This document shows positions 1 to 64,000 of a DNA stretch of 64,000 nucleotides, piece after piece. Under the pieces are notes generated by a model. The model saw only the letters and a list, made by a program, of their open reading frames with translations. It had not been told where the DNA came from and searched no databases. The stretch is taken from the NCBI GenBank assembly GCA_963693055.1, contig OY843751.1, positions 4,256,001 through 4,320,000 on the forward strand. The letters run 5' to 3'. The translations under genes and the position numbers were made by a program. Every line of letters starts with the position of its first letter. The stretch's first letter is position 1. This DNA is from a bacterium. GTDB lineage: Bacteria > Zhuqueibacterota > Zhuqueibacteria > Residuimicrobiales > Krinioviventaceae.

Positions 1-1444
1 AGCTATAACTCTCAAGCATGGGACTCCAGGCAGAGCCATAAATATCGATATAATCCTCAGAAATCCCCTGATCCAGCATTGGTTCATCAATACGCACAAT
101 GGATGCCAGAAACGATTCAACAAGGGTAAGTAAATTCAATCGGCCCGCCCGAAAATAGGTATCAGTCCCCTTTGTACCCAAATCATCAGCAGAACTCAAT
201 AACCGGCCTTTAACGGCATCCGGTCCCAAAGCAGGATTTTGTGAAAGCACCAATCCCGCGGCCGCTGAAACAAAAGGTGCGGCAAAAGAAGTTCCGTTCA
301 TACTGCTGTAACTATTATCCAGGTCTGCTGTTAGGATTTCAGAACCCGGAGCGGTCATGTCCACAGAAGGTCCGTAATTTGAAAACCCGGAAATAAAATC
401 ATCACTATCAGTTGAACCCACGGATATGGTTTCAACAAATGCAGAAGGATAATGCACGGCATCGGTTGAAGAGTTTCCCGCGCTTGCCACCATAACCACA
501 CCCTGCGAAGCAGCATAATTTACTACGTCTTGCACCAACCGGGTTACAAAGACATCTCCCCAACTCATATTGATAATCTGTGCACCATTTTTAACCGCAT
601 ATAAAATGGCTGAAGCCACATCATCCTCTTCACCATTACCCCCGGCAGTAAATGCTCGCAATGCCATTACCCGGCAGCCGGGTGCGGTTCCGGCAATACC
701 TATATTATTATTTGTAACACCGGCAATAATGCCGGAAACTCCGGTCCCGTGCCCCATTTCGTCCATGGGATCATTATCACGCTCAAGATAATCTCCACCA
801 TCCGGATAATTGGGAGCATCAGTAAAATCCCAACCCAATATATCATCAACAAATCCATTATTATCGTCATCAATTCCGTTATGATCTGCAAAATCTTCAA
901 TACCATTACCATTCAGGTCTTCACCGGGATTAATCCACACATTTTCCTGTAAATCCTCGTGATTATAATCCACACCCGTATCAATAACTGCAATCAATAC
1001 TTCTTTTTCACCTTGTTCAATATCCCAGGCATCAAATGCTTTGATTTTCGACAATGCCCACTGCTCATTTATTTTGCTGTCATTGGGTTCATAATCAAGC
1101 TTGAATGAACGGTTGGGCTGCACATAGATTACACCATCCTGATTTATTAATTGCTCCAGCGCAGATTCAGCATCCTTTTGTAAAGTAAACGAGCATGTAA
1201 TCCAGCTTGCGAGATACTTATTCTCTAACGGTGAATGTGAATCTGCAAACACGGGTTTTACCTGATTTGCAGAAAAGGCGTTCAATACCTTGTCAATATT
1301 TGCAATCCCCGTTGTGTTTAAAGATGCATTTTGCTTACGCAGCGCGTAAACTTTAGGATCAATCTTTATCAATAGTTGCTGTGAAATGGATGTACCCGTA
1401 ATCAGCAACACAGAGATCCATATATGTATAAATTTTATTCTCAT
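1..1444 (-). CDS. S8 (subtilisin-family) serine peptidase, secreted; 3' end runs off the left edge of the window
   Basis: Not in the ORF track; translated by hand. ATG at 1444 overlaps the GT2 stop (ATGA) and gives MRIKFIHIWISVLLITG (signal-like). In-frame catalytic motifs: VIDTGVDYNH (Asp), GHGTGVSGIIAG (His), NGTSFAAPFVSA (Ser). Confidence 0.9.
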   Translation of the reverse strand, partial: MRIKFIHIWISVLLITGTSISQQLLIKIDPKVYALRKQNASLNTTGIANIDKVLNAFSANQVKPVFADSHSPLENKYLASWITCSFTLQKDAESALEQLINQDGVIYVQPNRSFKLDYEPNDSKINEQWALSKIKAFDAWDIEQGEKEVLIAVIDTGVDYNHEDLQENVWINPGEDLNGNGIEDFADHNGIDDDNNGFVDDILGWDFTDAPNYPDGGDYLERDNDPMDEMGHGTGVSGIIAGVTNNNIGIAGTAPGCRVMALRAFTAGGNGEEDDVASAILYAVKNGAQIINMSWGDVFVTRLVQDVVNYAASQGVVMVASAGNSSTDAVHYPSAFVETISVGSTDSDDFISGFSNYGPSVDMTAPGSEILTADLDNSYSSMNGTSFAAPFVSAAAGLVLSQNPALGPDAVKGRLLSSADDLGTKGTDTYFRAGRLNLLTLVESFLASIVRIDEPMLDQGISEDYIDIYGSAWSPMLESYS

Positions 1445-2352
1445 GATTTTTCTTTCAAAATATATACCGGCAAAATGCGTGGAATCAGTATAATTAGTAG
1501 TAAAAATTTTATAATACAGGTGGCCATTCGGTTGTAGAATGTTTTATCATATTTCCGAAAATACGCTGCAAACGAACGGTGCGACGAAACTATCATAGCG
1601 TCTCTAACCTGATAAATACTGGCCCCTTTTAAATGATACACAAAAGTATCACTGGAAAAATATATTCGCTCACCGTTTTCATAAACACGCCTGCACCAAT
1701 CCACATCACTAAAAAACATGGGGAACCGCTCATCCAGCAAACTGGTTTTTAGCAATACATCTCTATTCATTAAAAGAAACGCACCTTGAGGCTGTTCCAC
1801 AAATTCTGAATGATTATGATCAAAGTCCGGCATTCTCCAGCGGTTAAATTGAGGGCTCCCGGGAAATATTCTCGCCAGTCCCAACAATTCACTCACAACA
1901 TCCATTTTGCGTGGAAATCGCCTGCATGACGGCTGAATTTCACCCCAGGGATACCGCAATTGCGGAGCAATTACACCCGCTTTTTGCTTTTTCATCTGTT
2001 CAAATAAAATTTCAAACGTATCTTTGCGGCAAACAATATCCGGATTCAGAATCAGTACATATTCTCCGCTGCAAAGCTTTACCCCCTGGTTAACACCTCG
2101 GGTAAATCCGGTATTTTGTTGGTTTGGAATAAAATTTAATGATGTAAAAGATAATGTATCTAAAATTTGATGTATTTCAGTTACCGTATCATCCTGACTC
2201 TTGTTGTCAATAAGCACCAGTTGACTTGAATAACCATCTAACGCGTCGGCAAGACTTTTCAATGTCTGTTTGATGTGGGACTGATTATTAAAGGTGACAA
2301 TAACAATGGAAATTTGAAATGTAATACTCCCGGACTCTCTATTCACGAGCAT
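1441..2352 (-). CDS. Glycosyltransferase family 2 (WbbL/rhamnosyltransferase-like)
   Basis: ISIVIVTFN, IDNKSQD, NTGFTRGVNQG, LILNPD, FFSDVDWCRR motifs. Confidence 0.9.
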   Translation of the reverse strand: MLVNRESGSITFQISIVIVTFNNQSHIKQTLKSLADALDGYSSQLVLIDNKSQDDTVTEIHQILDTLSFTSLNFIPNQQNTGFTRGVNQGVKLCSGEYVLILNPDIVCRKDTFEILFEQMKKQKAGVIAPQLRYPWGEIQPSCRRFPRKMDVVSELLGLARIFPGSPQFNRWRMPDFDHNHSEFVEQPQGAFLLMNRDVLLKTSLLDERFPMFFSDVDWCRRVYENGERIYFSSDTFVYHLKGASIYQVRDAMIVSSHRSFAAYFRKYDKTFYNRMATCIIKFLLLIILIPRILPVYILKEKS

Positions 2353-2394
2353 ATCTCTTAATAAAAGACCGTTATTGCTAACGGCCCCAAAATT

Positions 2395-4488
2395 TTATTC
2401 ATTTTCTTCGAGTTTTTTGCGCAGGTATTCCAGTTTTGATTGATACCACTCATTTTCAGGACTTTTTTCCAACAGCATTTCAAAAACATTAATTGCTTTT
2501 GCATACTGACCCTGAGCAGCATAAATTTCACCCAAGGTTGGGGTAACAAACTTTTCTTTTGGCTTTTCTTCCGAATCATCATCAGAGACAGCTTGAGTTT
2601 GTTTATTGGAATCATGTGGTTCCGGCGCACTGATAAATTCAGCAGTAGGTTTATCATCTTGCTCAAATTCAGACATTTGGGCACGCGGAGTTGTCTCTTC
2701 CTGCTCGTACTCGCTTACAACTTCGTCTTTAAATTCTTTGGGATCACCCAATCCGGCGAGGAAATCACTGAATTGTTCTTCATCCTCATCAAGTCCTTCA
2801 TCTTCCTGAACATGCACTGCACCTGTTTCAATAATTTCCTGCGTTTCATCTTCTTCAAAAGCCATAAATCCATCAGGAATATGGGGTTCTTCTGCCTGGC
2901 TTTCCAACCCTTCCTGTTCAGGAATTTGCTCAGCCTCTTCTGCTTTTGTCATCAAAAGGTCTTCAGGCGAAGCATCTTCATCTTCTTCATCTGTATCTGT
3001 ATCAAAAAATGCATTGGCTGCAAGGTCATCATCTATCTGCATTTCATCAAAGTTATAAGAATCATCCAGTTCTGAAGCACCTTCAGACTCGGTAATAACT
3101 TGTTCCAGTTTATCACGTGTTTCAGATTCCTTGCGTTCTTCTTCTTCAACATCCTGACTAAAGATACCATCAAGTATATCTGAATATTTATCACTTTCTT
3201 CCCGAACTGAATCATTAGCTACATGAGGCATATCAGCTTCTTCATCAAATTCTACCTCTGGCTCTGATTGCGGTTCTTCACGAGTTAAAATTGGTTGTTC
3301 AGGAAGACCTGCTTCAGTCTCTTGTTGTTCAAATCCCGACTCATCAGGTGTTTCAAAATATGTTTCCGTTTCAGTATCAGTTTCATCTTGTTCTTCATCG
3401 GTTGCAAACAGTTGCATATCATCGTCATCATCCGAAGCGGTCATGGGAAAAATACTGTCTTCCTGAGCCCCACCAAAAATATCATCAGTAGAAGGTTGAA
3501 TATTCTCATCCTTCATTTCATCATCTACAACATCCTGATCAAAAACAGATTCATCAGCTTCGGGTTCCATAAATCCTTGTGCATTATCTTCAACAGTTGG
3601 GAATGTCTGTGTAAAATCATCCTGTTCTATAAAAGAATCATCAACACCAAACGTTTCCGTATCCGACAACGATTCGGTTTCATCTGCAACAGAAAAAATA
3701 TCATCAATCTGTTCATCATCTTGATCTTCATCCTGATCTTCAGTTACCATAGTATCCTGAAAAACAGAATCAGAGTCTACATTAAATTGATCATCTGAAC
3801 TTTCGGATCCATTTTCAAAAAGGGCTTCAACTGTTTCATCAGCTAGACGGTAATCGTCCATATCGGTATCTTGAATATCCTGTGCCACATCAGCATCCAG
3901 TTCTATACTGGTGTCAGAAAAGTTGTCTTCCTGTTCATCACCAAAAATGGATTCAATGGTTGCATCACTATCTTCCGCAGACGCTCCAAACATTTCATCT
4001 ACCGGTTCATGCTCACGGATCATATCATCATCTTCAGAAACCGGTTCAATATTTACTCCCGGCTCTGCAGATCGCTGTACCTCAAACACAAAATTTCCAA
4101 GAGACTCTTTCATATGTGTTTCAAGCGGATCAATCTCCAGAATTTTTTCATAACTGGTTTCTGCCGAGTTGGCCCAGCCGGTATGGGTCATCAAATCACC
4201 ATACAACTTGTGAGCGGTGAGATGATTGGACTGAATAGACAAAAGTCTCCTAAATTCCTGGTCCGCTTGTTCAAAGTCACTGGTTTTCATATAACATTTT
4301 GCCAAAACCAGATGTGCATTTGAATATTCAGGGTGCTCTTCAAGTCCACGATTGCAGATATCTATCGCCTGATCATATTCTTCCATCTGCATATAACGTT
4401 CAGCAAGTCTGGCAAAAAGCATGGATTGAGGATTTAACTCGATACGTTTCTGCAGCCACTTAATTTCATCTGTTAAATTCTTGAACAT
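2395..4488 (-). CDS. TPR protein with a very long acidic low-complexity linker
   Basis: N-terminal TPR-like helices, several hundred D/E-rich residues, C-terminal TPTLGEIYAAQGQYAKAINVF TPR. Start set at MFKNL (AAGGGTGA upstream); the ORF track starts at 4506. Confidence 0.8.
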   Translation of the reverse strand: MFKNLTDEIKWLQKRIELNPQSMLFARLAERYMQMEEYDQAIDICNRGLEEHPEYSNAHLVLAKCYMKTSDFEQADQEFRRLLSIQSNHLTAHKLYGDLMTHTGWANSAETSYEKILEIDPLETHMKESLGNFVFEVQRSAEPGVNIEPVSEDDDMIREHEPVDEMFGASAEDSDATIESIFGDEQEDNFSDTSIELDADVAQDIQDTDMDDYRLADETVEALFENGSESSDDQFNVDSDSVFQDTMVTEDQDEDQDDEQIDDIFSVADETESLSDTETFGVDDSFIEQDDFTQTFPTVEDNAQGFMEPEADESVFDQDVVDDEMKDENIQPSTDDIFGGAQEDSIFPMTASDDDDDMQLFATDEEQDETDTETETYFETPDESGFEQQETEAGLPEQPILTREEPQSEPEVEFDEEADMPHVANDSVREESDKYSDILDGIFSQDVEEEERKESETRDKLEQVITESEGASELDDSYNFDEMQIDDDLAANAFFDTDTDEEDEDASPEDLLMTKAEEAEQIPEQEGLESQAEEPHIPDGFMAFEEDETQEIIETGAVHVQEDEGLDEDEEQFSDFLAGLGDPKEFKDEVVSEYEQEETTPRAQMSEFEQDDKPTAEFISAPEPHDSNKQTQAVSDDDSEEKPKEKFVTPTLGEIYAAQGQYAKAINVFEMLLEKSPENEWYQSKLEYLRKKLEENE

Positions 4489-4580
4489 AATATCACCCTT
4501 ATGCAATACTAACTAAAAAAATTTACGTTTTTCATAATAAAAATGCAACAAATTTCTATAAAATCAATATGTTACTCTAC

Positions 4581-5075
4581 TTACCACCCCGAAACGGTTT
4601 TATTCAATATCTCTTCACTAGTTTTTTCGATAGCTTCGGTAATTGCGGCCAGACGTCCATCTGCACCTTCTGCAGGGTCATAGGTTCCGAACTGGGTTAA
4701 ACGCTCATCCCACATGACCTGACGTTTCACCTGGTCCGTGCACTTGATCTTGACTGTAACATATATTTTCAGATCTTCTACTTCCTCCGATTGTGTATAA
4801 GCGCCGGCCCGGTCATCAATTCGAATGATGGATCCCTCTACCAGCACATCCGAACTGCCCCGCTCCGATATCCTTAACGAACCGTCACGTGTAAACTCGT
4901 CAATCAGAGTATCTGTCATTTCCTCAGCAACACCAAATTCCGCAGTTCGATTATCAAACAAGGGAATCGCAACAGTATTCAAATGTGGCGGCAAAGATCC
5001 TGAAAAAGAATAAAAGCCACAATGCATTACGGTTATCAATGTTACGGTTATCAAAATATATACTATTTTTTTCAT
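4581..5075 (-). CDS. lptE: LptE-family LPS assembly lipoprotein
   Basis: Signal peptide with Cys then CGFYSFSG, VAIPLFDNRT, typical of FCB-type LptE; sits beside a sigma-54 activator and a TPR gene. Confidence 0.75.
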   Translation of the reverse strand: MKKIVYILITVTLITVMHCGFYSFSGSLPPHLNTVAIPLFDNRTAEFGVAEEMTDTLIDEFTRDGSLRISERGSSDVLVEGSIIRIDDRAGAYTQSEEVEDLKIYVTVKIKCTDQVKRQVMWDERLTQFGTYDPAEGADGRLAAITEAIEKTSEEILNKTVSGW

Positions 5076-6262
5076 TTTTCACGTAAACCATATTGATTAA
5101 TTTTTCGATACAAGGTCCGTTCGCTTAATCCCAGTATCTGTGCGGCCTTGCGTTTGCTGCCTCCTGTCTTTTGCAGCGTTTTTTCAATCAACTGCCTTTC
5201 CATATCTGCAACCGAAGTCTGATCGACAGGTTGTTGTGGAGTCGGTTGTGAATATTCATTGGGCAATTCATCCCGCCAAGCCCCTAACCGATAGGGTGAA
5301 ACGCCTCCGCCTGCCAGAATAATTTCACGCAACTGTGCAATCTCGTCCTTGATCTCTAACAATACCCTGAATAAAAATTCACGCTCCATTTCATCCTTGG
5401 GTTTATTCAGAGGAACAGGCAGACTTTTATCAAAGGGTTCTTCCTGAGGAAGATACTTGTCTAACACAAATTCGTCTATTTTTCGTCCTCGTTCAAGCAC
5501 AATAACCTTTTCAACGAGATTTTTCAACTCTCGAATATTCCCCGGCCAACTGTACTCTTGCAGTCTGAATATGGAATTAGGAGTAAATCCCTGAAATTCG
5601 ATCAGATTCTCGCGGCTGAATTCCGAAGCGAATTTCTTGACCAGTACCGGAATATCTTCACGACGTTCACGCAAGCTCGGCACTTTGACGTGCATGGCGT
5701 TTAGCCGGTAAAACAAGTCCTGTCGAAAATTGCCTTTTCTGACCTCTTCTTCCAGATTCCGATTGGTTGCGGCAATAAACCGTATATCAACTTTATGCAA
5801 ATCTGAACCACCAACCCGAATGAATTCGCGGCCTTCAAGTACTCTTAATAATTTCACCTGAATAGACAAAGGAAGTTCACCTATCTCGTCAAGGAAAATA
5901 CTGCCGGTATCTGCCAGTTCAAAATACCCTTTTCTGGGACCTACAGCACCAGTGAACGATCCCTTTTCGTGCCCAAACAATTCAGACTCGAGAATGCCTT
6001 CGGGAATCGCCCCGCAGTTGACCGTAATCAAAGGCGCGCTGTACCGTTTACTAAGATTGTGCACAGCTTTGGCAACCAGTTCTTTACCGGTACCGCTTTC
6101 TCCTGTGATCAATACAGAGATATCCGTAGGAGCAATCTGATCCAGAGTCTCCAGCATTTGACGGACTTTATCAGAATCTCCAAGTATACCAACATGGTCC
6201 TGAATATCACGCCAGTGTTCAAAATGCTTTAAACCATTGTCATATGTTTCAGCGCTGTTCAC
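5072..6262 (-). CDS. Sigma-54-interacting AAA+ transcriptional regulator with Fis-type HTH and no N-terminal receiver domain
   Basis: GESGTGKE Walker A, ESELFGHEKGSFTGA, FLDEIGE, FRQDLFYRL, WPGNIREL, C-terminal KAAQILGLSERTLYRK HTH. Confidence 0.93.
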   Translation of the reverse strand: MNSAETYDNGLKHFEHWRDIQDHVGILGDSDKVRQMLETLDQIAPTDISVLITGESGTGKELVAKAVHNLSKRYSAPLITVNCGAIPEGILESELFGHEKGSFTGAVGPRKGYFELADTGSIFLDEIGELPLSIQVKLLRVLEGREFIRVGGSDLHKVDIRFIAATNRNLEEEVRKGNFRQDLFYRLNAMHVKVPSLRERREDIPVLVKKFASEFSRENLIEFQGFTPNSIFRLQEYSWPGNIRELKNLVEKVIVLERGRKIDEFVLDKYLPQEEPFDKSLPVPLNKPKDEMEREFLFRVLLEIKDEIAQLREIILAGGGVSPYRLGAWRDELPNEYSQPTPQQPVDQTSVADMERQLIEKTLQKTGGSKRKAAQILGLSERTLYRKINQYGLREK

Positions 6263-6280
6263 AATTCACACCTGTTCTTG

Positions 6281-7204
6281 TTACATTTCATATTTCTTGA
6301 AATATTCTACGGTTTCTTTTAAACCTTCCTGCAGGGAAGTTTTTGGTTCCCAGCCCAGCGTTTTCTTGATTTTTTCATAGGAAACAACGCTTCTAAACTG
6401 CTCACCTTCTTTACCGGGACCATGTTGCTCTTCCAGATTTGCCCCGGTTTCTGTACTCAGAATACGATAAACATCATTAATGGTACTTTCAATACTGGTG
6501 CCCACATTAAAAATATTGTTTTCTTCATTCTGCAATGCCAGTACATTCGCACGCACAACATCTTTAACAAACACAAAATCCCTTGTCTGCTCACCGTTTC
6601 CATTTATAACCGGCTGCTGTTTTGCCAGCAACATTTTGATAAAAATAGCGACAACGCCTGCTTCACCATGCGGATTCTGACGGGGTCCATAAACATTGGC
6701 ATAACGCAATGCAGTATATTTCATTCCATAATTTAGAGCATAAAAAAACAAATACTTTTCACCTACCAGCTTGGTTATACCATAGGGACTATAAGGCTGC
6801 AGTTTGTGTTCTTCATCCGCGGGAAAATAATCCTGCTCACCATAAATAGCTCCACCGGATGAGGAAAAGATCACCTTTTTCACTCCGCTTTTGGCACTGT
6901 TTTGCAGAATATTGATAAAACCTAACACATTGTTCTTTGCGTCATAGATGGGATCTTCTACGGATTTTCTCACATCCATCTGAGCGGCCTGATGGTTCAC
7001 CACATCAATGCGGTGTTTTTGAAAAATCTCTTCAACCTCAGGATCTTGAATATTGGCGCAGATAAATTCTGCGTTTTTATTGACATTCTCTAAACGACCG
7101 GTTGACAAATCATCCAGTATGATCACCTTGTGACCAGCTTCTATATATGCATCAGCAATTTGCGAAGCGATAAATCCGGCCCCGCCAGTTACCAGTATAT
7201 TCAT
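6281..7204 (-). CDS. NAD-dependent epimerase/dehydratase (UDP-glucose 4-epimerase-like)
   Basis: TGGAGFIAS, SSSGGAIYG, YGITK (YxxxK), RYANVYGPRQ, TRDFVFV. Confidence 0.9.
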   Translation of the reverse strand: MNILVTGGAGFIASQIADAYIEAGHKVIILDDLSTGRLENVNKNAEFICANIQDPEVEEIFQKHRIDVVNHQAAQMDVRKSVEDPIYDAKNNVLGFINILQNSAKSGVKKVIFSSSGGAIYGEQDYFPADEEHKLQPYSPYGITKLVGEKYLFFYALNYGMKYTALRYANVYGPRQNPHGEAGVVAIFIKMLLAKQQPVINGNGEQTRDFVFVKDVVRANVLALQNEENNIFNVGTSIESTINDVYRILSTETGANLEEQHGPGKEGEQFRSVVSYEKIKKTLGWEPKTSLQEGLKETVEYFKKYEM

Positions 7205-7214
7205 GATTATACTC

Positions 7215-8480
7215 CTATTTTAATGCGCGCCAGGCGATGTCACGACGATAGTATGCGCCATCAAAGGCGATTTTTCCAACACCCTTGTATACCTTATCTA
7301 TTGCCTGTTTAATATTGTCACCGGCAGCGGTAACGCCCAGTACACGTCCGCCATTAGTAACAACTTTATCTCCTTCAAAACGTGTTCCCGCATGAAAGAC
7401 CATTATATTTTCATCGATACGGCCATCAAGACCTAAAATTTCTTTACCATTTTCATATTTTCCCGGGTACCCACCGGATGCAATTACCACACATACCGCG
7501 GCACTGTCATAATTTTCAAAATCCAGATCTTTTAACGTACCGTCTCGCGATGCCATCATGGCTTCCAAAAGATCGGTTTTAACCAGCGGCAATACAGCCT
7601 GAGTTTCAGGATCTCCAAAACGGCAGTTGTATTCCAAAACTTTGGGGCCACTTTGCGTCATCATTAACCCCGCGTACAAGACACCCTTGTAGGGACGTCC
7701 TTCAAGCGCCAATCCCTTTAATGTAGGTTCCATGATTGTTTTTTTAATGTGGTCCATCATTGCTTCATCGATATACGGAGTAGGAGCATACGCACCCATA
7801 CCTCCCGTATTGGGACCTTTATCCTGATCAAAAATCCGTTTATGGTCCTGTGAGGGTGTAAGATAGACCAAGTTTTCGCCATCGGCTATGGCAAGCACAG
7901 AGACTTCGGGGCCTTCCATAAACTCTTCTATTACCACTTTGCGGCCCGCTTCGCCAAAAGCGTTTTGTTTCATAATCAGATCAATTGCATCAAAAGCCTG
8001 TTCACGGGTCATGCACACAATGGCGCCTTTACCGGCTGCCAATCCATCCGCTTTGACCACTATGGGTATGACACTGTTTTCCAGATACTCACGTGCCTCA
8101 TTATACTCGGTAAACACTTTATAAGTTGCAGTAGGAATGTCATATTTATCCAGCAGGTATTTGCAAAAAGTTTTGCTTCCCTCAAGTTCCGCGGCTTTTT
8201 CACTGGGACCAAAAACTGGCATACTGTTTTTTTCAAACTCATCAACAATACCCATTACCAACGGCAGTTCTGGCCCAACAACCGTAAAGTCTACATTTTT
8301 TTCCATAGCAAACTGTAACAATCCCTGTATATCTGTAACAGGTATGTCTCTGCACTCTGCAATTTGAGCAATACCTGCGTTACCCGGTGCGCAAAAAACA
8401 TTGGTAACCAGCTCACTCTGTTTTAACTTCCAAACCAAAGCATGTTCACGGCCGCCGCCGCCAACAACCAGTATATTCAT
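7215..8480 (-). CDS. purD: Phosphoribosylamine--glycine ligase
   Basis: GGGGREHAL, VVGPELPL, KADGLAAGKG, QDHKR, GPNTGGMGAY, EYNCRFGDPETQ, NGGRVL. Confidence 0.98.
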   Translation of the reverse strand: MNILVVGGGGREHALVWKLKQSELVTNVFCAPGNAGIAQIAECRDIPVTDIQGLLQFAMEKNVDFTVVGPELPLVMGIVDEFEKNSMPVFGPSEKAAELEGSKTFCKYLLDKYDIPTATYKVFTEYNEAREYLENSVIPIVVKADGLAAGKGAIVCMTREQAFDAIDLIMKQNAFGEAGRKVVIEEFMEGPEVSVLAIADGENLVYLTPSQDHKRIFDQDKGPNTGGMGAYAPTPYIDEAMMDHIKKTIMEPTLKGLALEGRPYKGVLYAGLMMTQSGPKVLEYNCRFGDPETQAVLPLVKTDLLEAMMASRDGTLKDLDFENYDSAAVCVVIASGGYPGKYENGKEILGLDGRIDENIMVFHAGTRFEGDKVVTNGGRVLGVTAAGDNIKQAIDKVYKGVGKIAFDGAYYRRDIAWRALK

Positions 8481-8507
8481 TTTTGGTCCTTTCAGATAAA
8501 TTTCAGG

Positions 8508-10556
8508 TTAATATTTGACCCGTTTTCCTCTACCTGCGCGGGGATTCAGTGCACCGCTGTTCAAATCCTGTATCCGGTCACGTAAATCCGCGGCTTTTTC
8601 AAATTCCATATGTGATGCCGCTTCATACATCTGATGTTCTAACTGAAGCAGGTATTCGTTCTTTTCTTCAAAAGAGAGTTTTTTCCAGTTCTCTTTGAAT
8701 TGTTTTTCTTCATCCGCAGATTGCTTTTTACCATAGGGTGCCGGTTTAGCATCTGCAACCCGTGTTGCGCCCATTACCGCTTCAATGGATTTCATAATGG
8801 TTGTGGGCGTTATATTATGTTCTTCATTGTATTTCTGTTGAATGGCACGACGACGATTGGTCTCGTCTATGGCAACCTGCATGGAATCCGTTACCTTGTC
8901 CGCGTAAAATATAACAATACCCTCTGAATTTCGCGCAGCTCTTCCTGCAGTCTGTATCAACGATCGTGCCGAACGTAAATATCCTTCCTTGTCCGCGTCC
9001 AGTATTGCCACCAGCGAAACTTCTGGCAAATCCAATCCCTCTCGCAGCAGGTTAATACCCACCAATACGTCAAACTCGCCCAAACGCAGATCACGTAAAA
9101 TAGCCATTCGGTCCAGAGCGTCTATCTCAGAGTGCATATACCGCACCCGAATGCCAATACCCGCCAGGTAATCGGTCAGGTCTTCTGACATGCGCTTGGT
9201 CAGTGTGGTTACCAATACACGCTCGTTCTTGTCCGCGCGAATATTAATCTCGTGCACCAGATCGTCGATCTGTCCTTTAACAGGACGTATTACAATCTGC
9301 GGATCCATAAGCCCGGTGGGACGAATGATCTGTTCAGACACCACACCGTTGCACTTTTCCATCTCGTAATCCGCAGGTGTTGCGGATACAAATACGACTT
9401 TATCTATTACTTTTTCAAATTCATCAAAATTTAACGGACGGTTGTCCAGTGCCGACGGCAGACGAAAACCGTGCTCTACCAGCGTTTCTTTACGGGACCT
9501 GTCACCAAAATACATCCCCCTGAACTGCGGAACCGACACGTGCGACTCGTCAATGATCATTAAAAAATCATCCGGGAAATAATCGATCAACGTATACGGA
9601 CGCTCACCGGCTTTTCGTCCGGACAAGTGCCGCGAATAGTTTTCGATACCCGAGCAAAAGCCGATTTCCTGCATCATCTCGATATCGTAACGGGTTTTCG
9701 ACTCCAGTCGCTGCGCCTCTACCAGCTTGTTCTCTTTGCGGAACTTTAGCAATTGCTGGTCCAGTTCTTCTTCTATATCTGTAATGGCTTTTTGAAGTTG
9801 CGTATAGGGGGTTACAAAATGCTTGGCGGGAAAAATGGCCACATTGGGACGACGACTTATAATCTCGCCGGTGATCGTGTCCACAATCGAAATTTCCTCA
9901 ATCTCATCACCAAACATCTCGATACGAATTGCCTCTTTTTCATACGCAGGGATTAGTTCAATCACATCACCACGCACCCGGAACGTACCGCGCTCGAACG
10001 CAATATCGTTACGGCTGTACTGGATCTCTACCAGCTTGCGCAGGATCTCATCCCGATCGATCCGCTGCCCCACATTCAGGAACAGCAGCATCTGCTTCCA
10101 GGTCTCCGGTGTACCCAATCCGTAAATACAAGACACTGAAGCCACAATGATTACATCACTACGGGTCATCAAAGAACTGGTGGCCTTTAACCGCAATCGA
10201 TCAATCTCGTCATTGATAGACGTGTCTTTTTCGATATAGGTATCTGTAGACGGCAAATACGCTTCCGGCTGATAATAATCGTAATAACTGATAAAATATT
10301 CTACCGCATTGTCGGGGAAAAAGCTTTTAAACTCTCCGTACAACTGGGCCGCCAGGGTCTTGTTATGCGAGATCACCAACGTGGGACGGTTATAGCGGGC
10401 AATCACATTCGCCATGGTATAGGTTTTACCGCTTCCGGTAACACCCAGCAGCGTTTGAAATTTCTCACCCTGCTCCAGTCCCCGTGTCAGCTCATCTACT
10501 GCCTGCGGCTGATCACCCTGTAATTTATAATCTGATACTAGTTTGAATTTATCCAT
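8508..10556 (-). CDS. uvrB: Excinuclease ABC subunit B
   Basis: [54 protein letters not shown]-terminal UVR domain (FEKAADLRD). Confidence 0.99.
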
Positions 10557-10784
10557 AACACTATTATAATATGAGAATTGCGTAATTATCCAATGTAAAA
10601 ATCTGACAACAATATACTATCAATATGACAAATTGTCAAGCTGTAAGTGACCTTGATTTAACCTTGATTAAAAGGATTAGACCATGATTACCATGATAAG
10701 AAGGATTAAAGTCGGTCGCTGCCCTTCGATACTCTGCCTACGGCAGATACTCAAGGTCCGTGCCCGCCGAAGGCCCGATTCCAT

Positions 10785-10810
10785 GTACGGGCGGACCTGT
10801 GTGTCCGCCC
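10785..10810 (+). repeat. REP-like palindrome, family A (GTAC-GGGCGGAC-N6-GTCCGCCC)
   Basis: 8-bp arms with a GTAG-like foot; related copies at 12899-12924, 14663-14688 and 36846-36871. Confidence 0.8.
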
Positions 10811-10820
10811 ATTTCTTTAC

Positions 10821-11151
10821 TCCGTCCGAAACTCCTCAGACTGTGTGAAAATGAATTAAATTTCAAACAAATAAAATTATATTTATGAGCAAAATTTAAA
10901 AAAGACGTGGAGTGCATTACCTTTATGTAATGCGGGCCGTCGGAGACGGCCTCCATTCAACTATATTTGCATAATAATATTAAACTTACATCACAATAAT
11001 AAATCTATAATATTTGAAAAGCAGGCGGGTTTAAATCGGACCTTCGGTCCGACGCATAACGCCGGTAGGCGGTCACACGCATAAAGGCGATGCAGTCCAA
11101 AAACATAACAATTTTTCTTGTTTTTACACAACCTGTCCTGTTTCGGACGGA
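10821..11151. repeat. REP-like target hairpin TCCGTCCGAAAC-TCCT-GTTTCGGACGGA split by MITE copy 1
   Basis: 10821-10832 and 11140-11151 are perfect reverse complements; the loop TCCT appears on both sides of the insert (10833-10836, 11136-11139). Confidence 0.85.
10837..11135 (+). mobile_element. Non-autonomous IS1182-related MITE, copy 1 (299 bp)
   Basis: Left end CAGACTGTGTGAAAATGA is identical to the IS left end at 13030. Right end TTTTTACACAACCTG is an imperfect inverted repeat. 4-bp duplication TCCT. No credible ORF. Homologous to 57863-58135. Confidence 0.85.
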
Positions 11152-11188
11152 AATGACTCACAAAACTCTGTTTTGTTTTTCACCAGAT

Positions 11189-11212
11189 CACCGGGTGCAT
11201 TTGCGCCCGGTG
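11189..11212. repeat. GC-rich palindrome CACCGGGTGCA-TT-TGCGCCCGGTG (REP-like)
   Basis: 11-bp arms with one G-T wobble, intergenic. Confidence 0.55.
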
Positions 11213-11248
11213 GAACATCACTCAGTACTTGAGACCTGGGAAAATCAC

Positions 11249-11365
11249 TGTCTGAAATATGATTTTTAGGATTCATCAGATGAAAGAATTACAACCATTA
11301 CTCCTTAAATCCCCCTCCCTCATCCTATTAATCCTTTCATCCTACCCATCCTAATTCAGACAAAA
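11249..11365. repeat. Inverted pair of ATCCT/TTCAGACA-type low-complexity repeats
   Basis: TGTCTGAA..TAGGATT (11249 onward) faces AATCCT..CATCCTAATTCAGACAAAA. A direct copy of the right half lies at about 12972-13009. Confidence 0.55.
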
Positions 11366-11498
11366 AAAATTACATATTTCTATTGCTTTATATTACATTT
11401 TTCCATTTATTCATAATGATGGGGGTAGTACAGGATGGGTGTAAGTTTTTCAATAAATAAATTCATTACTAATTGAAAAAAAATAAAAATTAAATTGT

Positions 11499-12245
11499 AT
11501 GAATACAACATTTTTAAATCATTGTAAAGAAGCATATTACTTTGAATTAGAGCGAAAAGATAGAATAAATTCCAATGTCAATATTCATATAACAATAATC
11601 ACTATCGTTATTGGTGCAATTGCTTTCTTTTTAAATAATTTACCTGATCCCCAAATAAATATCATCTTAATTATGATTTTTTATTTATCCTTATTATTGT
11701 CATCAGTTTTTACATTAATAGTATTTTATATCATTTTTAAAACAATTACTGGATACAAGTATGAATTTATTGCATCAACAGAAACATTTGAAAATTACAT
11801 AAATGATGTAAATGCTTATAATAAACAAGTATCAAAAAATGAAAAAATTGACATAAACACCAAATTCGAAAATTTACTATTCAAACAATTTTGCAAATGT
11901 GCAACACGTAATCAAATTAATAATGATAAAAAATCAGGTTATTTGAATTCTTTATCACGAAAACTTAGTATAACAGTAATACTGATTTTTTTTACATCAA
12001 TACCATTTTTTATATTAAATTTTACTCCTGAAAATAAAATTCAAAATATAAGAATAATTAACTTCGAGGATTCTGAAATGTTAGATAAAAAAGATGAAAC
12101 ACCAATAAATAAAAATACTAATGATTCAGATAAAACAAACAATCAAAAACCTGAACCGCCCAAAGAACCAACAACAAGGACTGTATTAGAATCTGAGCAT
12201 GGGCAAGACAAAGATAGTAACAACCTTTCGAGTACTGAAAAATAA
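11499..12245 (+). CDS. Hypothetical membrane protein, about 3 TM helices, very AT-rich
   Basis: 248-aa ORF with hydrophobic segments near residues 28-46, 53-80 and 155-172 and a polar disordered tail; GC much lower than the flanks. Confidence 0.7.
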   Translation: MNTTFLNHCKEAYYFELERKDRINSNVNIHITIITIVIGAIAFFLNNLPDPQINIILIMIFYLSLLLSSVFTLIVFYIIFKTITGYKYEFIASTETFENYINDVNAYNKQVSKNEKIDINTKFENLLFKQFCKCATRNQINNDKKSGYLNSLSRKLSITVILIFFTSIPFFILNFTPENKIQNIRIINFEDSEMLDKKDETPINKNTNDSDKTNNQKPEPPKEPTTRTVLESEHGQDKDSNNLSSTEK

Positions 12246-12373
12246 TTCCCCCTAATTTCAAAATTCATCTTATTAGGAACGAATTATTTGCATAATTTGC
12301 TCCTCGTCAAATCATTGCTGGCTTGTAGTCCGCATAACATAATAAAACATATCCAACCAATAAAGGAACCCCA

Positions 12374-12862
12374 ATGCCCAATATAACCGAATACAAAAAA
12401 CAGATGCAAAAAGGCGACGTGCCCAAAGCGTATCGCACGATCATGCAATACATCATGGACCTGCGCACGCATTTTCAGAAAGCACACCCCGACTTTACCG
12501 TCTCCGGCAGCATCTATTTCGGATACATGGACATGTCTTACTTTGCAGTCATAACGGATTTGTTGAAAAGCCACAAGCTGAAAATCGCCATTGTGTTCAT
12601 CCACGAGACCGTCAGCTTTGAGGTGTGGCTCGCCGCCGCAAACAAACAGGTACAGAAAAAATACTGGCAATACGCCAAACAACACGAGTGGGACAAATAC
12701 CGCATCCCCCAGTCCATCCAGGGCGAGGACTCTATCCTCGAGCACACCCTTACCTCCACCCCGGATTTCGACAAACCCGATTCCCTCACCCACCAAATCG
12801 AAACAGACACTCTGGCATTTATCAAAGATATCGAAGCGTATCTGGCAGATATTTCAAATTGA
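12374..12862 (+). CDS. Hypothetical protein (DUF7000-like)
   Basis: AAGGAA RBS before the ATG; YKKQMQKG..KAY..IMQYIMDLR..F, SIYFGYMDMSYF, FEVWLAAANK pattern recalled as DUF7000. Confidence 0.7.
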   Translation: MPNITEYKKQMQKGDVPKAYRTIMQYIMDLRTHFQKAHPDFTVSGSIYFGYMDMSYFAVITDLLKSHKLKIAIVFIHETVSFEVWLAAANKQVQKKYWQYAKQHEWDKYRIPQSIQGEDSILEHTLTSTPDFDKPDSLTHQIETDTLAFIKDIEAYLADISN

Positions 12863-12898
12863 TCAAATTTTATCATTATTTTTATTTCTACTCATACC

Positions 12899-12924
12899 GC
12901 ACAGGCGGACCTGCGTGTCCGCCC
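12899..12924 (+). repeat. REP-like palindrome, family A
   Basis: GCAC-AGGCGGAC-CTGCGT-GTCCGCCC. Confidence 0.75.
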
Positions 12925-13029
12925 CAATTATATTTCACTGTGTATCCATCCAATTATCTGTCCCTACAAAGCCCCCTCCCTAATCCTACTCATCCTAATT
13001 CAGACAAAAGCCTCTCATTCCCAGGCAGA

Positions 13030-14629
13030 CAGACTGTGTGAAAATGATCTTGAATATATGATATTAAAGTTGGATATTCAAGTTGAAAGGAGAATCCAAC
13101 TATGCGATATGTTCAAGGTCATAATCGAGAGCAGGAGACGATGTTTCCATCGGTAATGGATGACTATGTAACCGAAGATAATCCGGTAAGGTTTCTTGAC
13201 GCTTATGTTGATACTCTTGACTTACTTAAACTCGGATTTACCCATGCAGATCCCCAGGCAGTAGGCAGAAAACCTTACAATCCGGCAGATCTTTTAAAAT
13301 TATACATTTATGGTTATCTCAATCGTGTTCGGTCCAGTCGTATGCTTGAAAAAGAGACAATCAAAAATTTAGAAGTAATATGGTTGCTTCGTGGATTACG
13401 ACCAGACTTTAAAACTATTGCAGATTTTCGAAAGGACAATAAAGGAGCACTTAAAAAAGTACATCGGGAATTTGTCCTTTATTGTCGTGAACTCAATTTG
13501 TTTGCCCTGGAATTGATTGCCATAGACGGCAGTAAATTCGCTGCAGTCAATCACACCAGAAAAGTTTTTAGTAAAACGAAAATAAAAAAAATGATCAATG
13601 AAATAGATCAAAGTATAAATGATTATCTTGAAAATATTGAACAAAATGATAAACATGAAAAGAGTGCCTCCCATCCGTCGGAAAATAAAGTAAAAAAAAA
13701 GATTGAACACCTAAAGACACAAAAAAGCACCCTGCAAGGCTATGAAGCTGAATTAGAGGCAACAGGCGAAACACAGATTGCCCTGACTGATCCTGACTGC
13801 CGTATCATGCGCACGGGACATAAGGGGCAGGATGCGTGTTACAATATTCAAAGTGCAGTTGACGGTAAATACAAGTTGGTCGTTGACTTTGATATTACAA
13901 ACGAAGGGAATGACCTGCATCAACTTGATAATATGACAAACAGGGTGAAAGAGTTATTTCAAATTGAAGGATTCAACGCTGTTGCTGATTTAGGATACTA
14001 TGAGAGAGATGAAATAAAAAAATGCCATGATAATAAAATCGAATGTTTTCTACCGGAAGGTAATAAATCACAGAACAGCGCAAAAGGGCTGTATACCAAT
14101 AAAAGTTTTCAATATAATGCTAAAGACGATTGCTATATTTGCCCCGCAAAACAACAATTGAATTGGACATACTTCAGAAATCATAACGGCAAAAAAGAAA
14201 AGGTATATTGGACTGCGGCTTGTCGAAAATGTAAACTCAAATCAAAATGCACTACAGCCAAAGATGTGCGTCATATTTATCGATGGGAACATGAAGGAAT
14301 CATAGATGAAATGCGCCAACGGGTCAAAGAAAATCCAGAAATCATTGCCGCTAGGCGGAATATAGTGGAACATCCATACGGGACCATAAAATATGCAATG
14401 GGACATTACTATTTTCTTTGTAAAGGGCTTGAAATGGTTAAAACGGAAATGAGTTTATCATTTCTGGCTTACAACATGAAAAGAGTAATGAATATTATTG
14501 GTGTGAAACAATTAATAAGCATTATTAAAATGTATAAAATGAAAACTCGTGATTTTAAATGTTATTTTCCATTTTGTCCCATTAAAGTCTATAAAATAGC
14601 TGTTCTATAGTTTGTTTTCACACAGTCTG
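13030..14629 (+). mobile_element. IS1182-family insertion sequence, complete (1600 bp)
   Basis: Perfect 15-bp terminal inverted repeats CAGACTGTGTGAAAA / TTTTCACACAGTCTG. 3-bp duplication AGA (13027-13029, 14630-14632). Flanked by hairpin arms TCTCATTCCCAGGC (13013-13026) and GCCCGGGAACGAGA (14633-14646). Confidence 0.95.
13102..14610 (+). CDS. IS1182-family DDE transposase
   Basis: GRKPYNPADLLKLYIYGY..SSRMLE, PDFKTIADFRK, AIDGSKF, TDPDCR, VADLGYY, Cys-rich insertion, VEHPYGTIK; RBS AAAGGAGA. Confidence 0.97.
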   Translation: MRYVQGHNREQETMFPSVMDDYVTEDNPVRFLDAYVDTLDLLKLGFTHADPQAVGRKPYNPADLLKLYIYGYLNRVRSSRMLEKETIKNLEVIWLLRGLRPDFKTIADFRKDNKGALKKVHREFVLYCRELNLFALELIAIDGSKFAAVNHTRKVFSKTKIKKMINEIDQSINDYLENIEQNDKHEKSASHPSENKVKKKIEHLKTQKSTLQGYEAELEATGETQIALTDPDCRIMRTGHKGQDACYNIQSAVDGKYKLVVDFDITNEGNDLHQLDNMTNRVKELFQIEGFNAVADLGYYERDEIKKCHDNKIECFLPEGNKSQNSAKGLYTNKSFQYNAKDDCYICPAKQQLNWTYFRNHNGKKEKVYWTAACRKCKLKSKCTTAKDVRHIYRWEHEGIIDEMRQRVKENPEIIAARRNIVEHPYGTIKYAMGHYYFLCKGLEMVKTEMSLSFLAYNMKRVMNIIGVKQLISIIKMYKMKTRDFKCYFPFCPIKVYKIAVL

Positions 14630-14662
14630 AGAGCCCGGGAACGAGAAACAGGATATTTCCAT

Positions 14663-14688
14663 GTACGGGCGAATCTGTGTGTCCGCCC
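14663..14688 (+). repeat. REP-like palindrome, family A
   Basis: GTAC-GGGCGAAT-CTGTGT-GTCCGCCC, preceded by TTCCAT as is the copy at 10785. Confidence 0.75.
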
Positions 14689-14908
14689 TCCCTCATTTCA
14701 CCAATCCTTAAATCCTGTACATCCGGGTTCATCCCCAAGAAAATCACTTGATTCCTACCCGCAAAATGCTAATTTATAACCGTGCTGTGAACGGTTTCAT
14801 GGCATATTCCTTGCAAAATTATCCACATTCGGTATTTAAGTCTTGATGTTGTAAATAATGAACCAGAATTAAAACGCTAACAGACTGATTAAAAAGAAAT
14901 TATACCCA

Positions 14909-17251
14909 ATGCGCAACATGAACCGTCACCACCTGTTTTCTGTCATTTTCCTGTTTTTTCTCCTGATGGGGAGCAATTTACCCGCTCAGGACGGGCAAAC
15001 CCGCGCCTTGTGGATAACCCGCTGGGACTATCAATCACCCGACGATATCAAACAGATTATGCGCAATGCCAGCGCCTATCATTTCAATACCATCCTGTTT
15101 CAGGTACGAGGCACCGGTACGGTAGCCTATCCCTCAAACCTTGAGCCCTGGTCCGCCGAGTTTAACCATACCGATCCCGGTTGGGACCCCCTTCAGCTTG
15201 CGCTTGAACTGGCACACGGTTATAACATGGAGCTGCACGCCTGGATCAACGTTTATCCCGGTTGGGGTGGCAAACAAGCACCAAACGATCCCAATCAACT
15301 TTACAACAGCCACAAAGACTGGTTCATGACCGATCAGGCCGGTAATCCCCAGGCGCTGAACAGCCACTATGTATGGCTCTCCCCCACGCATCCGCTGGTA
15401 CAAAAACATATTCTCAATCTATGCAGGGAGCTCTATTCCCGCTACAACATTGACGGCATTCATCTCGACTATTTCAGATACCCCGGTCCCGGATTTTCTT
15501 ATGATCCGGCATCCATTAAAATATTCCAGTTCAAAACCGGTCACACCCCGGATGAGGTCCCCTATACCTGGAACAAATGGCGGCGCAATAACATCAGTCT
15601 GCTGTTGGCAAAACTGCACAGGGCGCTCAAAGAACACAATCCTGAAATGATTCTTAGCGCTTCGGTTGTGGGTAATTACAGTCGCGGATACAACATGTTT
15701 TTTCAGGACAGCCACGGTTGGCTCGCCAACAATATCGTCGATGCGGTTTACCCCATGGTCTACACATCCGATTCTTTACTCTTTCGCAACTGGACCACCC
15801 AGCATCTGTTCAATACACACGATCGACATATATACCCCGGTATTCTAATCAATTCTCCCGATCAGATGGCAGACCAGATACGTATTTCCAACACGCTCAA
15901 TACAAAGGGGCTCGCACTGTTCTCGTACGGCAAGCTGTTTCCTTCGCATTTCCCGGATCCGGTTTACACCCAAAAGCTGGAAGCAGCCTTTGGCCCCTCT
16001 ACCCGTCCCGCTTCCCTGCCATGGAAAGCCTATGCCGGAGATTCGCAAGGTCCTGTTATCTCAGAGATCAAAACCATACCCGCATCTCTCGATGATCACA
16101 CAAAGTTTAAAATTGCCGCATACATTACAGATCCATCCGGTGTTTATGACGACAAAACCGGTCCCGAAGGCCAGGGCATTTACCTGATCTTTGACCGGCA
16201 GTGGCCGCCCAAAGACGGACAACAGTATAAAATGAGCCGGGTCAAAAAATCTGACAACTGGTACATAACAGACAAGTCCATACCCCCGCAAAGTATAGGG
16301 CTCGATTTCCGCTGCAGAATTTTCGCATGGGATGACTATCACGAATCAGCCAATCACCCCAAACGCAATTTGGGATACAGCGATATCTGGTCTTTTTCAA
16401 TCCTGAAAACTGACGATCATTATATATCCAAAGGTAAATGGGGACCGTCACTATGGCGGCCAACCTCGCTCGCTATCGATTCTCAGCAAAACATCTGGAT
16501 AGGCGGCATCAGTGAGAATCCTGTCACAGTATTGAAGCAGAACGGTGAACCCACGTTATTCTCGCCCATCACGGAAGCGCTGAACGAATATGGCAATCCC
16601 TTGCAAATCCAGTCTGTCTCCTGCCTGGCTTATTCCGGCAATGGATATATTTACGCGCTGGATTCTGATAATCCCGGTCTCATACTACGCTTTTTCACCC
16701 GAAACGGTATTGCAGATACAGCTTGGGTAACCAATTATCCCGCAAGCGCTCTCGATTGTGATGATTATGGTAATATTTATCTACTCGAAAGTCGTACTGC
16801 CAAATGGCATGTGCTGAACAAGCAGGGTGTTGAATTAAAAAACAGTCCTTTTGGTGAGGGACATTTCGGGCATGACATTGCAGTGCTAAGAGATGGCTCT
16901 GCGGTCTTTATAAACGATCTGTCTACAAATTCAGTACAACAATGGAACGGTGCCATAGAAGGCGAATACGCGCGTTTTTGGCAAAGTGATGACCTGCCGG
17001 CAGTAGATCTGGATGTGGGTAGAATTACATCAAAATCAAACTTTGTTTATGTCTCGCACAGCCAAAGGGGAATTATCACCATCTATAGTAGAGCGGGCTA
17101 TCCTGTAACGCATTTGACCGGCGGAACACCGCCATTATATGCGCCAATGGATATAGCAATATCCAAAGACGGATCAACGCTATATGTTTTGGAAGCTCCG
17201 GGTAACGGACCGTCTCAATTGATAAAATGGAATAAACAGGCAGGTAATTAA
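14909..17251 (+). CDS. Secreted glycosyl hydrolase-like 10 (GHL10/DUF187) protein with a C-terminal NHL-like beta-propeller
   Basis: Signal peptide, RALWITRW, FNTILFQVRG, WDPL..ELHAWINV, DGIHLDYFRYP, PMVY; C-terminal PTSLAID and PMDIAIS repeats. Confidence 0.85.
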   Translation: MRNMNRHHLFSVIFLFFLLMGSNLPAQDGQTRALWITRWDYQSPDDIKQIMRNASAYHFNTILFQVRGTGTVAYPSNLEPWSAEFNHTDPGWDPLQLALELAHGYNMELHAWINVYPGWGGKQAPNDPNQLYNSHKDWFMTDQAGNPQALNSHYVWLSPTHPLVQKHILNLCRELYSRYNIDGIHLDYFRYPGPGFSYDPASIKIFQFKTGHTPDEVPYTWNKWRRNNISLLLAKLHRALKEHNPEMILSASVVGNYSRGYNMFFQDSHGWLANNIVDAVYPMVYTSDSLLFRNWTTQHLFNTHDRHIYPGILINSPDQMADQIRISNTLNTKGLALFSYGKLFPSHFPDPVYTQKLEAAFGPSTRPASLPWKAYAGDSQGPVISEIKTIPASLDDHTKFKIAAYITDPSGVYDDKTGPEGQGIYLIFDRQWPPKDGQQYKMSRVKKSDNWYITDKSIPPQSIGLDFRCRIFAWDDYHESANHPKRNLGYSDIWSFSILKTDDHYISKGKWGPSLWRPTSLAIDSQQNIWIGGISENPVTVLKQNGEPTLFSPITEALNEYGNPLQIQSVSCLAYSGNGYIYALDSDNPGLILRFFTRNGIADTAWVTNYPASALDCDDYGNIYLLESRTAKWHVLNKQGVELKNSPFGEGHFGHDIAVLRDGSAVFINDLSTNSVQQWNGAIEGEYARFWQSDDLPAVDLDVGRITSKSNFVYVSHSQRGIITIYSRAGYPVTHLTGGTPPLYAPMDIAISKDGSTLYVLEAPGNGPSQLIKWNKQAGN

Positions 17252-18108
17252 CGGGTCATCAACATGGCGCAAGGCAAATTCTGCAAAGCCAGCTCCAGTT
17301 GTTGAGGAAATAATCGGTCCCACAAATTCAAACGACTACGGGGACCATGCACAATAAACAAGTCCGCCATAATTTCACGAGTCAGATCTAGCGTTGTTGA
17401 ACGGCTCTTTTCGTTCAAACACCGGGTCTGAAAGCTAATACCCTCTGTATCAAACTCGGCAATAAAAGATTTCAGCTTGTCATCTTCTTTTTTATAAATA
17501 TCTTTGATCTTTTTAGCGTCATTGCTTAGTGTCTTTTTATCAGCAAGATCAGGTATACGAAACGTATGCGTAAAAAACAGATCTCGTGTCCCCAATTCTT
17601 GCGCTATATTAATAGCGACCTGAACAGCCAGTCTGGCTTCATCATCATACTCTACCGCACAATGGATACGTTGCAGAGGCATTGGTTTGATCTGGGGTTC
17701 CGTCATTAACAATACAGAACAAGGCGCATGTCGTGCAATGCTTCTAGCCACAGAACCAAGATAATACTTTAAAAATCCTTCTTTTTTCAAGGCTCCGGCA
17801 ACTATTAAATCTGCATCATATTCTTTGGCCACATCAATCAAAACATCGGCAGGATTACCATTCCGAACAAAGCAGATTGGCGGGTGTTTTTTAAAATTAG
17901 ACTGGTCTATAGCCTCTTCCAGCTTTATACGTTGCGAAGCCGTTTCGTCACCTGCATGCACAATGATTGGCCAGGTGCCCATCATTTTTAACAATCGATG
18001 AGATTCATTCAACACCGCAGTCAATCTTGGGGAGAATGCGGCAGCAACAACAGCCCGTTTAAAAACAGGTTCTCCTAAAGAATCATTCATATCAAACGGC
18101 TCTAACAC
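17248..18108 (-). CDS. Universal stress protein (tandem USP domains)
   Basis: GNPADVLIDVAKEYDADLIVAG, LGSVARSIARHAPCSVL, second domain ending LPCAML. Confidence 0.88.
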   Translation of the reverse strand: MLEPFDMNDSLGEPVFKRAVVAAAFSPRLTAVLNESHRLLKMMGTWPIIVHAGDETASQRIKLEEAIDQSNFKKHPPICFVRNGNPADVLIDVAKEYDADLIVAGALKKEGFLKYYLGSVARSIARHAPCSVLLMTEPQIKPMPLQRIHCAVEYDDEARLAVQVAINIAQELGTRDLFFTHTFRIPDLADKKTLSNDAKKIKDIYKKEDDKLKSFIAEFDTEGISFQTRCLNEKSRSTTLDLTREIMADLFIVHGPRSRLNLWDRLFPQQLELALQNLPCAMLMTR

Positions 18109-18503
18109 CCTGGTTCTCCTGGATTAAAATAAAACAATAACTTAGCCAATCACGCTTCAAAAATCAAGCACTAAATTCAAGATAAATAAAATATATCAAA
18201 AAGATTTATAATTTTTCAGCGTCTATATAATCAAGAAATTTCAAAACAATTCAACATCGTTTGTATGATTTTGGTCTAATTGTTGCCAAAACAGTGTTAG
18301 AAAATCAATATAAAAATATTATAGTTCTTTCATAAACAATAAAGCAATAAAAACAATAACTTAGAAACCCTACAAGTGTGGTATCCCTTAAGCTGTTACC
18401 TTTATGGGACAAATAAAGACCAAAATTGATTTTCATGCCACATTTTTGTATTTGTAGCAAATATGCTGTTATGCATAAAATTATTCCGGGAAGGTATTTT
18501 GGT

Positions 18504-21500
18504 ATGTTGCCAAAAGATAAAAGTACTTTATTTAATACACTCGCAAATCAGGTAAATACGGTCGTTTTTATCACTTCTGATTCATTCAAAATTTTGGATC
18601 AAAACAAATACGCCAATGACATGCTGGGTTTGGATAATTCAAACAATAAAAAATCATTGCTTGACTATATCCCCGCACTTTCAAAATATGTAGAAAAATT
18701 ATCAACGCTTGAACATTTTACACTTGAAACCGATTTTATTCGTCCTGACCAATCCATATGCAAAGTTCAAATTGAAATCAATTCTTTCAAAGACAGAAAA
18801 AAAACATATTATATTTTTGTCATCAACAAAGAAAATGTAAAATCCTCTGGGTGCGCATGTAAAGATTTTGATATTGTACTAAATATTACCGGTATTCCTG
18901 CGGTAATCATTGAGCAAGACTATACCATCTCACTTGCCAATCCCGAGTTTATTAACTTTTCTGGGTATTCTAAAAAAGAAATAGAAGGACATAAAACCGT
19001 TCTTGACTTTATTTCCCAAAATGATATCAAAAAACTCAAAGCTATGGTAACGGAAAAAACTAATTCAGCGTTTAAGCTGGAAAACCACGAAATCCTGTTT
19101 ATTGATAAAAATCGCAATACCAAAACCATCTATGCGTCCATTGATACTTTGCCGGAAACCGGACAAATGGTTGCATTTTTGCGGGATATAAGTCATCACA
19201 ATACCATCAAAGATTTTTGGTCAAAACAAAAAACGCTTTATAACGCGCTGATTGATAGCGAAAACACAGGCATTATGATATTGACTCGAAACAACAATAT
19301 TAAATTTGTGAATCGTATCATGTCTATTATGCTCGGATTCAAAGCGGAAGCGTTAGAAGGTAAAAGCTTGTCCGAATTTATGGATACCGATCTTTTAACC
19401 AACCCCAGAATCAATCTCTTTGAAAAACCCGAACTGGTATTAAAAACGAAATATGGAAATAAAAAACATTTTATTGTATCAGTTGCACAGGTACAGGAAA
19501 CCCAGGCCAATGCAGATGATAAAATGTTAATCCTGACAGACATTACTGAGCGTAAAAACGTTGAAGAAGCGTTAATGATTGAACAGACCTTGATCAGCTC
19601 TCTCATAGATAATATTCCGGATACAATATATTTCAAAGATAAAAAAAGCAGATTTATCAAAATCAACAAGTCTCATGCCAAAATAATGGGCTTGGAGAAT
19701 GCACATGACGCTATAGGGAAAACCGATTTCGATTTCTTTCCGCAAAACGATGCAGAAAAATACATGATAGACGAACAAAAAATCCTTAAAGAGAATAAAC
19801 TTTTGGTAGACAGAGTTGAAAGAGTTCTCCACGCTGATGGATCGTATCATTGGTACTCTACAATTAAAATTCCTCTGGTTATTAACGGACAAGTATCGGG
19901 CATAGTTGGCTTGTCTCGTGATATTACAGAAATCAAAGAAATGAGTAATGAGCTCGGCAAAAAGAACAAAGAACTCGATATCGCTCTGGCCAAAGCAGAA
20001 ACGGCTACCCAGGCTAAAACAGATTTTTTAGCCAATATGAGTCACGAAATCCGAACACCCATGAATGGTGTTATCGGCATGACCAGTCTCTTGCTTGAGA
20101 CGGAACTCACCAACGAACAAAAAGACTATCTTGAAACTATTCGCAACGGTGGCAATGCTCTGCTGGTACTAATCAATGATATTCTTGATTATTCAAAAAT
20201 AGAATCCGGTAAACTTGATCTTGAATACCGTGAATTTGATCTCAGAGAACGCATTGAGGAATCTCTTGACCTGCAAGCAGCAAATGCAACTCAAAAAGGT
20301 CTTGAACTTGCCTACCTCATTGATGACAATACTCCAACCAATCTCATTGGTGACGAGTTGCGTTTAGGGCAAATTCTGAATAATCTGTTGAGTAACGCAA
20401 TCAAATTCACCCGTGAAGGTGAAGTGGTTGTGCATGTAAGCGCTGAAAAACAGGGACACAATAATTTTAAATATACTTTTGCAGTCAAAGATACCGGTAT
20501 CGGAATCCCTCAGGACCGAATGGATCGTCTTTTTAAATCATTCAGTCAGGTAGACACCTCTACCACACGTAGATACGGTGGGACCGGCCTGGGCCTTGCT
20601 ATCAGCAAACGTCTTTCCGAATTAATGATGGGAAAAATGTGGGTCGAAAGCACTGTCAACAAGGGATCAACCTTTTACTTTTCAGTCCAGGCAGAGACAC
20701 GTGATCCCAGGCCCAAAGTATTTGTTAAAAGTGCAACTTCAAAATTAAAAGATAAACGGTTGCTGATTGTTGACGATAACCAAACCAACCGCACTATTCT
20801 TACCAAACTTGCAGAAAACTGGCAAATGCTGCCACAAAATGCCGAGTCCGCAGAAGAAGCCCTAAGACTTTTGCGTAAAGGATATTTTTATGATCTGGCA
20901 ATACTTGATATGCAAATGCCTGAAATGGATGGGCTGGAACTTGCCAGGATCATCAAATCCGATCCCGACACACGCAACATGCCATTATTTATGCTTACAT
21001 CAATCGGTTGGAAGAGTGAAGAGTTTGAAAAAGAAGGTGTTCAATTACAGGGAATTATGTCAAAACCTGTAAAACAAAACCATCTTTACAACGCACTGGT
21101 CGATCATTTTAAACAGAAACAAACAGTATCACCCAGAACAACAAAAACCGAAAAATCCAAAATAGATCCCAATATGGGAAATTGGCTGCCGCTAAGCATA
21201 CTGGTCGCTGAAGACAATCCCGTAAACCAAAAACTGATCATCCGGTTATTGAACAAAATGGGCTACAAGCCGGATATCGTTCATAATGGATTAGAAGCCA
21301 TCATGGCACTTGAAAGAACCACATACAATGTTATCCTTATGGATGTTCAAATGCCAGAAATGGACGGATTGGAAGCAACCCGTATTATTAAAGAAAAATT
21401 TCCCAACGGCAGCAGACCCCTTATTATTGCCATGACAGCAAATGCAATGCAGGGTGACAGGGAAAAGTGTATAGACTCAGGCATGGATGATTATGTCAGT

Positions 21501-21563
21501 AAACCTATTGACATATCTGAACTGACTAACGCATTATTTAAATGTAAAATATCTGTCAATTGA
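18504..21563 (+). CDS. Cytoplasmic multi-PAS hybrid sensor histidine kinase with two receiver domains
   Basis: PAS repeats, [42 protein letters not shown], two REC domains ([22 protein letters not shown]). Start uncertain; the ORF is open from 18426. Confidence 0.95.
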
Positions 21564-21594
21564 AAGATTATTTAATAATTAATAGAGGACTAAA

Positions 21595-21981
21595 ATGCAA
21601 GCAGATCATGTTTTGAACGTTGAAGAGTTATATGAACGTGTAGCAGGTGACGAAGAACTGCTCCAGGAAATCATAGAATTATTCATGGAAGACTATCAAG
21701 AGCATTTGGATAACATCAACACTGCAATAGCAACCAATGATGCAGAAGCGCTGACCAAAGCGGCACATACTTTAAAAGGTGCAGTGGCTACTTTTGCTGC
21801 AGCCAAAGCCAAAGATGCTGCGTTTGTTCTTGAAAAAATGGGTAGAAACAATGATCTCACCGGGGGCTTGGAAGCATATCAAACACTGGTGATCGAGGTT
21901 CAGCATTTAAAAGAAGCTTTATCTCAATTTACAATTCCGGAAGAAATAGAAAAAACACTAGACCACGAAGCAATTTTTTAA
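21595..21981 (+). CDS. Hpt phosphotransfer protein
   Basis: AAHTLKGA motif; GAGGA RBS; directly follows the hybrid kinase. Confidence 0.93.
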   Translation: MQADHVLNVEELYERVAGDEELLQEIIELFMEDYQEHLDNINTAIATNDAEALTKAAHTLKGAVATFAAAKAKDAAFVLEKMGRNNDLTGGLEAYQTLVIEVQHLKEALSQFTIPEEIEKTLDHEAIF

Positions 21982-21987
21982 ATAAAA

Positions 21988-22016
21988 AAAGGCACCGGCT
22001 TAACACTGGTGCCTTT
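21988..22016. terminator. Probable bidirectional intrinsic terminator
   Basis: AAAGGCACCGG-N7-CTGGTGCCTTT with A/T tracts, between the convergent hpt and ROK genes. Confidence 0.8.
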
Positions 22017-22024
22017 ATAAAACT

Positions 22025-23128
22025 CTATTTCGATAATTCGTGCAGCGCAAAGGCATAAGCACCAATAGCTACGGCCTTACTTGTGCCCAGACGGGAAATT
22101 CCCACACCTACACGTTTCAGGGGATCGTATAATATTTTATTATTTTTTCGTGGAACCGTGATCTCTATAACATCACCTTTTACAAAAGCATCCATTTCTT
22201 TATCATCTTCAAGATTATATGCTCTCGATTCCATACGGTTTACCCATTCACCACTATAGGTTGCCATCTTACTGTTCAACTCGGCTACAATACCCGGCAA
22301 CAACAATTCACTGGCACCAGACAAACCACCGCCAATCACTATCAAACCATCTATCAGTATTGAAGTATTTGCAAGCACATCTCCAACAATCTCTGCAAGT
22401 TCATCAAATGCTCTTACAGCAGCTTGTTTATTGCCATCCATCTTGCCTTTGGCAATATCAAATATATCACAAGGTTCAGGAGCGTCTTTAATATCTATAC
22501 CATCAATACGCGCAAAAGTGCCTTTTACACCACGAATACTTGCACCCTCTTCAGCAAATGAATCTAAATGCAGTTTATTGCGCATACTCCATATCTCAAA
22601 CCCGGCAGAATTGTCACCCAAAAACAATTCACCATTCGAAACCATACCACCGCCAAAACCGGTGCCCAGGGTTACTCCAAATATATTTTTATACTGCTTG
22701 GGGCTTCCCGCCGATTTGAGCGTTTCATTTACCTGCGGTAACAATCCTGCAATGGCTTCACCATAAACAAACAGGTCCCCATCATTGTTTATAAATACTG
22801 GCACATTGAATAACGATTCAAGCATAGGTCCCAACGCAACACCTCCGCGAAATCCCGGTAGATTCACCAGATCACCAATAATTCCATTGGGATAATCTGC
22901 AGGCCCGGGAAACGCAAAGCTGATTGCCGCGGGTTTCTGCTCCAGTTTGGATTGGAGCTGGGTAAATCCTTCAATTATCGTATCCAGACATTTTTCAAGA
23001 TCATGCGCATTGGATGGCAGTCTCAAGGGTCCGGCAACCTCCTTGTTTCCCTGAATTGCGGAAAAAACAAAATTGGTGCCTCCGGCATCCAGCGTCATGA
23101 CGATCCGTTTATCGTCATCATATTTCAT
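22025..23128 (-). CDS. ROK-family sugar kinase
   Basis: LDAGGTNF, FPGPADY, VFINNDGD, TLGTGFGGG, GGGLS. Confidence 0.9.
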   Translation of the reverse strand: MKYDDDKRIVMTLDAGGTNFVFSAIQGNKEVAGPLRLPSNAHDLEKCLDTIIEGFTQLQSKLEQKPAAISFAFPGPADYPNGIIGDLVNLPGFRGGVALGPMLESLFNVPVFINNDGDLFVYGEAIAGLLPQVNETLKSAGSPKQYKNIFGVTLGTGFGGGMVSNGELFLGDNSAGFEIWSMRNKLHLDSFAEEGASIRGVKGTFARIDGIDIKDAPEPCDIFDIAKGKMDGNKQAAVRAFDELAEIVGDVLANTSILIDGLIVIGGGLSGASELLLPGIVAELNSKMATYSGEWVNRMESRAYNLEDDKEMDAFVKGDVIEITVPRKNNKILYDPLKRVGVGISRLGTSKAVAIGAYAFALHELSK

Positions 23129-23235
23129 TTGTATAGCACTCCTTTACCTTTGCTTGGTGGTTATAAAAAGCCGGAGAAATTCCCGGTCAAAATTTTCAAC
23201 AATAGCATTTACAAAGATATTTATTCTGAAAAAGT

Positions 23236-23571
23236 CTATTCAGCTAAAAAATCCTCGCGAATGGGTGTAAATGTATCCAATATCAAAACGTCTTCATCAC
23301 CTATAACGGTCACACCATGTTGAACATTTGAAGCAACCAGGTATCCCTCACCGGCCTTTAATTCTTTTTTATCACCGGCAATATTTGCTATCAATTTACC
23401 CTGCAAAATATAACCAGTCTGTTCATGCGGATGACTATGCACCGGCGCATCGGTTCCTGCTTTCAACTCTACAAGAACATGCATTAAATTGCCAATCCAT
23501 ATTTGTTTTCTGCGGGTATTTTCATCCACAGGGATCCATTCCAGTTCGTCCCAATTGAAAAATACGCTCAT
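23236..23571 (-). CDS. Cupin domain protein (KdgF-like)
   Basis: HSHPHEQ...NVQHG...DTFTPIREDF. Confidence 0.88.
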   Translation of the reverse strand: MSVFFNWDELEWIPVDENTRRKQIWIGNLMHVLVELKAGTDAPVHSHPHEQTGYILQGKLIANIAGDKKELKAGEGYLVASNVQHGVTVIGDEDVLILDTFTPIREDFLAE

Positions 23572-25958
23572 GATTCACCTTGATCTTTTTTATCATCAAT
23601 ATTTTCTGTAGTCTTGCGCATTTCACGCGACAGTTTCAGGAATTCATCCGGCATCATCTCTTTAATATAAACCATACCGTGACTTGCACGCATTCTGGGA
23701 TGCTGATTTTCATAAAAGAACTCTCTACCCAGGCAGGTCTTGATATCCAGATATTGTTCTACCATAATCTTACGTGCCAGGCGGGAGAACGGTCCATCCA
23801 GTTCATAACTTGGGAACGATGCATTACGCTGTGACCCAAAACACTTGTCAAACGCATTTTCCAAAACAGCCATAGAATTCAGCGAAACCGGGACCAGTAT
23901 ATTGACATCCGTGGGATGAAAACGGTACCACACATTTCGGTAGCCCCAAACTTTGACATCTTTACGGCCGGTTTTTGCGATATATTCTTTCAAAGATTCT
24001 GCAATAACTTGCAGCACCTTGTAATGCGTATCTGGTCCGCTTGCTTCCGGGTCAAGTGCCACGGTCACTATAGATGGTTGAATTTTCATCATCTGACGGA
24101 GAACCGGCGCCACATCGCGATCTACAGTAGGTTCTTCGGTAAAGATATCACCTTTATAAAATCCCAAACGCATATGATGCACATTGTTATTATTAAAGCC
24201 CAAATATCCCCATAGCAGGTCAGCTTCCCATTCTCTTATCATACCCTTGAATTGTTGAATATAGGGCAGGTCTTTTTTACCGGGATATTGAGATTCAAAA
24301 TACATTTGCAATTCATTGATCCGGTTTTTCAATTGTTTAATGCCCGGTTCTTCAAATAAAAAGATCAAATTTCGTAATAAACGTCGCGCTTCACCTTCAT
24401 TCTGCATGGTCCTGCTATGTGCAGCCACACCATCCAGATATTTATAAACATCACGGTTACGTGCAGTATAATTGTCGTTGTCAAAATAATTTTCACTCAT
24501 CAAATGTTCACAAATGGGTGTATCCATATAAGACAATAACATATTGATCCTGTCAAGCACAAAGCTGTTGGTCACTGCATTAAAACCGCTTGTCATATAT
24601 GTAAAATGATGTTTATTTAAAGGAGTACGAACCAGATGCAAAATATAAGCCCAATACCCCAGCATAATATCATCATGATGCGGTGCAGTATGCAGAAACA
24701 CCTGATTTTCCAGCATTTCCAAACCGCGGTCAATCTTTTGGGTCAAATCATCATGCGTTTGATTTATCAAATCTTTAACTTTGAACTCTCGTTTTTCCAG
24801 CAAATGCGCGGCAAAACGATTGCTCTCAAAGTCCTGTTTATCCAACTCCAACAGACGTTTATTTTTTTCTAAAGCTAGTCCTGTAACAATTTTGCCAATT
24901 TGTTCCTGTGAAACTTTAGCTTTACACAGGTCCGCGTAATTGCGTTCATCCAGTTGAGATGCCGCACCACGGGTCAAATAAAACCGGCTATTCTTCAAAG
25001 ACTGTAATACCGTTGCAGGGTACACATTACATGCCTCTTCCTGCACAGCCTCACGCACAACACGTGCTTTTGCCTCTCCTGCTGCAATAATAATTGCAAC
25101 AGCTTCAGGATTATAAGTTATGGTTGACAAACCAACAGTAATCACTAACCTTTTGCGGGCAACTTCAATCCCCCCCAGATCCGATGCCGCTGCCGCCTGG
25201 GTCTCGTAATTGGTTGCTGTGAGTCGGGTTGTGGAATAGTGATCTGATCCCAGCACATTGAAACCGATATGCCCATCAGGCCCTATGCCTCCCAGGAAGA
25301 ATCCAATCCCTCCCATTTTGCGGATCTTGTCTTCATATTCTGTACAATATTGATCAATATTCTGAATTACTTCTTTTTGAAGCCGTTCCTGGCTGTTACG
25401 ACCCAAACGGGTGCGTAATCCCAAATCAACGACCTCATCGGGAAAAATCTCTTTCATGGTCATACCAGCAGGGATACCGGTATTCCAGGCATCTAACAAC
25501 AGAGCTTTTTTGATATCAAGGCCAAAGCCCTCAATATAATATTTTTTTATATAGTATGAAAAGCTGTTACTTTGTGTAGAATTGATAGGATAAAATTCAT
25601 CAATTTGAACAAATCTTAAATTTTTCGTAGACGGTTTTTTTGCAGGATCAAGACCTGCAGCCTCAAGTTCTTCAGCAACTTTGGCATCGTTCCAGTTTTG
25701 CAGGTAATATACAACCCATTTAATAAAATGTTCAGGGGTTTTACCAGTTGGCAAAGAGATAACCCCCTCGGGGTTCTCACCAATCCATTCTAAAAAACGT
25801 AATGCCGTTAAACGACCTAACGCCGGAAAGTTATCAACCTCAAGTATCCCTATTTTTTCGGTCGGACTGTATTGAAAGCGGCGTTTGCTCGAATCAAGCG
25901 CCATTTGTTCTACTTTGGATTGTAACTTCATATACTCTTTACTCCTCACAGGGTTCAT
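23568..25958 (-). CDS. nagB: Glucosamine-6-phosphate deaminase fused to a PIG-L/LmbE-like domain
   Basis: LPTGKTP, VQIDEFYP, GGIGPDGHIGFN (NagB); APHHDDIMLG, MTSGFNAV, DPEASGPDTH, FPSYE (PIG-L-like). Start set at MNPVRS; the ORF track starts at 26018. Confidence 0.88.
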   Translation of the reverse strand: MNPVRSKEYMKLQSKVEQMALDSSKRRFQYSPTEKIGILEVDNFPALGRLTALRFLEWIGENPEGVISLPTGKTPEHFIKWVVYYLQNWNDAKVAEELEAAGLDPAKKPSTKNLRFVQIDEFYPINSTQSNSFSYYIKKYYIEGFGLDIKKALLLDAWNTGIPAGMTMKEIFPDEVVDLGLRTRLGRNSQERLQKEVIQNIDQYCTEYEDKIRKMGGIGFFLGGIGPDGHIGFNVLGSDHYSTTRLTATNYETQAAAASDLGGIEVARKRLVITVGLSTITYNPEAVAIIIAAGEAKARVVREAVQEEACNVYPATVLQSLKNSRFYLTRGAASQLDERNYADLCKAKVSQEQIGKIVTGLALEKNKRLLELDKQDFESNRFAAHLLEKREFKVKDLINQTHDDLTQKIDRGLEMLENQVFLHTAPHHDDIMLGYWAYILHLVRTPLNKHHFTYMTSGFNAVTNSFVLDRINMLLSYMDTPICEHLMSENYFDNDNYTARNRDVYKYLDGVAAHSRTMQNEGEARRLLRNLIFLFEEPGIKQLKNRINELQMYFESQYPGKKDLPYIQQFKGMIREWEADLLWGYLGFNNNNVHHMRLGFYKGDIFTEEPTVDRDVAPVLRQMMKIQPSIVTVALDPEASGPDTHYKVLQVIAESLKEYIAKTGRKDVKVWGYRNVWYRFHPTDVNILVPVSLNSMAVLENAFDKCFGSQRNASFPSYELDGPFSRLARKIMVEQYLDIKTCLGREFFYENQHPRMRASHGMVYIKEMMPDEFLKLSREMRKTTENIDDKKDQGES

Positions 25959-28188
25959 ATAATTTATATCTATAAAGAAACAATAGTAAAGAAACCAAAC
26001 CACCAATAAACAAGACAAGCAAGCTATTTATAAAGCCATAGAGGGGAATTAATATACCGCTAACTGTCAATGCTCCAGCGGCACCGCCTAAAACATCTGC
26101 CGCATAATAATACCCCCCTGTTCTTTCTTCAGTACGAAAAGATGCCAGGCTGCATAGTCCCGGGAAAAATCCACCGGTAAATGCTCCGGAAGCAAAAACT
26201 ATGAAAAGAAAAAACAATGGTGTATCAAAACGGCCCGATATGAGGATTATCGGCCACATCAGGCCGATTAATAATATAAGCAAAATAAAGTAAAAAAATA
26301 ACACTTTTTTTAACCACTTTTGGCAGGTATATTTTCGCATCCACTGTGCGGCAATCACCAAACCCAGCATATAAATACCAATGGTCAAACCAATCCACTC
26401 ATATATATATCCATACAATACCTGAAAAGCAAAAATCAGTAACAATTCAAGCGCCATACCCGCAAAGCCCGCATAGGTCATGACCAGCATTCCCAGACTG
26501 GATGTACGGATCCCTTTTCCCGCAAAAGCGATACAAACCAATAAAATAAATCCAAAGGTTAAAACACTAAACTGTATTCGGCTAAACGGAATATCTATCA
26601 ACCATTTTAATAATGAATGGGTATCATCCTGGATCTTGTCCCACAATAAATAATCATAATAATAAGCTATAGGAGAAAAGTCGTGATTTGCCCGGACAAC
26701 ATCAGCAGAACTCAATAAAGTATCTAAATCTGCAATCCGTTGTGGCATTAAATATTGCAAAAACATACCGCTGAAAAAATAGTCATGGGTTACTCCCCGT
26801 TCCTGATATCGCTCTGCAAGTGTTTGAGGATTCCTTTGCAGCACATCAAGATTTCCGGATGCAAAAAAAATAGCCTGGTCTCCGGGCAATACCAGTATAT
26901 CTTTAAACTCGGTCCGCAAGTCCTGGTACAATCCTGCATTCAATTGCAATAACTCGTCACCAAGATAATTTTCCGCGGAAGGGAATCCATCAATTACCAA
27001 TATCCCGGCTCGGTTCAATTTTGAATAAACCAATTTAAAAAATTCACGGGTATAATAACGATTACTTTCACCGGTAGCGGGAGCACCTTTTTGAACAACA
27101 ATCAAATCATAACATTCATTTTCACGTTCAATGAACCTGCGTCCGTCCGTAAATAATAGTTTTATATTTTCCTGTTCTACTACCGAATCCAGCATTCCCT
27201 TTGTGTACTGTTTTGACAGTTCAAATGCATCCCGATTTTGTTCTATACATGTGATTTGGAAATCAGTATATCGTCCCACCTCGTTTAAAAGCCCGCTAAA
27301 TGCCCCGCCAATCATCAAGATTTTTTGTGGATTTGGATGTTGATTTATAATCAGTGCGGCCTGTTCCTGTGCACCAATAATATCCGGCAGTTGGGTCAAT
27401 TTTGTTCCATTGTTATATAAAAAATAATCACCAGCCCAATCAATCACACTCAGTTCACCATATCGTGATTGTGTTCCATCTATATAATTCATCCCCTCAC
27501 CAAACATTTGCCAATAATGCTGCATTTGCATTTTATAAAAATGCCGTAGTAGTGGAGACAATAACATGCCAACCAGTAATATAGTAAAAACGAGGAGAGC
27601 TTTGTTGTGGGAAATATAAACCAGGAACACAAAACAGAGGCTAAAAACAATCAGCAATACCTGTAAATTCACAAAAAAACGAAACAGAAACAAACTTGTC
27701 AACAACCCGGCAATGGTACTTCCCAGTGCTTCAAACACATATACACCGGCAATCCCATTGCCAGCTTTATCAATATTACGTGATAATCCTGATAAAAAGG
27801 TAAACATCATCCCTGCAAGCATACAGGGTAAAACCAGGACCAGAAATGCAAAACCTGCCAGGTTGGTGCTGGTAATATATTCTCCATAAGGAACCTTTAA
27901 AAAGAACCTAACAAGCTTGATCGCAAACACTGACAAAAAAACACTGACAAAAAACAAGAATTGCAAAAAATAATTAAAGTGGGCTTGTTTGAAAAGTTGT
28001 GAGTTTATAAATACAGCAATAAAACTTCCGGCAGCTACACAAAGCAGCCAAATAGCCAAAAGGATGCCAAAACAGGATTCATTTCCATAAAAGACTGCGT
28101 AAAACTCTCGCATCAAAACAATTTGTGCGGTTAGCGTTGTAATCCCAGTGATTACAGCAAAGGAATGTAATTTGAACGAATTTGACAT
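25939..28188 (-). CDS. Multi-pass membrane protein fused to a spermidine synthase-like SAM-dependent domain
   Basis: QIVLMREF..FYGNE, VYVFEALGS, ILMIGGAFSG, DGRRF, YYTREFF, FQVLYGYIY, YAADVLGG. Confidence 0.85.
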   Translation of the reverse strand: MSNSFKLHSFAVITGITTLTAQIVLMREFYAVFYGNESCFGILLAIWLLCVAAGSFIAVFINSQLFKQAHFNYFLQFLFFVSVFLSVFAIKLVRFFLKVPYGEYITSTNLAGFAFLVLVLPCMLAGMMFTFLSGLSRNIDKAGNGIAGVYVFEALGSTIAGLLTSLFLFRFFVNLQVLLIVFSLCFVFLVYISHNKALLVFTILLVGMLLSPLLRHFYKMQMQHYWQMFGEGMNYIDGTQSRYGELSVIDWAGDYFLYNNGTKLTQLPDIIGAQEQAALIINQHPNPQKILMIGGAFSGLLNEVGRYTDFQITCIEQNRDAFELSKQYTKGMLDSVVEQENIKLLFTDGRRFIERENECYDLIVVQKGAPATGESNRYYTREFFKLVYSKLNRAGILVIDGFPSAENYLGDELLQLNAGLYQDLRTEFKDILVLPGDQAIFFASGNLDVLQRNPQTLAERYQERGVTHDYFFSGMFLQYLMPQRIADLDTLLSSADVVRANHDFSPIAYYYDYLLWDKIQDDTHSLLKWLIDIPFSRIQFSVLTFGFILLVCIAFAGKGIRTSSLGMLVMTYAGFAGMALELLLIFAFQVLYGYIYEWIGLTIGIYMLGLVIAAQWMRKYTCQKWLKKVLFFYFILLILLIGLMWPIILISGRFDTPLFFLFIVFASGAFTGGFFPGLCSLASFRTEERTGGYYYAADVLGGAAGALTVSGILIPLYGFINSLLVLFIGGLVSLLLFLYRYKLYEPCEE

Positions 28189-28248
28189 GTCCTGACCAGA
28201 TTGATTATATTGATTAAATTTACAACCTTTGAGGACATTTCAAATAAA

Positions 28249-28282
28249 AAAGGCCCGTGATTACTCTAAATCACAGGCCTTT
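28249..28282. terminator. Probable intrinsic terminator downstream of the thioredoxin gene
   Basis: AAAGGCCCGTGATT-N6-AATCACAGGCCTTT with flanking A/T tracts. Confidence 0.7.
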
Positions 28283-28305
28283 CTTTTATATATTATATAC
28301 AATTA

Positions 28306-28830
28306 TCAGGATTTTTCACCACAATCCTGATTTTTCACATAATCTTCAAATGAAACATCTTTTTCCCAGCATCTATCATCAATAAAATTCAAAATTTGCA
28401 AAAACATATCCGCTTCAACATATCCTGGCACCAGCGTAATGATATCACCATTGCTATCCAGAAATGCCAGTGAAGGAAAACCGGTCACTCCAAACGCTTG
28501 TGTCAACTGTGGATTGGTATAGGTTTGTTCCTTGTAAACTACAGACTGTGCTCTGTCTTCTGCGTTCAGCTTTACCGTTACAAAGCGTTCAGATAGTTTT
28601 TTAGCTACGGCATCATCCTGAAATGTCTTTTCATCCATTACTTTACACCAATGACACCAATCTGCGTAAAAATCAACCAGAATCATCTTTTTTTCTTTTT
28701 CAGCTTTGGATAAACCATCGTTAAAACCCTTCCAATTTTTACCCTCTGCCGCACCAGAAACACCTGTAAAAGCCAGAAATGTGATCAACATCAACCCGGC
28801 AATCATAAATTTTTGTTTATTGGTATACAT
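28306..28830 (-). CDS. Exported thioredoxin-family protein (SoxW-like)
   Basis: Signal peptide, VDFYADWCHWCK, FGVTGFPS. Confidence 0.9.
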   Translation of the reverse strand: MYTNKQKFMIAGLMLITFLAFTGVSGAAEGKNWKGFNDGLSKAEKEKKMILVDFYADWCHWCKVMDEKTFQDDAVAKKLSERFVTVKLNAEDRAQSVVYKEQTYTNPQLTQAFGVTGFPSLAFLDSNGDIITLVPGYVEADMFLQILNFIDDRCWEKDVSFEDYVKNQDCGEKS

Positions 28831-29070
28831 AATATTTCTCCATCAATTGAATATAATTGGACTGTTATCTGTTCTCAGTAATTAGATGCATAAAACACAA
28901 AAAAAATTCAAAATATTTGAGCAATGTTGTTTTTTTCTCCAGATTACTAATAATTAAAATAAAAAACAAAAACTGCTTGTTATTCTATTCCTTACAGATT
29001 AAATTATTTATTATGCTCAGTAGTATACAACAGAATTTCTCCAACCTTGCAAGCCCACAGGGAGTATTAA

Positions 29071-30441
29071 ATGCCCAATAAATTTAAATTACTATTACTA
29101 ACCGGTTTGATCTTGAGTTCCTGTACTTCGGTAACCTTGAAACAGGATCTGTCAGATTATAAACAAGAAATTAACGAACTGGCCACGCAGATCAAGAGCA
29201 ACCCCAATGACGCTCAGGCTTACAGAGATCTGGGTGTTATTTGTGTTAAAACCGAAATGTATGAAAAGGGTGAACAATATCTCAAAAAAGCAAATGCCCT
29301 TGAGCCGGATGATCCACAAACACGATTTTATTATGGACTGGCCCTCGAGTTCAATTTCAACAAAGAAAATGCCTGGCAAATTTACCGAACCTACCCCGAT
29401 GTTTCACGTCTGTCACCGTATCGCAGACTTATGGAAGGTCGTTATACCCTGCTGGGACGGGAAATAGCAGAAAAAGAGGCCCAAAGCCTGTTACAATCCG
29501 AAAAAGATATAAACGCAGACGAATTGCACCCCAATCTAATTGCTGTATTTCCTTTAAAAAACCAGAGCAGTAATTCCGAATACGACAATCTGGGCCGCGG
29601 TATTGGAGAAATGCTCATCACCGATCTTAGCCAAGTGCCCAACCTTGAACTGGTTGAACGTATCCGATTAAATGCGTTAATAGAAGAAATGGCCATGGGA
29701 CAAACGGGAATGGTTAAGGAAGGTTCTGAAGCCCAATTTGGAAAACTTTTAGGAGCCGGCAAAGCAGTAACAGGATTTTTTGATGTATATGGCAACGATA
29801 TTCGCATGAATGTAGAACTTTGGGACCACCAAAGATCCAACAAACCCCGCAGGGCCAATAACTCCAATTCACTTGAACAGCTCTTTATAATGGAAAAAAG
29901 ATTGGTTTTAGGTATTGTTGGCAGCATGGGAATTGAATTAACCCCCGAACAACGTCGGGAAATACTTTACATACCCACCAAAAATATTCGCGCGTTTATG
30001 GAATATTGTAATGGACTTGAAAAACAGGACAGCGGTCAGCTGGAAGCGGCTAGCCAGCACTTTAAACGTGCTGTTAAAATTGATCCCAAATTCCAGGCAA
30101 GTAAAAACAAAGTAGAAGAAACTGAAACAGCTATCAGTATGCTTCAGGCAGATGAAGAACAACTGATTGCAATGGCAAGCCAGGTTGAATCACAAACAGA
30201 TCTGCGTCAGGAAACGATCAACAATACTTTGTTAAACGGGAAATACAAGGTCAACAAAAGATTGCAAAGTCAGTCAACCAATGTGGGCTCTACATTTATC
30301 CCGGGTGAAGACTCGCGTAAAACCAGTGAAGAAGCTGTAGGCTCTGAAACAGATTTGGGAGATGACATTGTCATTAATGTATTACCTCAAAAATCAGATA
30401 TTTTACCTGATCCGCCTGCTCCACCCATACCGGGTCAATAA
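29071..30441 (+). CDS. Lipoprotein with TPR and CsgG/FlgO-like domains
   Basis: Lipobox LSSC, TPR helices, IAVFPL..EMLITDLSQVPNLELVER..GKLLGA, Pro-rich C-terminal tail. Confidence 0.8.
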   Translation: MPNKFKLLLLTGLILSSCTSVTLKQDLSDYKQEINELATQIKSNPNDAQAYRDLGVICVKTEMYEKGEQYLKKANALEPDDPQTRFYYGLALEFNFNKENAWQIYRTYPDVSRLSPYRRLMEGRYTLLGREIAEKEAQSLLQSEKDINADELHPNLIAVFPLKNQSSNSEYDNLGRGIGEMLITDLSQVPNLELVERIRLNALIEEMAMGQTGMVKEGSEAQFGKLLGAGKAVTGFFDVYGNDIRMNVELWDHQRSNKPRRANNSNSLEQLFIMEKRLVLGIVGSMGIELTPEQRREILYIPTKNIRAFMEYCNGLEKQDSGQLEAASQHFKRAVKIDPKFQASKNKVEETETAISMLQADEEQLIAMASQVESQTDLRQETINNTLLNGKYKVNKRLQSQSTNVGSTFIPGEDSRKTSEEAVGSETDLGDDIVINVLPQKSDILPDPPAPPIPGQ

Positions 30442-30480
30442 TCCGTATACTAACTCTCTTTGAATGTCAAGGATAGATTA

Positions 30481-33400
30481 ATGATAATAAAAAACAATTT
30501 TTCTTATTCGCTTCTACTGTGTATTGTACTGCTATTTACACAAACACTTTTCGCCCAGAATATCTGGCAGCAAACCAGTGGTCCCGAAGGTGGTTCTGCA
30601 CAGCATGTTTACACAAATGGACCGGGACGTTTAATCGCTGCCGGTGGTATGAATGTATTTCGCTCTATTGATAATGGAGCATCGTGGACTAATATCACAT
30701 ATAATCTGCAGGTATCCAACATCAATGCAATGGATGTCAACTCTACTGGCGATATTTTTGTCGGAAGTTATATGGGTTCATTATATAGGCTCGACAATAA
30801 CTCAACCACATGGCAAGACCTCAGTAATATCACTATTGGAACGGATAACATTAATACCATTGCCGTTGATTCTTCAGGCAATATTTTTGCTTCTACTGTG
30901 TCCAACCTTTATCGTTCACCAGATAATGGTGACAGCTGGACAGCTTTGACACTCGTTACAGGGCTTCCATTCGAGTCTGTTGACGTTATTCATGTAGGAC
31001 CTAATGGAAGAATGTTTGCAGGAAATTATAACGGCATTCAATATTCGGATGATTCGGGTGACAACTGGACAACATTGACTACGGGAACATCTGCTTATAC
31101 CATAGCAGAAACAAGTACCGGAGGCATTTATCTCGGTTCCTTTGATGGTATCCGCTATGCACCGGATACAGGTGGAAATTTCTCTTTGCTTAATTCAGAT
31201 CTCCCAACCAATCCCGATATCCGCTCTTTAGTGATTGGCTCAACCGGCACACTCTATGCCGGTGCAATGGGCGGATTTTATGTATCTATAAATAATGGTA
31301 ACAATTGGTCAAAAGCAGTAAATGGTTTAACTGCCAAAGATGTTTATTCTCTATCCAAGCAAGCGGATAATACCTTGCTTGCTGGTACAGAAAATGGCCT
31401 GTTTATTACATCAAACGACGGAGCAAACTGGTCTAAAAACATTAGCAACTTTATTAATACCGGTATTAATCAAATTATTGAATTGGATAACGGCAGTTTT
31501 TTTGCCGCATGTGATTTTGGCTTATTTCAATCCGTGGATGATGGTGAAACCTGGACCGCCATCGCCCATTTTGATACTATGCAAGTCCGGGCTCTGCTTC
31601 AACATGCTTCCGGTACATTGTTCGCGGGTACCGGAAACCACGGTCTGTGGCGTTCTACGGATAATGGTGTAAACTGGAACAACGCTATAAATGGTTTAAC
31701 AAACCCCGAAGTTATTGCACTAGAGACAGATGATCTTGACCAGTTGTATGCAACCAACTATAGCGGTGTATACCGTTCAACAGACAATGGAGTTAATTGG
31801 AGCAGTGTATTTGGTGGATATGAAGCGATTGACATGATTGTTGATGAAAACAGTTATATCTATTTCGCTTCATATGACGGCATTTACCGCTCTACAAACA
31901 ATGGTACAAATTGGAGCCTGATTAATACCAGTCTTACCAATGTTAATGCACTGGAAAACCGGGATGATGGCTATCTTTATGCAGGTACAATGAATGGAAT
32001 GTTTCGTTCTAACGATCTCGGTGTTAATTGGACTTTGATCAACACCGGCTTGACGACTCCCAACATAAGATCTCTGCTCGTAACCCGAAAAGGACATATT
32101 TTCGCGGGTGCAGATTCTGGCCAGGTATTTCTGTCAACTGATCTTGGCGATACATGGAGCATATACAATAGCGGCATCTCCAATGCGATGGTCCATACAT
32201 TGGTTATTAATGATAACAGCAATCTACTTGCCGGTACAAAAGGCAGCGGTATTTTCAGTACAATTTATGATAATGCTATATTTTCAGTCAATCCTACATC
32301 TCAATTGGATTTTGGTAATGTTCGTGTGCAGGTAGGTGAAACAGATTCTCTAGAATTTACCAACATTGGCTATTTGTCACATCAAATCCAAAATGCGGTT
32401 GTAACCGGTACGGATGCAAACGCATTTTCCGCATCAATCAACACCTCTGATATTCAACCCAGTGGAACGGGATATGTTAATGTTGAATTTAATCCCCAGA
32501 GTGTGGGACAAAAAACCGCAACACTGGAAGTAACAACAAGCGGCGGCAACATACAGATTGGACTAACAGGTATTGGCGTTTCCCCAATACTAAATGTTGC
32601 TCAAACAAGTCTGGAATTTGATTCAACCCGTACAGCAACAACATCTATCGATTCTGTTTTTATATCCAATACAGGTACAGATACACTCAACATCAACCAA
32701 ACTGCAATTAACGGTACGAATCCCGGCCAATTCTCAGTCGGTACTCCACCAGCGCCAATTCCGCCAACAGAAGGAGCCTGGTTAAAAGTCTATTTTGTAC
32801 CTTCAGATACAGGTAGTTTCAGCGCAACATTAAACCTCTTGAGCGATAGCGGACTCGGACAGGTTGCATTAACCGGTATTGGCATTGAACCACAAATTGC
32901 AGTTTCTACCAATACCCTTGATTTCGGAGATGTCAGCATTACTAATCCCCTCTCTTTGGATGTAACGGTTTCCAATGCAGGAAATACTGCTCTGAATGTA
33001 AGCGAAGCACTGGTTACCGGGACCGATCAAACATTTTTCAATGTCTCCCCCCAGCTTTTCATAGTGCCAGCAGGAGGCAGTCAAATTGTATCTGTTACCT
33101 TTTCACCTGACCAGGTCAGATCGTACAGCGCAAGTCTTGCCTTTTTCAGCGACGCGGGTGAACAATTGGTTGCCCTTTCCGGTAATGGTATCAACGCAAG
33201 TTTAGAGACCTCTCCCGATTCACTCTATTTCGGCATTGCTCAGGTTGGTGCTTCTGTTCGTGATACACTCTATCTAAACAATACCGGCACAACCACAGTT
33301 ACCATTTCTTCTTTTGAATTATCCGGAGCAAATGCCTCTGCATTTTCGGTTTTAACAGGTACTCCCCTGACAATTGGGGCCAATTCAACTTTTGCACTTC

Positions 33401-35742
33401 CAATGGATTTTGCTCCCCAGTTTGCAGGCTTTCACATTGCATCGCTGCTAATTACAAGTGATGGCGGTAACCTGAGCATACCTGTAACCGGAACCGGGAC
33501 AGAAGCGATTTTCAATCCTAGTACTCGCGCTCTATCCTTTGCAGATACAGACGCTTTTGGCTCAAACACACGTACGCTAACCATAGTAAATGAAGGAAAT
33601 GCCGAACTTGCCGTAAGTGAATATTTTTTAACCGGTACCCATAGTTCAGAATTTCAGATACCCACAACCCCAATCACACTCGCATCACTCAGTTCTGTTG
33701 ATTTGAGTATCACCTTTGTTCCGCAATCAGCCGGAGCTAAAAATGCGGAAATTGTATTTTTCTCCAATTCACCTTCATCGCCAGACACCATTGCATTGTC
33801 AGGCAATGCGCTGGATGCAGGAGATATTGCTCTATTTAGCGCTAATCCTGCAAACATCAATTTTACCGATACCCAAATTGGCAGTTCTCCCGCCTCCCCA
33901 TTTTTCATCATCAACAATGGGACAGTAGTTTTAAATATATCCGAATATTTTGTCACGGGTACGAATGCATCTGAATTCCAGTTTACAAGCACAATATCAA
34001 ACATTCAACCTGCTGACTCTTCTCTATTTTCGGTTTCATTTGTTCCCACATCCATTGGCAGCAAATCTGCTTCACTTGTCTTTTTCACCAATTCTCCAAC
34101 ATCTCCGGATACGGTCGCGCTTTCCGGATATGCAACAGAATCCACAAATTCTATCACAATCAAAACAACATCAAGCCCGAAAATTGGCAATGATTATACC
34201 GTCAATATTCAGCTTGAAAGCAGCTTTGCTGCAACAGAGCAGACATTATTTTATCGGAATATCGGCAAGCTAAATTATACCAGCGTTCCCCTGCAGGGCA
34301 GCGGTACAGAATATACTGCTACTATTCCACAGGATGCGGTACTACTGCGTGGACTGGAATATTATATTGTAATGACAGATACACGCGCAACCTATACTTA
34401 CCCCCCAACCAATCCGGCAAGTAATCCAGTCCAGTTGGGGATCACAATAGACTCACATACACCGCCAATAACATTGCCAAAAGCAGGATACAAAATGATC
34501 TCCTTCCCCTGCGATATGTACGAGACCACAATCGCTGAAATGTTTGAAGATGATTACGGTGAATATGACAATACAAACTGGCGGCTCTTTTATTATCATC
34601 CCATGAACGACAGCCTTTTATATCAGGAATACCCCTTTGATGAAGAATTCTTTATTTATCCGGGTATGGCGTTCTGGCTGATCAACAAAGATGGCAAAAC
34701 CTTTGATATCGACAATGCCTCTACCCTCATGTATGGTGATCAATTTACTATATCACTCATGCCTGGCTGGAACATGGTTGGCAACCCCTTTGATTTCCCT
34801 GTATATATTGATGATATTGAAACGCTTGACTCAATTGAAGACCCTGTTGCATATAATGGTACCGAATATGTCTACCGTCAGCAAATCTTGCAGCCATGGG
34901 AAGGTTATTTTGTCTACAATCCCGAAAATACCTATGTTCAGGCAACAATCCCGGCAATTGAAGCGGGCCAACTTCCCAAAGCAAACGATCCCATGCAGGT
35001 TGCAAATAATGAAGTGGCAATACAATTCACCGCCAAAATCAAAGACAGTAACATACAAGACACCCAAAACTTTATCGGCTTGTTGAACGATGCCACTGAT
35101 AATAAAGACAAAAATGATTTCTCTGAAGCACCACCTGTTGCGGGAGATTTGCAACTCTATATTGCAGATGATGAACGCTCCTGGGCAGGGAATTTCAAAT
35201 CTATTTCAAATGAAGGACAGCAATGGCAGATTGTGCTGAAAGCGAATAGCAGGAAATCCATTACGCTTGGCTGGCAGCAATCTGGCACATTGCCGGATAA
35301 GCAAAAACTCTACATTTTTGACCAAACCACACAGGCCCCGTTAAAAGCTGAAAACGGTGAATATACACTGTCAAGCGGACTCAAAGGCGAACGCAGATTC
35401 AAAGTGATATTGGGTACAGAAGCCTATGCCCTAAACAACAGTGACGGTATCCCGCTGGTTCCGGTGGATTACGAATTGAAGCAAAATTATCCCAATCCAT
35501 TCAATCCGGAAACGGTAATTCCGTTCCAATTGTCTGTCAAGAGTAATGTAAAAATAGAGGTCTTTAATATATTGGGTCACAAGATCAAAACATTGCACAA
35601 CAGTACATTATCTACCGGCAGTCACCAGGTAACCTGGGACGGCAGTAACGATGCTGGAAACAGTGTGGCCGCGGGAATGTACTTTTACCGAATTCAGGCA
35701 GGTTCTTTTCAAGCCGTTAAAAAAATGATTCTGATACGATAA
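30481..35742 (+). CDS. Giant secreted protein: BNR/YCF48-like beta-propellers, six ASH/choice-of-anchor-D Ig domains, FlgD-Ig/T9SS-type C-terminal domain
   Basis: Signal peptide; about 12 S-x-D/N-x-G-x-x-W repeats; six xxxF(G/D)..N.G...L.I Ig repeats; QNYPNPFNPET..WDG..GMYFYRI..KKMILIR. Alternative TTG start at 30460. Confidence 0.88.
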   Translation: MIIKNNFSYSLLLCIVLLFTQTLFAQNIWQQTSGPEGGSAQHVYTNGPGRLIAAGGMNVFRSIDNGASWTNITYNLQVSNINAMDVNSTGDIFVGSYMGSLYRLDNNSTTWQDLSNITIGTDNINTIAVDSSGNIFASTVSNLYRSPDNGDSWTALTLVTGLPFESVDVIHVGPNGRMFAGNYNGIQYSDDSGDNWTTLTTGTSAYTIAETSTGGIYLGSFDGIRYAPDTGGNFSLLNSDLPTNPDIRSLVIGSTGTLYAGAMGGFYVSINNGNNWSKAVNGLTAKDVYSLSKQADNTLLAGTENGLFITSNDGANWSKNISNFINTGINQIIELDNGSFFAACDFGLFQSVDDGETWTAIAHFDTMQVRALLQHASGTLFAGTGNHGLWRSTDNGVNWNNAINGLTNPEVIALETDDLDQLYATNYSGVYRSTDNGVNWSSVFGGYEAIDMIVDENSYIYFASYDGIYRSTNNGTNWSLINTSLTNVNALENRDDGYLYAGTMNGMFRSNDLGVNWTLINTGLTTPNIRSLLVTRKGHIFAGADSGQVFLSTDLGDTWSIYNSGISNAMVHTLVINDNSNLLAGTKGSGIFSTIYDNAIFSVNPTSQLDFGNVRVQVGETDSLEFTNIGYLSHQIQNAVVTGTDANAFSASINTSDIQPSGTGYVNVEFNPQSVGQKTATLEVTTSGGNIQIGLTGIGVSPILNVAQTSLEFDSTRTATTSIDSVFISNTGTDTLNINQTAINGTNPGQFSVGTPPAPIPPTEGAWLKVYFVPSDTGSFSATLNLLSDSGLGQVALTGIGIEPQIAVSTNTLDFGDVSITNPLSLDVTVSNAGNTALNVSEALVTGTDQTFFNVSPQLFIVPAGGSQIVSVTFSPDQVRSYSASLAFFSDAGEQLVALSGNGINASLETSPDSLYFGIAQVGASVRDTLYLNNTGTTTVTISSFELSGANASAFSVLTGTPLTIGANSTFALPMDFAPQFAGFHIASLLITSDGGNLSIPVTGTGTEAIFNPSTRALSFADTDAFGSNTRTLTIVNEGNAELAVSEYFLTGTHSSEFQIPTTPITLASLSSVDLSITFVPQSAGAKNAEIVFFSNSPSSPDTIALSGNALDAGDIALFSANPANINFTDTQIGSSPASPFFIINNGTVVLNISEYFVTGTNASEFQFTSTISNIQPADSSLFSVSFVPTSIGSKSASLVFFTNSPTSPDTVALSGYATESTNSITIKTTSSPKIGNDYTVNIQLESSFAATEQTLFYRNIGKLNYTSVPLQGSGTEYTATIPQDAVLLRGLEYYIVMTDTRATYTYPPTNPASNPVQLGITIDSHTPPITLPKAGYKMISFPCDMYETTIAEMFEDDYGEYDNTNWRLFYYHPMNDSLLYQEYPFDEEFFIYPGMAFWLINKDGKTFDIDNASTLMYGDQFTISLMPGWNMVGNPFDFPVYIDDIETLDSIEDPVAYNGTEYVYRQQILQPWEGYFVYNPENTYVQATIPAIEAGQLPKANDPMQVANNEVAIQFTAKIKDSNIQDTQNFIGLLNDATDNKDKNDFSEAPPVAGDLQLYIADDERSWAGNFKSISNEGQQWQIVLKANSRKSITLGWQQSGTLPDKQKLYIFDQTTQAPLKAENGEYTLSSGLKGERRFKVILGTEAYALNNSDGIPLVPVDYELKQNYPNPFNPETVIPFQLSVKSNVKIEVFNILGHKIKTLHNSTLSTGSHQVTWDGSNDAGNSVAAGMYFYRIQAGSFQAVKKMILIR

Positions 35743-35758
35743 TTCAGGTGGATCAAAT

Positions 35759-36844
35759 ATGAAAAAATATATCACAATCCTTTTACTCTTTTCAAGCTGG
35801 GCCATGGCTCAAGACATGCTGGTCATTTCACAAAACCGATTTGTACAGTTTTCTCCAACCGTGCAATACTGGAGTTATGACGAAGCCAAAGATTTTACCC
35901 AGGTTTCCTTTCCGGTATATGCTTATCTACCCCTCAACAATAATACGTCTATCAATTTGCGCACAGGACAGGCAAATGTTTCGGGCAGCAGTATCACCAA
36001 TCTGGCCGGCATGACAGATACCCAGCTTGGCGTATCCTATCATTATCAGGATTGGAACACGGTTTTTACCATGGGTTTAAACCTGCCCAGCGGCAAAAGA
36101 CAACTCACTCTGGATGAGTACATGACCTCCTACCTGATGAGTTACAACTATTTCAATCTTCAGATACCCAATTTCGGACAGGGACTCAATTTAGCGCCGG
36201 GTGTAAATTGGGCTTATGAATTAAATGAAAAGATTATTCTGGGTGCTGCCGCCAGCTTTCAGCTAAAAGGGGGCTTTAAACCCATAGACGGCATGGAAGA
36301 TGACTATCAACCAGGAAATGAAATTACTGCCTCCGCGGGCATGGATTATAATTTTTCAGAAACCCAAATTTTATCTACGGATGTGGTTTACACTACCTAT
36401 GGTAGTGATAAATACGCCGATAATGAGATTTTTGCTTCTGGCGACAAGATCATTGTAAATCTCTTCTATCAGCAGTTTATGGATTTTAATCATTTTTCCA
36501 TCCACTTTCGCTATCGCAGTAAAGCCAAAAACGATATAGCCGTGGCAGGTGAAATGGTTACCGAAAGCGAAAAATCCATACCGGACCAGTTTGAACTGAT
36601 CGGACGATTCAGACAACGTTTGACGCAGGAATTCCACCTCGGCTATTTGGCACAATACCGGCATTTTCTCGGTACCAGTACCCTATACAGCGTAAACCTT
36701 GCAGGATTGGGTATTGAACCGGAATACCGTATTTCTCCCCGAATGCTGCTTACCAGCAGGATCCGGGTCAATATCGGTGGTTATTCAAATGGAAAAAGTA
36801 TGACAGGATTCATGTTTACCGCGGGAATGCGATATAATTTTTAA
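35759..36844 (+). CDS. Putative outer-membrane beta-barrel protein
   Basis: Signal peptide, alternating beta-strand pattern, GLNLPSG motif, C-terminal AGMRYNF. Confidence 0.7.
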   Translation: MKKYITILLLFSSWAMAQDMLVISQNRFVQFSPTVQYWSYDEAKDFTQVSFPVYAYLPLNNNTSINLRTGQANVSGSSITNLAGMTDTQLGVSYHYQDWNTVFTMGLNLPSGKRQLTLDEYMTSYLMSYNYFNLQIPNFGQGLNLAPGVNWAYELNEKIILGAAASFQLKGGFKPIDGMEDDYQPGNEITASAGMDYNFSETQILSTDVVYTTYGSDKYADNEIFASGDKIIVNLFYQQFMDFNHFSIHFRYRSKAKNDIAVAGEMVTESEKSIPDQFELIGRFRQRLTQEFHLGYLAQYRHFLGTSTLYSVNLAGLGIEPEYRISPRMLLTSRIRVNIGGYSNGKSMTGFMFTAGMRYNF

Positions 36845-36845
36845 C

Positions 36846-36955
36846 GTAGGGGTGAACCTGTGTGTCCACCCTTTTACAATTTTTGTTAAATGAGTGAACC
36901 TGAATTTCCACCCTTTTAAAATTTTCATTAAACGAGCAGGCCTGCGTGTCAACCC
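36846..36955 (+). repeat. Three tandem, decaying family-A REP-like units (period about 42 bp)
   Basis: GTAGGGGTGAACCTGTGTGTCCACCC, then GAGTGAACCTGAATTTCCACCC, then GAGCAGGCCTGCGTGTCAACCC, separated by similar TTTTA(C/A)AATTTT..TTAAA spacers. Confidence 0.7.
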
Positions 36956-36961
36956 AAATTC

Positions 36962-37843
36962 TCAACCCGCCAACAACATATTCGTACGTTTTACCGCTTC
37001 ATCAATATGCTCGTTTTTTTCATAACCTATGGTCATGGCGTCCACATTGCCGCTGCCCCATACATATTCCATGGATTTCTGGCGGTCTGCAATATCAGTA
37101 AACTTGCCCATTCCAAAAATTTTCATACCAATCACGCCCATTCCCCGGTCATGGATTTTCTTAATCACCGGCATAACTATTTCCGGAGAATCATCCATTC
37201 GCTCACCGGTATGGTTAATACGGGCTTGCACAATGTCTACCCAGTCACTTTCCGCTGCCGCGTTTAACGCGTCAACACTGTGACATGAAACACCATGCGC
37301 GCGAATAATGCCTTTTTCCTTGGCTTTAGACAAGGTATCTCGCACGCTTTCAAACTCGTTCTGCCAGTCAGCAGAGGTCATGCAATGCACAAGCAGGATA
37401 TCAATCCTGTCCACGCCCAATTCCAGTAAAAATCGATCAAGATATTCCTGAGCATTGGTAAATTGCAGCCAGTCATTGTTTTTTACCCACATTTTCGATT
37501 GAATCACCACTTGATCCCGGGGGATATATTTTAGCAACTCTTTAAAATACTCGTGCGAGCCATAAATATCAGCACTGTCCCAAAAATTAATACCATGATC
37601 AAACGCGTACTGCCCCAGTTTCACAAAGCCTTCCTTACCCAGCTTGGTCTGGTTCGAAACTCGCTTCCATCCCGCTGAACCGGTTCCCATGGCCAATCGG
37701 GATACCTGTACGCCGCTCTTTCCCAGTACAACCTGCCCGACTCGCTCCTGGCTGTTTCCGGCATATATCGATGAAGCACCCACTAACGCTACGCCACCTA
37801 CAGATTTTTGTATAAACTCTCGTCTTGATATACGTTGTACCAT
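36962..37843 (-). CDS. Aldo/keto reductase with a Tat signal
   Basis: SRREFIQK twin-arginine motif; LGKSGVQVSRLAMGT, DSADIYG, GVSCH. Confidence 0.88.
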   Translation of the reverse strand: MVQRISRREFIQKSVGGVALVGASSIYAGNSQERVGQVVLGKSGVQVSRLAMGTGSAGWKRVSNQTKLGKEGFVKLGQYAFDHGINFWDSADIYGSHEYFKELLKYIPRDQVVIQSKMWVKNNDWLQFTNAQEYLDRFLLELGVDRIDILLVHCMTSADWQNEFESVRDTLSKAKEKGIIRAHGVSCHSVDALNAAAESDWVDIVQARINHTGERMDDSPEIVMPVIKKIHDRGMGVIGMKIFGMGKFTDIADRQKSMEYVWGSGNVDAMTIGYEKNEHIDEAVKRTNMLLAG

Positions 37844-37853
37844 TCCACTCTCC

Positions 37854-38774
37854 TTAATTTTCCGGCTGTGTCAGCGCTTTATAGGTTTGAGGTCTGCGAT
37901 TTTTAAATCTATTTTTAATCCGGTTGGGTTCCATTTTCAATTCAAAATACACGATTTCATTCGCACCGCCCATAGATTTAATCTCTCCGCCATTGCTGAT
38001 CAACAGACTCTGATACGGATTACAATAGATCACCGGAAACCGGTTCTCATAAGCGCGTGTGCGCATCAAAACAGTATTCCATCCGTCTTCATCACTGTAA
38101 CTACCATACGCCGGAACGATCAGCGCCTGTGCACCCTGCACAGCCATAATCCGTGCCGGTTCAGGCAATTGCCTATCATAACAGATCACAATCCCTACAA
38201 TGCCAAAGGGTGTATAAATAACCGGATATTCGTCACTCGCGCAATATTCATCCGGATTTATATCATAACCCTGTGCAAAATGGGTTTTGGAATAACGCCC
38301 AATAATATCGCCTTCATCATCAATCATGATAGAGGTATTGTACAAACGGTTACCTACCCGTTTTTCCAGAAATCCCAAAACCAGAAAAATATCCAGTTCA
38401 TCCGCAAGCTCACAAGCTTTTGCAATATAGGGACCATCAATGGGTTCCGCAACCTCTATAAATCGCTGTGTCCGCTCCTCATGTATTGAGGCTTCCATAT
38501 CAGAATTCACTTCATTGATCACGTAACCTTCAAGTACACCTTCAGGAGTAACAACCAGCCTTGCGCCGCCTTCAACAGCAGCGCGTCTCACCATGCTTTC
38601 AATTCGCTGCCAGTTGATTTCTTTTTGCCATTTTTCAGGCAGTACAGCCGCGCTGGCAGCACGTAAACGGGTAAATTCCTGTTCTTTATCTTTATATTTA
38701 TCTGGCACAAAATTTTGTGCATTTACTAATACAACAGCGAACAACAATAAACATGCTAAACATTTAAATCGCAT
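37854..38774 (-). CDS. Exported carbon-nitrogen hydrolase (nitrilase superfamily)
   Basis: TPEG (Glu), YSKTH (Lys), ICYD (Cys) triad; signal peptide. Confidence 0.9.
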   Translation of the reverse strand: MRFKCLACLLLFAVVLVNAQNFVPDKYKDKEQEFTRLRAASAAVLPEKWQKEINWQRIESMVRRAAVEGGARLVVTPEGVLEGYVINEVNSDMEASIHEERTQRFIEVAEPIDGPYIAKACELADELDIFLVLGFLEKRVGNRLYNTSIMIDDEGDIIGRYSKTHFAQGYDINPDEYCASDEYPVIYTPFGIVGIVICYDRQLPEPARIMAVQGAQALIVPAYGSYSDEDGWNTVLMRTRAYENRFPVIYCNPYQSLLISNGGEIKSMGGANEIVYFELKMEPNRIKNRFKNRRPQTYKALTQPEN

Positions 38775-38941
38775 ATTGTTCTCCCATAGAATCCCTTTAC
38801 TAATAAATTAATAAATGAATAGTATTATCCAACATATATTTTCTGGTTAAAAAGATATAAGCAGAAAAATCAAAATAATATATCAGTGGAAATCCGTATA
38901 ATCAGGGTTTTTTGTGATCTAATTTTAAATATTGGTTCTGG

Positions 38942-39955
38942 TTAGAACCGAAACGTCCCAGATATCCTGTGGGTATTGGCAAGATCGTGAGGAATAAAAG
39001 CATAATCTATACTGTAGCCCTTGAATCGTAGTCCAGCTCCCGCGGTAACATTTTCCAGATAATAACCCGCACGTACTGAAAGCATGTTAAAAAATTCAAA
39101 TTCCGTACCTGCATGATAATCATCATAAAAACCAAACTCTTGGTCCGCAGTCAAGGTAATGCGTGTTCGCAATCCCACCATTAAATGCGATGCCGCAACA
39201 CCCGCGCGATAGAGTGACTGTACCAGATCGGCATTGTTTGAATCCGTGTTCCAGGTAATACTGGTCCTTGAAATATCCTGAGCTGAAAACGCAACGCCAA
39301 ACCACGATTTGGCCATTCCGCGATAATATTTATCGCTTACAATGCGCAAAATTGCACCGGCATCTACACCCTGGCCGCTGCCGGTCTTGTCATCAAGATT
39401 ATGCATAATATATTTCCCGGAAAATCCCATATATAACTCGAGCGGAATCCTATACTGGTTCATGCCCACATTGAAATACAGATCAAAATAATCAGCGCGC
39501 CCCAATGTAAACAGGATTGCATTTTCATTATTGCCAAAAAATCCTTCCGGCTCTCCATCTGAACGTAACCGGGGATCAGTCAATCGATCCAGTCGGGTGC
39601 CTTGCAGTTCACCATAACGGGGAATATCATCTTCGCCGTGCCGCATCCAGCTCAATCCCACAGTCATGTTCCGGTTTACCGCCATTGAAACATGGGCAGT
39701 GTTGTATTGTGCCAGTCCGTCAAACATGGGTACATGATCAAAATGTACGGTTATATGCTTTTCATGTGCCAGTCCTGCAGGGTTCCAATAAAATGCAGTT
39801 GCATCGCTGGCAAGCGCGGTAAATGCTCCACCCATTGCCATAGGACGTGCACCAACACCTATACGCATAAAATCAGCAGCATATTCTCCTGCAAACACAC
39901 TGCTCATCAGCAGCAATAATATAATAACAATATATGTGGGTTTAAATCTGTTCAA
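38942..39955 (-). CDS. PorV/PorQ-family (UPF0164) outer-membrane protein
   Basis: FMRIGVGARPMAMGGAF..DATAFYWNPAGL; C-terminal DYAF...THRISGTFRF. Confidence 0.85.
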   Translation of the reverse strand: MNRFKPTYIVIILLLLMSSVFAGEYAADFMRIGVGARPMAMGGAFTALASDATAFYWNPAGLAHEKHITVHFDHVPMFDGLAQYNTAHVSMAVNRNMTVGLSWMRHGEDDIPRYGELQGTRLDRLTDPRLRSDGEPEGFFGNNENAILFTLGRADYFDLYFNVGMNQYRIPLELYMGFSGKYIMHNLDDKTGSGQGVDAGAILRIVSDKYYRGMAKSWFGVAFSAQDISRTSITWNTDSNNADLVQSLYRAGVAASHLMVGLRTRITLTADQEFGFYDDYHAGTEFEFFNMLSVRAGYYLENVTAGAGLRFKGYSIDYAFIPHDLANTHRISGTFRF

Positions 39956-39963
39956 TTCAATAC

Positions 39964-42900
39964 CTATTTCAACTTGGCCATTTTTTCAATTTGTTCTATA
40001 CTTTTTTCGCCCTGCTTTGCCCGAATACGTAAATAATACACGCCATTGGCAACCTCACGACCCTCTTCATCCAGTCCGTCCCAGTCATGCTCTACATAAC
40101 CTGAAATATCCACAAACTCGAACGATCGTATCAACCGTCCCGATACGGTATAAATATCTAGCTTTACTTCATCGGCAATATCTGCCAGAGTAAATGCAAT
40201 TACAGTTTCATCTATAAAAGGATTGGGATGATTTGCAATAGATTCCAATCCAAACTCACTTGCAACAGAAAACTGGATCTGTACCGTATTGATGTTGCCG
40301 TTCAAATCCGTTGCTTCTACCTGAAGTGTATGATCTCCCGCTGTAAGATCAGGGATAAACGTAGCAGTAACCTGTCGTTTCTGTTCAGGATTCTGATACA
40401 GCGTCACCTTTTCATCCTCAACCGTCTGGTTATCCAGACTCAAAGTTACCGGTACAGTTCCTACATCAAATCCACTTGAATCCTGCACACTAATGGTAAA
40501 TACCGGATTCCGGCCAACAACATCGCCATCAGCAAAGTTCTGTCCTTCTACACCTACCTGTATCGAGGGTGCTTCACCATCTCCGGAGCCCATCAAACTA
40601 AAAATAGTATATCCCTGGGGTAACTCGCCCACAACAACACTTTCCTGTGTTTTAATGGTGCTTTCCACACCTTTCCAAGTTTGAGTAGCAGGATTCCAAA
40701 AGTAAATCTTTAATGCGTTCAAAGCGAGATAATATGCTGTCAGAGAATCCTGACTGTCATAAAAAACTGCAGTTTCCATGGCTTGTTGCAACTGTATTGT
40801 AGAATCCGCAAAGCATATTTGCATTGCAGACCAAACCGTATCACCCGGTGCATTAACAGGTGCCAAACCGGCCTGGATTGCGCTGGTAAGCATGGCTTCA
40901 TCGTCATTCATCACAAATTTAATGGATGAAGTTTTGGTTAATCCATTGCTCGGAATCTTTATATAATATCGTCTGCTATCATCGTACAACTCGCCCTGTG
41001 TTCCACTGGTACGGGACACAATACCCGTAACAGATGTAACACGGTTATTTCGTTCATCCGATTCAGGGACTGCTTCCGCTTCATCAACAATACATACCAG
41101 GTTATGCCTGCCCGAAGTTGGATTATTCCAGACAAAGGCGACCTCAGTCTCTCCTTTTCCATCCAAACCAGCTACATTCAACGTGTCACCAATAGCCACA
41201 TTACTGGTATCGGTTCGTTCGTACAAATTAACTGAAAATGGGCCACAATCCTGAATACCCCTGTTTTTTATAGTCACATATACAAATGTTTGCTGATCAC
41301 CATATACTCTGAATGATTCGGAATCTGCATACAAATCAGGTCGATAAGCCACCTGAATTTCTTTGGTCTCGCTTATTTGCCGGGTTTGCAGTCCGGTTCG
41401 GGCATGTACATCATAATAAAGCAAGGTGCCCTCGGCAAAAGTCAGGGTTGTATCAAGCTTCCAATAACCGGAACTCTGCTCTATCATTCCCAAATAATTC
41501 CAATTTTCAGCATCATTAGACCAGCGGACCATCATGGAATCAACCTGCCCCAGTGTAGCAGTTAAATCTGCCCGATTGATATTAGCTACAATAAAAAAGG
41601 ATTGATTGTGCAAGGGTTGTTCAGGAAATGTATACAGTGCAGAAACATAGGGACGTCCTACGCTGAACGTTGTAAATCCTGCGGCTTCATTACTATTGTT
41701 GTTAAAATAAACGCGTACCCTGCCATTTCCACCATTTTCACCCCATGCTTTACGAACATTCGCATTGAGATTGAGAACAGAACTATTAAAGGCTCCGTTC
41801 TGCATTGGAATTGTAGTTTCAGCAAGCAGCGAATCAAAATCATTATGCACGGTCAGGGTTACATTACCGCTGCTGTATCTGGGAACACTGCCGGAAACCA
41901 CAAGGTCCTGATTGTTTAACAATGTGTTGCTGGAAAGCTGCACATTAGCTGTATTATCCGGGATATATAGCGTCAGTGCCGGATCGCCCAGCAAATTATA
42001 ACTTTTAACATGGTCCCAAAATCCCTGGGTTTGTTTGATCATTTCCAGTTTTCCAAGCGTGGAAACCTGGCCATAAGTTCTCACATTCTGTTCAAACAGC
42101 GCAGTAAATATAGCATTATTGAGATAATAATCTCCCTGCAAAAACGCACGCCCGGAAGATCCAAAACTGCCCACAATGCCCTTGTCCTGTGCGGCAAGCA
42201 GTTCTTCAGCAAGTGAGGGAGAATCAGGATTATCAAAATGCCCGATAAAACATGTCAGACTGAAAACAAAGGGATATTTATTATGGTTAGAAAGTCTTTC
42301 AATATCTTCTATCTGGAACAGTTCAGCATCAGAGAATACACCACCACCTCCGTGTCCCACAAAATTGAGGATAGATTGCCCGCTGTTGATATAATTGGCA
42401 ACATCTTCGGTACTGCCAAAGTACCGTGACGTATCAATGGTTGCTACCCAATCTGTTATCATGTATCCGGGAACATATTGTTTATATAAATGTCTTGCAC
42501 TGGCTTCAAAATAGGGTTCAACACCGGTTAGCAGCAAAAGATGTCTGCGCCATTCGGCTGGCGTATATTCAGCTTCATGTGCAATCGTTTTTGAGATCAT
42601 GATCTCAGCTTGTTCGGGCGAATTGACAGGCAAACGTCCCAGGAACAGATCCGGCAGATCATCATCACCAATAATAGATGCAAGATAATTATCGCTCGAA
42701 CTCATGCCCCAGGTCTGGGTATATTCCATAAATGTAGGGACAAACGAGGGCAAATTCTCATCCCGCGCGATTTGCTTGTCCAATTTGTGGGTGGTATCAC
42801 CCAATAATAGTACATACAATGGCGATGGTTTTTGCCAGTTTTGATATGCGTATTGCAGAAATTTCTTAATAGCACGGGGATCATGCAAGCCATCACTAAA

Positions 42901-44802
42901 ATCATCAAACACATGCTGAATATCAACAACTTTACTGCGCATACCTTTAGCAGTACGGTGCGCGGCAAGTACCTGTGCTTGCTCCATGAAATCGGCATGA
43001 CTGATGATGATATAATCCGCACCATTACTGCGGCTCAGCAATCCGGATTCTGTTGCTTCGGTGATAGACACAACCGATTTTAGACCTTCTTCTGTAGCAG
43101 CATAAAAGGTCTTGGGTGTAGCGTTATTGTCTGAGAAATAAAAACTGTATGTATCATCAATCCGTCGGGATTTAATATCAGTAATCCGTGTACCTGTATT
43201 TGTGAAAAGAAACAGATCAGAACCGGTAAAACCATCAAGCCTGAACATATCACGGGTTTGGGTGCGGTTCATAAATACAAGGGAATCGTTCGTGGCTTTT
43301 AATTTCTGTTTAAATTCAATATTGACCCAGTTTAAATAAATACGGTCCAGCAAAACACCCTCAAGATCGCCCGGTAAATTAAACGAAACCGTATTTCCTG
43401 CATCATTCCCCCCCAGATATAATTCACCCGAATTAAACACAAAAGGTTCCTGATTGTCCCAGATCACTTCGTCAATGATCTCCTGGTTGAATTTAACCAA
43501 AACATGATGATCGGGCGCTACAGATGTGTGAGTAAGTCCCTGAAATGCCGCCCGTATCCTGACTGGCCCTGCTTCCGGCATTCCCGGACCGGGAATATCT
43601 ATGTCATACTCTTGACCGTCTTCCATCAACTTCCACAACCAGTGGTCCTCATCCTGTAAGGGCATAGATACCAAGCGGTCATACAATAAATCTTTTTCAA
43701 GATGTATGGATACCAGACTGGTATTCAATGTATCCGGAGAACTGGCTCCCGATGCACCGGTTACCTGCGCAAAACGCGCTCCGTTACCGCTGCCCCAGGT
43801 CAGCCAGTATACATTGGTCTCCGAGAAAAGAGAAAAGTAGGTATCGTCACCGTGATTGTGCTCACCAATGAAAAAGATACGGTCCTCTGCATTAAATTCC
43901 CCATCCGCATCCCCTTCAACTGAAATAGGAACAACGCTACCACGATTGTACATAGTTAACGTAGAAACCGCAATGGTATTCAAATCCGCTCCGGCGTCTG
44001 CCAGTTGTTGACCGGTGACAGCATAAACTCCATCCTGTTCAACACCTAGCTTGAAACGATAAGGTGCATTGATCGCTGTGGTTTTATTGAGTGGGGAATT
44101 GTTTACAATTCTGCCCCGCCACTTGCGGCTTGTATCATAATTTGATAGGATCTGCTTGTATAAATTTTCTGATTTTTCATCGCTACCCAGGCTGGCTTGG
44201 GTCACTGCCAATTCATTCTTTTTACCACTCGAAGAAAATGTAATCTCGATGGTCATAGAACGTGTAATGTGCATCAAACCTGCATTTGCCTGGTAACGGA
44301 CAGGATGCAGTTCAACCTGCAAAATTCGTTGTTCCCTGAAAAATCCTTCAACGCCCAGCATTGCCGATATTTCGGGATAAAGTGCGGCAGGGATAACCCG
44401 TGTTTTATCAAACACACTCGTTTCCGCATCAGGCCGGATAACCAGCTCGGGATTCTGGATCTCACGTGTATCGGTTTGTTCCTGAATAATACGTAAAGTG
44501 GGAGTACCTTGTAACGGAATTCCTAATGACAATGCGGTTACCGGCAGGCGTGGAAGCCCCTCTATATCCGTATACGCGCAATCTGAAAAGGAAATCTCGC
44601 TGTACCAGGTATTTTCTACCTTTTTTTCAATTACATTAATGGAATCAAAAACAATATTGCAGCGTATCCGATTCGCTGTATTTTCAATGGTTTCCACAGT
44701 AATTGCAAACGATTGGGCCGTCCAAAAAAGCAACAGCCCAAACACAACAAATACAGTAGGTTGCAGTAACGCAAACTGTGTCGGCTTTTTTAATATTTGC
44801 AT
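39964..44802 (-). CDS. Peptidase C25 (gingipain/PorU-like) with propeptide, CARDB/Ig domains and FlgD-type C-terminal domain
   Basis: GLPRLP propeptide, DYIIISH, YVLLLGD, LGRLPV, catalytic NFVGHGG and LTCFIG, YNLLGDPA, ESDERNN (CARDB), NHPNPF..WDG..NGVYYLRI. Confidence 0.9.
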   Translation of the reverse strand: MQILKKPTQFALLQPTVFVVFGLLLFWTAQSFAITVETIENTANRIRCNIVFDSINVIEKKVENTWYSEISFSDCAYTDIEGLPRLPVTALSLGIPLQGTPTLRIIQEQTDTREIQNPELVIRPDAETSVFDKTRVIPAALYPEISAMLGVEGFFREQRILQVELHPVRYQANAGLMHITRSMTIEITFSSSGKKNELAVTQASLGSDEKSENLYKQILSNYDTSRKWRGRIVNNSPLNKTTAINAPYRFKLGVEQDGVYAVTGQQLADAGADLNTIAVSTLTMYNRGSVVPISVEGDADGEFNAEDRIFFIGEHNHGDDTYFSLFSETNVYWLTWGSGNGARFAQVTGASGASSPDTLNTSLVSIHLEKDLLYDRLVSMPLQDEDHWLWKLMEDGQEYDIDIPGPGMPEAGPVRIRAAFQGLTHTSVAPDHHVLVKFNQEIIDEVIWDNQEPFVFNSGELYLGGNDAGNTVSFNLPGDLEGVLLDRIYLNWVNIEFKQKLKATNDSLVFMNRTQTRDMFRLDGFTGSDLFLFTNTGTRITDIKSRRIDDTYSFYFSDNNATPKTFYAATEEGLKSVVSITEATESGLLSRSNGADYIIISHADFMEQAQVLAAHRTAKGMRSKVVDIQHVFDDFSDGLHDPRAIKKFLQYAYQNWQKPSPLYVLLLGDTTHKLDKQIARDENLPSFVPTFMEYTQTWGMSSSDNYLASIIGDDDLPDLFLGRLPVNSPEQAEIMISKTIAHEAEYTPAEWRRHLLLLTGVEPYFEASARHLYKQYVPGYMITDWVATIDTSRYFGSTEDVANYINSGQSILNFVGHGGGGVFSDAELFQIEDIERLSNHNKYPFVFSLTCFIGHFDNPDSPSLAEELLAAQDKGIVGSFGSSGRAFLQGDYYLNNAIFTALFEQNVRTYGQVSTLGKLEMIKQTQGFWDHVKSYNLLGDPALTLYIPDNTANVQLSSNTLLNNQDLVVSGSVPRYSSGNVTLTVHNDFDSLLAETTIPMQNGAFNSSVLNLNANVRKAWGENGGNGRVRVYFNNNSNEAAGFTTFSVGRPYVSALYTFPEQPLHNQSFFIVANINRADLTATLGQVDSMMVRWSNDAENWNYLGMIEQSSGYWKLDTTLTFAEGTLLYYDVHARTGLQTRQISETKEIQVAYRPDLYADSESFRVYGDQQTFVYVTIKNRGIQDCGPFSVNLYERTDTSNVAIGDTLNVAGLDGKGETEVAFVWNNPTSGRHNLVCIVDEAEAVPESDERNNRVTSVTGIVSRTSGTQGELYDDSRRYYIKIPSNGLTKTSSIKFVMNDDEAMLTSAIQAGLAPVNAPGDTVWSAMQICFADSTIQLQQAMETAVFYDSQDSLTAYYLALNALKIYFWNPATQTWKGVESTIKTQESVVVGELPQGYTIFSLMGSGDGEAPSIQVGVEGQNFADGDVVGRNPVFTISVQDSSGFDVGTVPVTLSLDNQTVEDEKVTLYQNPEQKRQVTATFIPDLTAGDHTLQVEATDLNGNINTVQIQFSVASEFGLESIANHPNPFIDETVIAFTLADIADEVKLDIYTVSGRLIRSFEFVDISGYVEHDWDGLDEEGREVANGVYYLRIRAKQGEKSIEQIEKMAKLK

Positions 44803-44824
44803 AAAATAAAAATTTTTAACGATT

Positions 44825-45103
44825 CTATTTATCTTCTGATGGATCCTGATTTTGTTGATTATTAGAAAGCAATTCTAATACCAAATCTGACAATTTGTGA
44901 GAATAATATTTCACCCGGGATAATAATTCTTTTTCTTCTTCATCCAGCTTGTCTTCGACTTCATCTGATAAAATAGCAAGATATCCCAACAATCCATGAG
45001 AAATAGAACGGATCTCATGGTTCATCTTTTTTCTGTTTTCATCTTTTGGGCCTGTTTCATCTTGTTCAACAGGTACTTTTTTCTTGTATTCTAATTCATC
45101 CAC
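44825..45103 (-). CDS. Small HisKA-like (DHp-only) protein
   Basis: GTG start with a strong GGAGGTG RBS; NHEIRSISHGLLGYLAIL followed by a second helix; no ATPase domain. Confidence 0.6.
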   Translation of the reverse strand: MDELEYKKKVPVEQDETGPKDENRKKMNHEIRSISHGLLGYLAILSDEVEDKLDEEEKELLSRVKYYSHKLSDLVLELLSNNQQNQDPSEDK

Positions 45104-45157
45104 GTATCATCACCTCCGCCTCCCGGAAAGCACACCTCCCAAAGAAGCCATATACAG

Positions 45158-46405
45158 CTAAACATTTCTCTGAACAATTCTGTTCCTGAATTTATCAATT
45201 GCATATGCCGCACAGACCATAAACAAAGCATCTATGGGCAGCCTGAATCTGACTTTGGAAATAAATACTGCATGTAACAAAGTAAAAAAAACTGCATACA
45301 AAAGCCACAAATTAAACTGGGTTCGCACATCAGTGCCGGAAAAGAAATATCCCACCAATGCAAGCACAAACAAAGGCCCCACAGTGAACAAACTGGCAAG
45401 ATTTACCAGTGTATTCGAGTCTGTATCCGTCTCGGTACTGGGCGATGGCGTTAAACGCCAAAATCCTGCGGCCTTTTTAATTGTTAACAATAGAAAACGT
45501 CCCGGTTCCGTCTTGATATATTGCAACGCCCTGAGACGATAAATCCGCTCTTTGCCGGGCTCTGTTGTAATAGCATCAATTGCGGATTGCATTTCCGCCG
45601 GCATTTCAATATCGCTGCCGGTGTTCATATTTGCATGTTCGTTATTGCCCAGCCACAAATTACGATACCCATTCGTGCTAATCGAAAATGTACCAATCTG
45701 TGCCGAATTCCTTGCCATCCACGGTATTACAACCAGCATGGCCGCAAACGTTATAACGGCTATACGGCTCTTTTTTTTAGGCAAAGGACGAATAAACAGG
45801 GCCATCCAGATTATAACAGCCGCAAGTATAACTGCACCCGAAGGCCTGATCAGCGTCAATATACCGAATGAAACTCCACAAATCAGCCATACAATGAGCC
45901 GTTCATCCTTGACCGATATATGCGCAAGCAGGGTTGCTGTCAGCAGCATTGTGGTAAACAATGTTGTTGCCAGTACCACTGAAGGCATATACAAATAATA
46001 AGGATATATTGCAGACAATACCGCTGCAATCAAACCGGTTTTAACATCCACAAGCGTTTTACCCAACACAAAAACCAGCCAGATCATCAATGTGCCCAGT
46101 AAAACATTCAGCACTTTGAATCCCACAACCGATTTTATACCCGCCAATACTCCCAAAGCCATAAATGCAGGATACCCCGGCGCCCTGAATGCTGTAGTCA
46201 CACCCTGTGTGTCAACAAAACCTTTGCCCTGGGCAATGTTTTGTGCCAGATTCAGATAATCTTGTTCATCCTCCCAACCGATATGACTGCCGCTTTGCAC
46301 CGCAACACCCAGCCTCAACAAAAAGCCAACAGCCATCACAATCACCAATAAACGTCCGGGGTTATGTAAACGCTTTTTACTCACTGTATTTGAACATCCC
46401 TTCAC
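45158..46405 (-). CDS. ArnT/PMT-like GT-C membrane glycosyltransferase
   Basis: DEQDY..LA.NI..G.GF, RAPGYP, LIRP, PWMARN, RFRLP; many TM helices. True start possibly the GTG at 46384. Confidence 0.85.
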   Translation of the reverse strand: MKGCSNTVSKKRLHNPGRLLVIVMAVGFLLRLGVAVQSGSHIGWEDEQDYLNLAQNIAQGKGFVDTQGVTTAFRAPGYPAFMALGVLAGIKSVVGFKVLNVLLGTLMIWLVFVLGKTLVDVKTGLIAAVLSAIYPYYLYMPSVVLATTLFTTMLLTATLLAHISVKDERLIVWLICGVSFGILTLIRPSGAVILAAVIIWMALFIRPLPKKKSRIAVITFAAMLVVIPWMARNSAQIGTFSISTNGYRNLWLGNNEHANMNTGSDIEMPAEMQSAIDAITTEPGKERIYRLRALQYIKTEPGRFLLLTIKKAAGFWRLTPSPSTETDTDSNTLVNLASLFTVGPLFVLALVGYFFSGTDVRTQFNLWLLYAVFFTLLHAVFISKVRFRLPIDALFMVCAAYAIDKFRNRIVQRNV

Positions 46406-47390
46406 CTACAGTTCCTGCATAAATTTGGGGTGAATCACCACCACTGAACGCCACAACCTTGGTTCGGGTTGTTGGCAGTCCGGTATTCACATCCGCCCAA
46501 CTTTCACCGCCGTTTTCACTTTTTAAAATGCCTAAATTTTCAGTCGCTGCCCAGATCGTTTCAGGATCAAGGGGGTCAACAACTGTTGAAAGCACTTTGA
46601 AATCGCTCTTGTCTTTGGGAAACTGTTCCCAAAAACCACCACTGCTGGTGGTTTTATATATATCTACGGACCCGGTACTGAGATATATCGTGGTCGTCCG
46701 GGTGGGGTCAAATGTAAAGCAATTCCCCGCCAGAATACCCGTTTCACTGTTCGGATCTCCATAAATACCACTATTTACTGCCTGCCAGGTATTCCCATTA
46801 TCCGTTGTCTTGTAATTTCCCTGGTACTGCACACCAATAAACAACTCTTTGGGATTGGCAGGATTTAAGGACACTGAAATAATATTGTCTTCATCATAGG
46901 TCAACGTCCAGCTCGCTCCCTGGTCTGCGGATTTGTACAATCCGTTCTTGGATGCGGCCCATAAAAAGCCGTTGCTTCCCAATGCCAATGCATAAACACG
47001 GGGATCAAAGCTATTGTCCCAGATCGAAACCCAACTGTTGCCGCCATTACTGCTTTTAAAAACTCCTTTGCCCCAGGTGCCCAGAAAAACCAGATTACTG
47101 TTATCCGGATGCACTACCAACGCTTTGGCATCCTGACTGGTCAATCCACTATTCTTAGCTGTCCAGCTTGAACCCCCATCGTCTGTACGAAATACACCAC
47201 CAATGGTCCCAACATATAGTATTTTAGAATCAGATTGAGATGGTGCAATACACTGTATGGTTGTACTGGTTAGGCCGCTGTTAATGGCCTTCCATTCCGG
47301 GGTTGCCTCGGGGTCTGTACCATTGTCAGCACAGCCTGCAAAGAGTATCATTACAGATAATATTAATATGTATAGTAGCTTTCTCATCAT
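46377..47390 (-). CDS. Lipoprotein with a BNR/sortilin-like beta-propeller
   Basis: Lipobox FAGC; repeated (K/R)(S/T)xDxGxxW motifs. Confidence 0.82.
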   Translation of the reverse strand: MMRKLLYILILSVMILFAGCADNGTDPEATPEWKAINSGLTSTTIQCIAPSQSDSKILYVGTIGGVFRTDDGGSSWTAKNSGLTSQDAKALVVHPDNSNLVFLGTWGKGVFKSSNGGNSWVSIWDNSFDPRVYALALGSNGFLWAASKNGLYKSADQGASWTLTYDEDNIISVSLNPANPKELFIGVQYQGNYKTTDNGNTWQAVNSGIYGDPNSETGILAGNCFTFDPTRTTTIYLSTGSVDIYKTTSSGGFWEQFPKDKSDFKVLSTVVDPLDPETIWAATENLGILKSENGGESWADVNTGLPTTRTKVVAFSGGDSPQIYAGTVGEGMFKYSE

Positions 47391-47433
47391 ATCCCATTTT
47401 AGTTACAATTAACAATTCAAATATTGATCTTGC

Positions 47434-48744
47434 TCATAAACCTGCCGCTTTTTTAAACGGAATGATTCGTGCGCGCATGGTCTTGCTTTTCTTGTTCCGG
47501 TTATTGCGTTGTTTTGCAAATACATGCTCATATGCTTCAATCAAAGCCTTGTGGGTATGCGCCCAGCTCAGTTTGTTTCGCACCCGCTCGTATCCAAACT
47601 TGCCCATTTGATTTGCCTGCACAGGATTATCTAATAGATAGGCTATATGCCTTCCAAATTCTTTTATATCGTTCGGTTGCGCGTACAGTGCGGCATCATC
47701 AGCAGAATAACGGGATTCTACCAGATCAAAGCTTACAATCGGTTTTGCAAACGCCATATATTCTAAAATCTTGTTCATGGTAGAGTAATTTGACCACTCT
47801 GTTAACGGATCAGGATCTACACACACATCTGCCGATGACAGGTACCTGCACAGATCATCATCCGGCAATCTGCCGGTAAAATTAACATATGCCTGCTGCC
47901 CCATATCCTCACTCATCTTTTTAAAATCAGGTTGGGCAGGACCTCCACCAATCATAGTAAACTGTATGTCTGTACGTCCCAGTTCATCATGCATGTACTG
48001 AACGGACTTTAATAAATAATCCACACCATCCTGCGGGCACATTTCACCCAAATAACAAACCAGAAAAGGCTTTCCTTTTTTTAGTTTTTCATCCGCAGGT
48101 TGAATGCGTAATCGCGCCAAATCAGGACCGGTTCTCAATACAAAGATATCCTGTTCATTGCGCTTACCGCGCTCAATGGCTTTCTGCTTATAAGAGCGGT
48201 TGGTGGTCATAATCACATCCGCGCTTTTCAGGCTCAGTCGTTCAAGCAGCAACAATGCTTTGTATAAAAAGCCACCTTTTCGATCATACTTGGCCAGATA
48301 CATTTCCGGCGCCAAATCATGATGATCAAACACATACTTTTTACCAAAAATTTTGTAAATCAGACCCAATAAAAAGAATGTATCAGGAGGATTGCAAGCC
48401 TGGACCACATCAAATCCTTCTTTAACGAGAATCCTGACAGACAACAAAGCAGTCATGATCCATGCATACAAAAATTCAAAAATATAACCCAATAGTCCCT
48501 GGGCATCTACCGGCATAGTATAACGATATATAGAAATACCATCCAAGTGAACAAATTTTTCAGGATTTTCTTTAGACCGCGGACAGATTACAGAAACACC
48601 ATAACCATTCTCTTTGAGTTTTTGTGCTTCCAGCCACACGCGCCTGTCAAAAGGCACGGGCAGGTTTTGCACAATGATCAAAAGTTTACCGACAGAGGTC
48701 TTCATAATCCCATCCATTTTGAGTTTTGAATCTGTCTTTAGCAA
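47434..48744 (-). CDS. Glycosyltransferase family 4 (WbuB-like)
   Basis: NLPVPFDRRVW, QACNPPD, FDHHDL.PE, QDGVD, MNKILEYMA. Start may lie a few codons downstream. Confidence 0.9.
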   Translation of the reverse strand: MLKTDSKLKMDGIMKTSVGKLLIIVQNLPVPFDRRVWLEAQKLKENGYGVSVICPRSKENPEKFVHLDGISIYRYTMPVDAQGLLGYIFEFLYAWIMTALLSVRILVKEGFDVVQACNPPDTFFLLGLIYKIFGKKYVFDHHDLAPEMYLAKYDRKGGFLYKALLLLERLSLKSADVIMTTNRSYKQKAIERGKRNEQDIFVLRTGPDLARLRIQPADEKLKKGKPFLVCYLGEMCPQDGVDYLLKSVQYMHDELGRTDIQFTMIGGGPAQPDFKKMSEDMGQQAYVNFTGRLPDDDLCRYLSSADVCVDPDPLTEWSNYSTMNKILEYMAFAKPIVSFDLVESRYSADDAALYAQPNDIKEFGRHIAYLLDNPVQANQMGKFGYERVRNKLSWAHTHKALIEAYEHVFAKQRNNRNKKSKTMRARIIPFKKAAGL

Positions 48745-50002
48745 TTCCGGTCAAATCGACTATCTTAATCTCTTTACTGATCCGCTTTTCCAATCCTTCT
48801 GTATCCGTGCTTCCCAGCACCAGTACCTGGCACTGCTCAAGCAATTCAGTTTCTGATTTCACTAGAATAGATTTAAATAGCGGCAGCATATTGCTTAAAT
48901 ATTCTTTATTGGTTCCCATCAGGTTGGCTTTATTAACATTTTCATCATAAACCAGCACTTTGAAATGGGCATCTATCAATTTTTTAATCAAAATAACATA
49001 TGGACTTTCACGAACATCATCCGTATCGGATTTGAAACTGATCCCTCTGAATCCCACACAGGTCTTACCGGCTTGAGCAATACTGTCAAAAGCGAAATCA
49101 ATGTGACGCAAATTACTTTCTATTGTGGAATGCAGCAATGGCAAAGAGACACCATTAGACTCTCCCTTGTGGGTAATGGTCCGTAAATCCTTGGGCAAAC
49201 ATGATCCGCCAAATGCAAAACCCGGAGTCAAATATGCGGACGATAGATTAAGTTTGTTGTCATTCAGAAAAAGTTCAATCACCTTGTCTGTATCCAGTCC
49301 CAGGGATTTGCACAATCGACCAATTTCATTGGCAAAGGTCACTTTGACAGCATGAAAAGAATTGTCTACATATTTAATAAACGATGCCTCATCAATACCC
49401 GTATAAAAAATGGTATCGGTCAGGGGTTCATAAAGTTTTTCGAGCATCATTTTGCTGTGTTCATCCGTTATAGCCGCAACGGTTTTGGCAGGATGATAAA
49501 AATCATAAACGCCGCTGCCCTCACGTAAAAACTCGGGATTCACAGCAAAACCAAAATGTTCACCCGCTTTTTTCCCGGAACATGCTTCCAATGTGGGAAC
49601 AGTCAACTCTCTAACATAACCAGGCAAAATAGTGCTGCGCAATACAACGGTAACAAACTCATTCTTGTCACGCATGGCCGTTCCAATGTCCATACACACC
49701 CGTTCAACCTGTTTGTAATCAACGCCACCCCGGCCATTATCCGGTGTGCCGACACAAATCACAATCACCTCAGATTCTGCTATTGCTTCACCTGCATTCT
49801 GTGTGGCCCGCAGATTACCTTTAACAACCTGGTCTGAAATAATTCGTTCCAGCTCTTTTTCAACAATGGGTGATTGACCCTGGTTGATCATGGTCACTTT
49901 GCGAAAACTGATATCCACTCCCGTTACCTGATGCCCAACCTGCGCGAAGCAAGCCGCGGTAACACATCCGGTATATCCTAAACCAAATACACTGACTTTC
50001 AT
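48686..50002 (-). CDS. GDP-mannose/UDP-glucose 6-dehydrogenase family protein
   Basis: MKVSVFGLGYTG, CVGTP, NPEFLREG, FANE, FGGSCLPKD, DDVRESP. Confidence 0.92.
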   Translation of the reverse strand: MKVSVFGLGYTGCVTAACFAQVGHQVTGVDISFRKVTMINQGQSPIVEKELERIISDQVVKGNLRATQNAGEAIAESEVIVICVGTPDNGRGGVDYKQVERVCMDIGTAMRDKNEFVTVVLRSTILPGYVRELTVPTLEACSGKKAGEHFGFAVNPEFLREGSGVYDFYHPAKTVAAITDEHSKMMLEKLYEPLTDTIFYTGIDEASFIKYVDNSFHAVKVTFANEIGRLCKSLGLDTDKVIELFLNDNKLNLSSAYLTPGFAFGGSCLPKDLRTITHKGESNGVSLPLLHSTIESNLRHIDFAFDSIAQAGKTCVGFRGISFKSDTDDVRESPYVILIKKLIDAHFKVLVYDENVNKANLMGTNKEYLSNMLPLFKSILVKSETELLEQCQVLVLGSTDTEGLEKRISKEIKIVDLTGIAKDRFKTQNGWDYEDLCR

Positions 50003-50003
50003 C

Positions 50004-51401
50004 TTAATCCATCTCCAAAGCTTCATACGGGTTTACACAGGAAACGACAGACTTGACCTTGCCTCGTCCACCGCGGGGTATTTCATTCACATATTCAATT
50101 TCAATATTCATCGATTCACCGACGCGTTCTTCAACCTTTTGCCGCAGGTATTCATCATCTATTATTTCATATTGCTCATCCGGAATGATTCTCAGAACAA
50201 GCTCTTGCCGGTTGGGTTGATAGATTTGCGCCTGTAAAATGGAATCAATGCCTTTAAATACATGGTCCATTCTTCCTACAAGCCTTCCTTCCGGCGTTAC
50301 AATATAATCATCAATACGCCCTCCTATCGCAGACACTTGTGGATATTTTCTTCCGCACGGACAGGCTTCACTTTTATCAACTGTTACTACATCTCCGGTC
50401 CTATATCGAAACAACGGCATGGCCTTATTATTGAGACCGCTTGCAATGAGTTCGTATAAATTAGATGCCTGGTCTTTAATAGGTAACAGTTCAACAATCC
50501 CATACTCGGGAATTATATGATACCTGCCATGCTCACAGGTATGGATAGCCGCTACCCGCTCGGCGTGACCATAATAATCAAATATCTTACACTCGAATAT
50601 CTTTTCTATAGTATGCCGCTGCTCAGGTGTCAAAGTCTCAGATGAGGTTAACACCGCTTTTAACGGGAACACCATACCTAAATTCTCTAGCATCCTTGCC
50701 AACACATAAATAGATGAAGGGTATCCATCCAACGCAACCGGCTTGTATCGTTTGAGTGCATCAATATAATGACCGGTATGGTTTATAGACAAATGATACG
50801 AAGACATGATCAGCCTGTTATCGGCTTTACTCAATAACCAGCATTTTCGATTATTGGCAATTGCCGATGGTAAAATATCTCCCTTGAGAATTCCTATACG
50901 TTCCCGGGGATGTATACCGGCCCATTGGTACTGACGCATAATAACCGCATGCTCAAAACCAATATTTGAAAGGTTTCGGTACAACGTTAAGGGAGTACCA
51001 GAGGTACCGCTTGTATAACACTTGTACAATAAAAACTTTTTATAATGTCTGGACACAAACCGTGCCGGTGCTTGCTGAACATATTCCTTTTCAACAACCG
51101 GAAGCTGGTACATATCATCGGTCGTCCAAATCTCATCGATCGAGTCTTTATTTTGTTTAAAAAAATCTTTATAAAAAGGTACATACTGAAATGCACTGTG
51201 TAAATATCTTTTAAATTTTTTATTCTGGTATTCGGTCAACTCGTCCAAAGACCACCATTGCGATTTTTCCAAAAATGCTGAATATCGGCGATATGGCGCA
51301 AGTCTGCGTTTCACCCAGACATGGCGCAATGCATTGATCTGTAATCCGATATTTTGTTTTTTTCCAAACATTCCTGTCAACCTGTTACGCGTCCCATGCA
51401 T
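50004..51401 (-). CDS. Phenylacetate-CoA ligase-family (CapK-like) adenylating enzyme
   Basis: TSGTSGTP P-loop, GYPSS, SSETL, YGHAE, MPLFRYRTGD, GRIDD. Confidence 0.88.
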   Translation of the reverse strand: MHGTRNRLTGMFGKKQNIGLQINALRHVWVKRRLAPYRRYSAFLEKSQWWSLDELTEYQNKKFKRYLHSAFQYVPFYKDFFKQNKDSIDEIWTTDDMYQLPVVEKEYVQQAPARFVSRHYKKFLLYKCYTSGTSGTPLTLYRNLSNIGFEHAVIMRQYQWAGIHPRERIGILKGDILPSAIANNRKCWLLSKADNRLIMSSYHLSINHTGHYIDALKRYKPVALDGYPSSIYVLARMLENLGMVFPLKAVLTSSETLTPEQRHTIEKIFECKIFDYYGHAERVAAIHTCEHGRYHIIPEYGIVELLPIKDQASNLYELIASGLNNKAMPLFRYRTGDVVTVDKSEACPCGRKYPQVSAIGGRIDDYIVTPEGRLVGRMDHVFKGIDSILQAQIYQPNRQELVLRIIPDEQYEIIDDEYLRQKVEERVGESMNIEIEYVNEIPRGGRGKVKSVVSCVNPYEALEMD

Positions 51402-51665
51402 GCCACAATTTACATCATCCTGCTAAAACTCAATTACAATATTGAGGCACACAGTAAACACTTTTTGAAACCATAACTGCCGCATTTTACGGCAGTTAAA
51501 AATTTAAGCCAAATAAAAACAAATACTTATAATAAAACCATTATTTCTATTCAACATGCAATCATACTTGCTTTTTCAAAAGTTATGCCAAAAACAAAAT
51601 AGGAAATAATGCAAAATACGTCAATAACTATATTACTTTTAGCAAAAATATAAAAATTATATATC

Positions 51666-51694
51666 TTGACATTCTGAATTAGCATGGTTAATTT
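51666..51694 (+). promoter_or_regulatory. Possible sigma-70 promoter for the GT2-alr unit
   Basis: TTGACA-N17-TAATTT, 22 nt upstream of the ATG at 51717. Confidence 0.35.
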
Positions 51695-51716
51695 TATTCC
51701 AAAAACAACAAAAGGT

Positions 51717-52373
51717 ATGAATAGCATTCCCCAAATATCCATAATTATGCCGGTATATAACCGAAAAAGTCTGATCAACAGGGCCATTGATTCAATCATG
51801 GAACAGACCCTGACAGATTGGGAACTGCTCATTATAGATGACGGAAGTACTGATGGTTTGGAATCTCTTGTTTTTCCTCTTGTTGAAAAACACCGCAATA
51901 TTCGCTACAGCAGGCACAGCAATCGTGGTGTGGCGCTGACCCGCAATCTCGGCATATTGGCAGCACAGGGAGAGTTTATTACATTTCTGGATTCAGACGA
52001 TGAATTCAAACCCGATCACCTACAGTTGCGTTATAATTACATGAAACAACATCCCGAAACAGACCTCCTGCACGGAGGTGTGGAACTGGTTGGCCCGCCT
52101 GATACACATTATGTTCAGGACGCCTTTGATCCCAACAAAAAAATTCATCTCAGTGAATGTTATATCGGCGCGACAATTTTCGGGAAAAAAGCGGTCATGC
52201 AGCACGAAGGTGGCTTCAAAGCACTGCCCTACTCTTCCGAATCTGAATTTATACCCAGAATTATGAAACATTTTACAGTTAATAAAGTTAATTATCCTAC
52301 ATACATCTATTATACAGGACTTGAAGACAGTATCTGCACCAGGAAGCAAAAAGGAAAAAACAACAGGTCATGA
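51717..52373 (+). CDS. Glycosyltransferase family 2
   Basis: ISIIMPVYN, IIDDGSTD, RNLGI, FLDSDD. The ORF is open from 51684. Confidence 0.9.
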   Translation: MNSIPQISIIMPVYNRKSLINRAIDSIMEQTLTDWELLIIDDGSTDGLESLVFPLVEKHRNIRYSRHSNRGVALTRNLGILAAQGEFITFLDSDDEFKPDHLQLRYNYMKQHPETDLLHGGVELVGPPDTHYVQDAFDPNKKIHLSECYIGATIFGKKAVMQHEGGFKALPYSSESEFIPRIMKHFTVNKVNYPTYIYYTGLEDSICTRKQKGKNNRS

Positions 52374-53560
52374 ACAAACAAAGCCAATCCTTGTTTGACG
52401 AAAACATACTTCGCCCGGCTTGGATCGAGATCGATCTGGATGCCATAAAACACAATTATCAACAGATCCGAAACCATCTGCAAACCCAAATACTCGCTGT
52501 AGTCAAAGCCGATGCCTACGGCCTGGGTGCGGTCCAAATCTCCAGAACCCTGGAAAGCGCCGGTGTAGATCGTCTGGGCGTTGTAATGCTGGACGAAGCA
52601 GTAGAGTTACGAAATGCAGGCATACAAACACCCATCGTAAATATGGGTTCATTTCTTGCGTCTTTGGCTCCCCTTGTTGTAAAACACGATATTGAACAAG
52701 TTGTTTACAAAGTGGATGATGCCCTGGCACTTTCAAATGCCGCAGTTAAAGCAAACAAAACTTTGCCCATTCATTTCAAAATTGATACCGGCATGTCCCG
52801 GTATGGAGTTCATTTTTCTCAGGCTGTAGACACCTTATTAAAAATCTCCTCTTTTCCCAATCTCGAGATCAGGGGAATCATGACCCATTTTCCCGTTTCA
52901 GATGCAATAGACAAAAGCTTTGCTCTGCTGCAGATTGAACGCATAAAACATATTAAAAAGCAACTGGATGCTCGCAATATCAACATTCCTATCTGGCACA
53001 TGGCAAACAGCGGCGCCACGCTGGATATACCCGCATCTCACTTGAACATGGTGCGAGTTGGGCTCATGTTCTATGGTTATTACCCCTCTGAAGATGTTGT
53101 CAGGCCCTATGATCTTAAACCCGCCATGAGCTTGAAAGCAAAAATTGTCAATGTCAAAAACATTTCCCGTGGAGATACGGTTGGCTATGGCCGCAGATTT
53201 CTGGCAGAAAAAGAAGAGCGCATAGGTATTTTACCTATGGGCTATTCCGACGGTTATGATCGCAAAATTGGTCGTAACGGTGGTGAGGTGCTGATACATG
53301 GCAAGCGCGTGCCCATAATCAGCGGATTGTGCATGGATGCGTTTTTCATCAAGCTTACCGATTTCCCCGAGGTCCATGAAGGAGATACGGTCGTGGTCAT
53401 GGGATTTGATAAAGATAAAGAAATTTCTCCCCATGAAATTGCAACAAAAACCGGTTCGGTCTCGTATGAGGTCATATCAAATTTTAATAAAAGATTGCCA
53501 AGGGTTTATTTGCAAAATGGTGAAATAACCGAAATCAAAAATTACCTGATCAATCATTAA
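52370..53560 (+). CDS. alr: Alanine racemase
   Basis: AVVKADAYG PLP-lysine motif, KIDTGMSR, VGYG, GYSDG, CMD, SYEV. Confidence 0.96.
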   Translation: MNKQSQSLFDENILRPAWIEIDLDAIKHNYQQIRNHLQTQILAVVKADAYGLGAVQISRTLESAGVDRLGVVMLDEAVELRNAGIQTPIVNMGSFLASLAPLVVKHDIEQVVYKVDDALALSNAAVKANKTLPIHFKIDTGMSRYGVHFSQAVDTLLKISSFPNLEIRGIMTHFPVSDAIDKSFALLQIERIKHIKKQLDARNINIPIWHMANSGATLDIPASHLNMVRVGLMFYGYYPSEDVVRPYDLKPAMSLKAKIVNVKNISRGDTVGYGRRFLAEKEERIGILPMGYSDGYDRKIGRNGGEVLIHGKRVPIISGLCMDAFFIKLTDFPEVHEGDTVVVMGFDKDKEISPHEIATKTGSVSYEVISNFNKRLPRVYLQNGEITEIKNYLINH

Positions 53561-53578
53561 TTTTTTGAATATATCGGA

Positions 53579-56467
53579 GTGTATATGAATATTAACAAAC
53601 CGGCTTTACTGGTCCTGCTGCTCTCTGTCTGTTCGTGGGCCGGAAACGGGTTCTACTCTTATTATAATGGACGCAACCATCCTGAATTAAAATGGCAGGT
53701 TATCGAAACCGAACACGCCAAAATCATGTACCATCAGGGTCTGGAAGATGAGGCTAAACAAGCGGCAAAAGCCGCCGAGGTTTGCTATGGCCCCATTACC
53801 CAAAATCTGGATCATGAACCGCCCAACAAAATCCCCATTTTTATCTCAGATCAGGATGATATCACAAATGGCTTTTCAGTAGCCAACAAGTTTATTGCCA
53901 TTTGGGTCAATGTGAATGATTATACCGACTGGACTACCGGAAGCGACAAATGGATACGTATGGTAATTGGGCACGAAATGGTTCACTATATTCATTTTTC
54001 AGCAATCAATACCTGGATGGGGCTGGTAGGCTTTGGATTTAGCGGAACACCGAGTTGGTTTCTGGAAGGAATGGCCCAATACGAGTCCGAGACCTGGAAC
54101 GTTCATCGCGGAGATCTATTGCTGCGTACCGCTGTTATAGAGGATGAAATGGATTTCAACTCGGGCAAATGGATCACCAACGGTCGACTCATGTATGCCG
54201 AAGGGAATTCCATTGTGCGCTATATTGCAGACCAGTATGGTGACAGTACCCTGGTGAAAATCCTGAATGAACGCCAAAAGACCCTGTGGATTCCCCGTTA
54301 TAGTTTTACGGCTTCGTTCAAAAAAGCGCTGGATCTTGACTCTTTTGATGAATTTTATCGTGAATGGCGCCGCCATGTTAATATTTATTACAACACCTAT
54401 TATGGCCAAAAAGAAGATATCAACGACTATGCAAAATCTCTTGATCTGCCCCTGGTATACATTAAAGGCCTGCAAATATCACCCAATGAAGAATGGCTGG
54501 CAGTATCTGGCATTACTGACCTCAATGAACCGTTAAATAAACTCTGTATTGTAAAAAATGATTCTACAAAAGAAACGCACATATTGGTACAGAGCAATGC
54601 CGGCAATCATTTTTCTTTTTCACCTGACGGATCACACATCGCATACTCCCGTATCCGTCGCGGCGAGCATGGATCATTACAGAACGACCTGTTTATAACC
54701 GATCTGGATGGTAACAGCAAGCGTATAACTAAAGACGCCGGTGCTGAACAACCGGATTGGTCTCCCGATGGTGCAAAACTGGTTTGCATCAAAGAAGATA
54801 AAGGCACCACAAACTTGTATACCCTGGCGCCAGATGGCTCCAATTTCCAACAACTCACACATTTTTCAGGGGATGTACAACTCCAAACCCCGCGCTGGTC
54901 ACCTGATGGCAAATCCATTATCGCTACTATCTTTGACGAAAGCGGAAAACGAGACATTGCCCTGATAGATGCGGAAACCGGCAGTATGATAAAGCTCACC
55001 CACGATGAAGATGACGACCGATCGCCGGTCTGGTCCCCGGACGGAAACAATGTCGCATTTACCAGTTATCGCGGCGGTACGCCCGATGTTTATACCGTAC
55101 CTGTAAATGCAACTGCTTCTGAAAGTATAGGCATTCGTCAGGTTACGGATGTTCCCGGTGGTCTTTACAGCGTCGATTGGGTTCAGGACAGTCTGGTAAC
55201 CATTCTGAATGATTCCCGTCGTAAAACCGTTGTTATGAAACTGTCTCCCGACCGTGAACCGGAATCCATGCCGCTGAACATCAATCCACGCTACACGTCG
55301 TGGATGACGCACAGACCACCGCATGATATTCCCCCACTGGATATAAAAGACCAAGATGACCCGGTTATTCTGAAACAGTATAAATACAGTCCCTTAAAAA
55401 ATATTCAGCATTATATGACCATCCCGTTCCCGGCAACCCTCAACAACTCGTGGGGCTTTTATTTCATGACCTATTGGTCTGAACCGCTGGTAAAACACAA
55501 TTTTACCGGGTTTGGTTTTTTTGATGTGGAACAACCGCAAGACAGTCGTCTTTTTGTTTCATATATTAACAAGACCTTTTACCCCACAATCCATACAACA
55601 CTGCTGCGTATGCCGTCTACCGGCCAGATCATTGATGACAAACTGCTGGTTGAAGAAACAGTTGGAGGCGTAATAGACATTGAATTCCCTCTTGATTTTG
55701 GAGGCAATCTCTATTCGAACCATACTTTTTCTGTTAACGGCCAATGGCTAAAAAATGATCCCTATGATGTTGAGGAATTCAAAAATTCAGTGATTCCGGT
55801 TGAAAAAAACACAATTGGTGAATTTGGTTTTGCTTACACCTGGAAAAAGCAGCGACCCAACTATAACAATATCATCCATCCCTCTCAGGGTATGGGATTT
55901 CAAGTACAGGCCTCATTCGCGGATAAAAAATGGAACAGTGACCTGACTTATAAACACGCCCTGGCAGACGGTTATGTCAACATTCCCTTTCCCGATGAAA
56001 GCAGTATTCTCTATATACGCGCCAAAGGTGAAGCGGCAGATGGCAGATTGCCGTCTCAACACTTTATCGGATTCGACAAGTATGATCAACCCGATTTTGG
56101 TATGGGACTCAAATTCTCCGAGCGCGAACGGCTGCGTGGTATTAAACAATACCTGTTTGGTGATCGTTTGTGGATGGCCACTGTAGAATACCGCATGGAT
56201 TTGGTTCCGGATCTGGGCTGGCAGGCAGCAGGAGTAAGACTGGGACGCGTAACCCTGGCAGGGTTTGCGGATTTTGGTTCTACCTGGCTTAACGGAGAAA
56301 CCTCATTGAGTGACGCGGACATTCACAAAACCTACGGCATTGAATTTAAAAATGCAGTAAATTTTGGTGGGTTCGTTTTCGCACATGAATACGGCTGGGC
56401 TTGGCTCTGGGATGAGGACAAAGATGCGGAAGCATACTATCGGATCCGCGCGGTTGTACCGTTCTAA
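53579..56467 (+). CDS. Outer-membrane protein: HExxH metallopeptidase-like domain, PD40/TolB propeller and Omp85-like barrel
   Basis: Signal peptide, HEMVH..PSWFLEGMAQY, repeated WSPDG, LRG loop motif and EYR in the C-terminal strands, terminal Phe. Confidence 0.8.
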   Translation: MYMNINKPALLVLLLSVCSWAGNGFYSYYNGRNHPELKWQVIETEHAKIMYHQGLEDEAKQAAKAAEVCYGPITQNLDHEPPNKIPIFISDQDDITNGFSVANKFIAIWVNVNDYTDWTTGSDKWIRMVIGHEMVHYIHFSAINTWMGLVGFGFSGTPSWFLEGMAQYESETWNVHRGDLLLRTAVIEDEMDFNSGKWITNGRLMYAEGNSIVRYIADQYGDSTLVKILNERQKTLWIPRYSFTASFKKALDLDSFDEFYREWRRHVNIYYNTYYGQKEDINDYAKSLDLPLVYIKGLQISPNEEWLAVSGITDLNEPLNKLCIVKNDSTKETHILVQSNAGNHFSFSPDGSHIAYSRIRRGEHGSLQNDLFITDLDGNSKRITKDAGAEQPDWSPDGAKLVCIKEDKGTTNLYTLAPDGSNFQQLTHFSGDVQLQTPRWSPDGKSIIATIFDESGKRDIALIDAETGSMIKLTHDEDDDRSPVWSPDGNNVAFTSYRGGTPDVYTVPVNATASESIGIRQVTDVPGGLYSVDWVQDSLVTILNDSRRKTVVMKLSPDREPESMPLNINPRYTSWMTHRPPHDIPPLDIKDQDDPVILKQYKYSPLKNIQHYMTIPFPATLNNSWGFYFMTYWSEPLVKHNFTGFGFFDVEQPQDSRLFVSYINKTFYPTIHTTLLRMPSTGQIIDDKLLVEETVGGVIDIEFPLDFGGNLYSNHTFSVNGQWLKNDPYDVEEFKNSVIPVEKNTIGEFGFAYTWKKQRPNYNNIIHPSQGMGFQVQASFADKKWNSDLTYKHALADGYVNIPFPDESSILYIRAKGEAADGRLPSQHFIGFDKYDQPDFGMGLKFSERERLRGIKQYLFGDRLWMATVEYRMDLVPDLGWQAAGVRLGRVTLAGFADFGSTWLNGETSLSDADIHKTYGIEFKNAVNFGGFVFAHEYGWAWLWDEDKDAEAYYRIRAVVPF

Positions 56468-56630
56468 AAAATAGAAAAACACGGACCCCGAGTATCCACC
56501 ATAAATGGATGTATAAAAGGGCGGTGTCCTGAGCTTATAGATAGACATTCAAATATACTTTTCCACTAAAATTTTAGTGGTATATAAAAACTTTACCTAG
56601 TGAATGATTATAAAAATAAAGGAACACACC

Positions 56631-57722
56631 ATGTCAACCATAAAACGAGTAGGCGTTCTCACCGGCGGTGGTGACTGTCCCGGACTTAATGCGGTCATCC
56701 GTGCGGTAACCAAAGCATTGATAACCAAATATGGTATAGAAGTCATTGGTATTGAAGATGGATTCGAAGGTCTGGTACACAATCGTATGCGCAATCTCAC
56801 ATATGATGCGGTATCCGGCATACTTCAAAGCGGTGGCACAATCCTGGGTACATCAAACAAGGCCAATCCCTTTAGCTATCCTGTGGAAGAAAATGGCAAC
56901 TCTGTGCTCAAAGACCTGAGCGACCAATCCATTGAAAACGCTAAAGCAGCCGGTATGGATGCCCTGGTCTGCATTGGCGGTGACGGTACTATGACAATTG
57001 CAAGCCAGTTGATAGAGAAAGGGCTGCCGCTGATTGGTGTTCCCAAAACCATTGATAACGATCTGTATGGTACTGATGTTACCTTTGGATATGATACAGC
57101 CGTATCCATTGCCGCGGAAGCAATTGACCGCATCCATACAACCGCCCAGTCCCATCACCGTGTGATGCTGGTAGAGATCATGGGCCGCTATGCAGGATGG
57201 CTCACCCTTGGCGCGGGTATTGCCGGCGGCGCAGATGTAATCATCATCCCCGAGATTGAATACAATCTCGATGCAATATGCGATGTTGTAGTCAAACGCA
57301 GCAAAAAAGGCCGCCGGTTCAGCATTATAGCAGTGGCAGAAGGTGCAAAACCGCAAGGCGGCGAACTGACTGTCAGCCGTGTGGTTAAGGACAGTCCCGA
57401 AGCTCTCAGACTTGGCGGTATTTCCGTCAAGCTGGGCAACGATATTGAAGATCAAACCGGACTCGTAACCCGTGCAACCATTCTGGGCCATTTACAGCGT
57501 GGCGGTACACCCACCGCATATGACCGTATTCTTTCTTCAAGATACGGCGTAGGTGCCGCGGACCTCATCGGCTCAGGCAACCTGAACCGCATGGTAGCCC
57601 TGCAAGGCAACGAGATCACCTCTGTGCCCATTACAGATATTGGCGGCAAAACCCGCAAAGTAACAATGGATGATGAATTGATAGAGGTCGCTAAAAAAGT
57701 CGGCACCAATATGGGGATCTAG
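56631..57722 (+). CDS. pfkA: 6-phosphofructokinase (PfkA family)
   Basis: TGGGDCPGLNA, GGTILGT, IGGDGT, PKTIDND, EIMGR, LGHLQRGG. Confidence 0.96.
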   Translation: MSTIKRVGVLTGGGDCPGLNAVIRAVTKALITKYGIEVIGIEDGFEGLVHNRMRNLTYDAVSGILQSGGTILGTSNKANPFSYPVEENGNSVLKDLSDQSIENAKAAGMDALVCIGGDGTMTIASQLIEKGLPLIGVPKTIDNDLYGTDVTFGYDTAVSIAAEAIDRIHTTAQSHHRVMLVEIMGRYAGWLTLGAGIAGGADVIIIPEIEYNLDAICDVVVKRSKKGRRFSIIAVAEGAKPQGGELTVSRVVKDSPEALRLGGISVKLGNDIEDQTGLVTRATILGHLQRGGTPTAYDRILSSRYGVGAADLIGSGNLNRMVALQGNEITSVPITDIGGKTRKVTMDDELIEVAKKVGTNMGI

Positions 57723-57784
57723 ACCCGGATCCTGAGTTTCAACCACATGTGGAGTATCAAAATACGTTTCCATAATCTTTATAT

Positions 57785-57813
57785 GTAGGGAACGGTCTGA
57801 GACCATTCCCTAC
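57785..57813. repeat. REP-like palindrome GTAGGGAACGGTC-TGA-GACCATTCCCTAC
   Basis: GTAG/CTAC-ended near-perfect palindrome in intergenic DNA. Confidence 0.75.
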
Positions 57814-57847
57814 ACGGATTATACATCGTGCATCCGCCAATTATACT

Positions 57848-58150
57848 GCGTCCCAAACTCCGTAGACTGTGAAAATGGATCATTTAAAACATATTAATCT
57901 TGTTGAGCTTGAGAAAAGTCAGAATGGTGTGGAGTGCATTACCTTTATATAATGCGGGTCGTCGTAGACGGCCTCTACTCAACTATATTTGCATAAAAAT
58001 ATTAAACTTACATCACAACAATAAATTTATAATATTTGAAAAGTAGACGGGTTTAAATCGGACCTTCGGCCCGACGCATCGCATAAACGCGATGCACTCC
58101 AAAAACAAAATTATTTCTAGTTTTCTCACAACCTGTCCGGTTTGGGACGC
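57848..58150. repeat. REP-like target hairpin GCGTCCCAAAC-TCCG-GTTTGGGACGC split by MITE copy 2
   Basis: Arms 57848-57858 and 58140-58150 are perfect reverse complements; loop TCCG duplicated (57859-57862, 58136-58139). Downstream AATGATTACGCGAAACTCTGTTTC resembles AATGACTCACAAAACTCTGTTTT after site 1. Confidence 0.85.
57863..58135 (+). mobile_element. Non-autonomous IS1182-related MITE, copy 2 (273 bp)
   Basis: Ends TAGACTGTGAAAATGG and TTTTCTCACAACCTG; 4-bp duplication TCCG; interior from GTGGAGTGCATTAC onward aligns with copy 1 apart from scattered substitutions and a 20-nt indel. Confidence 0.85.
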
Positions 58151-58331
58151 CAATGATTACGCGAAACTCTGTTTCACAATACTGCCAAGTAATTAAAGTA
58201 TTACACCTAAAATGAGCCGCCCGATTCGCTCGATGAAACCGCCAATGGGCGGTCACGCGCGGATGAACATGGTTAAGAGCAGATCATCCTCAACATCCCA
58301 ATTACTAGTGATTGGCAATATCACTTAATTT

Positions 58332-58802
58332 TTACAGTGTCCCCTTTTTTTGATCTTTATCTACAACCGATATATCAATCACAATCCGTCCAAAACCACC
58401 ACATTGGACCCCAACATCAAAACATGACGCTCGATTAAATCGCATATGATTCGGATCTGCATTTGCAATCAACAGTTCTGTGACTGCAAAGATCTGTGGC
58501 ACAATTGCATTCAAAGCGTAAATACAGATTTTATTTGGACTTTTATTTGTCAATAAATTACCAAATCCATCAAAATAAAAATTATCACCAATATCGTGCT
58601 GACTGTTGCATCCACGCGATTCAACAACTTTTGCAATAATGATTTTATTCATCAATTGTGGGGCTTTATTCAACAGTACATCGTTTTTAGGATTTTCTTG
58701 AAACACTTGCATCTCTTTATTATTATACCCCAAACGTTTTTTCATGTATTTCCACTTGACCACATTCCACAATTTTGATTTCAAATCCACTTTTTCAACC
58801 AC
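58332..58802 (-). CDS. Hypothetical Cys-containing protein (possibly TIGR04076-like)
   Basis: 156-aa ORF; VVESRGC..H..GD.F, ICIYAL, CFDVG..CGG pattern. Confidence 0.6.
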   Translation of the reverse strand: MVEKVDLKSKLWNVVKWKYMKKRLGYNNKEMQVFQENPKNDVLLNKAPQLMNKIIIAKVVESRGCNSQHDIGDNFYFDGFGNLLTNKSPNKICIYALNAIVPQIFAVTELLIANADPNHMRFNRASCFDVGVQCGGFGRIVIDISVVDKDQKKGTL

Positions 58803-58837
58803 TTTTCAGAGTTAATCCCACTTCTTTTATACTATCA

Positions 58838-59362
58838 TCATTCCATCTTTTTATATATCTCATCAATTCGTTTTTTAGCATCCTTGTTTGAAGCGAGTAA
58901 GCCATACCCAATCATTTGAATTTCCCAATCGCCCGTAACATTATTTAAAACAAAATTAACAATACCAGGGCCTTCTTTATCAAATTCCACCTCGTAAACT
59001 AAATTGATATTTCGGGGATGCTCACCCCAATAAACAATATCTCCACCCCCAGCCATTAAATGATAATACTCTGCATAACCTTGATTGGGTTTATACGTTA
59101 TTATTTTTCCGAATTCATTATTAAATAACAATATGTGCTCTAAAACAGCTTCTTTATCTTTTTTCAACTCTTTATCAGTATATCCGGGTGGAAAGTGAAA
59201 CAATTCTAACGCGGAATCGAAATCTTGCTTTTGAATATTTTTCATGCAAGATTCACATAAACTAAAAAGCTCTTGTTGATTTATAACAAGATTTTGATAT
59301 TGTGCAAATAATAATTGTCCGAACAGTAAAAACAGTATAAAAAATATAAATTTTTTGTACAT
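58838..59362 (-). CDS. Hypothetical exported protein
   Basis: Signal peptide MYKKFIFFILFLLFGQLLFA; GGGGGAAG RBS. Confidence 0.7.
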   Translation of the reverse strand: MYKKFIFFILFLLFGQLLFAQYQNLVINQQELFSLCESCMKNIQKQDFDSALELFHFPPGYTDKELKKDKEAVLEHILLFNNEFGKIITYKPNQGYAEYYHLMAGGGDIVYWGEHPRNINLVYEVEFDKEGPGIVNFVLNNVTGDWEIQMIGYGLLASNKDAKKRIDEIYKKME

Positions 59363-59513
59363 ATCTTCCCCCTATGAGTTAATTATCATTATCACTTTCT
59401 ACAATGCCTGTTTAACGTAATAAAACTCGGATTTAATTGCGAATATTGGCTGCTACACTCTCAACAATCTTTTCTTTTTGTTCTCTACAGCTTTGTGGTA
59501 ATTGTAATTACAG

Positions 59514-60719
59514 CTAATACCCCCACCCCTCCGGTACAACCGCAATGCACACATCCGCATTACCATACTTGTTCGAGCTAAACTCTACCATCGTCCCGTT
59601 CAGATCCCATCCCGCGTGCGGGTGCGCACCCTTGCCATAAGTCCGGTGCCCCGTTGCCAAAATCTTTCGCTCGGTGGTTCTTGCATTAAACAAGGCCACA
59701 ATACCATGCCAGTTATCAGCAACTACCCATTTTCCATCAGGACTGCCCGAAGCATGCCACCAGTTTTCCCGAGCAATCTCAGAGGGCGTGCCTCCTTCCC
59801 ACCAGGAACCGGGACCAATTACCCGTATTTCTCCTGTTTTCAGGTCCAATACTTTGACATGGCCGTCTTCACTAGAGTCATCACTGTTAAAACTGCCGAT
59901 AAATGTAATCTGATCATTCACCCACCAGCATTCATGTGTGACGAGTTCACCGGGTACCTGCTCAAACGCGGGTACAGGCACATGTGTGTTTATATTCAAA
60001 AACCACAACCGTACATGTGCCGGTTCATTCTTGTCTTTGGGAGCTCTATCACTGCCATAATTCCGGCAAAAGGACAATACATCCGGTCTCTGTTTGTGGA
60101 ACTGTAAATGCCCAATGTTAAAATCCACTTGCCCCGCCAATGCAACCTCTCCCGTTGCAAAATTGTATGTAGAAATAAAAGCTTCATTCTCGTTACCATA
60201 TGCAAAGGCCAAAAGGCTTGCATCACTGTTTTCAGATAGACCTGTCAACTGTTTATAATTTTGAGGATACTCGGTCAGTTTTTTCTCAGTCACCTTGATA
60301 GATGTTTTCCCGGTGGTCACAATATCCAGCTTCCATTCGTAAATAACTTTATCCCTTACTACATAAAGCCGGTCCCCTTTTATTGAAGCATAAGGCGTAG
60401 CCGATTTCATGTCATGTTCTGAATCCAATCGTACCAGTTCACCCGTATCCAGCAGATACGCCATGATCTCTTGCGAGCCAAACCGGTCCGAGTTGAACAA
60501 CATTATCTTGTTGTTGTGTAAAAAACAGCGATCGTGAAAATACAGATTCACATCAGATGCAGGATTTGATGTTACAAAAATCGTCTTGGCGCCGCTTTTC
60601 GCATCAAGTTCTACCTTGTGCTCTGGGGGTAAAATTTCACAATTCCAGCTCGTTTGAGAAAATAAAATGGTAGGAACAAACAGCAAAAGGATCAAACAGC
60701 TTTTCAATTTCGCGTCCAT
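59514..60719 (-). CDS. Oligogalacturonate lyase-family beta-propeller protein, exported
   Basis: LYFHDRCF, FNSDR, IGHLQF, ELVTHECW, HPHAGW. Start set at MDAKL (AAAGGA RBS); the ORF track starts at 60740. Confidence 0.75.
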   Translation of the reverse strand: MDAKLKSCLILLLFVPTILFSQTSWNCEILPPEHKVELDAKSGAKTIFVTSNPASDVNLYFHDRCFLHNNKIMLFNSDRFGSQEIMAYLLDTGELVRLDSEHDMKSATPYASIKGDRLYVVRDKVIYEWKLDIVTTGKTSIKVTEKKLTEYPQNYKQLTGLSENSDASLLAFAYGNENEAFISTYNFATGEVALAGQVDFNIGHLQFHKQRPDVLSFCRNYGSDRAPKDKNEPAHVRLWFLNINTHVPVPAFEQVPGELVTHECWWVNDQITFIGSFNSDDSSEDGHVKVLDLKTGEIRVIGPGSWWEGGTPSEIARENWWHASGSPDGKWVVADNWHGIVALFNARTTERKILATGHRTYGKGAHPHAGWDLNGTMVEFSSNKYGNADVCIAVVPEGWGY

Positions 60720-60952
60720 AACAGTCCTTTCGTTTTGCAAACAGATTTATGAGGATTTATCGCACTGCCAAACATCAGCCATATTTAACGATAAGGAAAA
60801 ATTATCAGAATACAAAGAAAATAAAATCCAACCAATCCTTGTACTGTATTATATGTTTTCATTTAAACTGGTGGAAACACGCTTTTGTTGATTGCTCAAT
60901 TCCCCCCCCCCCAATCCTCCAGTCGCCGCAATAGCTCAACACATTATCTCTA

Positions 60953-62326
60953 TTAATTTTTCCAGTTCTTTAACACATCAATTCCTTTTTCCAAAACAGG
61001 ATCTTTACCGCCAAAAACATCCCGAGGGGTCTTTTGTACAACAATATCGGGTTCAATCCCTTTGCCTACCCATTCTTTACCATCAGGATATAATGTCTTC
61101 AACGTAACAACCCTGAAATTGCCGCCACCGGGAAGCTGAACGCGATGTGGATTCCCGGTGCTGCCGGCTGTTATTTCTCCCACCAATACGGCCCGATCTG
61201 TGTAATCCAGAGGAATCAAAAAATCTTCGGCGGTACTATAGGTTGAATGCCCTGTCAGAACCACCAACGGCCCTGAATATCGTTTACCCTCACGTGGCTG
61301 AATATATTCATTCCCCAAAAATCCGGTTTCCCATTCCGGTTCATTGCCCCAGGCCAGCAGTGCTGGCACATGCCTGGGCGACTTCCATATCATCGACTGT
61401 ACAGGCTCATCAATAAATGCACCTAAAATAGGCCATGCATTTTGATCATTGCCACCCGGATTAAATCGAATATCCAGAACAATTCCCTTTACTGATGAGA
61501 GGTCCAATTCATCAAACAATTTCATAAATTCGGCAACTGTATTATCACTGTCAAAATTGGCAATTTTAATATAGATCAATCCATCATTTAATACTTTCAT
61601 CTCTACCGGAGGGTTGGCCATATACCATTCAAATAAACGTGTAAAATAAGGGGCTCCTGTTGAAGAGACTGAATTCCTCAACAAATCAATTGAACGGATT
61701 GTCCCATCCATATCTTTAACTTTTACCCGCACTTTAGAATCTTTGGGTCCACGCAATAGCTTATAAATATTAATGGCTTTATCCGCATGATCGGATCCTC
61801 TGGACTCGTATTTAACGACATGGGATTGATAATAATCTTCAACAGGCTGTCCCTTAACCTCAACAATCTCCAATCCGGGATTAATATTATTTTGTTTTAT
61901 ATCCTCAGTTTCTTTTACCCGGGCAATAATATATTGATCGCCCAGAACCTGAACTTCCAAAGGCGGCCAGTCAAATGCAGGATTAAAGGGCCCGCCCGGT
62001 TTGTTGACGGCAGTGTGCCCGTCTTTTAACAAAGCAGCAAATTCGCACAGCACATCATAATATGCATCCATATCTTGAGCGGCTAAGGCTTTGGGAAGAT
62101 ATTCTTTATATTTAGCATCCCAATCCAAATCAGGACGTTGATCAAAAAAAGGAAAATTGTATTTTGCTTCGGCCCATACTGTAGACAAGCCCGCTGCCTT
62201 TTGCTCAACAGTACCGGTCCAGGGCTCTGCGGATTGCGCAGCAACAAATTGAAATGTGATTAAAACGAAAAAACAGATAAAAAGGAAAACACCTGAGGGG
62301 AATCGAGAGTCATTCATACAAACCAT
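60953..62326 (-). CDS. S41-family peptidase with PDZ-like domain
   Basis: LKDGHT, LDIRFNPGG, TYSTAEDF, VGEITAGSTG, GKGIEPDI. Confidence 0.9.
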   Translation of the reverse strand: MVCMNDSRFPSGVFLFICFFVLITFQFVAAQSAEPWTGTVEQKAAGLSTVWAEAKYNFPFFDQRPDLDWDAKYKEYLPKALAAQDMDAYYDVLCEFAALLKDGHTAVNKPGGPFNPAFDWPPLEVQVLGDQYIIARVKETEDIKQNNINPGLEIVEVKGQPVEDYYQSHVVKYESRGSDHADKAINIYKLLRGPKDSKVRVKVKDMDGTIRSIDLLRNSVSSTGAPYFTRLFEWYMANPPVEMKVLNDGLIYIKIANFDSDNTVAEFMKLFDELDLSSVKGIVLDIRFNPGGNDQNAWPILGAFIDEPVQSMIWKSPRHVPALLAWGNEPEWETGFLGNEYIQPREGKRYSGPLVVLTGHSTYSTAEDFLIPLDYTDRAVLVGEITAGSTGNPHRVQLPGGGNFRVVTLKTLYPDGKEWVGKGIEPDIVVQKTPRDVFGGKDPVLEKGIDVLKNWKN

Positions 62327-62549
62327 GCCTTTCTGTAAATTTTACAACATCAAGAAGCATCAATCCTGTTTCAAGCTCTATCGTATTGATACAACCGTTT
62401 TACAACAAACCGGATGTTTTTTATTACGGAAAAGGCCCTTCAGGGTTTCATAGGTGGGAAGTTTTATGATCTAGAAAAAGTTTATAAAGATAAGTTGATC
62501 GAAAAAAAATCAATATCATGGCATATTTTATAATAAAAATATCCAACCC

Positions 62550-64000
62550 TCATCTCCAAACATTAATACGTTCTGCATTTTCTTCAAATTCTGAAGCAAG
62601 TGAATGGATCTTTGATTTTAGCAGTATTTTTCTACCTTCAAGATTACGTGTATAAACCAGTCTGCAATTTCCCACCAATTGCTTCCATTGTTGAGCAAAA
62701 TAATCTGCCGTTTTTTTCTTTCGGCCCAAAATATCAGGCACAGAATGATAATCCTTTTGCGCAAGGATATTAATAAAAAAATTCTTTCTGATTATAATGT
62801 ATCGAGGATTATCAATTGCAGAAACAATCTCAAAAAGAGATTTCGTAAATACGGATTTCTCATAGGTTGTACCCCCAGCAAGATGGCAAAAAATAGCCCC
62901 CTGCTCATCAACAGATGACTTGACTTTTAAAGTAGATGAATTGGTTTGAATATCTCTTGTTTTAATCAATGATAAAAGTAATGCCTCCCCAATTTGCTGA
63001 ATATCTTTAGAAATATCCCGATATTTTAAGAATAATCGAATAGCAGTAAAAGATTGCCATCCAAATAAAAGAACACCTCCAATCCCGGCAAGTATAAACC
63101 ATCTAAATATTTCTTCGGGAGATTTAAAGCTATTGGTAGATCTGAAAAATAAATTTAAAACTTGTTGTGAAAAACCAAGTATTCCGGAACCCAAAACGGC
63201 CAATAAATTTGCAATAGTTTTATTATAGTAAAGAGACTGGATCTTTTTATAATTACGTTCTCGGGGGAATGGGACTTTAATTTCCTCAACTAACTCAATT
63301 CCACAGGATATAGCATCTTGCCACTTTTTATATAGTTTCTCCCTCTTTCCAGCTTCAAGTATTGACAGCTCGTTATATCCATTTATATCATTTGTTACAA
63401 ACTTTTCCGGGAAAAGCAGTCTTTTGACTCCATTTTCCATAGGAGCCTGATCGTTAAAAGAAATTCCAACAAAAGACTTGAATCGTCGTTTCATTAATTG
63501 AACGTCATCTCCACCATCAAATAAAGTAGCATCCACACAAGCTAAATGCCAAATATTACTTGTTTTGTCAGAATTTCTTTTGTCTACACGAATAGCTCGT
63601 CCTCTCATCTGGTTAGAGAGTACAAAAGATCCAACAAAGCTGGCTAGAATCAATGAATTTACAGCAGGGGCATCCCAACCTTCTCCCAATAGTGATTTAG
63701 TACCGATTAATACATTAATTTTTCCTTCTTCAAATATACGGGTAATCAACTGTACCAGGTCCAAATCACCCAAAGTATTGATTATGAAATAATTTTTATC
63801 GTATACAAGAGGGATAATCGTAATTCGTTTTGCTTGAATTGATCCAGCAGCCTCCATTAATGCATCAACAGCTAATTCAGGGATGATAACGAGTGAACCA
63901 GTAAGAACCCCCATTTTTAGACATCTGTCATTTGTACGTCGTAATTTTTCAAATATAGAAAGTACACCAATATTCTTTAGCTCAAGTTTATTTTCTGCTT
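62550..64000 (-). CDS. DEAD/DEAH-box (SF2, ResIII-like) helicase, C-terminal part; 5' end lies beyond the window
   Basis: Frame is open to the window edge (AENKLELKNIGVLSIFEKLRR..). Helicase motifs IGTKSLLGEGWDAP and NQMRGRAIR; two hydrophobic segments downstream. Confidence 0.85.
   Translation of the reverse strand, partial: AENKLELKNIGVLSIFEKLRRTNDRCLKMGVLTGSLVIIPELAVDALMEAAGSIQAKRITIIPLVYDKNYFIINTLGDLDLVQLITRIFEEGKINVLIGTKSLLGEGWDAPAVNSLILASFVGSFVLSNQMRGRAIRVDKRNSDKTSNIWHLACVDATLFDGGDDVQLMKRRFKSFVGISFNDQAPMENGVKRLLFPEKFVTNDINGYNELSILEAGKREKLYKKWQDAISCGIELVEEIKVPFPRERNYKKIQSLYYNKTIANLLAVLGSGILGFSQQVLNLFFRSTNSFKSPEEIFRWFILAGIGGVLLFGWQSFTAIRLFLKYRDISKDIQQIGEALLLSLIKTRDIQTNSSTLKVKSSVDEQGAIFCHLAGGTTYEKSVFTKSLFEIVSAIDNPRYIIIRKNFFINILAQKDYHSVPDILGRKKKTADYFAQQWKQLVGNCRLVYTRNLEGRKILLKSKIHSLASEFEENAERINVWR

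Follow-up and report, generated by a model that had tools for sequence, protein, structure and literature searches.

What leads an insertion sequence and two MITEs to the exact center of short palindromes, and why does the duplication at each junction resemble the palindrome's loop? The window, the whole 64,000-nucleotide stretch of bacterial DNA analyzed here, holds three such insertions. A first-pass annotation had placed them in the loops of REP-like hairpins, and its coordinates, ends, and duplications for all three elements proved correct.

The insertion sequence, the MITEs, and their junctions

The insertion sequence is 1600 bp long (13030..14629; this and the other window features of this section are on the plus strand unless stated) and is flanked on either side by AGA. 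Its terminal inverted repeats (left, 13030..13044; right, 14615..14629, minus strand) match at 15 of 15 positions. The left REP arm (13013-13026) is followed by one copy of the AGA loop (3 nt, 13027-13029), and the second copy (14630-14632) leads into the right arm (14633-14646); the congeneric genome G001 has the empty site. MITE 1 (10837..11135, 299 bp) has IS1182-type ends, lacks a long ORF, and carries TCCT on either flank, with the left arm at 10821-10832 and its loop copy at 10833-10836, and the other loop copy at 11136-11139 followed by the right arm at 11140-11151. Beside this site lies the target REP unit's partner hairpin, which is degenerate and has a 3-nt loop (11161..11175). MITE 2 (57863..58135, 273 bp) is flanked by TCCG (57859-57862, after the left arm at 57848-57858, and 58136-58139, ahead of the right arm at 58140-58150). 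Its left end is decayed and, aligned without gaps, agrees with the right end at 9 of 15 positions; an intact REP occupies the corresponding place in G001. In all three cases the insertion separates the C and G that close a palindrome. One refinement concerns the pairing: 2 of the 14 pairs of the IS target are mismatched, as they are in the empty G001 site.

The IS encodes a 502-aa DDE transposase (13102..14610), recognized by NF033551, Pfam, alignment, and predicted fold. Its NF033551 score of 387.4 bits, against a family cut-off of 270, bears out the IS1182 identity, and its Pfam domains are DUF772 and DDE_Tnp_1_6. In an alignment of 103 transposase sequences D142 and E423 are invariant and D230 is present in at least 90%; these three residues likely form the catalytic triad. 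A cysteine cluster (C347/C374/C377/C383) is also conserved and lies in an insertion at about residues 313-395; a helical insertion occupies about residues 158-221. The predicted model (pLDDT 94.5) has an RNase H-type fold, and its best fold matches are piggyBac and Tn5 (E 2e-5 to 3e-4); a sequence search against solved structures gave chance matches alone (best E 0.016).

Further copies of the IS are present in the genome (G000), one identical (6443100-6444699) and one 91% identical (1976057-1977656). The identity of the first to the window copy indicates recent insertion. The two identical copies differ in their flanking arms and loops, and one has a 3 bp duplication and the other a 4 bp duplication. 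Such copies and the empty orthologous sites point, though indirectly, to active transposition. Contigs of the sequencing runs X1-X3, probably from the source sample, span the junctions and yielded no circle or excision joint, although contigs cannot show absence. A joint at 10810-12904 with a 21-base side in these contigs was discarded because it coincides with a dispersed repeat.

The target REP family and the length of the duplication

The target REP is a short multi-copy extragenic palindrome with about 30 empty and 13 filled copies. All 13 complete elements in the genome fall in this one palindromic family, exactly at the center, and none lies in a non-palindromic site. As the first-pass annotation had proposed, landing is intergenic: 12 of the 13 filled sites lie outside every ORF of at least 100 aa. 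Genes are spared because the REPs are intergenic, a placement that may be of benefit. The family makes up ∼7% of the hairpins predicted to be equally stable, which gives a chance probability of ∼7e-16 for 13 of 13, a value that is partly circular because the arms behind the family matrix were chosen after the filled sites were seen. Of the 417 empty hairpins whose stability equals or exceeds that of the median target, 395 are outside the family and none of these has an insertion. Sequence therefore matters, and recognition of hairpin structure by itself is excluded. The partner hairpin of the REP unit, which has a similar 3-nt loop (∼25 motif matches), accounts for none of the 13 insertions.

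Across 34 sites the half-site consensus is approximately T-C-C-N-A-R-R-Y, with information peaks of 1.1-1.6 bits at positions -8, -7, -6, -4, and -1. The variable positions of the arms covary (position -2, for example, is paired in 32 of 34 sites vs 14.8 expected). Such covariation is expected of any RAYT substrate, yet it also fits a reading of structure, and in natural sites pairing goes hand in hand with sequence.

In relatives, the target REP lies beside a RAYT at 3 of 29 RAYT loci from the same taxonomic order (G012 L205; G025 L208, on both sides; G040 L212, where the contig starts in the gene). These copies, together with the empty orthologous sites described below, support a REP family as the target. 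The RAYT beside G000 6443100 was rejected as its cognate since it has its own flanking REPs. Classical REPs are described in the text of PMC2817692 as having a GT(A/G)G head ahead of the palindrome; this head is absent from filled and empty target sites alike. The target is not a classical GTAG-type REP and belongs to another RAYT group. Rfam gave no match in 10500-15000 of the window.

To relate duplication to loop, we curated 35 events by hand from 10 genomes. Twelve pair a 3-nt loop with a 3-bp duplication, 21 pair a 4-nt loop with a 4-bp duplication, and 2 combine a 4-nt loop with a 3-bp duplication (Fisher p 1e-7). The duplication length is thus not fixed and tracks the loop in 33 of 35 events, as had been claimed, while the two exceptions make "always the whole loop" slightly too strong. 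At the 13 G000 sites the duplication equals the loop exactly in 8 and with one mismatch in 3; in one the left junction is rewritten (1976057), and one fails, its 4-nt loop having given a 3-bp duplication (4670409).

Recognition of the palindrome center

We consider it somewhat probable that a transposase dimer reads duplex half-sites at the REP center and that the spacer between them is duplicated. The dimer would read ordinary duplex DNA in which each REP arm serves as a half-site, and each transposon end would be joined directly after its half-site. If standard DDE chemistry applies, strand attack at the arm/spacer boundary would make the stagger equal to the spacer, which gap repair would copy. 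This reading by a dimer is likely the reason that insertion is central and the spacer duplicated, and the use of both orientations (6 one way and 7 the other) is what a symmetric dimer predicts. The duplications of the lineage show a default of 4 with 3 tolerated, which would reflect its stagger. Three further observations were counted in favor. The closest folds, piggyBac and Tn5, act on bent duplex targets. Related transposases have switched targets by subclade and mostly kept 4-bp duplications, and in IS1397 and ISKpn1, discussed below, the transposase sets the target choice. On the other side, the two 3-bp events in 4-nt loops count against half-site reading.

It is also possible, although we would not expect it, that the REP is engaged as an extruded cruciform with some stem sequence read, the ends being joined 5' of the two loops and the loop duplicated, as in pathway c of Wan et al. 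2017 (Fig. 13), which that figure draws as a hypothetical route to loop-only duplication. The product geometry is identical, and 9-11 of 11 positions are paired in all 13 restored targets. Half-site pairs with poor pairing are never filled (0 of 21 strict-core inverted pairs, 20 of which are in ORFs; 65 intergenic pairs with one mismatch, all empty), which favors a cruciform and counts against duplex half-sites, as do the hairpin targets of IS1272, which lack a consensus and are modeled as structure-dependent. The 395 uninserted hairpins exclude structure alone and leave structure plus sequence compatible. The arms, however, are only 11-14 bp long, and the window IS target, a verified empty site with 2 of 14 pairs mismatched, disfavors extrusion. 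The loops would lie at opposite hairpin tips, a geometry that seems hard for one synaptic complex with a 3-4 bp stagger. MITEs of G157 with the same ends make 3-bp off-axis duplications in another repeat family, as judged by eye, and across the wider clade the loop equals the duplication at just 10 of 51 sites. Taken together, the sequence evidence makes duplex half-site reading appear likelier than attack on a cruciform. A broader version strikes us as doubtful: that the IS1182 lineage attacks cruciform REPs at both loops, as the first natural example of pathway c, that each subclade has been re-aimed at a different REP/attC-like repeat, and that the MITEs serve as a second, RAYT-independent vehicle by which REPINs of one family reach the REPs of another.

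Recruitment of a transposase of little specificity of its own by a REP-binding partner, either the cognate RAYT or a host protein, is unlikely. The target is indeed a RAYT-flanking REP at the three loci above, and host proteins are described in PMC3184786 as binding REPs. Yet none of the four RAYT-like regions of G000 (a fifth hit was left out) has the target REP on both flanks, while the identical IS copies are recent, and the transposase phylogeny predicts the target class.

The arms could instead be carried along as part of the element, or a RAYT could move REP and MITE as a unit, which we regard as very improbable. At the MITE 1 place G001 lacks the REP altogether, and 4 of the last 11 bases of the left arm at G000 1976057 are not those of the empty orthologue. 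G001, however, has an empty REP at 5 of the 8 G000 sites tested, so that the arms are target and not cargo, and the IS site of G001 is in turn an empty REP in G000. The comparison gave no decision at 4670409, 5702163 (rearranged), and MITE 1 (REP absent). Together with the different arms and loops around identical IS copies, the empty REPs refute traveling arms for the IS; this reading may yet hold for single MITE sites. Finally, it is scarcely credible that insertion is loosely specific and that REP insertions are the survivors of selection, an explanation that would suit the 12 of 13 sites outside long ORFs but is largely refuted since it does not account for placement to a single base at the axis, the restriction to a single family when there are many intergenic repeats, or a duplication that tracks the spacer.

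Related systems and the REP cargo of the MITEs

With duplex half-site reading, the enzyme would be a naturally site-specific DDE transposase whose stagger varies (3-4 bp) as the target dictates. A profile library supplied 150 homologues. Related transposases sort by subclade onto other repeats, with mostly 4-bp duplications (48 of 52 sites having a duplication). The named IS1182 members ISPa7, ISPmo1, and ISPa22, which are 44-45% identical and belong to the same clade, have nearly the same ends and a subclade with mostly 4-bp duplications; their subclade inserts in another palindromic repeat, centered on GGCC/GACC, whereas the window IS targets the REP family. Because relatives combine almost identical ends with other target repeats, exchanging domains could show where target choice resides in a family without a solved structure. 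Among 301 genomes of the phylum of G167, relatives were found in G167 alone; the junction pattern had 0 matches in viral contigs, and Rfam gave no match at 7 attC-like loci.

IS1397 reportedly inserts in the PU loop with a 3-4 bp duplication. IS1397 and ISKpn1 (IS3) insert specifically in enterobacterial REP/PU elements, and their transposase sets the specificity (cited in PMC1525189, PMC3184786, and PMC2817692); their transposases are unrelated in family to that of the window IS, and these texts describe no MITE with REP cargo for them. Every copy of ISPsy8 (IS3) and ISRm22 (IS4) is reported in REPs at the symmetry axis, with hybrid duplications from recombination between copies (Tobes and Pareja 2006, PMC1525189). 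Unlike the spacer-tracking duplications here, theirs are given in that paper as fixed at 3 or 6 bp, and its two REP-targeting tables list no IS1182 member. In staphylococci, IS1272 and TnSha1 are palindrome-targeting elements of the IS1182 family (PMC4923244, PMC5678879), and the two papers refer to Siguier 2015 for the use of palindromes as targets by some members of the family. As described there, IS1272 deletes the hairpin without duplication or sequence consensus, whereas our element keeps the arms, duplicates the spacer, and uses one REP family; stem-loop replacement of the IS1272 type is not seen. The present system allows duplex and cruciform recognition to be tested directly against each other, a choice that the IS1272 work did not settle. 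MITEPye1 of Paracoccus yeei has IS1182-type 18-bp ends, 4-bp duplications, intergenic positions, stem-loop folding, and presumed trans-mobilization (PMC11578231). The main text of that report names no palindromic or REP target and does not identify the cargo as a REP doublet; the window MITEs have both.

Palindrome-seeking is thus already known in IS1182 and REP-targeting in IS3, IS4, and IS110. The novelty of the IS/MITE/REP trio had been overrated, with palindrome targeting, REP-center insertion, IS1182 MITEs, and the loop-only pathway all in print. Homing of an IS to REP centers is not new as a general behavior, and the window element is an unusually clean variant, not a novel type of element.

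Ten complete MITEs occur in the genome (273-299 bp, 72-99% alike). They are noncoding and dispersed, with IS-like ends and a target duplication, as expected of MITEs; the orthologous site of one (G000 3902186) is empty. As had been claimed, their ends match those of the IS. The likeness stops ∼18 bases in, and the interiors give no BLAST match, so that only the ends are common and an origin by internal deletion of the IS is ruled out. The transposase probably moves them in trans.

The first-pass annotation had missed what lies inside. Judged by sequence, the MITEs are IS ends around a REP doublet of another RAYT. MITE 1 holds an inverted pair of other-family REP units (10908..11099; units 10908-10951 and 11036-11099), and MITE 2 holds the same inverted doublet (57931..58100; units 57931-57973 and 58058-58100). 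For REP biology the result is a three-layer nest, in which the REP doublet of one RAYT, inside IS1182 ends, destroys the REP of another. The cargo REP unit also flanks RAYT genes, at G000 6210872-6211284 and at G002 L213.

Elements at the axis of a REP palindrome

On re-reading, the window proved to hold three elements with the positions, ends and duplications reported in the first-pass annotation: an IS at 13030-14629 inside a hairpin with loop AGA, MITE 1 at 10837-11135 (TCCT duplicated) and MITE 2 at 57863-58135 (TCCG duplicated). The IS is 1600 bp long with perfect inverted repeats of 15 bp, and it is a member of IS1182, as had been proposed; its 502-aa transposase scores 387 bits against an NCBIfam IS1182 cut-off of 270. 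In an alignment of 103 homologues D142 and E423 never vary and D230 almost never does, and the best fold matches of the predicted structure (pLDDT 94.5) are the piggyBac and Tn5 transposases. Residues 347-383 (window 14140-14250), an insertion inside the catalytic domain, contain four conserved cysteines; this insertion probably forms a metal-binding module and is a candidate for the part that reads the target. A 1.64-kb segment at 11366-13009, with two ORFs (a 248-aa membrane-like protein and a DUF7000 protein), is bounded by direct repeats of 27 nt (11339-11365 and 12983-13009) and is missing from the congeneric genome G001.

The genome containing the window (G000; one contig, 6.5 Mb) holds ten complete MITEs of 273-299 bp and three copies of the IS, of which two are identical; eight partial loci (one copy decayed, one split by a further element, and fragments lacking IS ends) are kept outside these counts. 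Each of the 13 complete elements occupies the axis of a palindrome from a single family, six in one orientation and seven in the other. Intergenic landing was borne out, 12 of the 13 filled sites falling outside six-frame ORFs of at least 100 aa, versus 10% of the genome. The family is a REP (short repeated palindrome), as had been claimed, since its members flank RAYT (REP-associated transposase) genes in 3 of 29 RAYT loci drawn from the taxonomic order; they carry no classical GTAG head. Two RAYT genes, each matched as two pieces, lie at G000:C1:6442346-6442799, where the second IS copy is ∼300 bp away, and at G000:C1:6210872-6211284, where the MITE cargo unit follows downstream.

The MITEs resemble the IS over ∼18 terminal bases only. 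Between these ends lie two units, inverted relative to each other, of a repeat other than the target family; that repeat adjoins a RAYT gene in G000 and flanks one in G002, a further genome compared. Other genomes of the phylum contain MITEs of 88-289 bp with the same ends and other hairpin pairs inside (13 among those listed), and the simplest guess is that a MITE arises when two IS ends capture a RAYT locus or REPIN lying between them. An unrelated ∼1.3-kb element, apparently a separate IS, interrupts the MITE at G000:C1:5718820-5720431. The genome G157 has 117 end motifs and ∼59 MITEs (L361-L390), mostly of 118-120 bp, with duplications mostly of 3 bp, off axis and in a different repeat family.

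Loop length, duplication length and empty sites

The duplication had been said to equal the loop. Among the 13 elements of G000 it does so exactly in eight and with one mismatch in three; one has a rewritten left junction (1976057) and one is unequal (4670409; loop 4 nt, duplication 3 bp). Of the identical IS pair, one copy sits in a 3-nt loop with 3 bp duplicated and the other in a 4-nt loop with 4 bp. Insertions somewhat favour 4-nt loops, because the ∼30 palindromes left empty have 3-nt loops in 21 cases versus 4-nt loops in 9 (p 0.02, or 0.054 when the motif is made stricter).

Across the phylum, the junction pattern was matched 60 times, in 20 of 167 genomes, and its reversed control not once. 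The bare end motif is present in 63 of the 167, a tally that includes G158, on which no other result here rests; among the listed junction matches, counted by hand, the spacer is 3 nt in 26, 4 nt in 33 and 5 nt in 1. An automatic filter assigned 36 of 96 sites read with both flanks to the target family. Loop and duplication are equal and exact in 19, differ by one mismatch in 6 and by more in 4, and are unequal in 7, namely two true exceptions, one misregistered site and four that look like hybrids of two sites. We then curated 35 events from 10 genomes by hand, with hybrids removed, orthologues counted once and some low-scoring sites added. Three-nucleotide loops have 3-bp duplications in 12 events and 4-bp in none; 4-nt loops have 4 bp in 21 and 3 bp in 2. 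Fisher p-values (1e-7 for all 35, 2e-5 for exact duplications only, 0.007 for G000 only) are overstated, because related genomes are non-independent. The original observation is real, well controlled and slightly overstated: duplication follows loop length in 33 of 35 events, and two have 3 bp in a 4-nt loop.

Empty palindromes stand at orthologous sites in G001, so the arms are target rather than cargo. Of eight G000 sites tested, five are empty there, two are uninformative and one, MITE 1, lacks the entire REP. The counterpart of the window IS site is empty and has the identical two arm mismatches; those of IS 6443100 (matched via the right flank), IS 1976057 and MITE 3902186 are likewise empty. 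Conversely, the REP holding G001's own IS (protein 79% identical; loop TCT, duplication TCT) is empty in G000. The fifth of the five empty sites, the MITE 2 orthologue (G001:C2:2198340-2198550), is a partial MITE in opposite orientation followed by an intact REP, and a second G001 locus, L024, likewise has half a MITE and then an intact second target copy; such pairs possibly reflect abortive transposition or repair. At G000:C1:1976046-1976056, the left arm of IS 1976057, 4 of 11 junction-side bases differ from the empty orthologue and the farther flank is ∼93% alike, likely through short gene conversion from another copy. The site of MITE 5702163 is replaced in G001 (C3:1849779-1851014) by a 1.2-kb mosaic of tandem repeat modules that derive from several hairpin families.

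Sequence or structure as the cue

The transposase had been suggested to read hairpin arms or a cruciform. Structure alone is excluded, because none of 395 stable non-family hairpins across G000 is hit, a comparison partly circular in that the family matrix was derived after the filled sites were known, and because filled half-sites conserve T at -8, C at -7 and -6, A at -4 and a pyrimidine at -1. (With the 13 elements removed, 417 empty hairpins reach at least the median target stability, and the 395 are among these.) We consider it somewhat probable that the transposase would read the two arms as half-sites in duplex DNA. Attack on a cruciform, which we regard as rather unlikely, would account for the pairing of variable arm positions far above chance and for poorly pairing inverted half-site pairs never being filled (in G000, 0 of 21 under a strict definition, 20 of them within ORFs, and none of 65 intergenic pairs with one mismatch). 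However, one verified target carried arm mismatches, arm length is small, a cruciform would hold its two loops far apart, and the nearest folds, the piggyBac and Tn5 transposases, act on duplex targets; these points favour duplex half-site reading. Natural sites do not discriminate between these models, since selection by RAYT already favours hairpins.

Related systems and the wider clade

The window IS works like ISPsy8 and IS1397, the latter of which reportedly inserts into the PU loop with a duplication of 3-4 bp. It does not work like IS1272, which targets hairpins and deletes them on insertion (PMC4923244; PMC5678879). Both papers cite Siguier 2015 on palindrome targeting within IS1182, and Wan et al. 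(PMC5678879) draw loop-only duplication there as hypothetical pathway c. Tobes and Pareja (PMC1525189) describe REP-targeting members of IS3, IS4, IS5, IS110 and IS256, two such elements entering at the symmetry axis, and MITEPye1 is a MITE of IS1182 type (PMC11578231). A search of openly accessible literature, mainly of titles and abstract openings, returned no description of an IS1182 element that homes to REP loops and makes a spacer-dependent duplication, nor of REP-carrying MITEs.

We also read 75 homologous elements with both flanks (38-50% identity; metagenomes, viral contigs, plasmids and two genomes). Duplications are 4 bp in 48, 3 bp in 1, 6 bp in 2, 2 bp in 1 and absent in 23. Among the 51 with at least 3 bp, 23 have a stem of at least 7/10 pairs (shuffled mean 5.3, maximum 13), and the loop equals the duplication in only 10. 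Flank types sort by subclade in a quick tree of 112 proteins read by eye: GGCC/GACC-centred repeats in the ISPa7/ISPmo1/ISPa22 group and, elsewhere, an ACGT/ACGG-centred repeat, sites that we judge by eye against the attC consensus to be attC-like, and others. The five lineages seen on the target REP family (G000, G001, G099, G054, G067) group within a single clade of 23 rows (support 98), in which other targets are present too. Because relatives home to other repeats and their loop seldom equals the duplication, loop duplication is a local outcome within a broader repeat-homing habit. Seven relatives (L085, L090, L091, L095, L096, L097, L110) lie a few bases off attC-like core sites, five with clear 4-bp duplications. 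At L099, L103, L147 and L156 the reverse-complemented left flank equals the right flank, duplication included, through either inversion between copies or assembly chimeras.
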